From positions 24,287,432-24,351,431 of the forward strand of contig NC_092679.1 of NCBI RefSeq assembly GCF_964355755.1: a stretch of DNA of 64,000 nt. The letters run 5' to 3'. Both the position numbers and the translations under genes were made by a program. The DNA comes from Antedon mediterranea. Taxonomy: Eukaryota; Animalia; Echinodermata. Below the pieces are notes generated by a model. The model was not told where the DNA came from. It was given only the letters and a program-made list of their open reading frames with translations, and did not search any database. Below are positions 1-64,000 of the stretch, piece by piece (positions within the stretch are counted from its first letter, which is position 1; each line of letters begins with the position of its first letter).

Positions 1-274
1 TTGAAATAAGTGTACGATAGAAAATAGTTATGATTTACGAGTATTATGACGAATTATCATGTGCTTTACTCAGTAGTAACTGATGTGCATGGTGGTCAGA
101 CCCTTACTTCTTAAAGGATTGAAAGATTTGTTGTATAAAAGCCATGTAAATCACACAGATGGTCTTAAAATGTTAGTGCATTGCAATAAGAAAGCGGGCA
201 TCTTTAGAGATCATTATTCTACTACAACTTGATCAAGGTTGTTGTCGATTTGGCAACCGAGAGAAAAAAAATCA

Positions 275-3200
275 ATGTCGCTCAAGGAAAACAATGTTTT
301 GATTTTCTTTTGCAATGGGCAAAAGGTAAGCTTTGTTCTTGATTATTGTTTGCAAAGTGTTTGTAGATTATTGAATCTTCTGTATCTTTATTTATTATTT
401 ATTTATTTATTTCTTTATTTATTGAATCTTTTGAGTGAGTGAGTTAAGACAGTGGAACCGTAATTACGTAGCCATAACATCGGCAGGGGTTCAAGGCACA
501 CTCACTCCATGGTTCTGGTGGTAGAACGAGTCTTCTCGGATAAGGACTATAAACCGTAGGTCCAGTGTACACATCTAGCTCGTGTGCACTTTAAAGAACC
601 TAGTACATCTTTCGAGAAGAGTAGGGGGTTACCCCGGTGTATTAGTACATCACAGCCACTGATCACCAACTGGGCCCTCTGGGAGACCAGTCTTTGACTG
701 AAGAGGTTACCCAGTATAAATATATATTTCAATCAATCAATTCAATCAATCAATACCAAACCATACACTATACCGATAGAAAGTTTCTTTAGTCTTTTTA
801 ATGAATCCAAAGGCTAATTACTGACAAATGATAATGTTGTGTGTATCTATGGGTGGATCACAATGGAGATAAAAATAAAATAGGCAAAACGATAAAAGTA
901 AAGCAATCAGATTGCAGATCTTTTGGGCAATCATTTTTAAATAATACATAGTGTTTTTAAATATTGTAATTAATTATTTTTATATGAAACGTTTTATATA
1001 TTTTTGTACTATATTTTGAAAAGCACTCAAAATATTTTCCTATGTGGACGAAATAAAGTTATCAATCAATCAATCAATCAATCAATCAGTGAGAGTGAGA
1101 GTACTTGAAGAAGATTAAGAACCTAGGGCAGACAAGCGCTGCCCGAGTGGATTGGAATAAAAGAAAGTAGAACAAAGGAGGCATACGCTGATGAATAGAT
1201 GATGGAGAGAGTAAACTTGGTAGTAGATATAAACAATTTTTGTGTTAATAATGAAACTTGAATTTAGGATGTCAGTGGAATATTTTTACCGAACTAGGAA
1301 TATGTTCCTAATGTTAATTTCAAAAGGTTTTGCAGTTTTAAATAGTAATTCCGAGTGTTTTTCTTTGTCTTTGCGCAATTCGACATCTAAAACTATTTTA
1401 TCATAAATCCAGGAAATGACAACAAAGTTGTTAAATGTGTAAATCATGTAACTTGTGATAGTGTGAAGATCTGCTTTATTGAATTGCAGAAAGGAAAGTT
1501 ATTACAAGTTTTATAATAAGAGTAATTGAATGAAGAACACACAGGTTTTGTGTTATTGTAGGAGATGACTCTTTTAGAAGCTACAACACTTAATATTAAA
1601 AACAGCCTATTAGAAATGAAAGAAAAATGGTGTATTCGGATGATGGGGCCATTCTAATAGGATTACATAAGAAATTGATATATTTATTAAGCGCAAATGA
1701 ACAGTTTATGCAGCTGTTTTAACAAGTCACACAGACGGTTTGATCTAATATACACTTACAGACAATTGGCGAACATCTTTTATTTTTTAGATCACAGACG
1801 ATAATGTGGACCCTAACTTGACCCTACTAAGTTACCTGCGTCTAAAATGTATCCTTTTAAACAACTTGACGGCTAATCATTTTGCATGGAAACAACAATG
1901 ACCAACTTAGCTTTGGAGTATTACAACAAAACATGTTCGTGTATGACTTGACGTACACCGATAAATAATAATAGACCAATTAACTGTCATACTTGATCGG
2001 CCTAGCTTGACTTTCTTTATTAAGCAATTAAGGTCAATTAAAATACATAAATATTAAAGATGTATTGTCCCTTGAAACACAAAAAATGAAGGTCAAAATA
2101 TTCTAAATTTAAATCGGCCATATCAAAGTAATATTAAAGTTGTTCACTTTAAGTCGAAAATTCGAGCCAAAAACAACAAGTTTACGTAATAAACAGGTAA
2201 ATTAATTTGATTACATTTCGTCTGGAAAATCGTCGCGAGCAAAAGTAAACAAAGATTTCAAACCACGAGTATGCATTATGCATGATGCTAATTAGGATTG
2301 TTTACAACTCGTCACGGTTGAGAAGGTATTTTCACACAGATCGCGAGGAAGTTTTATGATTATGCATACAGAGTAGCCAAACAAGAGCAATGCATTATGA
2401 GATATGTTTTTATCAAAAACTTTGACTGGAAGTCAAAGTTATTTTTTGAACAAAAAAACGTCTGTATTTCAATTAAATGATTTTTTTTTCGACTAATTTT
2501 TGGTGAAAGTTAATAACTATTATGATACTTCAAAATAACCCACTTTTTTTCGAAATCTTTTATTTTTTATTTTTTTGGAATTAGTCAAAGGGACAATACA
2601 TCTTTAAAATAAAACTTACGACGTTTGCGCAAAGGAACAAACCTTGACCACAAGGATAGCCAAGTTTGCTTATAAATACTACTCTATGAATAAATAAATA
2701 ATATAACCTATATGTACACATTGTTTGATACAATTGTCAGAAATCATGTGTGCGTGTCAGTATGTGTAATAAATTAATTTGATCACATTTATGATCTGAC
2801 GTACGTGTAAATAATGAATGTATCGAACTATCATGGAAATTATACATACTATCTAATATCTATCTAAATTTCCTTTCACCCCTTTCAATAGCATTTGCAC
2901 CATATGTTCGTTATATAATGACATTGCAATTTGCCACCGTGGATTTTCAACATTTACTAGATTCATTAAAAATAAATTTATATAAACTTTTGGTAGAGAA
3001 AAACATGTACTGATTTCAGTATAAATATATTGCACATTATTACTATCAAGCTTAACAAGACAATGTGTAGTAAGATTGACAGGTTCCAAACTTGGTTGTG
3101 GTGAAGGAGGTTGTGGTGCCTGCACTGTTATGATATCAAGCTATGATAGGCTGACTAAGAAAATAACGTAAGCTCATAATATAAACAACCACACCCAAAC

Positions 3201-6200
3201 TTCTAGGCTTAAACGGAATATATTTGTACAGTATCAGTTAAACATACATGAAAAGGAATATAGCAAATATGGCATACTTTGTAAAGCACAGAGGAACTCT
3301 AAATTCAAGATAGAAACATGGCATTGCCTCACAAAAAGCTATTTTCTTAAAATAACATGGGCTGGTTAATCATGAATTAATGCTTAATGGCAAAAATAGG
3401 TGGTCAAATATTACATGCTATTAATTAAGTATTACAGGCCATGTTGGATATGTATATACACACTGGCAATTATTAAAAATAATAAAATGTTTCCATTAAG
3501 CTGCTTTAAAATTGAATTATCTGTGTGGTATTTATTTTGACTATAGCCACATATCGGCGAATGCTTGCTTGACTCCCATATGTCAAGTACATATGATGGC
3601 AGTAACGACAGTTGAAGGTATTGGAAGCATAAAAGATGGCCTACACCCAGTTCAGGTAATATTTAAATTGCCTCAGACAAAATAATCAATAATAACAACA
3701 TTTTCTCAGTATAATAAGATTAAAAATACATTATATTTGTTCATAATCATTATAAGACTACAATCTGTGGCTTTAGATAGATATAAACATACAATTAAAT
3801 AATTTTAAATCTACACCAATAGAAATGCATGAGTTATAAAATCATACAAAATATACTTTACAATACAATATATAAATGTCATTTCATAAGGAACGTATTG
3901 CAAAAGCTCATGGATCTCAATGTGGTTTCTGTACTCCGGGTATAGTGATGTCAATGTACACTCTCCTGAGAAACAACCATCAACCAACAATGACAGACAT
4001 TGAGGATACCTTCCAGGGAAATCTGTGCAGATGTACTGGATATCGACCAATCTTAGAAGGTTATAGAACCTTTACAAAGGTAGAGATAGAGATAGTGATT
4101 GACGGTGTTACATTTTAAAGGACTTTCTTAAGTTAACAATTTTTAAATACTTTTCTGTGTATACCACTATAAAACAATGTTGCTAAGGACAAATAGTGAA
4201 CAATGTTGCTACGGACCAATAGTGAACAATGTTGCTAAGGACCAATAGTGAACTGATTAAATATAAATATTTATTAATATATTTATTCGATTGACATTGC
4301 ATAATACATCACATTGGCAGACAGCAATTGTTTAAACTTGCACTGTATCATAGTGTTCTTAATTATCATTAAGAACAAAAAACATTTTATCTTTTGTTCT
4401 TCTTCGGTTCTCTGTATTTTCGTTATTAGTATTAGTTTCTACAATTGTTTTATTATTTTCTTTCATTTTATCTGTTGTTCTAAATTAAATATTACATTTC
4501 GATGTGTGCCAAATCCAGCAAAATAATAATAAACACAGAGAAAAATTTAATCTAACCGAATTGTTTTAAGGATTATCAAAATGATGCGTTAGACGAATAC
4601 AAATCACAAGCTAACTGTTGCCAAATAAGGGATGATGTGAATAATGGAAACCATGTTAGATCGTCTAAAGATGAAGGGTTAAACGGTAGACAATGTTATC
4701 AAGTCAACTGTTGTCAAATGCAGGACGATTTAAAGAATCGAGAAGAACATTGTGTGAATTCTCAAAGTAATGGTAACAAATGCTGTATGATTTCAAATGG
4801 AAAGCGTCAGGTGAGTTGGAATGTTTAATAAACAATGTATTCTTTCATAATAACATGAACTATATACATATGTCAAGTTAAAACATTTCCAAATAATAAG
4901 CAACATTAATTTCTTCTTGAAAAGAAAAGTCCACCATAGTGTTTATATTCTCATTCAGCATGGAATAAAGACAACACTAGGAATAAAAACAACTGACCAG
5001 AACCACGCAGAAATATACCAGTAGTATTAGATATTAAAAAAGACATCAACTAAAAGAAAAATCGTCAAACATTACAAACATTACAAAAATATTGGACTCA
5101 AAATAGTAAGATTGTGTTAGTAGCAGAAAAAAAAGCTCAACAATAATGTACTTAAATCTAAAATCAATTAAAATATCGGAGCAAAATGGCGACGAAACAT
5201 AAGATTCATAAACAAAAACAGAAAGCAATCGCATGGTTAATAGAATAACTGCTATATTTTGTTTTTATTTTACAGATATCTACAAAACTTTTTCAACCTT
5301 CAGAATTCATGGAGTATGATCCCACACAAGAAAAGATTTTCCCACCAGAACTTATATTGGTACATTGATCTCACAATAATAATAATAATAATTTAAAAAC
5401 AATATTTGTATCAGTACATATTTTATGTTATCTAAATTATATCGACGTATTATAATTATGGAACATTCATTGATCCCAAGACTTGGAACTTTTAGTAAAT
5501 GGATTATAATCGCTTAATTGTCCTTAATTTACCAAAACTATTTTGTTATTTTAAAGCATCTTATTTTACCAATATACAGTATGTGTTATTATTGTGTGTT
5601 GTCACATATAGATGCTTGAAAAAGAAGAACCAAAACTTGTAAAGTTTGAAAGAAATGGTTTGACATGGATTAGGCCGGTAAATCTTCTTCAACTCTCTGC
5701 CGTCAGAAATAACTTTCCGAATTCAAAACTAGTTTCAGGAAACACCGAAATTGGTATGTACAGTCTAATGTGTACAGTGTACAAAATAACAACAAATATC
5801 ACAATCTTTTCTAAATCAGATAACCTCCTAATTCTGCTATGACTTTCTTTCTTTAGGTGTTGATGTAAAATTAAAGAAAATGCAATACCCGGTACTAGTA
5901 TCAGTATCACACGTGACAGAGTTGAACAACATTTATTTATGCGAGACAGGTGTAAGTATTGGAGCTTCAGTAACTCTGTCTCGAATTGAAGATTTTTTAA
6001 AAGAGAACATGGACAAGCTTCCTGGTAAGATAACAAGATTAGGAGCAAGAAGATCCTCGGTCGTTTTAATTGAGTTGTTTCCTAGTCAGTTTAGTTACTG
6101 TTTTTTTTTTGTTCTGGACCCTCCAGTTTCTATTATTAAGAGGCGCCCTTTGATTTGAAGGGTAACATGGACTTCCGCTTTCTCTCTTTTTCTAGAACCA

Positions 6201-9200
6201 CAGGGAAAATTTAATTTTTCATTTTTCTGCTTGAACATGTCACTTGTTATTCACAGCCTTTCGAGACTTTTTGTTAATGAAACATAGTTCATGACGTTTG
6301 TCAAAAATTTTATTGGAAATTTAGCTGGTTAATTTCTAATTTTTTTCATCAGATTTCCAATGTAAAAGTTTTGCCGCAATTGTCGATATGCTTCACTGGT
6401 TTGCAGGTCAGCAAATAAGAAACGTTGCGGTAAGATTTCATATTTCTCTTTTATAACAGCATTATGTATATGATTATCTATTATTATTATTATCATTTAT
6501 TACGGAACATTATAAGACAAAGCGTTGTCGAATTCAGAAAGATGAAATGTATTTAATTATATTAAAATGGTTATCAGCTCGGTACTGAACGTAGACCTAA
6601 CCCCTGTCGATTACACAGCTAAATAATCAACCTAACTCAGGAATAACCGAAAACTAAATTATTGTTGTTATTATTATCAACTGAGACAAATCGACAAGGA
6701 CCCAATTGAGTGGTTCCGAATCTCCCGTCTCTTTCCAAAATCAATCGTAATCAATTTCAAATTTCTTATTCAGGGTATTGGTGGAAATATAATTACTGGT
6801 AGTCCAATATCTGATCTAAATCCAATACTGATGGCTGCTGGATGCACTCTTGATTTTGCAGATACAAAAGGTACATGTAAGCCATAATTAATCAATGTTA
6901 TGATCCCAACAGTTATGTAAACATAAAGTCATGATCGAGTAGAGTAATTATGCTGAAGTAGAATTAAACGTTTTCGTAAAATAATAATATATTATAACTG
7001 TTTTTAAATTTCAATACAGGTGTTCATCGTTCATTACCAATTGCTGAGCAATTCTATACTGGTTACAGGAAAAATGCAATGAAAGCAAATGAAACTCTTA
7101 TATCAATAAATATTCCATATACAAAAAAGGTAACATAAACGTTGGTATTACGTTGAGGACACAAACAACAATATAATGGCCAACGAGCTCAAGTAGTTTA
7201 AAAACAAAATAAACTTATATGACTTTACGTTTATAAACCTATTTACTGAATGGTAAAACCCTGTTAGAAGACATGTTCAAAAATTCATTAAGTGTCCTTT
7301 CAAAGGGTTGACCCCGTGGGCACGTTTCTACTTAGTTGTCCGAAAGGAGGGGTCATTCTTTACATACTATATTTTGAAAGTTTTTGTCGAAATAATGTTT
7401 CCTTGATCGTTGAATCAAATTGTAGATGGAGGAAAATAATGGAGAAGAATGGTATTGTCCTAATAGTTGACATGAAATTTAATTAATTTAGTTATACACA
7501 GACGCCATATTAAAGCGTTATAAAGAAACTAGTTTTGTTGAAACACTAATTTGTTTACTGACTGATCTTTTAAATGCAGACGGAACACTTCAAAGCATTT
7601 AAGCAAGCACATCGTCGTGATGACGACATAGCAATAGTAAATGCTGCATTCAGAGTTGATCTACATGATGAAGTTGTTCATGACTCTTCAATGGCTTTTG
7701 GAGGAATGGCGCCCACAACAAAGATGGCAAAGCAAACCATGAACAAGATAATTGGAAGGTATACCGAGAGTACAAGATGTGAACATTTGCAACTAAGGGT
7801 GATTCTTCCGTAAGCAGACACAAAGATCTGTAAAATGTCTATGCTAACTTTCTTTTATATTCTCTCCTGTTTGTCTTCAGGCATTGGGATAAGTCGTTAC
7901 TTGATGATGTCATTGTTTCGCTTGCCAATGAGATGACTCTCGCACCTGGCGCGCCAGGTGGAATGACTGAATACAGACAGTCACTTGTTCTAAGTTTCTT
8001 CTTTAAGTTTTACCTCAGTATCAATCAAGAAACATGTAATAAGGTAACAGTCGTTTGTATTTATTGAAAAAAAAAACTATTATTATTAATTAAGTGAATT
8101 TAATAAAATAACTAAAATAATAATAAAGTCTATTCTATCTAAAAACCTCCAACTTTATAAATAATAACATACAGTATCGGATGCATTTTCATAACATGCT
8201 CTTGATTCTCTAAATCAATTAATGTTTATGATAATATATAGAACATTCCAAAAGTATCACCATCTGACACGTCAGCAACGTTTCCATTCAAAAGAGATGA
8301 AGTAAAAAGCACTCAGATGTTTCAGGTATTTACTTTATTAAGTACTACTAAAGCCGTATAACTTGATTTATGTCACACACGGATGTGAATTGTTAAGAAT
8401 AGTTAGAATAATTAGATTCTAAATTTAAATGAGGATTGGAAATGGGATAAAACTATGGCGGTCCGCCACACTGAAGATTCCACACATAAATCACACTAAA
8501 TAATTCAAAATTTCTATAGCATATTTCATTCATTTTCACAAAATATGAATCGAGTATGACGATTCTATGAACTTTTTTCTTTCAGGAGATTGCTAACGAT
8601 CAGTCACCAATTGATCCAGTAGGTAGACCGTTGGTTCACCTATCAGCTTATCAGCAGGCTACAGGCGAGGCTGTCTACGTTGATGATATTGTTGCTTTCC
8701 AAAGTAAGACTCGACTCCAATAATTTCAAAATGAACGTAGCTATACTTAGGCTTTGTTTTCAAGTAGAAGTAGAACACTTTTTTTTATTGAAATCCTAGA
8801 ATATTGGATGATTGTTTATTACAATATTATGTTGGTACATAATATTGTAATAAACAAATAAATATAACAAAAATTTATTTGATTCTTTTTTGATAGATGA
8901 ACTTTACATGGCTGTTGTGTTAAGTAAGAAGGCACTTGCAAAAATAAAGTAAGGGTTTAAAAAAAATATATAATACATTTTAATTACAGTATATTGGCTA
9001 AGCAGAGCCTCTTACGATTCAACATTATGTTTAGTTATGTCACATGACCTTTAATGCCAAAAAGTATCGTCCTTTATTATGTACGTTTGTAAATATATTT
9101 TTGATTACTCTACATTTACAAAGCAACTACTAAGTACAGCTATAGAATCTTGACAGTTTCTATTCTCATGTATAATCTCTGTGTACATTATCGAATTGTA

Positions 9201-12200
9201 TGCGACAAAAAATATCACTACCATACTTGGACACATCACAATTTTTGTCAAACTAATCTGATTAGTAGACAGAGCAACGCTACCGGGAAAGCTTCTAGAA
9301 CAATTCTTTAGTGTTTCATTCGTAAAATGTACTTCTCAATTTAATAGATATGTTGATGCTACATCGGCATTGAGCATGCGTGGTGTGCATGCTTTTATTG
9401 ATCACAAAGACGTCCCTGGAAGTAACTTGATAGGTGAAATCGAACAAGATGAAGAACTTTTTGCAACTGATAAGGTAAACTTGTGTTGTTGCTTTACATT
9501 TCGTATCCTTTCAACTCAATTAATTCGATGTTCTACTTGATGAAGCCAGCCCATATCACTATACAATTCATGTACTTTTTAAAATCAAGTTTACAATGTG
9601 AATATTATCAATTCTTATTCCATTATGATAAGGTAACTTGTGTTGGTCAGTACATTGGGGCAATTGTGGCAGATAATCAGGAAATTGCACAAAGAGCCGC
9701 TAGGATGGTGCGCGTAGAGTACCAGGATTTGGAGCCTATACTATCTATCAAAGTATGTAACTTATTAATTATGCTTGACAATTTTCAGTCAATAATTTCA
9801 ACAAATGATTCAAATTATAAATTGTATTCAACGCAAAAGATACCGCATGGCACATTCAAGGAAAAACTTTTAAAACATATATTTAACTTTTCAGGATGCA
9901 ATAGCAAAAGAAAGTTATTTTAAACCAATATACAGGCTAGAAAAAGGTAACGTGACAAACGGGTTTGAAAGCTCAGACAAGATGATTGAGGGTGAAATGA
10001 GAATAGGTGAACAGGAACATTTCTATTTGGAGACACAATCATGCATCGCAGTACCGAAGCAAGAAGAAGATTTTATGGAAGTATTTTCGGCCACTCAGGA
10101 TCTGCAGTTAGCCCAGGTAAAATACACTTATATAAACTAGTTTTATATTAACAGTATATGTAGTATTTGAGTCAGTTATGAATAGATCTAAGGTATATAT
10201 ATATATTTTTCTGCCGCTCAGGATCTTTACTTATCCCAGGTATACTTATAAATTGAGTATACACCGTGTTTGAATTATTATTCACACAATGATTATGATA
10301 CTTCATATTAACATCATATATTAATGATAATTATGTATATATAATTACAGACTACAATTGCTAATGTCTTGGGTGTGAAATATCACAAAGTTAATATTCG
10401 AACAAAAAGACTTGGAGGTGGCTTTGGTGGAAAAGAAACTCGAAGTTGTAACTTATCTGCTGCTCTCGCTGTTGCAGCCAGAAGGTAATGTAGTGCTGAT
10501 TAAATGATGAATTAACTAATGAATATTAAATGAAACAATGTCACAATTACATATTATATTAATTGTTATACTTAGAGTTGGACGACCATTGAGGTGTATG
10601 CTTGACCGAGACGAGGACATGGCCAGTACAGGAACCAGGCACGCATTTCTCGGACGTTATAAAGTGGGTTTCTCCAATGATGGCAAAATACAATCACTAA
10701 AGATTTGCTTGTACAGTAACTCAGGGAATGCTTTGGATCTATCCGCATCGGTATGCTAATTATAATGTTTTCTTGCTTTAATACTTTTGGTTTAAAGTGG
10801 GTCTCAATTCAACTAATAAAATATGGAACGTAAAGTTCAACCAAGTTGCACAGAGTTTGCGTGAGATACCAGTTTGACTTGGGACATACTTGACTTGGGA
10901 CCGAGTTGAATAGAACTAAGTTGGAACAAATTTATGTTAACAAATATCATTTATCTTTCATTTTCAGAATCAGTAGCTAATCATTGTATTTTTCATTTTG
11001 TTTCTCTCTTAGGTAATGGAATGTGCTTTGTTTCACTTGCAAAATGCTTATCACCTTCCTAATGTGGATGCTTATGGATATTGCTGTAAGACAAACATAC
11101 CGTCCAACACAGCCTTTAGAGGATTTGGACGTCCACAAGCATTTCTGATTATGGAAAACTTGATGAGTGAAATATCATTTTCGTGTGGGATGACTAAGAA
11201 TATGGTATGTTTTAAACTGTCAATAGTTTGTTTGATGAATTATCATCCGAATCACGTACTTGTTTGATCATTTCTATTAGGCTATTTAAGAAAATAATCT
11301 TTGTATAGGCCTTAACACATGATTGTGTCTCCTGTTCACCTATTTTCATTTCGCTCTCAATTATCTTGTCTGAACTTTCAAACCCATATGTCACATTACC
11401 ATTTCCCAACCTGGTTTAAAATAACCTTACCAAATGTTGTATCTTTTTTCTCCTTAATGTCAGTCAACAAATTGTTCCCCACGTATAACTGTTCTACTTC
11501 TAAACCAAATCAATTGTAGCTTTTCATGAATATGAGAGTTCATATTTTTATGTAAGCAAGATGTTTTTTTTTTCAGATACGAGAGTTAAACTTTCTTCAA
11601 GTAGGACAATCGACATATTACAATCAAAAGATTGACGAAGTACACTTGTTGAAGAGGTGTTGGGATGAATGCTTAGAGAAAAGTGATTACGAAGTCAGGC
11701 AATCAAAAGTAGCTGAATTCAACAGGTTAGATTTTGTATTTCTTCCATACATTTTTACTTTAAATCACAAACGATATCGACTTTCTTGATATAAAGTTTG
11801 CAGTACACCACGTCTATTAGTTTTGAAAAGAAATGTTATCGTCCTCATGAGTGAGTATTTTATCGTCCTCATGAGTGAGTATTTTATCGTCCTCATGAGT
11901 GAGTATTTTATCGTCCTCATGAGTGAGTACAGTATGTTATCGTCCTCATGAGTGAGTATTTTATCGTCCTCATGAGTGAGTATTTTCATAAATATTAAAT
12001 GTATAAATAAATATTCATGTTTTATTACATTAACAGATTACACAGATGGAAAAAGAGAGGTTTATCTATAATTCCACTATTATATGGAGTTGGTTTTACT
12101 GAAGTGTTTATGAATAAGGTTTGTCTATCATTCATCACTTTCTATACTCTGTATTAAGTTAAGTAAAACGTTTAAGTGACATTTTTTATTTTACAATTAA

Positions 12201-15200
12201 TTAATATGTAAAGCGGCTATAAAGCCCAGCGGTAGCCAACACGAGATTACAAGGCAATTTAAGAGCGAAGTACTGTTACTTTAAAATGTATTTTTGAAAC
12301 ATAATGACAAGTATTATATGTATGCAAGGTAAACCAAATAAATCGTTTCTTGAAAGGAATTCAGACATAAAATACGTATTATTGAAAATGAAACTATATT
12401 GATTGAATTTAGCGAGATTTTTAAAATGTTTTTTTTTTTTTTTATAATTTTTTGTTTAAATAGGGAGCAGCATTTGTAATTATCTATCAAGATGGCAGTG
12501 TTCTACTGTCTCACGGTGGAGTTGAGATGGGACAGGGATTGTACACCAAAATGATTCAAGTTGCAAGTCGCACGTTGAAAATTCCATCTGATCAGATTTT
12601 CACAGATGAAACGTCAACAAACAAAGTACCAAATACTTCTCCAACTGCTGGAAGTGTCAGTTCAGATCTAAACGGAATGGCTGTTAAGGTAAGGTAATAC
12701 ATTTGGTTTTGGATACTGGTATTTAAAATTCAGGTGATTCAGTGATCACGTACAAAAACAAAAAGGGTGGAGGTCTAATGGTGCCCCGGATTTTGGACGC
12801 GTAACCACCACATGACGTTAATGGTATACTTTGTGATAAACTAGGTCTACGAATATTATATTTTAAGAAAGAAAAGGAACAAATGTCCCCACCCCTTAAG
12901 AAGTGATGTTTAACTATCGAATTATTAGTCTTAACTCTGTAAATAACGTGTGACAATTTACTGTTGCTTTACAATACCAAGATGAAGTAAACTATACCAG
13001 TAGTACAATTTATAGTATAACATTTTTTTTAAATTAAAGTATTATATGCCTACTTTTAAAACACCTATTGACTAACATAGAATATAATGAATTTTTTTTT
13101 TCATTGGTTCAAACATTTCTTATGTTTCATGAGCCATTATGCAAAAAAAAAAAATAAGTGATGGGTGAAAATGGTCCGTCCAAACTATTTACGCTACACT
13201 AAAAAATAAGCCTGAATTAATTTTAATTTTTTCTTTTAAGATCGCATGCGAAAAACTATACAAACGACTTGAGCCATACAGAAAACAGAAACCGGACAAA
13301 ACATGGAGTGACTGGGTAGGTACACCAAATGTAGCTATACAAAACATGGAGTGACTGGGTAGGTACACCAAATGTAGCTATACAAAACATGGGAGTAACT
13401 GGATAGGTACACCAAATGTAGCTATACAAAACATGGAGTGACTGGGTAGGTACACCAAATGTAGCTATACAAAACATGGGAGTGACTGGGTAGGTACACC
13501 AAATGTAGCTATACAAAACATGGGAGTGACTGGGTAGGTACACCAAATGTAGCTATACAAAACATGGGAGTGACTGGGTAGGTACACCAAATGTAGCTAT
13601 ACAAAACATGGAGTGACTGGGTAGGTACACAAAGTGCATCCGAAACTATGTTTGAAATAAAAGCAACTTACCATGTCATTGGTTCATACTTGCTTCCGAG
13701 TATAATTCCCAAGAGGTAGACCACAGTCCAATGTAATAATAATATTCCTACATTTAGGCTACGAAACTACGCGCTGGCTTTTTAAACAATCGCAAAAACA
13801 GAAATCCTACATGGCTGTCCATATTGTGTTTATAATACATGACGTTTGTAGGTACAGTTGTAATGAATTAATTCTTTCCTTCAGTAACTAGAATGTGCAG
13901 CTGTAGATTATTTGCATATTCCATCGCCCTCTATATACCGGGTATTATTCAATAAAGAAGCAGATCTCAATTCTGTTTCTATACAAATCAATATAGTTAT
14001 ATGTCCAGTTTCATAGACAAATTCATTCAATCCTAGCCTATAGCATTTTGATATTTATTTTGACATTTATTTATTTATAACTGTTCAAGAAAGAAATAAC
14101 TGTGGAGAATCACTGTGTGCCGACAGAGAAATGCCGATCACCCAATATTGAGTACCGTAGTTATTAATAATATTAAAGTATATTATTAAATATTGTTAGT
14201 TTATTCTTTCGGCTAAATTAGCATTCATTGTTATATCATTTTGTTTAGGTTGCAGCGTCTTATATGGATCGAGTAAGCTTGTTTGCAACAGGATTTTACA
14301 AGTAAGTAAATGTACATTATACACTGCAACTCATGTATTGCCTTTCTAATGTTAATATTTTAAGTCATTGTTGACATGTCGACCTGTTTTATTGTATTGT
14401 AAAAGAACGCCGTTGACTGGATTTGATTGGAACACCAAGACAGGTGAACCGTTTCACTATTTTACAAGCGGTGCGGCCGTTTCCGAAGTTGAGATTGATT
14501 GTCTGACTGGTGATCACGTGGTTCTGCGTACTGATATTGTCATGGATGTTGGAGACAGTATCAATCCCGCTATTGATATCGGACAGGTGACTTTCGAGAT
14601 TAATTATACAAAAACACTTTCACATTGTTCTTGAATAATTATCAGGATCAAATTATTATCTTCATTAGGTAGACATATTTTCAGAGTTTTCAATTTGGAA
14701 ATGTCATAATTGTTGATCTGCCTTTAAAGTAGGCCTACATAAATAGGTTCTATCAGAACCATTTCAACCATTTTTGTTGTTTAAGTAATAACTTAAAATT
14801 GAGAACATAACATCACTTGAATCACCTCAACAACATTTCCCTTTCATCAGATTGAAGGCGGGTTCATACAAGGTTACGGCTTATTTACGCTAGAAGAGCA
14901 TCGTTGGAGTCCTAGTGGTCAACTACTGACAAAGGGACCAGGGTTCTACAAGATACCAAGTTTTACTGATATTCCTGTTGAATTCAATGTTAGTTTGCTG
15001 GATGGGGTACCTCATACAAAAGTAGTTTGTTCATCAAAGGTACTAAAAAAAAAAATCACAGAACACAAAATTTCTCCTCCATATAAATCTTGTCCTCCGT
15101 AAGATCAGCTCTATGTATATAAATTAATTTGCATATTCATTTTTAATGTCTTTTCTCTAATATTAAGTAACTTTAAAAAAATAAAATATTAGGAGTACAG

Positions 15201-15634
15201 TATTATCAAACGTTTCTTTTACAGGCGATAGGTGAACCTCCTCTTTTCTTGGCTGGGTCCGTTTTCTTCGCAATAAAAGAAGCTATTCTGGCGTCAAGGA
15301 AAGATTGTGGCATAGAGAGCAGTTTTCGATTGGACAGTCCAGCAACAGCCGAACGAATAAGGATGGCATGCAGTGATACATTCACTGAAAAGGTATGTAT
15401 AAATAGATAAAGAGAGTCTAATAAAATGTTTTTTAAGGAGTTGTGATATACAGTAACAACATTTGTAGGCGTTTGAAAGGTTGTATCAGGTTGTCATTAG
15501 GATTCTTTATACAACGGTTGTTATAGGTCTGTTGATTTTAAAAAAATAAATGAATAACGATAAACTTATTTATTCTTTTTCAGTTTCCACCATCAGTTCC
15601 TGGAACATTTACACCGTTCTTCATTCGTTCATGA
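275..15634 (+). CDS. XDH: Xanthine dehydrogenase/oxidase-family molybdo-flavoenzyme, copy 1 (32 coding exons, ~1386 aa)
   Basis: Phase-consistent GT-AG exons: 275-325, 1791-1848, 3071-3167, 3547-3655, 3891-4079, 4571-4810, 5276-5359, 5612-5753, 5857-6024, 6353-6429, 6774-6870, 7020-7129, 7580-7758, 7881-8043, 8242-8325, 8586-8703, 8897-8948, 9348-9474, 9633-9752, 9895-10116, 10351-10484, 10576-10750, 11013-11204, 11577-11725, 12037-12118, 12464-12688, 13241-13315, 14249-14301, 14406-14586, 14851-15039, 15225-15392, 15584-15634 (sum 4161 nt). Motifs: [10 protein letters not shown] and [17 protein letters not shown] (2Fe-2S); [15 protein letters not shown] and RRDDDIA (FAD/NAD); [22 protein letters not shown] and IGEPPL (Moco). 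Confidence 0.93.
433..753 (+). mobile_element. tRNA-derived SINE in XDH1 intron 1
   Basis: B-box-like GGTTCAAGG near 488; GC-richer body with GTGCACTTTAAAGAACC..CGAGAAGAGTAGGGG (recalls the Meta-type SINE central domain, from memory); (CAAT)n tail. Confidence 0.65.
1849..3070 (+). other. U12-type (minor spliceosome) GT-AG intron, XDH copy 1 intron 2
   Basis: 5'ss GTATCCTTT; branch-like GCTTAAC at 3050-3056 about 15 nt before the AG; no polypyrimidine tract. Confidence 0.88.
2058..2603. mobile_element. Non-autonomous DNA transposon (Kolobok-like MITE), 546 bp
   Basis: TIRs AGATGTATTGTCCCTT / AAGGGACAATACATCT flanked by TTAA on both sides (2054-2057, 2604-2607). Confidence 0.8.
9177..9274. 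mobile_element. Short MITE (GCTCTGTCTACACTATCAAACT family)
   Basis: Imperfect terminal inverted repeats; reverse complement matches 24392-24520. Confidence 0.55.
11315..11443 (-). pseudogene. Inverted degenerate copy of XDH exon 20 within XDH1 intron 23
   Basis: Minus strand [28 protein letters not shown] vs exon [33 protein letters not shown]. Confidence 0.9.
11836..11985. repeat. 23-bp minisatellite (TTATCGTCCTCATGAGTGAGTAT), ~6 copies
   Basis: Directly visible tandem repeat. Confidence 0.92.
13296..13630 (+). repeat. 43/44-bp minisatellite spanning the XDH1 exon 27 donor, ~8 copies
   Basis: Unit ACAAAACATGG(G)AGTGACTGG|GTAGGTACACCAAATGTAGCTAT. Confidence 0.95.
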
Positions 15635-16766
15635 GAAAAGCAATATGACTAAGCATAATTGTACAAAATATAATAATATACTTATAATATAATATATTGT
15701 TAATAGGTAACAAGCAACATTAAAGTAAACTATGGGTATCCTATAAAAAGGTAAAATAAGCAAACGATAAAGTGGTTGTTTGATCAATTGATGGATTGTT
15801 ATTGTTAAAACATAATAAAATGAAGGCTATATTATATCTAATGAAGCATTGGGATTTTTTTGTACCATTTAAATTTAAATGGAGCTGTTTAAAAAGAATA
15901 TTCGTTATGTAAAACCTTCAACCCCGGAAAATCCAGTATATTACCTTTTTCTAATAAAACATGCATTATCTAAAATAAAATCAAATCAAATCAACATTTA
16001 TTTCTTCCACATAAAATAAGAACAAAATATCCAATGTAAATTGAAATATGAAAGAGAGGTTAGTAGTATTTGCAGAGTGAATGTATTACTTCACGGTCTG
16101 TAGCTAACATTTTGTGTGTAGGAAAATACTCAATTGTGACTATTTTCAAAATATAGATATATTTTAAACTCCGGAAGTACTTTACGTAGTTTCCAAACAA
16201 ACATAGCTATGAGATTAACAGCAAATTTTCCTAAATTAAAGAAAACAATTACTTTTTTTGCTAGTATTTTTGTTTTGTTTTATTTAGTTATTTTTTTTTT
16301 TTTTTGCCAAATAAATAAATAAATTTTGACATATTTTTTTGGTTTTATTTTATGTCGAAATTTCTATATTTATATTTGTGTGGCAGGATTAGGCTTTCGT
16401 AAAAATGAGTTGTAATACAATATTGTATATGTGGTGGGGCATTTGTTCGAGGAAATAAATTAAAATTAAATTTATTCGACGGCGTCGTTTATTCAAAATG
16501 ATGTTTTACGGGGAGCGTTTATTTAAAGCGGGGTGTTTATTCGATTAAATACGGTAGCTAAATAAAGTTATTGCTGTTGTTCACGCTTTGCTGCACATAC
16601 GAATCGAACTTGACCAATTTGCCTATCGTGAAAAGGCGTGTACTTATATAAACAAGCACTGTATCAAGCCATCTTGGCAGTCATAAACAGACGCACGGAA
16701 GTAGAGCACATCCTTTAAGGGAATCCATGACATTAGTGTATGAATGTATGTGAACTTTTTCAAAAT

Positions 16767-19700
16767 ATGTCTCTAAGTGAAAACACTGTCTTGATTTTCT
16801 TTTGTAATGGAAAAAGGGTAAGTAACTCATTCCGTGTGGTTGTGTATTAGGCTACATTGAGCAGTTTTGCTTTACCTTACAAAGTTCGACTTGCCAATGT
16901 AAAGAATCGTAACATATTATAATTATTGCATTTGACAATATCATATGTATGGGCTACAGTATGTTAAGCCTAAAACATGTGTAAAGTTGTGGCCTAGCTT
17001 ATATCGAGTTCCAACTTCCTTATTCAACTTGTTTTGGTTTTTAGACTTTGCCATCAGCTTATTTACTTATGGTATACTGTATCAACTTTGATTGATGGTC
17101 AATGTTGTGACCTAGTGACCTGCTTACAATTTCTATTCGACGAGTTTAGGTCGCAAGAAAATAATCAAGTAATTCCAAATAAAATAAGTTTAATGCAAGT
17201 GTATGTAATTAAGCTATGTCGATGTGAATATTAAAAGCTGAATAAATGTCGACCGAGACTTATTCCGAATAATGATCAGTGGTCAGCTTTCCTTTAAATC
17301 CATATAAGTGTTTTCTAATTGCAATATACATTATTCACACAGTTTTCATTGTCACTTTTAGGTTACAGATGAAAAGGTTGACCCTAGTATGACATTGCTG
17401 AGTTACCTTCGCTTAAAACGTATCCTTTGTTCTATGAATAGAAAATACCAGAGAATGTACACTAAATACATTTCTAAAGACGGAAGCAAAACTCGTTCAA
17501 TGATGCGTAAAAATTACAAAACATGTTAAGGTTAAATGGCAACTACTATTTTTAGTTCCTATTATATAATTCTCTAAGCTATTTTACCGATTTTCTATAC
17601 TTCTACTCTCTAATTCTTGCTTTGTTTATCGAGGCTGTAAAACCAATTGCTATATTGTAAAAAATGTTAAAACTGAAAAAATTACTGATTCATAAAACAA
17701 CACCGATTCTATTGCAAATATAGGCTATAATTTCTTTATACGTCTTAACAATATTTGCACCTATTGGTAACATATGTTGAATTTTCTTTCCAGTTAAGTT
17801 TATCATCAGTTATTGTACCTAAAATATTTAGGTTTTACATCAGCTCACCGTGGTTCTTATCATCTTTCCTATAATCAATAATCATCTCTTGTTTTCTTGA
17901 TATTCAACTTTAAGTGTATCAGTACACCAATAAGAGAAACGATTTACATTATCAAAGTTTAACTGAGTATTTATCGTTTAAAAGCTCAACAAGTATCATC
18001 TGCATATTTTACAGTAAAACACTTTGTTAAAACTTGGTCATCTATATTAGGTTTACACTCGTAAAACAGAAAATTGTTGCATATCCATTAAAAAAGCATT
18101 GATCCATAAACTAATAAAGACTGGTTTACATCTAAACTATTCATTTTCTTCATTAAAATTCCGACATTATGGATTAAAATTAAAACTTTGTCACGATAGG
18201 TCTAACACTTGCAGAGAGTAACAAACAGACAAACTGGCATAGAATTTACACATTTAACATTGTAATGTGTAATGGAAAAGCTTTATAACCAAATGTACAT
18301 ATTGTTTGATTATACTACTGTCAGAAATCATGTGTGCGTGTCAGTATGTGTAATAACATTTTAATTTCACATTTATGACGTACGTGTATCCTGGAAATTG
18401 TACATACTATCTGATACCAAAAATGTCCTTCAGCGTTTTAGTAGCTTGAAACTTGCACCATATCGTTATATAATGCAATTTGCCACCGTGGATTTTAAAC
18501 ATTATTTACTAGATTCATTTAAAATAAATGTAGATAAATTTAATTGGTACAGAAAAACTTGTACTGATTTAAGTATAAATATATTGCACATTATTACTAT
18601 CAAGCTTAACAAGACAATGTGTAGTAAGATTGACAGGTTCCAAACTTGGTTGTGGTGAAGGAGGTTGTGGTGCCTGCACTGTTATGATATCAAGCTATGA
18701 TAGGCTGACCAAAAAAATAACGTAAGCAAATTTTCAGCCGATTCTCGGTACCGTACATTTTCTATACATTATAAAACGACATCAAACGTAGGCCTACATT
18801 AAAATGATTATACTTTACCCTACAGTTGCAAACGCATAGACCTACGTAGTAACGTTGATATACATCAAAATGCAATAGCCTATGGATGGATACGTCTCCG
18901 TTTAAACAAATGATATGCTTTTAGATTGAATTGAATGATATTTCTTTTATTAGTAACATATCGGCAAATGCTTGCTTGACTCCTATATGTCAAGTACATA
19001 TGATGGCAGTAACGACAGTTGAAGGTATTGGAAGCATAAAAGAAGGACTACACCCAGTCCAGGTATAAAGTGCAATATAATTATCTTCTCAGATTAAGGG
19101 CAAACATTAATTTAAGAGAATAATTAGTAAGATTAATCATCAATCAAAATATATGTCAAAATGTAAGTGCTGTACAGACGTGAAATAGAGGAAGTTCGAT
19201 TCCCGCTCGAGAATTACTTTCGAGAAACGGGAAAAAATATCTTACCAATTAAATACCACTAATTCCCATTCGTATAAATGACAACATTCTACACATTGGC
19301 TTCCACACGCCATAATAATTTAGATAGAATAATGAGATCAGGTTAAAACAAATTATACCATCTATATATTGGCCTATGTATCAAGTGCTGATCAGCATCA
19401 TTCGATAAATAATTGCCATTTTATTTAGGAACGTATTGCAAAAGCTCATGGATCTCAATGTGGTTTCTGTACTCCGGGTATTGTGATGTCAATGTACACT
19501 CTCCTGAGAAACAACCATCAACCTACAATGACAGACATTGAGGATACCTTCCAGGGAAATCTGTGCAGATGTACTGGATATCGACCGATCTTAGAAGGTT
19601 ATAGAACATTCACAAAGGTATTAACATGCCGTATCTTTGTCAATTTTGTCAATAAGTATGAAAATCAACATCAATAACAATCACAAACACACACCCCCGC

Positions 19701-20032
19701 CCTTGCACGCACTCATTCGCAATTAAAGAACACAACTTTTTAAAAAATTAAGGATTATGTAAGTGATGGGTCTGCGGACAAAAACTGTTGCCAAATGAAA
19801 GGCAACTTGAAATGCTGTACTGATGATGGTTTGAACGACGGAACACCACAATCTTCTAAAAGTAACTGTTGTCAAATGCGGAATACTGAAAAGAGGCAAG
19901 AAGGTGTACAATCGTGTACTGATGAAAACCAATGCTGTATGATTTCAAATGGGAAGCGCCAGGTACGTTGTTGTTGTTGTTTGCTTATTTCTTCACACAC
20001 ACAACTCTTTAATATGTGGTTCTGAACGCTTA

Positions 20033-20077
<45 letters not shown>

Positions 20078-23000
20078 TGACAGATATCTACAATACTTTT
20101 TCAACCGTCAGAATTTACGGCATACGATCCCACGAAGGAAATCATTTTTCCTCCAGAACTAATTTTGGTAACGTATTATCAATCTGTCTTCTACAAAATT
20201 TTCGTATAAGGGTGGCAAGTATATACACTCACGAGTGGCGGATATACACATATTTGGCGCCAGATAACGACTTTTAAATTCACTAATGGCCCGAATAGGC
20301 TTCTGTGGTCATTATTTATTTATTTATAATACTCTTTTCTATTTAGGCCCTACGTATTTTGAATAATATTAATTTGTCGTACTTGTTTTAAATTGTTAAC
20401 ATGTTGGTGTCTATAAAGATGCTAGAAAAAGAAGACCCACAACTTGTGAAATTCGAAGGCAATGGTTTGACATGGATTAGACCGGTAACTATAGATCAAC
20501 TCTCTGCCGTCAGAAGTCAATTTCCGAATTCAAAACTAGTTTCAGGAAACACCGAAGTTGGTACGTAGCACAGTACATTCCGGTCGAAAAATACAGCATT
20601 AAAATGTCAGTATTGTAGACATAGAATGAATGTATGAAGTGAATTTCTTTCTTTGTAGGTGTTGATATAAAGCTAAAGAAAATGCATTATCCAATGCTAG
20701 TTTCTGTAGCAAACGTTGCTGAGTTAAATACCATTGGTTTATGTGAGACAGGTGTAAATATTGGAGCATCGGTAACACTTTCCCGAATTGAGGATTTTCT
20801 AAAAGATGCGATGGGACAGATTCCAGGTAAGATAACATACACTGAATAAACTATGTCAGTAGTGGTACATTCAACGTCGCGACGGTAAGAATAAGGAATA
20901 GTATTATGTTGTTTGGTTGCCTCGAGGAATACAACAGTTTGTTAAGTCTATGATTTTACACATACCAATTGAGAAACATGCAAGTAATGTCATCACTTAC
21001 TGATCCGTCGTAAGGCGTGTATGTATCGTTTAATCCTGTAACTACAAAAATAACAGTTTTTAAAATGTGCACCACATGATGGACGGTTTCTGAACACAAT
21101 GTCAACGAACTTCAGAAAAACTATACAATCAACAAAGTAACATATTCTTTACTGGTATAGTTTCTTTTTACCTCACACAATACCGATTTTGCTCTAAAAA
21201 CTTTGTTAAATTTTTCATCAGATTACCAATGTAAAGGTTTTGCCGCAGTTGTCGATATGCTTCATTGGTTTTCTGGTCAGCAAATAAGAAACGTTGCGGT
21301 GAGATTTTAAATTATTAATTGCTAAATTCCTAAAATGAACATTAGGCTACCCCGTTGTAATATCACATCAAGATAATATGCAGACTGGGCTAAAACGTGA
21401 ATAAACTATTATACTTGCTCACTGTGAAGAACAACGTATTGGGTTTCTAAAAAGAAGGAATTGTTTGCATGTTGCATTATTGTGAAATACATTATCAAAA
21501 CCAATCATAAATAATTAATAATTTGATTCACTTAATCAGGGTATTGGTGGAAATATAATTACTGGAAGTCCAATATCTGACCTAAACCCAATACTGATGG
21601 CTGCTGGATGCACCCTTGCTTTTGCTGATACAAAAGGTAAGATTCGCTAGTGACACAATAGTTAACCTCAACCTTTTTTCGTGTGATTCCATGAAAAATA
21701 CGTAATAATGAAAAGTCAATAATCATATTTTATAATTATACAATAATATTACATTATGTAATAATGATATGTAATAATGAAAGAGGCGTGCGTTGACCAA
21801 ATTCTCAATTACTATTAATTTTTACGCAGGCGTGCATCGTTCATTACAAATTGCTGAACATTTCTTTACTGGTTACAGACAGAATGCAATGAAACCAAAT
21901 GAAACGCTTGTTTCAATACATATTCCATATACAAAAAAGGTAAACAAAAATACACAATTATATAATTTTGAATTATTATTTATACTCGACTCTGAATATT
22001 AATTCACAATTTGGTGGTAACTTAAAAAAAAAAATTCTTTTATCTTTTCAAAAACAGACGGAACATATTAAAGCGTTCAAGCAAGCACATCGTCGTGATG
22101 ACGACATAGCAATAGTGAATGCTGCATTTAGAGTTGATCTACATGATGGAGTTGTTCATGACTCTTCAATGGCTTTTGGAGGAATGGCGCCCACGACAAA
22201 GATGGCAAAGCAAACAATGAACAAGATAGTTGGAAGGTATAACTCAATGGTAACTCTACAATAACAATGAGCAATGCTCTGCTTCTCTTTTTTTAATTAC
22301 CGTATTTATTCTTTTTTTATTTGATCTGAAAATTGTTTAGTGGATCATTTCGTAAGCTGACCTTGTTACCACTTGAACCTTCCGATTGCGCTGGACAGTT
22401 ATCGCGTCGTTAGAATGTTAAACAAACTTTCGGGTATTATTGTAGCTAAGATAAACTTTAATGAGATACGAAAAATAAATAAGCTTTTGGATAATTTTTT
22501 GTTGTGAAGTGTAGGGCATACAATTGTTTTAAGATTAAGATTACTCAAATGTTAAAAAGAAAATAATGATTAAAGTGGCAATAATAAACAGATATCCATT
22601 GACGTTTTCAAGATCCTAATATAAACATGTTACAAAACTGCAAACTATTGCATATCTTTGTTACATATTCTGTTTATTTTCAGAATATGGGATCAGTCGT
22701 TATTCGATGATGTCATTGCTTCACTTGCCAATGAGATGTCTCTAGAACCTGGCGCTCCAGGTGGTATGACCGAATACAGACAGTCACTTGTCCTAAGCTT
22801 CTTCTTCAAGTTTTACCTCAGATTAAATCAAGAAATACCTAATAAAGTACAGTACAATTGTAGTCCTTTCAATTTGTCATTAAAAGCAATAAAAATAACT
22901 AAACATCACCGGAGGCAACTTCTATTTTCGAAATAGGAATTAATAACTTACACCAAATTTGTTATTTCAACAGACAACGATGTTTAAAAAAACAAAACGT

Positions 23001-26000
23001 ATGAAATCAAATAATTTTTTCCATTGAAAATATATAAAAAAAAACCAATATTTTATTTGCTAAATATTTTTAAAAATGCTAAAAACATATAGTAATTTCT
23101 ATGATCTTTATTCCTGATTTCCTACATTTTAATGTCAATATACATTTTGGAGTGGAGTTGTGGCCTGGTGGTTATGATGCTTGGCTGCCAATCCAAGGGT
23201 CCTGGGTTCAAGTCCTGTCATATGTCAGGATTTTTTCTAATGACAATTTACAACTCCACTCCCAAAGACTTGTAATATAGACTTTGTTTATGTAGAGCAT
23301 TGTGTGTATATGTTTGTCTCGTGAACGGATTGCCACCTTTAAGAAGGATAGTGATTGAATTTGCTTATGGTTATCCTTGGCAATTTGCCTAAATATATAA
23401 AAAAAATGAAATTATTAATGGTTTGTTTTAATTTACAGAACATTCCAAAAGTATCACCATCTGAGACGTCAGCAACGTTTCCCTTCAAAAGAGATGAAGT
23501 AAAAAGCACTCAGATGTTTCAGGTATGTTTTAAAGGTTTAAACACAGACAGTTTTACCATTACAATCGAAACATCTAGACATTCTAAACCAACTGTTAAA
23601 GGAACACATGGTGTACTGCAAACATAACTTTACTACAATTGATTTGTTTTATTACAAAAAAATGTACATAAACTTCTTTCCTTATACTAAATAATTGCAG
23701 GAGGTTGCTAACGATCAGCCACCGATTGATCCAGTAGGTAGACCGTTAGTCCACTTATCAGCTTATCAGCAGGCAACAGGCGAGGCTATCTACGTTGATG
23801 ATATGATACCGTTTCAAAGTAAGAATTAAACTATATAAGTTTCTTTCATTCATCCATAAGAAAATATAGGAAAAAGCATAAAAACATCAATAGAGTAAAA
23901 TATGGACAAAAGGGAAGGAGAGAAAAGGCAACTACATACATGTGGCCGTAATAGGACGCATTGCAAGGACGCGTGAAATGTGAATGAGTTTATAATTTCT
24001 TGATTTGTTTTATGTTAGATGAACTTTACATGGCTGTTGTGTTTAGTCAGAAGGCACATGCACAAATCAAGTAAGAAACATTAATTACACTTGGCAAGCA
24101 TAGGAGAAACTCCAAAATACTCAAATAATACAATTAGAATACTTATTGATTAGTAAATAAACAATAAGGACGAGTCAATCTGTGAGATCGACCAAGAATT
24201 GAACCTAGACTTGTCATTTTGATATATTCTACCATTAGACCACTAACTGATTAATTCAAGAAGTATCAATTAGTTTATAAACGCTAAATGATGAGAAAAT
24301 GTTGGGAACTATGGTCCATCTGTACACACGGCTGGAATGTAAAGATATTTAAAAAAACTTTCCATTGAATAACAGAGATATACAATTCAAAAGCTCTGTC
24401 TACACTATCAAACTAATTTGACAAAAATGTGTGATGTGCCAAAATACAGTAGTGATATGACATCATCGTGCCCATAATGGGCACATCACTTTTTTTGTCA
24501 CATACAATTTAATAGTGTAGTTTTAAGGCATGTTTATGATTATTTTCTTATCTTAAAACCACAATCTCCAGTAAACATTTCTTGTAATTTATTCTATAGA
24601 TGTGTTGACGCTACAGCGGCATTGAGCATGCGTGGTGTGCATGCTTTCATTGACCACAGAGACGTCCCTGGAAGTAACTTGATAGGTGATATCATACAAG
24701 ATGAAGAACTTTTTGCAACTGATAAGGTTGTTTAACTTACTGAGTATTTAAAATCGTTACATAAAAACATAAAGTTAAAGATATATTGTCCATCAAAATC
24801 ATAAATATTAAAGATTTATAAATCAGACTTTAAATAGACCATTTTGAAGTTTTACATAAGTTAATCACTTTCATCAGAAAAAAAATGATTTCACTTATAA
24901 AAATGTATCGATTATAACATGGTGATAGGTAACTTGTATTGGTCAGTACATTGGGGCAATTGTAGCAGATGATAAGGAAATTGCACAGAGAGCCGCTAGG
25001 ATGGTACAAGTGGAATACCAGGATTTGGAGCCTATAATATCTATCGAAGTATGTACAGTAGTTTTAAATTATAGATAACAAGCGTATATAGAGTAATAAT
25101 TATATGCTTGATAAACACATACAGTAGAACAACACTGTAGAATAAAACAATATTTCAAACATTGGACACTGCTTCATTCAAGGCATTTCAAATTTCAAAC
25201 ATTGGAAACTGCTTCATTCAAGGCATTGACACTGCTTCATTCAAGGCATTTCACATTTCAAACATTGGACACTGCTTCATTCAAGGCATTTCACATTTCA
25301 AACATTGGACACTGCTTCATTCAAGGCATTTCACATTTCAAACACGTCTCTTATTTTATTAAATATACTCGCTTTTATTAACTGATGATTAACTTTCAGG
25401 ATGCAATAGAAAAAGAAAGCTATTTCGAACCAGTAAGAATGGAAACAGGTAACATGACAAACGGATTTGAAAGTTCAGATAAGATAATTGAGGGTGAAAT
25501 GAGAATAGGTGAACAGGAACATTTCTATTTGGAGACACAATCATGTATTGCAGTACCGAAGCAAGAAGAAGATTTCATAGAAGTATTTTCTGCTACTCAG
25601 GATCTCCGTTTAGCCCAGGTACGGGTTGTTGTATGTGTTTAAATTAGCCTATACATTTTCCGACAATGGAAAGCAAATTATAGCTACTGTACAACTACAT
25701 CAGTACAGCACACATATTCGTATTAAGAATGGTTATTAAAAATAACTTGATCTTATACATTATAGATTACAATTGCTAATGCATTGGGAGTAAAATACCA
25801 CAAAGTTAATGTTCGTACAAAGCGCCTTGGAGGTGCGTTTGGCGGAAAAGAAACTCAAAGTTGCAACTTATCTGCTGCTCTCGCTATTGCAGCCAAAAAG
25901 TAAGTGTTTTGTTATTTATTTTTAACACTTGGGAGTAGATAGATATCTACAGACTCTTGAAGTTAAATTTAAGCGCAAGGACGTAAACGAAACGCAAATG

Positions 26001-29000
26001 TGTTGACCAATGACAAGCGAGAGATGTAACTCACTTACGTTGCGTTACGTGCTTATCTAGTGGGAACCAAGCATAAGTGAACTAAAAAAAAAAATAAGTG
26101 AACTAAGACCAGATACATAATATGATCATAATTGCTTAATTTTACAAGTAAATTTACAGTAAAATGTATTGTTTATCAAAACTTGGGTGCCAGCAGTTTA
26201 AAATAAGGAAATATGCCTAAATGAACGAATAACATATCTACATTATAAATGGCTATGTGCACCACCTCCTTATTTAGAGTTGGTCGACCAGTGAGGTGTA
26301 TGCTTGACCGGGACGAGGATATGACGAGTACGGGAACCAGACATGCTTTTCTTGGACGTTATAAAGTTGGCTTCTCCAATGATGGTAAAATACAAGCACT
26401 GAAGATTTACCTATACTGTAATTCCGGAAATTCTATGGATTTGTCCCCCGTGGTAATCTTCATAAACTTTTCTAACTTTAGGCTACACTGTTTATGCATC
26501 TTGTCAGATATAGACCTACATAATTATCTAGTTGCTAGAACTTCTTAATCATATTCAATGACAAAATCAAAAGGTCAATTTCTACCCCTAGACATATATA
26601 TCATAGATACATCAAGTGCAATTAGTGTCTAGTAACTGATAGTCAGATATTTCTTTTTTTAAAGTCTACTAATATGCAATGGCAGTCTTTTAACTTCAAA
26701 TGTTGTTGATTTTCTTTATCATTATGATTGATGTTTGTACCAAGAAGTAAATTAAAACCCTACTCATAATATTGCTTTGGTTTTTTTTTCTCAAGAGTAG
26801 AACCTATCTTTAACGAATGGTAATTTGTTAAAGCATTGTTATGGTATTTATCCTATAATTTATTGCTAATGTTACAAAACAATCCCTTTAATTTTATTCC
26901 TAAGGTCATGGATCTTGCTTTGTGGCAATTACAAAATGCTTATTACATCCCTAATATGGATGCATATGGATACTGCTGTAAGACAAACATACCCTCAAAC
27001 ACAGCCTTTAGAGCACTTGGGCGTCCATCAGCTCTTTTGATTATGGAAAACTTGATGAATGAAATATCATATTCGATTGGTGTATCGCAGAACATGGTGC
27101 GTTGACATTTTGAAATACTTTGCATTAGTGGCGTGTGAAGAGGGAGTGTGGGGTGCAAAGATAACATATTAACAATTAATAAATAATTTTAATTCATGTG
27201 CATATCAATGCATACTGAATATATGGTTGCATTGCCTGGTTAAATGGCGGAAAACCCACTAAAGTGGATTGATAAACTTCTTTACATGTCAAATATCCTT
27301 ACTACTGTAGCAAGAGGTTAAACATTCTGCCCTTGCAGTCTTATAAAGGGAAATGTTTGTTTTATGGGCCAAATTTGGTAGATCTTACCCATCTAAATTT
27401 CTAAGCCTCTAAATTTCTAAAGTATATAATAAATAAGCAACCTTTCAGGTACGGGAGTTAAACTTTCTAAAAGAAGAGCAGATGACATGCTACAATCAAA
27501 CAGTTGACGACGTGCACTTGGTAAAGAGGTGTTGGGATGAATGCTTGTTAAAAAGTGATTATACAGAAAGGCAATCAAAGGTTGCCAACTTCAACAGGTA
27601 GGACTGTATTTTTGAAGTCACTGATACCAGATTCTGTAGAATACTAGAACAGCCAATCGATCAAGTCATAAACATTCTAAACAAAGTTCTTTGAAAGTTG
27701 TATTAAGTAAACTTATTTTTTTATGCATTTAGATCAAATAGATGGAAAAAGAGAGGGTTGTCTATCATTCCACTTCTATATGGAGTTGGGTTTCCTGCAA
27801 TTCAAATGGATAAGGTTTGCCAATTTAATTCAATTGTACACTGTATGCATTCTCCCACATTTTACATTTTAATTGGAATGTGTAAGAAAGTATTATACAA
27901 CATGGTGTTTATGTTCAAATATTGTAGTAGTGACTACATTACGAATTTTTAATTTCTATGTCGGAGCTAATTCAATAGCTGTCAACCATTATTAATCATA
28001 ATTAATAATGCTTTTTGTTTACAGGCAGGAGCATTTGTCATTATCTATCAAGACGGCAGTGTTTTACTGTCTCACGGTGGAGTTGAGATGGGACAGGGAT
28101 TGTATACCAAAATGATTCAGGTCGCAAGTCGTACCTTGAAAATTCCATCTGATCAGATTTACACAGAGGAAACGTCAACAAACAAAGTTCCGAATACTTC
28201 TCCAACTGCTGGAAGTGTCAGTTCAGACATAAACGGAATGGCTGTTAAGGTGATACGTTTATTAATAAAATCTAAAGGTTCCTTGTGAACAATCTAAGGA
28301 GCCATGTTTTACGTTTACAAAACATGGTTTTGTATGAATATTTTGTGTTTTTTTGCACCCCTACCCTCATATATTTTGATAATTAAGTTCTGTTATTAAA
28401 CATTAATTACGAATTGTGCTCTTTTTTTTAAGATCGCATGCGAAAAACTATACCAACGACTTGAGCCATACAGAAGACAGGAACCGGACAAAACATGGAG
28501 TGACTGGGTGAATAAATAAGAAATATTTTTTACAAAAAACGCTGCTCGCTTATTGAAAAATATTTTTTATTTCAAATGTTTTTTAATGTGTCATTTTATT
28601 GTCACATAATAGTTATTTTACCTGAAAAAATGTAATTTAAAGCAACAAATACCTAAATTGTCTGTCAGACAATGGTTTTTGGGTTTCTTTTCTTTTTTTA
28701 TATGTGAATAAATATTATTTTTTTGTTACAGAAGTGAATACTCAATTTCTGTCACTTTAGTTAATTTTATTGCTAAGGTCATATCTGGGGGTCACTTCAT
28801 CACCCTAGATATTTCAATTGTGAAGTATCCTATTACAAACACAAACTGGACTGTTTCGATAATAATTCAATGAATATCTGACAGTGAATATACCAGAAAT
28901 GCTTAGGGATTTGTAATTTTAGCATGACATGTCCTAATAGACTCTTTCCCAGACGTTTTTTGGGTCTACTGTAGCAGCTGGAATCAATAAATCATAGTGG

Positions 29001-30724
29001 AGTTTCCATTTTAACAAAACTGTCTGTCCTTAGAACTATAACTGCTGCTTGCTTTAGCTTCTGATTGAGTAGTCCTAATGGGACGTAGCGGGCTAGAGCA
29101 GCAGCGTGAAAAATGCTTATTTTAATCCAACTTAAATAAGGGGCTTAACGTTTGTTTTTGTATATCTCAGAGCAAACATAATTTCTATGTATATCTTATA
29201 TGAAAATAACAAGTAATGGAAATAATTTTCCACTGATGAATGAATGATACACTCTTTAATTCCAAAATGGTTATAATAATTTCATTGCAATAGGTTGCAG
29301 CGGCTTACATGGATCGAGTTAGCTTGTTTGCCACGGGATTTTACAAGTAAGAGCATATATATATATATATATATATATAATGTTATACAATTATTGGATG
29401 TTCTAACAAACATCATTGTATTCTTGCAATTTGTTTGGTTAATACTACCTCACGGAAAAGTGATATCTACTAATGATGATGATAAACGGACCTAATGCAC
29501 GCTCTCTGTACCAGTAATAACTATATCACTTTTATTTAATTTTTATTTAAAACAAAAAAAAAATTTTATTTTAAAAGAACACCGTCAAAAGGATTTGATT
29601 ATAGGACGAGAACCGGTGAACCATTTTACTACTTTTCAAGCGGTGCGGCCGTATCCGAAGTTGAGATTGATTGTCTGACTGGTGATCACGTGGTGCTGCG
29701 TACTGATATTGTCATGGATGTTGGAGACAGTATCAATCCCGCTATTGATATCGGACAGGTGACCTTTTATACTTTTAGTCTAGAACTTATCTTAGTTGCT
29801 TAACTTACTGCTCTGCATATTTGTAACATTCAGTTTTTTTAAAGACAGTCACTAAGGAATAAAAAAGGTCATAACGTCCAAAACATCACATTTCTATTCA
29901 GATTGAAGGCGGGTTCATACAAGGTTACGGCTTATTCACACTGGAAGAGTATCGCTGGAGTCCTAGTGGTGAACTACTGACAAAAGGACCAGGGTTTTAC
30001 AAGATACCAAGTTTTACTGATATTCCTGTTGAATTTAATGTTAGTTTGCTTGATGGAGTACCTCATACGAAAGTAGTTTGTTCATCAAAGGTAACCATAG
30101 ATTCCAAAAATAAACATTACTCAGATCAGAAACCACAGTGGTTCAATTTCAATTCTTGGATGTATTAATTTTATCCAAACACAGGTAGGCTTACTTTATA
30201 AGAAAAGTTAGTTGTTTTCCATGCAACGGAACAGATTTTATCATACAAGTTTTGCTATGCTCACTTCGGAACACTTTTAATAATAAAATAAATAGAGCAT
30301 TGGTTAGACATGAATTCACAACAAGTAATTGTTTTTTACAGGCGATTGGTGAACCTCCTCTTTTGTTGGCAGGGTCTGTTTTCCTGGCAATTAAAGAAGC
30401 TATTCTGGCTTCAAGAAAAGATTGTGGTATAGAGGGTAGTTTTCGATTGGACAGTCCAGCAACAGCCGAACGAATAAGGATGGCATGCAGTAATACATTC
30501 ACTGAAAAGGCATGTATACGCTTAAAATACACAAACATTTAAACATGTTATGTGTATAACCACATAATAATAGTATGTGATGTCTCAGAGTTTCTAAAAA
30601 ATTGATGTGACGAAGTGTCAGTTTAGTGTTAATAAAATGTTTAATTAACTTATATTTTTTTATTCTTTTTCAGTTTCCACCAGCAGTTCCTGGACAATTT
30701 ACACCGTTCTTCATTCGTTCATAA
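16767..30724 (+). CDS. XDH: Xanthine dehydrogenase-family molybdo-flavoenzyme, copy 2 (32 coding exons, most altered substrate pocket)
   Basis: ATG at 16767 ([17 protein letters not shown]|gtaagt). Same exon series as copy 1, e.g. 18625.. [12 protein letters not shown], 19753-19962, 26905.. [18 protein letters not shown], 30342-30509 AIGEPPL. Last exon 30674-30724 [16 protein letters not shown]. No in-frame stops seen in exons; last intron has a GC donor. Confidence 0.9.
17420..18624 (+). other. U12-type intron, XDH copy 2 intron 2
   Basis: 5'ss GTATCCTTT; branch GCTTAAC at 18604-18610. Confidence 0.88.
23146..23266 (+). mobile_element. tRNA-like (Gly-GCC-like) SINE head bounded by inverted repeats
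   Basis: A-box TGGCCTGGTGG, CTTGG-CTGCCAAT-CCAAG stem-loop, B-box GGTTCAAGTCC; ends TTTGGAGTGGAGTTGT / ACAACTCCACTCCCAAA. Confidence 0.55.
24392..24520. mobile_element. Short MITE (same family as 9177-9274, opposite orientation)
   Basis: AGCTCTGTCTACACTATCAAACT...TTTAATAGTGTAG with internal inverted TGTGATGTGCC/GGCACATCAC. Confidence 0.6.
25152..25343. repeat. ~39-bp minisatellite (CATTTCAAACATTGGACACTGCTTCATTCAAGGCATTTCA), ~5 copies
   Basis: Directly visible tandem repeat in an XDH2 intron. Confidence 0.9.
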
Positions 30725-31301
30725 GAAAAACAACAGGACAAGGCATAACCCAATTAATTATTTAACAAAGTGTAGTCCAACGTTGACCACCACACAATTC
30801 GACAACGTATGATTGAAACCACTTGCAATAGTACGAAAGCCTAATCCAGAAACATGAATATAAATAAAGCTATGTCGAAATTTCAACATAGCCTGATGAA
30901 AACACATGTGTGATCATTATTTCCATTTTACTTACTTATTTTGATTAATGCTTACTAGTGGCTTCTACCAGAATAGTATATCCTGTTTAAGGTAACAACA
31001 CAATGTTGCCCTAATGATTATAATTAATTGTATAGGTTGTGGTTAACAGGAGATTGATGTCATACCGTAAAACCTCGAAAAGAAGCCCATGGGCTTCTTT
31101 TTTTTAGTAATCTTTGGTGGGCTTCTTTTTAAGATAGGTTTCTTAACAATCCTTTTTTATGACTTAACATTTATTTTAAAAAAATTAAAAAATCTTCGAT
31201 CACAAAGATCACTTACAATTGATAGTTAAAATCTAATTTAAGGTAATTAAGTCTTGTAGAATTAAACAATCTGTTTTTGCTTGACTGCGACTATCTTCAT
31301 C

Positions 31302-34300
31302 TCAATTGAATTCTTCATCTACATCTCTGGTTAGCACTTCCACACTAGAGTCTGTGATAAGTACAGTGTGTTCAAATTGAGCAGACCTATTGGGTAATAA
31401 AGTACAGACTTTGTTTTACATCTTGAAACACACCTGTAACTAGATATCAGGATGTAATGAAAAGAAACAGCAAATGATTCCACCTATAGGTCGTTTGACA
31501 AACAATTTGGGTGAATTCTACAGCAGTGACTGATTTTATAGACAAGTGACGGCAACACAACTGAAGAATCAAGTCTTTAAAAATTAAGGAGATTGAAAGA
31601 TGGCAAAATAATCCTTTATGGTTTCTTTGAATCCTAATTAAAAAACCAGAAACTAGAAAACAAAATAACAGAATCTATTATGACCGTAAATTCGGCAGAT
31701 ACAAATTTAATAGATATCCTTTTGATTAAATGAACCACCGAAATATTCCAACGACTGATGAATGAAACTTTTAATGGCATTGAATACATGCAAATATCTG
31801 ACCAACGTTGCTTAACTTCGGTGATCTAACGAGAACCAGTGTTTCAACGCAGTATGGCCATACCTGTATGTATGGTAGAATTGGTGCCAAAGAAAGGTTA
31901 ATTATTGAAACCAACAATGATGATGAACTTGTAGTTCTAGACGACAGATACTAACAGGTTTGCCAAACAAATGTAGTAAAGTAGACAAACAAATTAAAAA
32001 ATATTGGACATTCTGAGATAAATTAATAGTTGAAGATGATCAACAAAGATTTAAAAAGTATTTACTTGGAAAAATTCATAAAGCACATCATGGTGTTGAC
32101 AAATGTAAGGATAGGAATGTCATATGATTGTACAAAATATTATAAAAATAGGTAATGAATTGAAATATAAGCAAACGAAAGAACTAATGAATGGTCACCC
32201 ATCAACTGAACCATGGCAAAGGGGTAGGATGGCTCTACGAAGTCGGAAATGGCGCCACGGAGGTCAGTGTGACCTTTCAACCCTGTACTTCCGATACAGT
32301 GTTTTGAACGCAAATTGAAGGAGAGGAGATTCTTTGACGCATACATCACACATTCATAACTGTTTATTATAACAAACTTGTCAGTACATTAAAACTAACC
32401 TGTAATTGTGTTTTGACATCACTGTCCACTGATCATCATCTATATATGGATTATCTTCTCCCTCAACAATAACTGGTTCAATGGTAAATGACATTCCTGG
32501 CTTCATTACTTCAACGTCTTCATTTGCTATCAAAAATACATATTTATATTTATTTATTTTATTTATTTATTTTCATTTCAACAATATTTTACGAAGGTAG
32601 TCCATCCAGCCGAAGCTGATCATTAGGGACCCTCAAAGAAATACATCAAGACATAAACATGTAACAATAAAAATAAATATAAGTTAAATTATTTTATGTA
32701 CAGTAGGCCTAAATGTTAATCGTAGTAATAAACGGAAGATGATTGTTTGAATTTATTAAATTTTGGAAGAAATTGGACACACATAAGCAAGATACAGCTT
32801 CGTGAATACGTTGAACTATAAGAAAAATGTTTGTAAATAAATAAGTTGACAGCCAAGTAGCACCTGCTTCAGTTATAGTTGTCTACATGTTGAACATCTC
32901 TGTAAAGTTGTTATACAGATACAGATACAGCAGATACAGATACAGATACAGCAGATACAGATACAGCAGATACAGATACAGCAGATACAGATACAGCAGA
33001 TACAGCAGATACAGCAGATACAGATACAGCAGATACAGCAGATACAGCAGATACAGATACAGATACAGCAGATACAGTTACAGCAGATACAGCAGATACA
33101 GCAGATACAGCAGATACAGATACAGCAGATACAGTTACAGCAGATACAGTTACAGCAGATACAGTTACAGCAGATACAGCAGATACAGATACAGCAGATA
33201 CAGTTACAGCAGATACAGTTACAGCAGATACAGTTACAGCAGATACAGCAGATACAGATACAGCAGATACAGTTACAGCAGATACAGTTACAGCAGATAC
33301 AGATACAGATACAGATACAGCAGATACAGATACAGCAGATACAGTTACAGCAGATACAGTTACAGCAGATACAGATACAGATACAGATACAGCAGATACA
33401 GATACAGCAGATACAGTTACAGCAGATACAGTTACAGCAGATACAGCAGATACAGATACAGCAGATACAGTTACAGCAGATACAGCAGATACAGATACAG
33501 CAGATACAGATACAGCAGATACAGTTACAGCAGATACAGCAGATACAGCAGATACAGATACAGCAGATACAGATACAGCAGATACAGATACAGATACAGA
33601 TACAGCAGATACAGATACAGATACAGCAGATACAGCAGATACAGATCTTTTATTGTCATACAAACCAACATAGTACAGTATGAAATTTGTCTTCTTGTTG
33701 CGAAAAAGAATACACTCAATTAGCAGAAAAAATTTACAACACTTGCAAAATACCAACAATTTTATCAACAATGAAAATTCTAATTATCTTATCTAGGTTA
33801 TATCTATTCATGTAAACAACATACACCAAAGAATTAAATGAAGGTAAAGTTATAAAATGTTATTGTCATACTTACCATTGTGGTATATACTAGGCTGACA
33901 ATGAAAGGCTCTTCCAATCCCATGACCCAAAAATGATGGTGAAACTACAAACCCAGACTTGGAAGCAACTTTACTATAACAGAATACAGCAATATTCACT
34001 AAGTCATTCAATACTGTAAACCATATTCAATTCAGTTTATGGCCTGTCTCATTTTAATTGCTCTTTTTTATTTTATTTATTTCATGGATTACTTTAATTT
34101 TTATGTGAAGCACATAGAGGCGCTATGCATTATGTGCTTAAAAGTCCAAATTTATTATCACTGTACTATTATTATTCTCACAATTTTTAATATGACCGTG
34201 TATGTGGTGTACATGGCCACAAATATTTTGTACTGTAATATAAATGTTTTCGACTAAATCAAATGAAAAACTTACTGAATAGTGTTTCCTATTTCACTCA

Positions 34301-36562
34301 GAAGTTGGTGAGGTCCACATTTTGTTATAGCTTCATCGCGGCATTTTCTAGCCACATCCACAAGTTTTCTTCCAGTCTCATCAACATTCCCAATACAGTA
34401 AGTTTCAGAAAGGTCACCGTGAAAGCCATTATAAAAAGCCTGAATTATCAAAAACAGTTTAAGAGGATAACTGTAGGATATGTAATATATTCATTTTAGT
34501 AACATTAACTACAATTGAAACCCTTATTATGGAGATCTGTGCAAAAGCAATGTGAATGGAAATTAGGTCCATCAATTGTAAATGTAAATACTAATCCACC
34601 ATTAAGCCAAAAACAGTGAAATACATAAGGAATTTACTCACACTAAACAGGGTTTGTCCCCTTTCACACATACTGTAAGTCAGCATTCGTGAATTACTAA
34701 TGGCTCCATACACCAACACACTAAACAGGGGTTTGTCCCCTTTCACACATACTGTAAGTCAGCATTCGCGAATTACTAATTGCTCCATACACCAATAAGA
34801 TAGACTTATTTACCGTGAAATCAACATTGATGATATCTCCATCTTGTAATTGGCGAGAGTCTGGAATACCATGACACATGACATTGTTTACTGATGTACA
34901 CACAGATTTTGGGTATTCTTGATATAGAAGAGTTGATGGATAGGCATTGAAAGAAATGCAAGTTTCATGAATAACCTCATCTATATAATCAGTTGTCACA
35001 CCAACCTACAGTAGTTGAATAAGTAATACAGTATTACAAAAAGGCGTTTAGTGTAATCCTACTAGGTATAAATATTAGGTATAATGTATACCAATGTTAT
35101 ATCATTATTATATGTAATACTGCCAATGTGATATCATTATTATATGTAATACTGCCAATTTGATATCATTATTATATGTAATACTGCCAATGTGATATCA
35201 TTATTATATGTAATACTGCCAATGTGATATCATTATTATATGTAATACTGCCAATGTGATATCATTATTATATGTAATACTGCCAATCATAAAATGAAAG
35301 TAGAATACAATTTATAACTTCAATGATTTTTATTTATTTAACAGTATAACAAGGATCATGATAGAGGGCGCTAGACTGGCGTATAACAAGGATCATGAGG
35401 GTGTGAAAATGACGTTTTACCTTTAGCAAAGAATATATATCACAAGAATGAGTATTCCGCGATTTTTGCATGAGAAATTTGTAACAGAGAGCTCCAGTGA
35501 GTGATGCCCGCCCTCATAAGGGCGGATGTATACATACTAAATAAGACTTGATTTAATAGACATGATACATGTCACATTAAATAGAATTATGATGATAGTT
35601 TTTGCAATTGTAAACTATTTTATAATACATATTTATTAACAAACTAGTGTTTATTCACTTTTACAGACAATTATTTACTAACATGCTAAGTTAGTTCACA
35701 AAAAAGGCCTAACATAGCAACACCAAAAATCAACGAATATTACTCAGCACGGCCTATTCTTTACCATTGCCGTGTACTACTCTACGCTCTACGTAAATTA
35801 AGTATTGTTTTTATGATATAAATTAGTATAAAACACGTGTTATTAATAGGAGAAAATGTTAAATGTCATTAACATTTATTTGTTTTACCAGAAACAAGTT
35901 AAATATAGGAATATTATTAAACTATCCTTCGTGAAAACGCGTAAACACCAACACGCCCGGTCACGCTATCGTAGCGCCCGGTTGATAAAGCAAACTGTTT
36001 ATACGGCAGTTTTTACTAAATAAATTGCATAAAACGAACAATTAAATACCCAAATAGTATTTAACATGATGTTGGCATGTAGTTGATAACATTTTTATCA
36101 TCGGAAAATACTCCGGTGGTCCAGCCTTTGATTAGTGAAACCTTCACAAAAAGTTGTATACATCCCATGGCGGCGCCCTACCACATGGACAATATTACTG
36201 TTACAGGGAAAATCGCGGATTACTCATTCTTGTGATATATATTCTTTGCCTTTAGTCAGGAATTACATTTGAAAAATAAAAATATTACTAGCCTTCAGTT
36301 CAGAAGCAGCAACATTTAATATTTGTCTTGCCAATCTGCAGACGTGTCTCATAGAATTCATATCTTTTTCCTCTAAGAAGTCAACATCCCGACTGGCTGG
36401 AGGAATTAAGCCAGATTTAACATAGTCCGGTCGCATTATATGTTTAGGTACTAGACGTATTGGGCTAACCTTAGCAGGAGTCACATAGTTGTACGGAAGT
36501 TGATCAATGCTTGTTTTCAAACTCTTACTTCGGAAGAGATTAAAGAATGTCTTGACATACAT
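31302..36562 (-). CDS. METAP1D: Methionine aminopeptidase 1D, mitochondrial
   Basis: Exons 36562-36293, 35005-34814, 34439-34276, 33973-33876, 32526-32400, 31386-31302. Motifs VPKHIMRPDYV, PKSVCTSVNNVMCHGIPD, DIINVD, FHGDLSET, GHGIG, FTIEP, SAQFEHT (all five metal ligands D/D/H/E/E present). Lacks the METAP1 zinc finger. Start codon uncertain. Confidence 0.88.
31800..31863 (-). pseudogene. 5S rRNA 5'-half fragment (pseudogene or SINE3 head)
   Basis: Minus strand TATGGCCATACTGCGTTGAAACACTGGTTCTCGTTAGATCACCGAAGTTAAGCAACGT matches the metazoan 5S 5' region including A-box AGTTAAGC; 3' half absent. Confidence 0.8.
32914..33646. repeat. Compound microsatellite (AGATAC / AGC / AGTTAC), ~730 bp, METAP1D intron
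   Basis: Directly visible; produces spurious RYS- and SAV-rich ORFs. Confidence 0.97.
34639..34795. repeat. ~79-bp tandem duplication (2 copies)
   Basis: CACTAAACAGGG..TCCATACACCAA occurs twice. Confidence 0.85.
35091..35287. repeat. 32-bp minisatellite (TGCCAATGTGATATCATTATTATATGTAATAC), ~6 copies
   Basis: Directly visible. Confidence 0.92.
35427..36248. mobile_element. Non-autonomous DNA transposon (P-superfamily-like MITE), 822 bp
   Basis: ~40-bp TIR CAAAGAATATATATCACAAGAATGAGTA(T/A)TCCGCGATTTT with 1 mismatch; 7-bp TSD CCTTTAG (35420-35426, 36249-36255); CA..TG termini. Confidence 0.82.
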
Positions 36563-37399
36563 GAATACTATGTGACAATAAATGATTGCCTTTCAATAGC
36601 ATTCCTGAATTAACCTATAAAAAACAATAAAAAGTTTATAAAAAAAATAACAATACTTTTTTACAATGTTTAGTATTTTATGGTCAAGAAATATTGATGA
36701 TTGGCCTTTGCTGTTTAAATACGGCAGTCATTTTAGTTTATAAACTGAACTGGTGGTGCGCACACATGGGTGGAGCTGCTGAGGAGCTGGGCCGAATCGT
36801 CTCAGGGCCGAATCGTCCCGCTACCAAAATAGATACTGTCTGTGTACTGTGTAGCAGCCGTAAGCTAGCCTCTGGCCTAGCCCAGACAAAAACCACCCTC
36901 ACCGTGGCATAACCTCGTACCCTATTGAAATTCACACAGTATGTTCAGAATATATTGGAAAGATCATTTATTGATGTTGCATCGTGCGAAATGTGTGATT
37001 TAACGAGAAAAGTAGACTTTTATACGCAATGTTTACCTACTTCATGTCGTGTTTACCGCAAATGCGACGAAGCGTGACCGAAATTATGATACGCCGTTAG
37101 CGTAAACAATTATACAAAAATGTATTTATTTATAAATATATAATAAAGCTATGAAACCTGTTAGCATAATTTAAGTATAATTTACACTCAAAATATAAAG
37201 GAAATACGTAACATATAAAGAAATTCAAATATAAACTAAAATGTTTACAGATATATTATATTTAAAACTTTCCAAATAAAAATGGCCTTTCATAAAATAA
37301 AGTACGCCCTCATTCGTAATACTTTTATCGAACTTTTGTTAGTAATTTTATTGCCCCGCAAGAAGTGGGAACAAATTATGTTTATAATTTATTTCCATT

Positions 37400-37650
37400 G
37401 TCTTAATCATGAAAAATAACATATTACAACCTCTTGTAAACTATCATGATGGATTTTAGTAGGATTACAAAATCAGGTAAAAGAAAACCTGTTTTGCGTT
37501 GTGGTCCCGTCTTAAATACAAAAAAAAAATAAAAAATTCAGGAAAAAAAACTGTTTAGTTTTGTGAAAAATAATGAGATCGATATCTAACTTTGAATGAA
37601 GCAATTGTTGGAGAAATTTTAATTTCAATTGTTAGATTATTCCATAGGTT
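37400..37650 (-). mobile_element. 3'-terminal LINE (CR1/L2-like) fragment
   Basis: LWNNLTIEIKISPTIASFKVRY (ORF2 C-terminus-like) followed by TTAAGACGGGACCACAA; related to 49690-50030. Confidence 0.55.
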
Positions 37651-40352
37651 AGCGCTAGTTGGCAAAAGGCCTAATTGTGCTGAAGCAAATGGTTGTCCAA
37701 GTAACAGATGTGCAAACATACGCCTGGCGCTACAAAAGCGGCTGTACACAGTAGTAGCGGATGGGTAAAGGTAGCGTAAAAATGATACGATTGATTATCA
37801 ATTCTCATCTATTTTGAAACTAATAACGAATTCAAACAATGGTGTAATGTTTTAAATCTTAGTCCTATACTGTAACTATACTTTGTTCTGTATATAAATC
37901 CAATAGCAAATTACTGAAAATAATGACAATACTGTTGGTATCAGTATCTGGATCTCAATGAGGACAAAATAATACAAGCAGAAAGCCAAATCAAAACGAT
38001 AAAAGTAAAACAGCCAGAAAAATTAGCAGAGCTTTCTGGCAACAATAGCCTTTCACCAGTGCTGTTGTTCTATATAATAGTTTAAAATCAGCACTTGAAC
38101 TATTTTGAATATTTTTACAAAATACTGTGACTAATAGAATAAATATAAAAAAAACAACTATAAACTGTACGTTTTATATCAAAAGTGGACACATAATATA
38201 TGCCTGACAGTTATAGTCCACATTTCCATGATGACATGCATTAGAGAGATTACAATTTAGTATAAGTGATTTTCCAATTGATTTCAAATAAAATCAGTTG
38301 GTAAATCATAATAGCGCTCATCAAACAACTATAAGTATCAGGCCTAATACCTTCGTCAGACACATTTGTAGGCCTATATTAAAAATGAATACACAAAGTC
38401 TTAAGCTGTTTTAAGTGTAACTTATGAGTGGAAACAATATGCCAGTCAGGCATACATAGTTCCAAGTTTCGCGATGGCATGTATGGGATACGTGTATGAT
38501 TATTTTTTTATTTTGTTAACTGTTATTATCTTGAACATGTTTGTGGAGTTAACGTATTTTTAAATAATTACGGGCGTTGTTTACTTGAATGGAATTCATG
38601 AGATCCATGTGATGATGCATTTATTTAGTATAAACCAGTTTGTGCAGACTTGTATTAACTTGTTATAACTAGAAGTCATGTGCATAGCAATCAATTTCAT
38701 TTAATCTTTCAGACGCTTTGATCGACTTAATTCATTTGTGGACTTTAGGACTTTGGAGCAGGGTTTTCGATAAAAATGAGCGTTATTAAAAAGTATATAT
38801 GGTTACATAAAATAAATCAATAAAGGTATTTCTATAAGAAAGAAGTATTTCAAAAATTAAGAATAACATATGTGGACAAATTATTATTAGTGCTCGGGTC
38901 CCATTCGGCGACAATCTAAAGGGTTTAGTTTCTAACTCTGACAGCAAAGCCCATGCATAGAGGTATTATAAAACTATATATGTATGGACTTACATTTAAA
39001 AAAACGACCCATCAACAAGGAGAATTTGTAGTTTGTTTAGTTTAGTTTGAAGATGATCACCTATACGTGTTAAAGAGAGTATATGTCTTATTTACATCTC
39101 TTCACTTTATCAAGGAAGAGTGAAATCACACTTACACTAATTTCACTCTTCCCTGAGTGTATATACAGTTAACCATCTAGTTATATCTTACCTTATGTGT
39201 TAAAAACAGGAATCATTGGATCAACGAACTTATGGTACTAATAATGTTATGGTCGGATTCTTTTGGCATGAAATTATAATAATTTGCGGGTATTGCTAAT
39301 TTAAGATGACCTTTGAAACTATGCGCGTGATTTATCTAACCCGATTAAAAAATACGATATATGCGTGTATACTTTTGGCGGTTAGATTTTTTTTTTTTTG
39401 CTGTAAGGTAATGAGGTAATATATCTACTAATTAATACATTTGAATTGTATTAACTGAATTGTGACGGTGAAATATCAATACACGTCCTGCATTTCTTCT
39501 AGATTTATATTTACAAGACGCATGATGTATATTCTACATGGCGTGGCATACACCCTAAGCGAACGCATGATGTATATATTCTACATGGCGTGGCATACAC
39601 CCCTAAGCGAACACTTTTACGTGGAACGAGAAGCAATTTATATGTTTTACCACTAAGACCAACTTATACTAAGAGGACACTTATATAAAGGGAATGGGGA
39701 CAGGTTTTAGTGACGTGTACCAATTGGTTGAATTAACCTATATTGAGGGACAAATTTTTGTCCCGTCACAAAAACAACAAAAAATGATTATATTCGTTTA
39801 GATTATTCAGGGGCCAATTTGTTGGGTCTCGAAGGTGTCTCCTTAATAGAGGTTCTGCTGTAGTGGCATTACAGATGGTAAACAAGTAAATACTACTACT
39901 AAGCAAATAAATAAAAAATAAACATCTAAAAACAGGAAATAAAAGATAGCTTAGAAATTAATAAACCTAATATCATAGTTTCACATTTTTATAAAGGTTC
40001 AAAATGAATTCAAATAAAGTTCAAAAGGACAAACCTAATATAAACCATGTTTATGTACGTATAAGATAGCTAATGAAAGCCAATAAAATAAATACATTAT
40101 CATTACATTTTGGTAACACCCATCTATTCATTGTCTGCGATTAAAAAACCTGGCATGGCTTATCAATTCAAAATTCATAATTACAATCGTATTCATGGAA
40201 AGTAGTCATGTGGTCATAATACAGTACACCGACAGTCATAAAAATATTTACGTTATAAATAAGACGAGATTGTTTGGAGATCACAGTTTGACGAAGGTTG
40301 TTTTAAAGTCTATGCATATCAAAAAAGACTTACTTCATTTCATTATTCAATC

Positions 40353-43300
40353 ATGTCTCTCAAGGAAAACGCTGTCTTGATATTCTTCTGTAATGGACAA
40401 AAAGTAAGTTGTTAATTATTGAGTATTATTTAGACCTAGTTAATTATTAATTAATACAACTTTAAGATATATTAGGATTAATATATACCTAATAGTAATG
40501 GAAAAACTAACAATTATAATATAGCACAACAAAATATTACTACTGATGCTAGTATTCATAAAATGCAAACATGTCTTTGATGATTGTCCTACTATGACGT
40601 AAATGTATGTTTGTACTAAACACATCTAAACATGTATTTGTTTCATTTCTAGGTTACCGATGATAAAGTTGACCCAAATATGACGTTACTTAGTTACCTA
40701 CGTCTAACATGTATCCTTAGTTTTTAATTCAATTCTGGTTTTATTAAAAATAAGTAATAAAATTACATTCAAATATTACAAATAATGCGAATACGAAAAT
40801 ATACAACAACAGACTACTACAAGCGGAAATTGTGTATAAAACCAGTAGACGAGACCTACGTTTAAGCGTAGTAAACATGTTACTGAATAATATTATGTTA
40901 ATTTATTTAGATTGAATTCATTTTCTCTGATTAGACAAAAATAAATGTGTTCTTTTTAAGTACTTACAGATACATTTCTATTAAATGTTCGTTTGATAAT
41001 GTTATAAGCTGACACAGGTTTGCGTTTAAAATAGATTTCAAATTGATGACACTGGTGTAAATCGAAACTTGACATTGTATAATCGTCAAGAAATATACTT
41101 ATTAAATTTAAAGATAAATTATAATTGTATTATTAAATTTATGACTACTGTTTATAACAATACTTTACAAAACAATGCGTAGTAAGACTGACAGGCTCCA
41201 AACTTGGTTGTGGTGAGGGAGGTTGTGGTGCCTGCACTGTTATGATATCAAGCTATGATAGGCTGACTAAGAAAATAACGTAAGCTCATTTTCCAATACA
41301 TTTTTAAATCATCGCAAATAAATGAGACTATAGTATCAACCATGCACAATAACGTTATTTTAGAAATGTTTAAAAATTGATATAAATTGTTCATAATAGC
41401 TACAGTATGGCTCATTTTAAAACAATATATATTAAACTAAACTGTAGGCCTATTTAGATTGAATCCATCCAAGGGGGCCGTCAATGGGTTATGCCCCGCC
41501 TCCTATCGGGCCAATCCTTGCGCTACCACTGAATGTGATTTTCTTTTGTTAGCCACATATCGGCAAATGCTTGCCTGACTCCTATATGTCAAGTACACAT
41601 GATGGCAGTAACGACAGTTGAAGGTATTGGACGCATAAAAGATGGACTACACCCAGTTCAGGTATATAAGTTCTTAAACTGTAGTTTTTGTTATTTTGTC
41701 GATACTTTGATCATCTATCTTTTTCCATTATTTACACATTTTTTTGTTATTTCTCAACATTAATTTTTCATATAAAAGTATTTCTTGAAGTATTATATTA
41801 TATATTTGAACGATAAATACATTCTATTCGATTTAGGAACGTATTGCAAAAGCTCATGGATCTCAATGTGGTTTCTGTACTCCGGGTATTGTAATGTCAA
41901 TGTACACTCTCTTGAGAAACAACCATCAACCAACAATGACAGACATTGAGGATACCTTCCAGGGAAATCTGTGCAGATGTACTGGATATCGACCGATCTT
42001 GGAAGGCTATAGGACATTTTCAAAGGCATTTACTTCCTATAATTTATTTCATTTTTAAACCTATTTTCTTATTTCAGGAAAATGGATACACTGGTTCAAT
42101 GTTCAGAAAATAATTGCCTCTTTTGTTTCTTTTTAACTGTTTCATTTCAAATACATTATTTTGAGAAGATTAAAGATGCTAGTTTTGTAATAAATGTATG
42201 TTTTATTCTTGTTATTTGACTGAATTTCTCTTATTTAAGGAAAATCTAAATGTTGGTGAAAGAAACGCACAAGTTAACTGTTGCCAAATGAAGGATGAAC
42301 AGTGCTGTAGACCTACAAATTCAAATGGAAAGCGTCAGGTACTGTATAGGTTAAACATAATATGTATAATCTTCCATAAAATGTTTATATAAATTACATT
42401 TTTCAATCTCAAACAGAAATATTGCGCTGAATAAAATACTTATTTTAATAGAAATAATAAGGGGAAGCTAAATTATTTCCTCTTATACTTAAAACAAATC
42501 TCAAAATATTAAGAGAAGAGGTAACATCAGAGAACTATGAATGACAAAAAAAAACTAATTTATGAAAGTTGGAATGGATAGACTATGTTACCAGAGATGG
42601 TGGTTGTCGTCCCTGGACAAATTAAGTTACAAATTTGCCAATAAGGTGACAAATTAAGATAGATTAAAAAAGAAACGAATGTTGCCAACTTCGGTTGCAA
42701 TTCATCTAACAGTGGACAAACAGACATCAGTGATACAGGATGATTTAAAATAAGAGATTGCTAATATCATTCTTTTACAGATATCCACAACACTTTTTCA
42801 ACCTTCAGAATTCAAGGCATATGATCACACAAAGGAAATCATTTTTCCTCCAGAACTAATTTTGGTAACGTTAATCTCTAAAATGTTTAATTATAGAAAC
42901 TTAGATAATAATTTACTATATCATCTGTATGCTTTAGAAAATAGTCCCTAAACAATGAACACATACATCTTTTTCCCAATTGACCCGGTGCTTCAATTTT
43001 AAATGCTAAAGGCTACTCCACGAACAACTTTGCAATGATTACACTTATTATAATCGGTCTTCAATTAACGTTATTCAAAGTTTATTTTCATTTCAATTAT
43101 TTTCAAAGTTTTTATTACAATGTTAAAATTGTATCATCTGTTTTACAAAGATGCTTGAAAAAGAAGAACCAAAACTTGTAAAGTTTGAAAGAAATGGTTT
43201 GACATGGATTAGGCCGGTAACTTTAGATCAACTCTTTGACGTCAGAAGCCAATTTCCAAATTCAAAACTGGTTTCAGGAAACACCGAAGTTGGTATGTAT

Positions 43301-46300
43301 AATCTGTCGACACCTGCATATGCCTACCAAAGTTGGCTGGCCAATGCAATCAAATGAAAAATTGTACCGTTATTTTTTTTCTTTATCTAGGCGTTGATAT
43401 AAAACTAAAGAAAATGCGATATCCTATACTAGTCTCTGTAGCACACGTGACCGATTTAAACAAAATGTTTGCATGTGAGACAGGTGTAAGAATTGGAGCA
43501 TCAGTAACATTGTCACGAATTGAGGATTTTTTCAAAGATGAAATGGGAAAACTTCTAGGTAAGAGAAAACAAATATAGTTAATATAGCGAACGGCTTATG
43601 TAAATATACTACCTGTAGAATATTGACTGGCAAATTATTGTAAGTGGTACTTTCACAGAAGATTTAAGTTGTGTTGTACTTTTGTCAATATATGTCTTAA
43701 ATGCATTCATTACTCCAGTAAGCTCACATAAACTGTTTAAAGATCCAGAAAACTAAAAACTTCACAATCTAAAGAACTACTGTTACTGAAACTGATTTAT
43801 ACATTCTATCTTTCCATTAGATTACCAATGTAAAAGTTTTGCCTCCATTGTCGATATGCTTCACTGGTTTGCAGGTCAGCAAATAAGAAACGTTGCGGTA
43901 AGACTGCAGGTTCTGCACTATTAAGTAAAACAGACAACAATATTACTATAACTAATAGCCTTGAAGTAGGTCTACATTGTGTACACAGAGTAGGCCTACA
44001 CTACCTTAACACCAATTATAACCTATAAATGTTATCATACAAATTGAAAATATGGATGAAAGGAAAAGACAACTAAAAAATACACTTTTATCACAATTTT
44101 GCTTCAGAATTATGTGCGTGTTGGATATTCTGACAGGCGTTTTCTTTTAAAAAAATACCAGAAGTAAACTAAAATTCCAAGTAATAATTTGATTCACTTA
44201 TTCAGGGTATTGGTGGAAATATAATTACTGGAAGTCCAATATCTGACCTAAACCCAATACTGATGGCTGCTGGATGTACTCTTGAATTTGCTGATACAAA
44301 AGGTATTCGCTAGTTACATCATTACAGCCAAAAAGCAACGCTCTGTTTCATTTCTGTATTGCAGCTGGTTATTTCTTCAAATTGGCTCATTGAGTGTACT
44401 TGGTTAAAACATGGATAGATTAGAGAGAAGGATTTGTATTAATCTGAGATCGATCGATCTGGACCCCCAACAACATTTTTCTTAGCTTCGCATGCGCAGT
44501 TTTGACTTAGCAACCCAACTAGCCAATCAGTAGAAACTTTACAATAATACAATCTCCTATATTATGGAGATTGAACAAAAAGTCTTTCTCAGTCTTTCCA
44601 TTATTATTAATTTTTACGCAGGTGTGCATCGTTCATTACGAATTGCAGACAATTTCTTTACTGGTTACAGACAGAATGCAATGAAACCAAATGAAACGCT
44701 TGTTTCAATACATATTCCATATACTAAAAAGGTAAACCAAAATGTTGCAAATACATTAACTAGACTTTACAAGACAACTTTGGTCATAAGATTTTTCTAA
44801 GCCATCAAACCAATCGATTTTTCTAAAATGTTGATGTATTTCTACTTATTTCTAATTTAGTTTTGTTTGTTGTTTTTGTTTGCGCAGACTGAACACTTCA
44901 AAGCGTTCAAGCAAGCACATCGTCGTGATGACGACATAGCAATAGTGAATGCTGCATTCAGAGTTGATCTACATGAAGGAGTTGTTCATGACTCTTCAAT
45001 GGCTTTTGGAGGAATGGCGCCCACTACAAAGATGGCAAAGCAAACAATGGACATGATGATTGGAAGGTATAACCAGCATCGAAGTGATGTAACTAACTAG
45101 CCTATAGCTCATAACGATTTTTACCTTGTGTAAAAAAACAATAGATCCATTATATAACAATTTTAGGGTTTTTGTTTAAAATTTAAATAAGGGTTCGCGA
45201 GAGATATAATTTACGATGAAAATTATCTTGAATATAATTTCGGTTTAAAGAATTATCATAACATATGCCCAATACCCGAAAGCCTAGGTTTTCTCCGCTC
45301 ACAAAAAAAGGTTCTATTACATTAGTATTGAAATAGTTTTGAAACATTTAATGAATCATATAGCTAATGAAAACGGGCAATCTATCTATCTATCTATCTA
45401 TCTATCTATTTTAACGTATCCTGTTTATTTTAAGGATGTGGGATCAGTCGTTATTTGATGATGTTATAGCTTCACTTGCCAAGGAGATGACTCTTGCACC
45501 TGGTGCTCCAGGTGGTATGACTGAATACAGACAGTCACTTGTCCTAAGTTTCTTTTTTAAGTTTTACCTCGGTGTAAATCAAGAAATGAATAGTCTGAAT
45601 GCACCACTATCTTACACGTCAGCAACGCTTCCTTTCAAAAGAGATGAAGCCAAAAGCACTCAGATGTTTCAGGTAAGCAATGTCTTACTGTTGCTGGATT
45701 CTTCCGAATCACAATCACGTCTCAGTTTCAGTTGGTGAACAATATATCCCAATTAAATAGTAATTTGGTTTAACCCGTATTTTCCCGTGTAACGAAAGTC
45801 CAAGACATACTCATCATGCGACCGACGACAGTACACAACATCTGTTGACGATCAGACATTATGATCTATTTCAGGAGGTTTCTAACAACCAGTCACCAAT
45901 TGATCCAGTAGGGAGACCATTAGTTCACCTATCAGCTTATCAGCAGGCAACAGGCGAGGCTATCTACGTTGATGACATTATTGCGCTTAAAAGTAAGATT
46001 ATTTGTATAACGAACGAAGTAATAATGTTTTCCTACATCGAATAGAATTATAGTTCATAGTCACATACCGGGACGTCAACACCGGCGTTTCGTATTGTAC
46101 CCGCCCCTGATTTTTGCTACTAGGCGATATGAAGTTGTATACTGTTTTGGACTTGAATCCAAAATGGCGGTTATGTTAATGATTTATAAATAAAACCATA
46201 AATGAAAGAAATTCTAATTGTGTGTGATATAATAATTCATATAAATATTGATTGATTTTTTATTTCTGATAGATGAACTTTATATGGCCGTTGTATTCAG

Positions 46301-49300
46301 TCAGAAGGCCCATGCAAAAATAAAGTAAGTTATTTGTTACGATGTGGTTTAAATATTACAGTTATCAGCAGAGTATATTAAGCATTATGTAATACGACAA
46401 AATATTCTTGTATTTGTATTACAAATTATTTACAATATTAAATTTAAAAAATGTATAATCTGGGATGGTGTACTGTACTTTATATAAAATCATAAACAAC
46501 CCACATATAATAACTAGAAGTTAATCAATTTATAAATGTGAAGATCTATTAGTAGGCCTACGATAGAGCGTGACTAGTTTTATATGCATGTGCAACAGAG
46601 ATACTTGAATTGAATTGTAATATGAAATACATGTTTCCAACTCAATAATTCAAAGATAGTTTTTACTAATATTATTATGTATCTATTGATATTTTTAATG
46701 TTTTATATATTGTATTTGTTTTCAAGCATCAAGGAAAACAAATTTCATGTTCGCCTTGTTGTGTTCATGACAATAAATATTTATCTTATCTTATCTTATG
46801 ATTTGGAAATTTGTACTCGTTCGAAGCACAGTCTTCAGTAACAGTATACATCTTGTTATTTTAATAATGTACAATAGATGCGTTGACGCTACATCGGCAT
46901 TGAGCATGCGTGGTGTGCATGTTTTTATTGATCACAAAGACGTCCCTGGAAGTAACTTGATAGGTGATGTCGTACAAGATGAAGAACTTTTTGCAACTGA
47001 TAAAGTAAGATTCTAAATGTTCACATTCAATGACAACATACAGTTTAATAGCCTTTATTTACTTACTAATTATTAGTTTCTCTCTGACAATTTATGTTAT
47101 GTTTTATTGTTCTGGAAAGTAGATACATTTTTAAATATAAAAAAGATATGAGTTTTACCTAGTTTAAAACTATCATTGTTGATAAAAATAAATTATAAAA
47201 TACCTAAAAAAAAAATCATGTTACCAGTCTTATATCTTTACAATAAGGTAACTTGTGTTGGTCAGTACATTGGGGCAATTGTAGCAGATGATAAGGAAAT
47301 TGCACAGAGAGCCGCTAGGATGGTCCGTGTAGAGTACCAGGATTTGGAGCCTATAATATCTATCGAAGTATGTACAGTAGTATCAGAAATTATTCATGTC
47401 AATTTTCAAACATAATCCGATTGAGTTTATAGTTGTAATTCGAGAGAGGTTGGAAATAAGAATAACCTACAGAAGGAACGAATAAGGAAACATTTTCTTG
47501 AATTCTCAATATAAGATAGTGAAATACATAAACATAAAACAGGACACCTCCAAAATGAACTAGTTCACTGTCGAGTGGAGACCCTTAATCAGTATAAATT
47601 AGGCTACTGTAGGCCTACATTGTTTTATTTAACGTGGAACGTTGCACATTGCAAGCACATTACAAAACTATATTAATTTTCAGGATGCTATAGCAAAAGA
47701 AAGTTATTTTGAACCAATACAAAGAATAGAAAAAGGTAACGTTTCAAATGGGTTTGAAAGTTCAGACCAAATAATTGAGGGTGAAATGCGAGTGGGCGAA
47801 CAGGAGCATTTCTACTTGGAGACACAATCATGTATCGCAATACCGAAGCAAGAAGAAGATTTCATGGAAGTATTTTCGGCCACTCAGGATCTGCAGTTAG
47901 CCCAGGTAAAATACACTTATATAAACTAGTTTTATATTAACAGTAATGTATGTAGTATTTGAGTCAGTTATGAATAGATCTAAGGTATATATATATATAT
48001 ATATATAAGTATAAACGAAATTACGTATTTACGAAAACAATCAGATACATTGATTATATTTACAGATTACAATTGCTAATGTATTGGGAGTGAAATATCA
48101 CAAAGTTAATATTCGGACTAAGCGACTTGGAGGTGCGTTTGGCGGAAAAGAAACTCGAAGTTGCAACTTATCTGCTGCTCTTGCTGTTGCAGCCAAAAGG
48201 TAACTTGATTTATTAATCTGAATCTCTAAAATAACAAAATAAATTTATTACGAATTTAGGCACACCTTAAAACTGTTTAAATAAACTGTATCAAATGTTA
48301 TGCACACCTCTTTATTTAGAGTTGGGCGACCAGTGAGGTGTATGCTTGACCGGGACGAGGATATGACGAGTACGGGAACCAGACATGCTTTTCTTGGACG
48401 TTATAAAGTTGGCTTCTCCAATGATGGTAAAATACAAGCACTGAAGATTTGCTTATATGCTAATTCAGGAAATTCTACGGATATGTCAGTTATGGTAATA
48501 TTCCTAATTTCCTTGATCATTAGCATGTTCATTAGACACGTTACAATTTTAAAAAATACTGTTAACTTAAAATTATGTTGGTCAACAATACAATAGCATA
48601 TCATACCCTGTACTTGTAATGAACACAGATTACAAATATTTCTTATATATATATTCCGTATCTGAATTACGTCATTCATTAGAATGTATTAGTAATTAAA
48701 TCATGCGTAATGATTTGTAACTAGCTCTATCACATCAAACATATTAAAATGTATCAATCCCTAAAGTTGAAAAGATCTATTCAATAAAAGATTCAACAAA
48801 TAGTAGGCCTATCGCTAGGTGTGGGGGTCAAATGTAAAATACAATGTTTTTCATTTGTATTCACAAGGTCATGGAAAGAGCTTTGGATCATTTACAAAAT
48901 GCATATCACCTTCCTAATGCGGACGCTTGTGGATACTGCTGTAAGACAAACATACCGTCCAACACAGCCTTCAGAGGATTTGGACGTCCACAAGCATTTC
49001 TGATTATAGAAAACGTGATGACTGAAATATCATTGTCGTGTGGTGTAAGACAGAAAACGGTGGGCCATCGTTTGAAAATTTCTTTTTTATATTCTTCAAA
49101 AAAAATAAATACACGCGTAAAATCTACACTTGAATTGGAAAAAAATATTTTTAAATAGTTTTAAAAAAAAAGAACCATTTGAGAAAAAAAAAACTGTCAT
49201 GGATGTTTAAAAAAGAGTGTTACAAAAAGTAAAAGTAGATAAATGTTTTCTTGGCCCGACACAATCATGTATTACAATACCGATGCTAGAAGAATTTGGT

Positions 49301-52300
49301 ACTGCCACTCAGGAATTCAAGTTGACGCTTATGCATGAACCCCAATGGCAACTAAGATAGACTTTGGTAAATGGATAAAAGTAAAATCTAAAATAATCAA
49401 ATTGGTTTACAGTTGATCTTATCAAAAAGGAATGTAGTTTAAAACATATTATATAACATACTAATTTAATAATGTATGTTTATATAATCAAACTGTATTT
49501 TTCAGGTACGAGAGTTAAACTTTCTCCAACAAGGCCAATCGACATATTACAATCAAAAGGTTGATGACGTACATTTGGTAAAGAGGTGTTGGGATGAATG
49601 CTTAGAGAAAAGTGATTACGAAGTCAGGCAATCAAAAGTAGCTGAATTCAACAGGTCAGCTTTGTATTAGCAAATCGGTATCAATTTGTTGGTATTGTTA
49701 ATATTAATTGGAATAAGGACATGTATAAAGTTTAAACCACTATCAATTAATACCAAAATACACCCTTAGTAAAATGAATTCGTCCTTTAAAGTTACAGGC
49801 GCAAAAAGATGGAACAGTTTACCAATTAATATTAAATCGGCACCAACAATTACGTCCTTTAAGGCTAGATACAAATCTCATTTCTTTTCATAAACACTGT
49901 ATTATATTTAATTAAGTTTCTCTTTTGTATATTTTGATTAAGACAGGACCACAATGTAAAACAGATACACTGTTATCTGATTGTTTTATCCTGTATAAAT
50001 ATATTATCTATTATTATTATTATTATTATTAAACAACTAGGCCTACTGATATTCCAGTAGACCTAAAGAATGGGTAGTAGCCACACACATGTACTTGGTA
50101 ATTATCAACTAATAAGAGTTTGCAGTATAATATGCTTTCTAGGTTGGTTGCTAGGATGGTACTACAACAAACTATATTGTTATTTTAGCAATTATTTTCA
50201 ATTCTATATACGTATACCTCTCCCCCTCCCCAGCATCAATCCACTGATTTATGTTACTACAAGTCGTTATCCTCTAACCTAGTTTTTTAACTCTTGTCCA
50301 GCGTCTTCGTCCCGCGTCTTCGTCCCTTCTGTCCTCGTTCTGCCACGTGTTTTTGTCCTGTGTCTTGTTGTGCTTGTGTATGTAGCTTACATTTTTTATT
50401 ATCTTTTTATTATTTTTTCTTATTCTTGTTATTTATTTATTTATTCATATTTTATTTTCATTTATTTATTTATTTATTGACTACTTTTGAAACATTTATT
50501 ATATATACTTTTTGAATTATTTTTTTTCTGGTAGAACTAGCCTTAAAGCCCTCTTGGCTTATTTATGTTTCTCCAGCATAAGTGCATTCTAATTTTTTTT
50601 AAATAACACACTGTAATATTATTTCACAATGATGTATCTCAATAAATTGAATTGAATTGAATTGAACAAGTATAATTCAAATTTACTATTTCGCACCCTC
50701 TATCTATTACGAATATAGATTACTTATTACATTGGAATAAATTAATCTGGTTCCTAAATTAATATTTTTTAGAAATTTTTCTTTGGCGTTAAACCAGGTA
50801 AAAATGTTGGTGAAAGGAAGGAACATTGTATAAAGTTCTTAAAACAATTAGATCACTACTTTCACCGTTATATTGAATGATACTGTCGTTTGTGACGAAA
50901 CATTGGAAGCTCAGTACAACCTTTATAACCTTTGTCCATAAAAGGCAAACGTTTAGTTACTATAAAAACAGTATATATCATTTGTGCATGCGTCTCATTT
51001 ATTGATAGAATAGGTTGCATCTATAATAGAACATTTTATTAATTTATACTTTTATATTCTAAGAAAAGCTGAACCAATTTTAAACCCTAGCCTGTTGCAA
51101 ATATATTTAAATGCTTGTTAATGTATAGATTGTAAGTATTATTATATTACTGAATCTTAAAATGTTAATACATTATAATTTTAATAATGTTCTTAATATT
51201 TTTATTATTAATTTAGATCAAATAGATGGAGAAAAAGAGGTTTATCTATAATTCCACTTTTATATGGAGTTGGTTTTACTGCAATGCATATGAATAATGT
51301 TAAGCTATCATTAATAAACAATAATTACACTGCACTTAGGAACCACTTATATATATATTCCTGTACCACTGTTATTTTTATATGAGCAAGAAATAAAAAC
51401 AAACAAACAAACAAACTTAAAAAATTTAACGACAACCAAGCATTTCTAAGTGACATTTAGATCTTGCTTAGTCAAATAGAATTATTGTATTAGTAAACGT
51501 TTGAATTTCTAAGCCGAGATGGTTAGATGGTTAACAGTTTTACATCCCAAATATTAATATTCTTGTTTATAGGCAGGAGCATTTGTGATTATCTATCAAG
51601 ATGGCAGTGTTCTACTGTCTCACGGTGAAGTTGAGATGGGACAGGGGTTGTATACCAAAATGCTTCAAGTCGCAAGTCGCACGTTAAAAATTCCATCTGA
51701 TCAGATTTTCACATATGAAACGTCAACAAACACAGTTCCGAATGCTTCTCCAACTGCTGGAAGCATTAGCTCAGATCTAAACGGGATGGCTGTTAAGGTG
51801 ATTTGATTCTCTATGTATGGTAAAATGTGACTTTTCTCCTTCTAAACTTCAATAAAACTGTACTTGGTATCTGATCTTTTTTCTGTATATTCGAATGAAC
51901 CGTTACATTTAGTTTGGTAAAAAATAATCCAAATTAATAGTTTCACGTTAGTGCTCGTCACACTGTACATTAGAGTTCCATTGTATTCTTATTGGTATTA
52001 GTAGGCCTACTTACCAAGCAATGTCTTGGCATATGCTACCAAAGTAATATATGTAATACTAGAAGTGATGTTTGCATTTCAGGGTGCCATGTTTGCACTA
52101 ACGTGGTTATTTGCACAAATGTGACTTTTTTTGCAAATTTCACAACTCAACAGCCCGTCAATGAGAAATCACTTTGTTGTTTATTGTGGTTGCTTACTAT
52201 TTCCAAAAGAAAATCTAAGTGTTTACAATACAAAATATTTACTTTTTTTAAAGATCGCATGCGAAAAACTATACAACCGACTTGAACCATACAGAAAAAA

Positions 52301-54936
52301 GGAACCTAACAAAACATGGAGTGATTGGGTAAGCTCAAATAGTAATAATTAAAGCAACTTGTCTTACCTGATTTAACTCTTCGTATAACGTTGATCTTAT
52401 CTTGCTAATGTTTATATAATCCACAAACAATTATCATGCCAATCCAATGTAAGAATATAAATAATAGTAATTTAGGCATACTTGCTAAATTAAAACAAAA
52501 TTATCACCAACTTCCTAGCTACTGTAATTTCTATGGCCACCATTCCATGCATTGTTTACAGTAGATTGCATAGTGCAGCTGTATATCTGCATATAACAGC
52601 TACATCTAAAGAAGTATTGTTGACTGAATATGGACTGTTGCAGCGGAAGACTTAACTTTGTAAACGTTAACGCTTGGTTCTCTCTAGGACGTAGCGCAAC
52701 GCAAGTAATTGGTTAAATCGTGATTATTTGCGTGCACTCTTGAGTTGCGTCGTACCCAAGCGTCGGAGCTTTATATACGGATGACGTCCTATTTGTTTAT
52801 ATGTTTAATAAAGTACCATGTTAGTTTTAGTTTTGATGACGTCGACAGTAGAGCGTAAACATTCATTTGTCCACATTTTTACGGTGATAAAACGTATGAA
52901 TGTTTTATGAAATGTACAGACGTGTAGAAACATTTCTTTAAATTCTTATAAATAATGATAACAATAAGCTGCACCCCTTAAACGTAATAAAACAGTTTGA
53001 AAACTTACAACACAAACTAGCATGTAGGTCTACTAAATTCAAGAACTAGCCCTTTTTTATGTTAATTCTCTAGGTAATAAAACAGTATTGTAAAATTGTA
53101 TTCATTACTATCTAATAGATTGCAGCAGCCTACAAAGATCGAGTTAGCTTGTTTGCTACGGGATTTTACAAGTAGGTATTAACCTATTTCACTCTTTTCT
53201 GGTATAACATATAAAACACATAGCTTCTTCATTTTAAAAAAAGGTTTATGAACATTTCATCCAGTTTTAAATTACAATAGAGCTAATGTTTAGTATTTAT
53301 ATACGAGTTTGTTTGATTTCAAGTATGACATTTAAAGTATATGGGTGATGAAAAGGGACTAAACGCAAAATCTTTGAAAAAGAATAATAATTATATACAA
53401 AAAAAAAAGCATTTCCATCATTATTTCATACGGTATATATTTTGTGCAATTTGTAATGCAATTTAAATTTATAACCTACATTCGTTCTTGTGTGATATGA
53501 CTTTACTAATGTTTGATTGTAAAAGAACGCCGTTAAGAAGTGAACCGTTTCACTACTTTACAAGCGGTGCGGCGGTTTCCGAAGTTGAAATTGATTGTCT
53601 GACAGGTGATCACGTGGTGCTGCGTACTGATATTGTCATGGATGTTGGAGACAGTATCAACCCCGCTATTGATATCGGACAGGTATAATAATATAATGTG
53701 TTTTCTTAATTAATGTACATTTTTGTTTCTTTTGGTTGATGCGAATTAAAGAAATAATTTTACGGTAAAAATGTCATATTATGTTTTCAAATCCATCTAT
53801 AGCTAAGTTGTTAAAACTTGACTTCATTAATATGACGTATTTCAAATTCAGATCATATAAAGTTTGTAAATTAAATGAATTTTTTCATGGAGTAAAGAAT
53901 AATTATTATTATATACTCCATCATATAATACACAGATCGAGGGCGGTTTTATACAAGGTTACGGCTTATTTACGCTAGAAGAGCACCGCTGGAGTCCTAG
54001 TGGCGAACTAATGACAAAGGGACCAGGGTTTTACAAGATACCAAGTTTTACTGATATTCCTGTTGAATTCAATGTTAGTTTGCTTGATGGAGTACCTCAT
54101 ACAAAAGTAGTTTGTTCATCAAAGGTAATCAATTAAGTTAAAAATATTTTTTTTAAATAAATAAAAACATCACAATTAATATTTGTTACTATTAATTGTG
54201 GAATTTCTTTCATGTTTTCCCTCCTTTTAATATTTTTTTACATTAATTTACATTCTGTCTCCGTTTTGTCTAAAAAGACGCAATAATTAATTAACTTGAG
54301 TTTCAAAATTCTGTTACTACATTCCATCGAATCAATAGTAACGTCGTCACAACAACTACTTTATAATATAAGTTGATGGGTTTATAATTCTCACCATAAT
54401 TAACAGAATAAATTAAATAACTCATCTGAACGCCAATTACAAGAAGGATGTTAAGCCTACTCTACCATATTTCTTTCACAGGCGATTGGTGAACCTCCTC
54501 TTTTCTTAGCAGGGTCCGTTTTCTTTGCAATAAAAGAAGCTATTCTGGCTTCAAGAAAGGATTGTGGTATAGAGGGAAGTTTTCGATTGGACAGTCCAGC
54601 AACTGCTGAACGAATAAGGATGGCATGTAGTGACACATTCATAGAAAAGGTATAAATAAACAATAATGAATTCATCTTTTTTTTTGGAATACCATGATGA
54701 CATAGTATATCCATAGCAAAATATATATATATATGAGTATTTCGATATGTAATCAATTGTATTTTTAAGTGAAGTGCTGTTATGCAAATTTTATTTATTC
54801 TTAAATTCAGAAAACATATTGTTTTTAACAAAATCATACAAAAGAAAGAATTGAAATGTTTCTATTGATAACGATTATCTTTCAGTTTCCACCAGCAGTC
54901 CATGGAACCTTCACACCATTTTTTATTCGTTCATAA
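40353..54936 (+). CDS. XDH: Xanthine dehydrogenase-family molybdo-flavoenzyme, copy 3 (31 coding exons; possibly hypomorphic)
   Basis: ATG at 40353 ([17 protein letters not shown]|gtaagt). Exons homologous to copies 1/2, with fused exon 45435-45672, VMERAL at 48868 and last exon 54886-54936. The frame is open if a weak GC donor at 42026 is used. Carries HGEVEMGQG and an 8-codon deletion. Confidence 0.85.
40711..41182 (+). other. U12-type intron, XDH copy 3 intron 2 (degenerate branch site)
   Basis: 5'ss GTATCCTTA; branch-like TACTTTAC at 41161-41168. Confidence 0.8.
49690..50030 (+). mobile_element. 3'-terminal LINE (CR1/L2-like) fragment
   Basis: [31 protein letters not shown] followed by TTAAGACAGGACCACAA and an (ATT)n tail. 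Confidence 0.6.
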
Positions 54937-57074
54937 GTTTGTCATTGTTTCCTTTAATTGAAGATTAAAGAGGTAGAAAGAGATCAAATATATACACAAT
55001 AATTATAACTAAATGTCAATATTATTGTAACAATTAGCCTATTATAATGATTAAGATAAGTATTTACGAGTGTCTTGTATGTGTTGTATGTATAAACAGT
55101 TTGTTCCAACATCATTACTGTATAATAATTAATTATTTATGTTGACTTACAGACTGTAAATGGTTAACAGTAACATCCGGGTTATTATTTCATTTTATTT
55201 ACAAAACGCAGTAAACAATGTTTTTTTCAATATATTTGAAATAATTGTTAAAGATATTTTTCAAATATTAGCTTAGATAGATATTTAACAAGATGATAAA
55301 GAATATCATATCCAATTGCATTGGATGTAAAATGTAGTTGATTGGTAATGAAATCACAATATCATAAAGTTGACGGTTATAGACGGGCTATTATTTTGGC
55401 ACCAACACAAAAAAACCATACGAATTATTACATGTGCACGATGAGATTAAATGTTACTGCATATGTGAGGGTCTATTTTAGTCATTAATCGCGCCCTCAT
55501 ACTTACTTACTCATGTTACATTTGGGGTACGGAAGAAGGCAGTGATAGTCCTGTCGTCCATGCCGTTTCCATCGACGAATTAATCCTCCGATATCACTCA
55601 TCTAGTCTCATGTTTATTTGTCATAAAAACTTTCATATTCTAAAGGGGTCTGAGCCGCTTTTAATCTCACTACTGTAGAGGGGCTGTGTTGGTTTAATTA
55701 ATTTATATTTTAACTTCTGATTTGTTTCCTTAATAATATTGATTAAATTATAATAGGCCTAAATAGTATTATCTTGAAATTAGCAAACTGTCCTCTGTAT
55801 ATATGGCTTATTAGAAAAAGAGGCTAAATTTACGATATATACCAGATTATTTATTGTGTGTATGTATTACACTTATAGATATTCTAAACAATTATTACGA
55901 AAATATTCAGTAACGTTTGATCTTGAACAATTGATATTATTAGTGTTTACACATCATAGGGCTGCTTTACAAGGCTCCTTTATATGTGATTTATAATTAT
56001 AACTAAATCATATTTGATTGTTATTCATGAATATTGTAGGATTTCAATAAACTAAAAATAAATTGGAATTTAGATATGAAGATCGTGGGGATGTTTATCA
56101 AAGTCAATTGAGCCGATGATAGATGCGTACGTATTTTCATCATTTGCATCTTGTTCCTGATGGAAATTAGAAACATAAAGAACATTCTCTTGATAAATGT
56201 CATTTGCAAGTGGCTGTGAATTATTTTATCACCACGTGATTTCAGGAGACGATAAATTCTAAAGATACTGATAATTAAGATAAACACAACAGCTTTAATC
56301 ACATCGACTCAAAACAAGACCATATACATGGCTGCAGTCGTGTGCTAAAATTTGAATTACTGTTTACCGACCAACCAACCGACCGACCGACCGACCGACC
56401 GACCGAACAACCGACCGACCGAACAACCGACCGACAAAGTGAGCTGTAGAGTCGCGTTGCACGCGGTTTATAACCAATATTAGCATGATATGTATTTAGG
56501 CATATTTGACTACAATTCATTTTGTCTATCTTATATTCTTTTGCTAATAATGTTACGGTATTTAAGAGGAATAAAATAATAATAATAATCTTACATTACA
56601 TGATATTGAAATCATAATCGTCTTCACCATTGCTATTGTCTTGTTCTAGCTTAATTTAAAGCTATTGCACTTTAGTAACGCTGCTAAATGTCTAACAATA
56701 GCATCTTCCCCACTGTACACGTGTACACTCATTTGCATAACAAACGCACGGCATACCAAACTACGATGAGATATAAATTCTCTTCTAAACGCGTAACGAA
56801 GAGAATTAATTCCTTTTTTTTTACAATAAATTAAATTGAGGGCGCTAAACATAAAATTTAAAACATCAAAGCAGTTAGCGAGAACCAAAAAAAAAAGATG
56901 GTAAATGTGCTCTCCCTGCCTCAGCACTAAGGCCCTGCCACAGCCTTTTGGGGTCGTTCCCACCACATCACCAGATGCATTGATGTTGTCGCCTCATGGT
57001 GTGTGGTGGAAAGGGGGACGTATGATCTGTGAACCCCAAACACAGTGGCTCGCATAGCCTTAACTCTATCCCAC

Positions 57075-57147
57075 CGACCAGCGTGGGAATCGAACCCACG
57101 ACATACGTGTTGTTAACTCGACGCTCAGGCGACTGAGCTAACTGATC
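57075..57147 (-). mobile_element. tRNA-like element (SINE head or tRNA pseudogene); GC-rich body continues to ~56900
   Basis: 73-nt cloverleaf: acceptor GATCAGT/GCTGGTC, D-arm GCTC/GAGC, T-arm GTGGG-TTCGATT-CCCAC. Anticodon stem mispaired (loop TTAACAA); no oligo-T terminator immediately after. Confidence 0.6.
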
Positions 57148-57241
57148 ATCTTGGTTTTAGCCAGGTTAATAGGATATTAATTACGTAATGATGAATTACG
57201 TAATACACGTATAAATAGATTATTATCAGCTGTTCTGTCAT

Positions 57242-57310
57242 GTCCTTTGTGGCTTAACGGGTAATGCCCAGTTTTGAGTGCTATCAGCTGGGGTTCGAAC
57301 TTCTATGGAT
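57242..57310 (+). repeat. Degenerate tRNA-like sequence
   Basis: TGGCTTAACGG A-box, GGTTCGAAC B-box, followed by a T-run. Confidence 0.35.
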
Positions 57311-58380
57311 TTTTTTTTATGAATTGTTTTTTTTGTGTTTTTTTTTTAAAGGGTTGAAAATGTCAGTGCTCGGCAAGTGGACCTTAAATCATAAACAAAG
57401 GTGTATGCCATTCATTTTTCCATTAAATAGACACCATAAAACCCCAAAAAGAGCCCATGTGTTCATCACTTTTTTTTTAGTACGCTTGGGTACGGTGGCT
57501 TCTTTTCAACGGATAAGCTTCTCTTTCCACATGGGCTTTATTTCGAGATTTATACTTTTGTAAACTAAAGGAGGGGAGCTTCTTTATTTTCTTCCCGGAA
57601 AATTGTATCTTTACATGATTTGAATTTTTAATAAAGATTAACAAAATAAAAACTTAATTTTTAAATTTAATTTGTGGCGTGTTCACCGCGTATGACTAAC
57701 AATACCATCTTCCCCATTACACCTGCTCAAACTCATTTGCATAACAACGCAGGGTATACCAAACTGTTTGAAATAGCTGCAAGGTCTAAAGTATTTTGAA
57801 ATGTCATATAAGAGTCTTCACTATTGGGGCTGAGCACGGACAATTTTGAAAAAAAATATTTATTGAAATATGAAGTCTCCAGTTAAGCTCACCATGGTTT
57901 GGGCAGAGCTAATAATGAAAATAGAACTCAGAATTGCACTTATACTTATTACTATATCATCATAATTATGATAATGTTAACATTTCAACTATCCAGATGC
58001 GACTTCAAAATGTTAGGTGGGGTTTTTTCTACTTTAAAAACTCGACTTCGTATGCTTCAATTTCAAAATTGGTATAGACATCGAAATCTTCTAATGTTCT
58101 TTGATCTTATTTCACTCTCCATTAACACCAGACAAAAACCATCGGCGACAACCTATCTGTTTAAAACATGTTTATTCTGGGACGGTGCGGCCATACACAC
58201 TAACTACCATAAACGTTTATTCATAACATAATAAAATATCTTGCATGAATCGGACATTTCGCTACCAATGTAGCAACATTGATTAACAAAAAAAAGAAAG
58301 AAAACGGAAGTGGCAGAAGCATATATGTTTGAAAAATGTCGGTGATATTGTTGCAATATTTGCGTTCTAATTTGATTACA

Positions 58381-58560
58381 TACATTCAAACAGTTAAAAT
58401 AAATAGTAAACACAAATACATTCAACCAGTTAAAATAAATAGTAAACACAAATACATTCAACCAGTTAAAATAAATAGTAAACACAAATACATTCAACCA
58501 GTTAAAATAAATAGTAAACACAAATACATTCAACCAGTTAAAATAAATAGTAAACACAAA
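58381..58560. repeat. 36-bp minisatellite, 5 copies
   Basis: TACATTCAACCAGTTAAAATAAATAGTAAACACAAA in tandem. Confidence 0.92.
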
Positions 58561-59079
58561 TTTCCGATATACAATATATTTTATTTACAATATTTTAGTT
58601 TGAATAAGCTATTAACAATCTCACAAAGAGTTAGTCACTTTGACAAAAAATTGTAGAGTTGAAAAACTCAATTTACCTGACAAACCATTGTCTGAAACTG
58701 TTTATCTTGTCTTATTTTAATAAGTGAAAACATTAATTGTTTTTTTTTTTGGTAAAAGTGAAAACCACCACAAAATGGTCTATTCAAAGTTTCATTTTAT
58801 TCATCTTTATTTTTTTGAAGCACAATACTTAATTACATCATTCTATCTAAGTACTGTGCAATAGTACATATAATTTACTCTTTGTTCAAGAAATGTGGTT
58901 GCCAACATTGTTTGTGGAAGTGTAATATATCTACACTCTTAGTGCAGTAACCTACAGCCTCTGATGATTATATTCTCTCATGGAAATGAACTATTTTGAT
59001 ATATAAGTGTACAAAAAGATAGAAAGTAACAAATATGAAAAGGAAGACGAGACCCTCTTTAATAATAATAATAATTTCC

Positions 59080-59355
59080 TGGATTTATAAAGCGCCTAAT
59101 GTTGTGAAACATCTAAGCGCTAAACATATTATTACCCCTGCCATTTTTTTAAATCAAACACATATTTAACATACTCCCATAATGCAGCTTGTAATCAGCG
59201 CAAACTTAGGTCTTGACGTTACCAGGTACACATTCGTGAGTGGAGAGAGCCAAACGTAAGTAAAGTGTCTTGCCTAAGGATGCGACGAGAGTTGCATTCA
59301 AACTCACGATCTTACAATCAGTAGTACAACGTCCAACACACTGCGCCACATGCCT
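59080..59355 (-). mobile_element. tRNA-derived SINE (CORE-like domain, LINE-like tail) downstream of VTI1B
   Basis: Minus strand: GTGGCGCAGTG A-box, GAGTTTGAAT B-box, CCTTAGGCAAGACACTTTA core-like motif, GCGCTTTATAAAT..(ATT)n tail. Confidence 0.65.
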
Positions 59356-59421
59356 TTGGAATGTAAAAAGCAGACACTTTGGCCTCCATCTTATTAGTTG
59401 ATTAAAAACATTGTGTCATCC

Positions 59422-62400
59422 TCATTTCTTGAAAAATTTCCACCAGACGACAATTCCAAGAACAACGAGTTCCCCCAAAATAATTGCCATTAAAATCATC
59501 TTATTCGTCATGACTCTAAAAAATAAATGTTAAAGATTGTAAAATGTTATTTACTCGGCTGAAGGGAGTCACTGATATCCTTGTAGAAATAGCCACACCA
59601 AATTGTATCACACGCAACAAGGTTGGAGAATTGAAACAGGTTTGTCAATATAATAAAAATATTTATTATTTGTTGTTCTTATTATGCTGATAAATAAGTG
59701 TATTGCTTTATAAAACAACACTGACAACATTTTATTTTAAAGTTCTCACCTCCGTGCCATAGAATTTAATATTTTGCGACTCCTCCCAAGATTAGCATCC
59801 ATGTTGTCAAGCTGAAAAGGTAAACAAGCAATACAAGCTTAGTGATTTAGTGATCATCATACTACTTTTGATTATTACAAAACATTTCATGCTTACCTTA
59901 TCTCTAGTACGTATAAGTTGTTCCTTTTGTCCACCTAATTCTTCTATGATTCCAACACCGATCTCATCAGTCTCTGCAGCAATTCTATGAGATCTGTCTA
60001 CACTTGCAGATGCACGGTTTAAAGACTCTGTTCCTTGTATTAAGGTTTTTCTTTGATTTGTTTTCATAGACTTTAAAGAAAAAGTGAAATGTCATTAACA
60101 TACCGTAATAACCTTGAAAAGAAGGACATGGGCTTATTTTTTTATGACTCTTGTATGGGCTTTTTTTTAGATGGGCTTGGAAAACATTTCTATTCATTTT
60201 GTCGACATTTAAATAAAGTTATCACGAAAATAAGCCTATAACTATCTTGAAAATAGGCCAGTGGGCTTGATTTCGAGATGAGCTTCTTTTCAAGATTTCT
60301 TTTGCAAACCAAAGAGGGGGACTTCTTCTTCAATGATGAGTGGCTGTGACTGATCTCCACACTGGTTGGCTTCTTAAATAAATTAGCTAAATTGTATAGA
60401 GAAGCTGTTGCCTAATAATATCACTTAAAACATAATTATATTTACAGTAATTTCATTGTCTACGTTGTCACGCTAGTATGTGCCACCAGTGAACAGTTCA
60501 GCGCTAGCTGCTGACTATAAGCCTATAACTATCTTGAAAATAGGCCAGTGGGCTTGATTTCGAGATGAGCTTCTTTTCAAGATTTCTTTTGCAAACCAAA
60601 GAGGGGGACTTCTTCTTTAATGATGAGTGGCTGTGACTGATCTCCACACTGGTTGGCTTCTTAAATAAATTAGCTAAATTGTATAGAGAAGCTGTTGCCT
60701 AATAATATCACTTAAAACATAATTATATTTACAGTAATTTCATTGTCTACGTTGTCACGCTGGTATGTGCCACCAGTGAACAGTTCAGCGCTAGCTGCTG
60801 ATGTGCTCATCCTTTTCTACAATGAAAAACAAATTTTACTTATTTAAGCATGCATTTATTAGCGGTACTTGCCATATGTTTTGGGTCATTTACTTGCAAT
60901 CTTTACTCTGTATTTGCGTAGTTGTTTGCAACAAACATCACAGTCTCTTTTAAAAAATTGATTGATCAAATTGTCACATGTTTGGTTATGATTGTGAGAT
61001 TGTGATTTGTTGCATTGCTTCTATCCTTAGGTAAGATACTTTACTTACGTTTGCATTTCTCCGGCCAGGTGTAAAAATAAAGTATTATTGTAATTTTTAT
61101 TATTATGACAAAACAAATCCCGAATCTTGACTAGATAAATAAACAATAGAGTTAATAAGAAACTCACAAGATCTCTTTTAAGTTTTTCTAACTCCTTGGA
61201 ATAATTTCTTATTTTCTGATTCATATTAGTGCGGTAGGTACCGGGTGCTGGACGAGCTTCTGCCTCCATATCATGAAGCTGAAACAAAAACCAATATCAC
61301 TCAAAATTAGTCATGGATAAAATAACATTTATTTAAAATAAATAGTGTGTGTTTGCACACTCTTTTCACTTAAAAAGTACAAGTAAACAGAACAAAGTAA
61401 ACAAGTAAACAGAACAAAGTAAACAAGTAAACAGAACAAAGTAAACAAGTAAACAGAACAAAGTAAACGGAACAAAGTAAACAGAACAAAGTAAACAAGT
61501 AAACAGAACAAAGTAAACAAGTAAACAAGTAAACAGAACAAAGTAAACAAGTAAACTGAACAAAGTAAACAAGTAAACAGAACAAAGTAAACAAGTAAAC
61601 AGAACAAAGTAAACAAGTAAACAAGTAAACTGAACAAAGTAATCAAGTAAACAGAACAAAGTAAACAAGTAAACAGAAAAAAGTATACAAGTAAACAGAA
61701 CAAAGTAAACAGAACAAAGTAAACAAGTAAACTGAACAAAGTAAACAAGTAAACAGAACAAAGTAAACAAGTAAACAGAACAAAGTAAACAAGTAAACAG
61801 AACAAAGTAAACAAGTAAACAAGTAAACAGAACAAAAAAGTAATCAAGTAAACAAGTAAACAGAACAAAGTAATCAAGTAAACAAGTAAACAGAACAAAG
61901 TAATCACGTAAACAAGTAAACAGAACAAAGTAAACAAGTAAACAGAACAAAGTAAACAAGTAAACAAGCAACAGAACAAAGTAAAACTAAAAATGGGTTC
62001 TATTATAAGAAAACTTCATAAAAAGTGAGGCAAGCCATTATGGAAAATGGCAAGAAAAGACGATGGTGAGTAGAGCCATGGGTTCACTGTAGTAGTTCAT
62101 AGGGTTCGGTGAGGTAATTTGTCAGACCGCAATTAAATCCAAATACCATTTCGCCAGCTTCTTCCAAGCCTCGTTCCACATCTCTTATCAACTGTTTCTT
62201 CTCTTCTACAATTTTAAACAAATGAATTAATTAATATGGTATTGACTGTTCAGTGTTGTTGAAAAAAGTAACTATTTTAAAAACATTTCAATTTTCCTTA
62301 ACATAACTTATAAGGCAAGAGAGATTTCTCTACAGATGGCAAATAATACACACAAACAGACACCATAGCCTCCTAGGCCTACCTAGCTACTGTAGGCCTA

Positions 62401-62609
62401 CACTAGCAATCTAGGTCTAGCCCTAGCCTCCTAGCTAGCTAGCTCTGGCCTTTTCTGCCAATGAATCACCACAGCTGATCTTGGTTTGGCTGGATTCCGT
62501 TTGGCTTACCCCCTGAACACCGTGAAATACGGTTGTCTATTTTTTTTTTTAAATCGTCAAATAATATGTTGTAGTCTTCCTGCAAGTTTTCAAACTTTTC
62601 CGACGACAT
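59422..62609 (-). CDS. VTI1B: Qb-SNARE vesicle transport through interaction with t-SNAREs 1B
   Basis: Exons 62609-62510 (MSSEKFENLQE), 62205-62147 (EKKQLIRD), 61278-61168, 60816-60733, 60070-59897 (QGTESLNRASASVDRSHRIAAETDEIG), 59811-59750, 59515-59422 (C-terminal TM MILMAIILGELVVLGIVVWWKFFKK*). Phases consistent. Confidence 0.9.
60230..60801. repeat. 287-bp near-identical tandem duplication including most of VTI1B exon 4
   Basis: 60230-60514 vs 60517-60801. Confidence 0.93.
61379..61985. repeat. GTAAACAA / GTAAACAGAACAAA minisatellite, ~600 bp, VTI1B intron 2
   Basis: Directly visible; explains the hydrophobic ORFs at 61329-61979. Confidence 0.96.
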
Positions 62610-62880
62610 GTTTGTAGATTTTACTTGAAATTTAGTCGCTTTATTTATCTATTTTTACGGTAGAAATCATTTGAATGGGAAAAATGTTAAAAAGGACCTC
62701 ATCATATGATATTTCTGTGTCACCAAAAGGTTAAACTGCAATCATTCAAGCGTATTACATAAACTCGAGCGGCGTGAAAATTTCACCGGTTGGTGGTGTC
62801 GTGGTGCACATTTTGTCCTAAAATTGACGACTTTGTTTTGTATTTTACTTTATCATTTGATTTGTAATAATGTAAGTGGC
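62610..62880. promoter_or_regulatory. Probable bidirectional promoter VTI1B/DHTKD1
   Basis: Head-to-head genes about 635 bp ATG-to-ATG. Locally CpG-richer (62760-62830). Candidate non-coding exon donor gtaagt near 62872 and acceptor cacag just before the DHTKD1 ATG. Confidence 0.55.
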
Positions 62881-63244
62881 CTAGGATAGCAGTATACCTT
62901 GTCTACCCCGTGGCTATATAGTGTCATCTTACATTTTACTAGTCCTAAAGCTAGGCCTAGGTAGGCCTCTAGTTCTAGCTAGGCCTAGCTAGCTATAGGC
63001 TATATAGGCCCTGCCTAGTGTAGCTGTAGGCCTAGGCCCTAGGCCTAGTGTAGGCCTACCTAGTAATAGTAGAGACTTATTTTGCTCTAGACATGGAGGT
63101 ACCTCTATGCTCTAGCCAAGCTCAGAGGAGATATCTATTTTGTCTGCCTCTCTATTGAACTTTAACCTTGTTTTCTAATATATGACATGCAATTCATGCC
63201 TCTACTTCTTAAATCTAAACTCATAATTCCAATTCACAGACAGT

Positions 63245-63695
63245 ATGCTGTCCAGAAGTGCATTCTTAAAGTCGACAGGCTTCATTCACAGATTACCAAG
63301 ATCATTGTATCATGCAAAAACTGGCATTTATGGATATAAACCAGCAGCACAGCAGACTCTACAAGAATTTAAAGGTATTCTTTTGTTTTGACCATATGTA
63401 CACCTCAAATGAGAATGCTCCAAAGGCTTTTCAAAATCCCGACTCGCCCTTTTCCTCTCGCCGTGTAAATGTTAGAAAATACAATTGCTTTGCTTATTAT
63501 GATACATTTAAATTATTTACCATTTTTTTTAAGTACAAGATATTTAAATTATAATTTTGCATTTTCGTTAACAGTGGACAGAGAAGTTTTGTCGAAAAGG
63601 ATTGAGAATGCAGCACTATCACAGTTGGTAGAAGCCTATCGAAGCCATGGCCATAAAAAGGCTAAAATTGATCCTCTAGGATTGCAAGTACCTAG
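63245..63695 (+). CDS. DHTKD1: 2-oxoadipate dehydrogenase E1 (DHTKD1), first two coding exons; gene continues beyond window
   Basis: 63245-63374 encodes MLSRSAFLK..YHAKTGIYGYKP (presequence-like plus the GxYGYxP motif). 63575-63695 encodes LSQLVEAYRSHGHKKAKIDPL. GT-AG and phase consistent. Confidence 0.8.
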
Positions 63696-64000
63696 GTACA
63701 GTATATAACTATGTTATCGTCAATCAAATTGAAGCACAATTTGGTTATTTTGTTATTCATTGTTTTTCTTTTTTTAATATTTTGAATGAAACCTCACTGC
63801 TTTCACTCCTTTTATTATTTCTGTTTATACAATTCCACCTCCACCTGTCATATTAAATTTGAAAATGACACCCATGTCAGATTGTTCAAGAAACTATTGA
63901 TACCAACCTATTGATACCAACTATTGATACCAACTATTGATACTAAACTATTGATACCAACCTATTGTGGAGAGAATTATAAATGATCTATGTGTTTCTA

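What the first reader, a model, noticed from the sequence alone, without database searches (positions are those of the whole stretch)
275..54936. Three-gene XDH array whose substrate pockets diverge while the scaffold is homogenised: candidate independent origin of new molybdo-hydroxylase specificities
Seen: most exons are near-identical among copies, but differences cluster in four segments. (a) DLSASVMECAL / DLSPVVMDLAL / DMSVMVMERAL (codons 11022 TGT, 26914 CTT, 48877 AGA). (b) FRGFGRPQ / FRALGRPS / FRGFGRPQ. (c) GFTEVFM / GFPAIQM / GFTAMHM. (d) GEIEQD / GDIIQD / GDVVQD. Established (bovine XOR numbering): these segments contain Leu873/Ser876/Arg880, Phe914, Phe1009-Thr1010-Leu1014 and Leu648/Phe649, which line the substrate channel. 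Arg880 is needed for purine hydroxylation and is replaced by a hydrophobic residue in aldehyde oxidases. All copies keep Glu802 (GGKE), Glu1261 (IGEPPL), the Fe-S cysteines and the NAD-type TGYR/RRDDDIA motifs that AOX lose. Inference: copies 1 and 2 are probably NAD-linked hydroxylases of non-xanthine substrates (aldehydes, N-heterocycles, pteridines/pigments, dietary toxins), arising independently of vertebrate, insect and plant AOX. TGT and CTT are each one substitution from Arg CGT.
Basis: partly seen in the sequence, partly recalled or inferred. Interest (0 to 1): 0.85.

Follow-up and report, generated by a model that had tools for sequence, protein, structure and literature searches.

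The report
Feather-star xanthine dehydrogenases with remodelled pockets
Three intact xanthine-dehydrogenase-like genes sit close together in this feather-star DNA; two have lost the arginine that holds xanthine yet keep the NAD-site motifs, so they likely oxidise other substrates, a repeat of the route that gave aldehyde oxidases.

Summary
Confirmed: three + strand XDH-like genes (32, 32, 31 exons) with no stops or frameshifts. The Arg880 column reads Cys, Leu, Arg. Glu802, Glu1261, the Fe-S cysteines and the NAD-site motifs are kept. Database records matching the copies are named Antedon mediterranea, a crinoid. A canonical XDH lies on a contig of the same length.

Pocket sites differ among copies more than background (7 of 11 versus 122 of 703). 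Copies 1 and 2 appear in spliced contigs. The copies belong to a crinoid-only duplicate clade (bootstrap 100), separate from vertebrate aldehyde oxidases; Anneissia paralogs also replaced Arg880.

Corrections: the copies are only 85-87% identical; the four segments hold 15 of 245 variable sites; a METAP1D gene separates copies 2 and 3; synonymous divergence is not significantly higher near the pocket. Gene conversion is supported, but it is patchy and also reaches a pocket loop. The pattern is not unique: snail, limpet and crustacean paralogs also lack Arg880 and keep the NAD motifs.

Likely NAD-linked hydroxylases with little xanthine activity; substrates untested. The scan had not noted this on other DNA. 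New variant of a known kind.

The parts
275..15634 (+). XDH-like copy 1, 32 exons, 1386 aa; Arg880 replaced by Cys
   Evidence: Exact splice to P0002 with GT-AG introns; 12 of 12 listed X1 joints are GT..AG at predicted introns
16767..30724 (+). XDH-like copy 2, 32 exons, 1375 aa; R880L, G913A, F914L, T1010P, S876V, Q918S
   Evidence: Spliced by homology, no stop; equals P0032 less 9 N-terminal residues; last intron has a GC donor; spliced contig over exons 23-24
40353..54936 (+). XDH-like copy 3, 31 exons, 1328 aa; keeps Arg880; G1035E, 8-residue deletion in the 1136-1144 loop, intron 14 absent
   Evidence: Exact splice to P0001; expression not tested
11022..11024 (+). Arg880-column codon of copy 1 (TGT, Cys)
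26914..26916 (+). Arg880-column codon of copy 2 (CTT, Leu)
   Evidence: X1 record 3 matches 26904-27095 with 0 other letters
48877..48879 (+). Arg880 codon of copy 3 (AGA)
27016..27018 (+). Phe914-column codon of copy 2 (CTT, Leu)
   Evidence: Phe in 118 of 118 non-crinoid top hits
53526..53682 (+). Copy 3 exon with an in-frame 24-nt deletion (157 versus 181 nt)
10075..10205 (+). Copy-3-like tract in copy 1: end of exon 20 and start of intron 20, identical to copy 3 except one 3-nt gap
10207..10239 (+). Second, displaced exon-20 end with its own GT donor; gives Tyr instead of Gln at pocket position 770
   Evidence: this version is in isoform P0028 and in the X1 spliced contig
31302..36592 (-). 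Methionine aminopeptidase 1D-like gene between copies 2 and 3; approximate span, not part of the XDH set
   Evidence: One exon hits human METAP1D at E 4.8e-10; further exons read by eye

Best explanation
These are intact members of a crinoid-only duplicate branch of xanthine dehydrogenase, and copies 1 and 2 likely work as NAD-linked molybdenum hydroxylases that have largely given up xanthine and likely oxidise aldehydes or other small substrates. Shown: full cofactor architecture, Glu1261 base, Gln767, Glu802, NAD-site motifs, loss of Arg880, pocket-focused amino-acid change, splicing, a separate canonical XDH. Inferred mechanism: Mo-OH attack with Glu1261 as base and electron flow through two Fe-S centres to FAD and NAD+, as in XDH; without Arg880 xanthine is not positioned or activated. 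Copy 2 further reshapes the inner pocket (F914L, T1010P). Inferred history: duplication before the Antedon-Anneissia split freed the pocket; ectopic gene conversion keeps mixing exons among copies, while selection keeps copy-specific pocket residues. The natural substrate is unknown; dietary or metabolic aldehydes are my guess.
For: Arg880 is present in 117 of 118 non-crinoid top hits (1 gap) and Phe914 in 118 of 118 (the set includes redundant isoforms and is biased to canonical XDH). It is replaced in 5 of 10 crinoid genes: copies 1 and 2, Anneissia P0037 His, P0038 Cys, P0057 Lys. Pocket enrichment: 7 of 11 and 9 of 18 sites, and again in the Anneissia triplet, 11 of 17 versus 136 of 583. 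10 of the 17 highly conserved sites that vary among copies lie at 797-804, 880, 913-918, 1015-1018 or 1035. dN/dS 0.22-0.25. Spliced contigs for copies 1 and 2. Clade support 100. R. capsulatus R310M, which also keeps its Glu802 equivalent: xanthine not detectable, hypoxanthine kcat/Km 84.8 to 0.14, benzaldehyde 0.063 to 0.36, acetaldehyde activity gained (PMC2671166). Conversion: 2 of 91 intron pairs score above 45 versus 83-96% expected at d 0.33; synonymous differences are uneven across exons, p under 1e-4 in all 3 pairs; site patterns come in runs.
Against: No enzyme data. In Anneissia the 11-site core set alone was not significant (5 of 10, p 0.07). Gene conversion can keep reading frames open and dN/dS low without selection on each copy. 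Cys and His are the changes CpG decay would give from a CGN codon (recalled), so recurrence needs only relaxed constraint. PMC2671166 concludes that specificity is not set by these residues alone, and R310M lost phthalazine activity. Synonymous divergence near the pocket is not significantly higher (0.28, 0.17, 0.22 versus 0.17, 0.19, 0.18; p 0.06, 1.0, 0.59). Low dS in short exons could also come from splicing constraints.
Confidence: 0.6

Rival explanations
1. Relaxed spare copies: with a canonical XDH present the duplicates drift, the pocket decays first, and gene conversion keeps the frames open; no new useful activity.
For: Copy 3 has G1035E at a site at least 95% conserved and an 8-residue deletion; copy 2 has several changes at conserved sites. 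Arg to Cys or His fits CpG decay (recalled). Conversion is evident.
Against: All three frames and splice sites are intact. The clade is kept in 3-4 copies in two crinoid genera. Changes at conserved sites concentrate at the active site while Glu802, Gln767, Arg912 and Glu1261 stay. Copies 1 and 2 are spliced in a run from a different study than the four DNA-like holders.
Confidence: 0.17
2. Still purine enzymes with a shifted step: they hydroxylate hypoxanthine or other purines or pteridines but not xanthine, or a nearby new Arg (916 in all three copies, 770 in copy 2) replaces Arg880.
For: Glu802 and Phe1009 are kept in all copies, Phe914 and Thr1010 in copies 1 and 3. An A. nidulans mutant at this Arg lost xanthine but kept hypoxanthine activity (PMC3624778 passage). 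Arg916 and Arg770 are seen.
Against: R310M cut hypoxanthine efficiency about 600-fold. Copy 2 also loses Phe914 and Thr1010. Position 916 is Thr, Lys or Ser in the related crinoid copies. I had no model coordinates to test compensation.
Confidence: 0.15
3. They are true aldehyde oxidases that pass electrons to O2.
For: A hydrophobic residue at 880 is the AOX state (PMC5746545 passage).
Against: Trp336-Phe337, Tyr393, Asp429 and Glu263 equivalents are all XDH-type and Glu802 is kept, unlike sheep and tree-shrew AOX (residue roles from PMC3509653 passages).
Confidence: 0.08

Closest known systems
Animal xanthine dehydrogenase (bovine/human XOR; crinoid canonical copy P0029)
   Same: Seven Pfam domains, Fe-S cysteines, NAD-site motifs, Gln767, Glu802, Arg912, Phe1009, Glu1261; 64-65% identical to P0029, 53-54% to lemur XDH.
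   Different: Arg880 is Cys or Leu in copies 1 and 2; copy 2 also F914L and T1010P; all three have N768D, A1079G and Arg at 916.
Vertebrate aldehyde oxidases (AOX)
   Same: XDH duplicates with a non-Arg residue at 880, tandem expansion, a canonical XDH retained.
   Different: Separate origin (AOX groups with vertebrate XDH, bootstrap 99). AOX loses Glu802 and the NAD motifs; these copies keep both.
Aspergillus nidulans HxnS (purine hydroxylase II, nicotinate hydroxylase)
   Same: XDH duplicate with new specificity and conserved FAD/NAD residues (PMC5746545 passages).
   Different: HxnS keeps both Arg880 and Glu802 and changes specificity elsewhere; fungal, unrelated origin.
R. capsulatus XDH R310M laboratory mutant
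   Same: Glu802 equivalent kept, Arg880 equivalent hydrophobic: the state of copy 1.
   Different: An engineered single change in a bacterial enzyme; the crinoid copies carry many further pocket changes.
Uncharacterised XDH-like paralogs of Littorina, Patella and a Macrobrachium-linked cluster
   Same: Arg880 replaced, Glu802 and NAD motifs kept; several Littorina and Patella models lie on one contig each.
   Different: Mostly Arg to Lys, a milder change; separate branches; no functional study found.

Membership tests
Xanthine oxidase family of molybdo-flavoenzymes | Two [2Fe-2S] domains, FAD domain and Moco domains in one chain | tested here: met
   7 of 7 Pfam domains in each of the 3 proteins; 8 cysteine ligands
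Xanthine oxidase family of molybdo-flavoenzymes | Catalytic Glu1261; Gln767 and Arg912 | tested here: met
   all three copies
Canonical xanthine dehydrogenase | Glu802 | tested here: met
Canonical xanthine dehydrogenase | Arg880 | tested here: not met
   Cys in copy 1, Leu in copy 2; met only in copy 3
Canonical xanthine dehydrogenase | Phe914 and Phe1009 aromatic pair | tested here: inconclusive
   Met in copies 1 and 3; copy 2 has Leu914
Canonical xanthine dehydrogenase | NAD-site residues (Trp336/Phe337, Tyr393, Asp429) | tested here: met
   roles from PMC3509653 passages
Canonical xanthine dehydrogenase | Xanthine to urate turnover with NAD+ | not testable with these tools
   needs an assay
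Aldehyde oxidase (vertebrate type) | Arg880 replaced | tested here: met
   copies 1 and 2
Aldehyde oxidase (vertebrate type) | Glu802 replaced | tested here: not met
   Glu kept in all three
Aldehyde oxidase (vertebrate type) | NAD-site motifs lost, O2 as acceptor | tested here: not met
   motifs kept; acceptor itself not assayed
Aldehyde oxidase (vertebrate type) | Descent from the vertebrate AOX clade | tested here: not met
   nested in crinoid XDH
Insect or plant aldehyde oxidase | Descent from those AOX clades | not tested
   No such sequence was in my trees; the solved chain 7px0 (Aldehyde oxidase 1; recalled as Drosophila) scores 578 bits against about 1550 for XDH chains
Gene family under concerted evolution | Exons more alike than intron divergence allows; mosaic tracts; species-specific clades | tested here: met
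   species-specific clades could also be independent duplications

The most novel reading that the evidence does not exclude
Invertebrates hold an undescribed, repeatedly evolved half-way class of molybdenum hydroxylases: Arg880 lost, Glu802 and the NAD site kept. The crinoid array is a natural series of it, showing that substrate specificity changes before the electron acceptor on the road from XDH to aldehyde oxidase, with gene conversion swapping pocket loops between copies.
Probability: 0.4. Interest if true: 0.72.

Novelty: new variant of a known kind. Interest (0 to 1): 0.5.

Why it matters
Aldehyde oxidases differ from XDH in both substrate pocket and electron acceptor, and the order of those changes is not settled in what I read. 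Natural enzymes that changed only the pocket, beside a canonical XDH in the same animal, make that order testable and could give NAD-linked hydroxylases of new specificity. Annotation pipelines label all of them xanthine dehydrogenase-like, which likely overstates purine catabolism. The general theme, XDH duplicates gaining new specificity, is well known.

Tried and rejected
No whole genome was held, so the canonical gene, its DNA and the wider cluster could not be examined; P0029 is placed only by a shared contig length. Run search: no holder on record as RNA; X1 is a guessed RNA run, used only through its GT..AG joints. Copy 3 expression: no reads laid on it, and no copy-3-specific X1 contig was visible in the cut table; no evidence either way. 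Contig depths were not used to rank genes. Trans-species pocket lineages (copy 1 Cys with Anneissia Cys): exon 23 identity to the three Anneissia copies is 59, 62, 61%, no signal. Pocket shielded from conversion: rejected. Exon 5 is 100% identical in protein between copy 1 and P0029, a weak hint of conversion with the canonical gene; no DNA to test. Whether the exon-20 insertion is an allele or a mis-assembly: the only X2 contig listed at 10156 carries copy 3's 3-nt form, inconclusive. The careful tree did not finish, so its supports are SH-aLRT; one search timed out and finished it with a shortened search. No structure prediction, no codon site model (3 DNA sequences only); alignment A1 was not used further. 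Literature: crinoid + xanthine dehydrogenase 0 papers; XDH + gene conversion + paralog + AOX 0; searches listed nothing on crinoid or mollusc XDH paralogs by title or abstract start. Two key evolution papers were not held. Scan notes: nothing by sequence, one unrelated bacterial note by words.
Full report
Gene structure. The window holds three + strand XDH-like genes. Copy 1 (275-15634, 32 exons) and copy 3 (40353-54936, 31 exons) splice exactly to database proteins P0002 and P0001. Copy 2 (16767-30724, 32 exons) was spliced by homology and equals P0032 less nine N-terminal residues. None has a stop or frameshift. The records are named Antedon mediterranea. A METAP1D-like gene on the minus strand separates copies 2 and 3.

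The stated codons are real and fall in the Arg880 column of solved XOR chains. Arg880 is present in 117 of 118 non-crinoid top hits, with one gap, and Phe914 in 118 of 118. That set is the hits and 17 of 900-1450 aa, crinoids removed, redundant isoforms left in. Copy 1 changes Arg880 to Cys. Copy 2 changes Arg880 to Leu and also Gly913, Phe914, Gln918, Thr1010 and Ser876. Copy 3 keeps Arg880 but has L873M, S876M, F1013H, G1035E and an 8-residue deletion. All keep Gln767, Glu802, Arg912, Phe1009, Glu1261, the Fe-S cysteines and the NAD-site residues that sheep and tree-shrew AOX lack.

Is the pocket enriched? Of 11 pocket residues named in passages of PMC3311054, 7 vary among the copies versus 122 of 703 other Moco-domain sites (p 9e-4). 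An 18-site list extended from memory gives 9 of 18 (p 2e-3). A conservation-matched null gives p about 1e-3, and 0 of 1000 control triplets of equal divergence reach these counts. The Anneissia triplet repeats it on the longer list (11 of 17, p 4e-4) but not significantly on the core list (5 of 10, p 0.07). The same paper notes that 648, 649, 768, 1011 and 1013 differ between bovine and bacterial XDH, so the informative changes are at 880, 914 and 1010.

Homogenisation. dS among copies is 0.32-0.35 and dN/dS 0.22-0.25. Only 2 of 91 intron pairs align with a local score above 45, where simulation at that distance expects 83-96%. Synonymous differences are uneven across exons, and shared-site patterns come in runs. 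This fits exon-limited gene conversion among old duplicates. The pocket is not shown to be exempt. Copy 1 carries a 131-nt tract matching copy 3 over the end of exon 20 and into the intron, followed by a displaced second exon end. The displaced version, with Tyr at 770, is the one in isoform P0028 and in the X1 contig. I read this as a recent transfer in one haplotype (about 60%) or a local mis-assembly.

Expression. Run X1, a guessed RNA run from a different study than the other four holders, gives GT..AG joints at 12 of 12 listed junctions in copy 1, including both sides of the Arg880 exon, with no other letter listed at the Cys codon. One X1 contig matches copy 2's Arg880 exon with 0 differences and continues into exon 24. 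Copy 3 was not tested.

Phylogeny. Copies 1-3, Antedon P0039 and Anneissia P0036-38 form one clade (SH-aLRT 100; bootstrap 100), sister to a canonical pair P0029 and P0040 that keeps the XDH pocket. Each species' triplet is its own clade. Arg880 is replaced five times in crinoids by parsimony: Cys, Leu, His, Cys, Lys. Vertebrate AOX groups with vertebrate XDH (99). Insect and plant AOX were not included.

How unusual? Among 150 cluster representatives, 53 lack Arg880; 8 of these keep both NAD motifs and 7 of the 8 keep Glu802 (12 of the 53 lack the FAD stretch). I looked up 10 of the 53: they include Littorina, Patella, a Logan protein clustering with Macrobrachium, Armadillidium and Tubulanus. 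The mollusc and crustacean proteins branch apart from the crinoids (the tip labelled Macrobrachium is P0144). Most have Lys; Cys and Leu are more drastic. So the crinoid case is one of several.

Mechanism. Established: Glu1261 is the base and Arg880 binds the xanthine carbonyl (PMC3624778 passages). The closest tested state is R. capsulatus R310M: no xanthine turnover, hypoxanthine about 600-fold down, benzaldehyde about 6-fold up, phthalazine lost (PMC2671166, section with Table 5). I infer that copies 1 and 2 are NAD-linked hydroxylases with little xanthine activity, most likely acting on aldehydes (0.6). Rivals are relaxed spare copies (0.17), shifted purine enzymes (0.15) and true oxidases (0.08).

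Comparison with what is known. [quoted passage not shown] The state here, Glu kept and Arg lost with the NAD site intact, matches neither. My ten searches found no description of it. Rodriguez-Trelles 2003, Kurosaki 2013 and Yamaguchi 2007 were seen only as titles in reference lists and may bear on novelty. PMC3509653 and PMC10385300 were read as passages only. No supplements were read.

Verdict: observation largely right, interpretation plausible but unproven and less singular than claimed. New variant of a known kind, interest 0.5.

Noticed in passing
window 10075-10239: Copy-3-like tract plus a displaced second exon-20 end in copy 1; the database lists two isoforms differing at three residues here, likely alleles or an assembly artefact rather than alternative splicing.
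   Followed up: partly
window 11330-11428: Inverted fragment of XDH exon 20 (about 100 nt, 81% identical) inside intron 23 of copy 1.
   Followed up: no
window 31302-36592 (-): METAP1D-like gene between copies 2 and 3, with a 730-nt short-period tandem array (32916-33646) in an intron.
   Followed up: partly
window 2702-3070 and 18284-18624: The 3' part of intron 2 is 78% identical between copies 1 and 2, one of only two alignable intron pairs: an older conversion tract or a shared element.
   Followed up: partly
window 45435-45672: Copy 3 lacks intron 14: exons 14 and 15 are fused with a net loss of 9 nt.
   Followed up: no
window 30510 and 42026: GC donors: last intron of copy 2 and intron 5 of copy 3.
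   Followed up: no
window 4571-4810, 19753-19962, 42240-42338: Exon 6 encodes a Cys-Cys-rich linker of 80, 70 and 33 residues, the most variable part of the protein.
   Followed up: no
P0143, P0290, P0291, P0293 (Littorina); P0148, P0301 (Patella): Gastropod sets of XDH-like paralogs with Lys at 880 and variable 1009-1011 loops, each set on one contig.
   Followed up: partly
P0013, P0020 (Ciona savignyi): XDH-like models with the opposite half-way state: Arg880 kept, Glu802 replaced by Gly.
   Followed up: no
window 60230-60801 and 61379-61985: A 287-nt two-copy tandem repeat and a 600-nt low-complexity array downstream of copy 3; no further XDH fragment found there.
   Followed up: no
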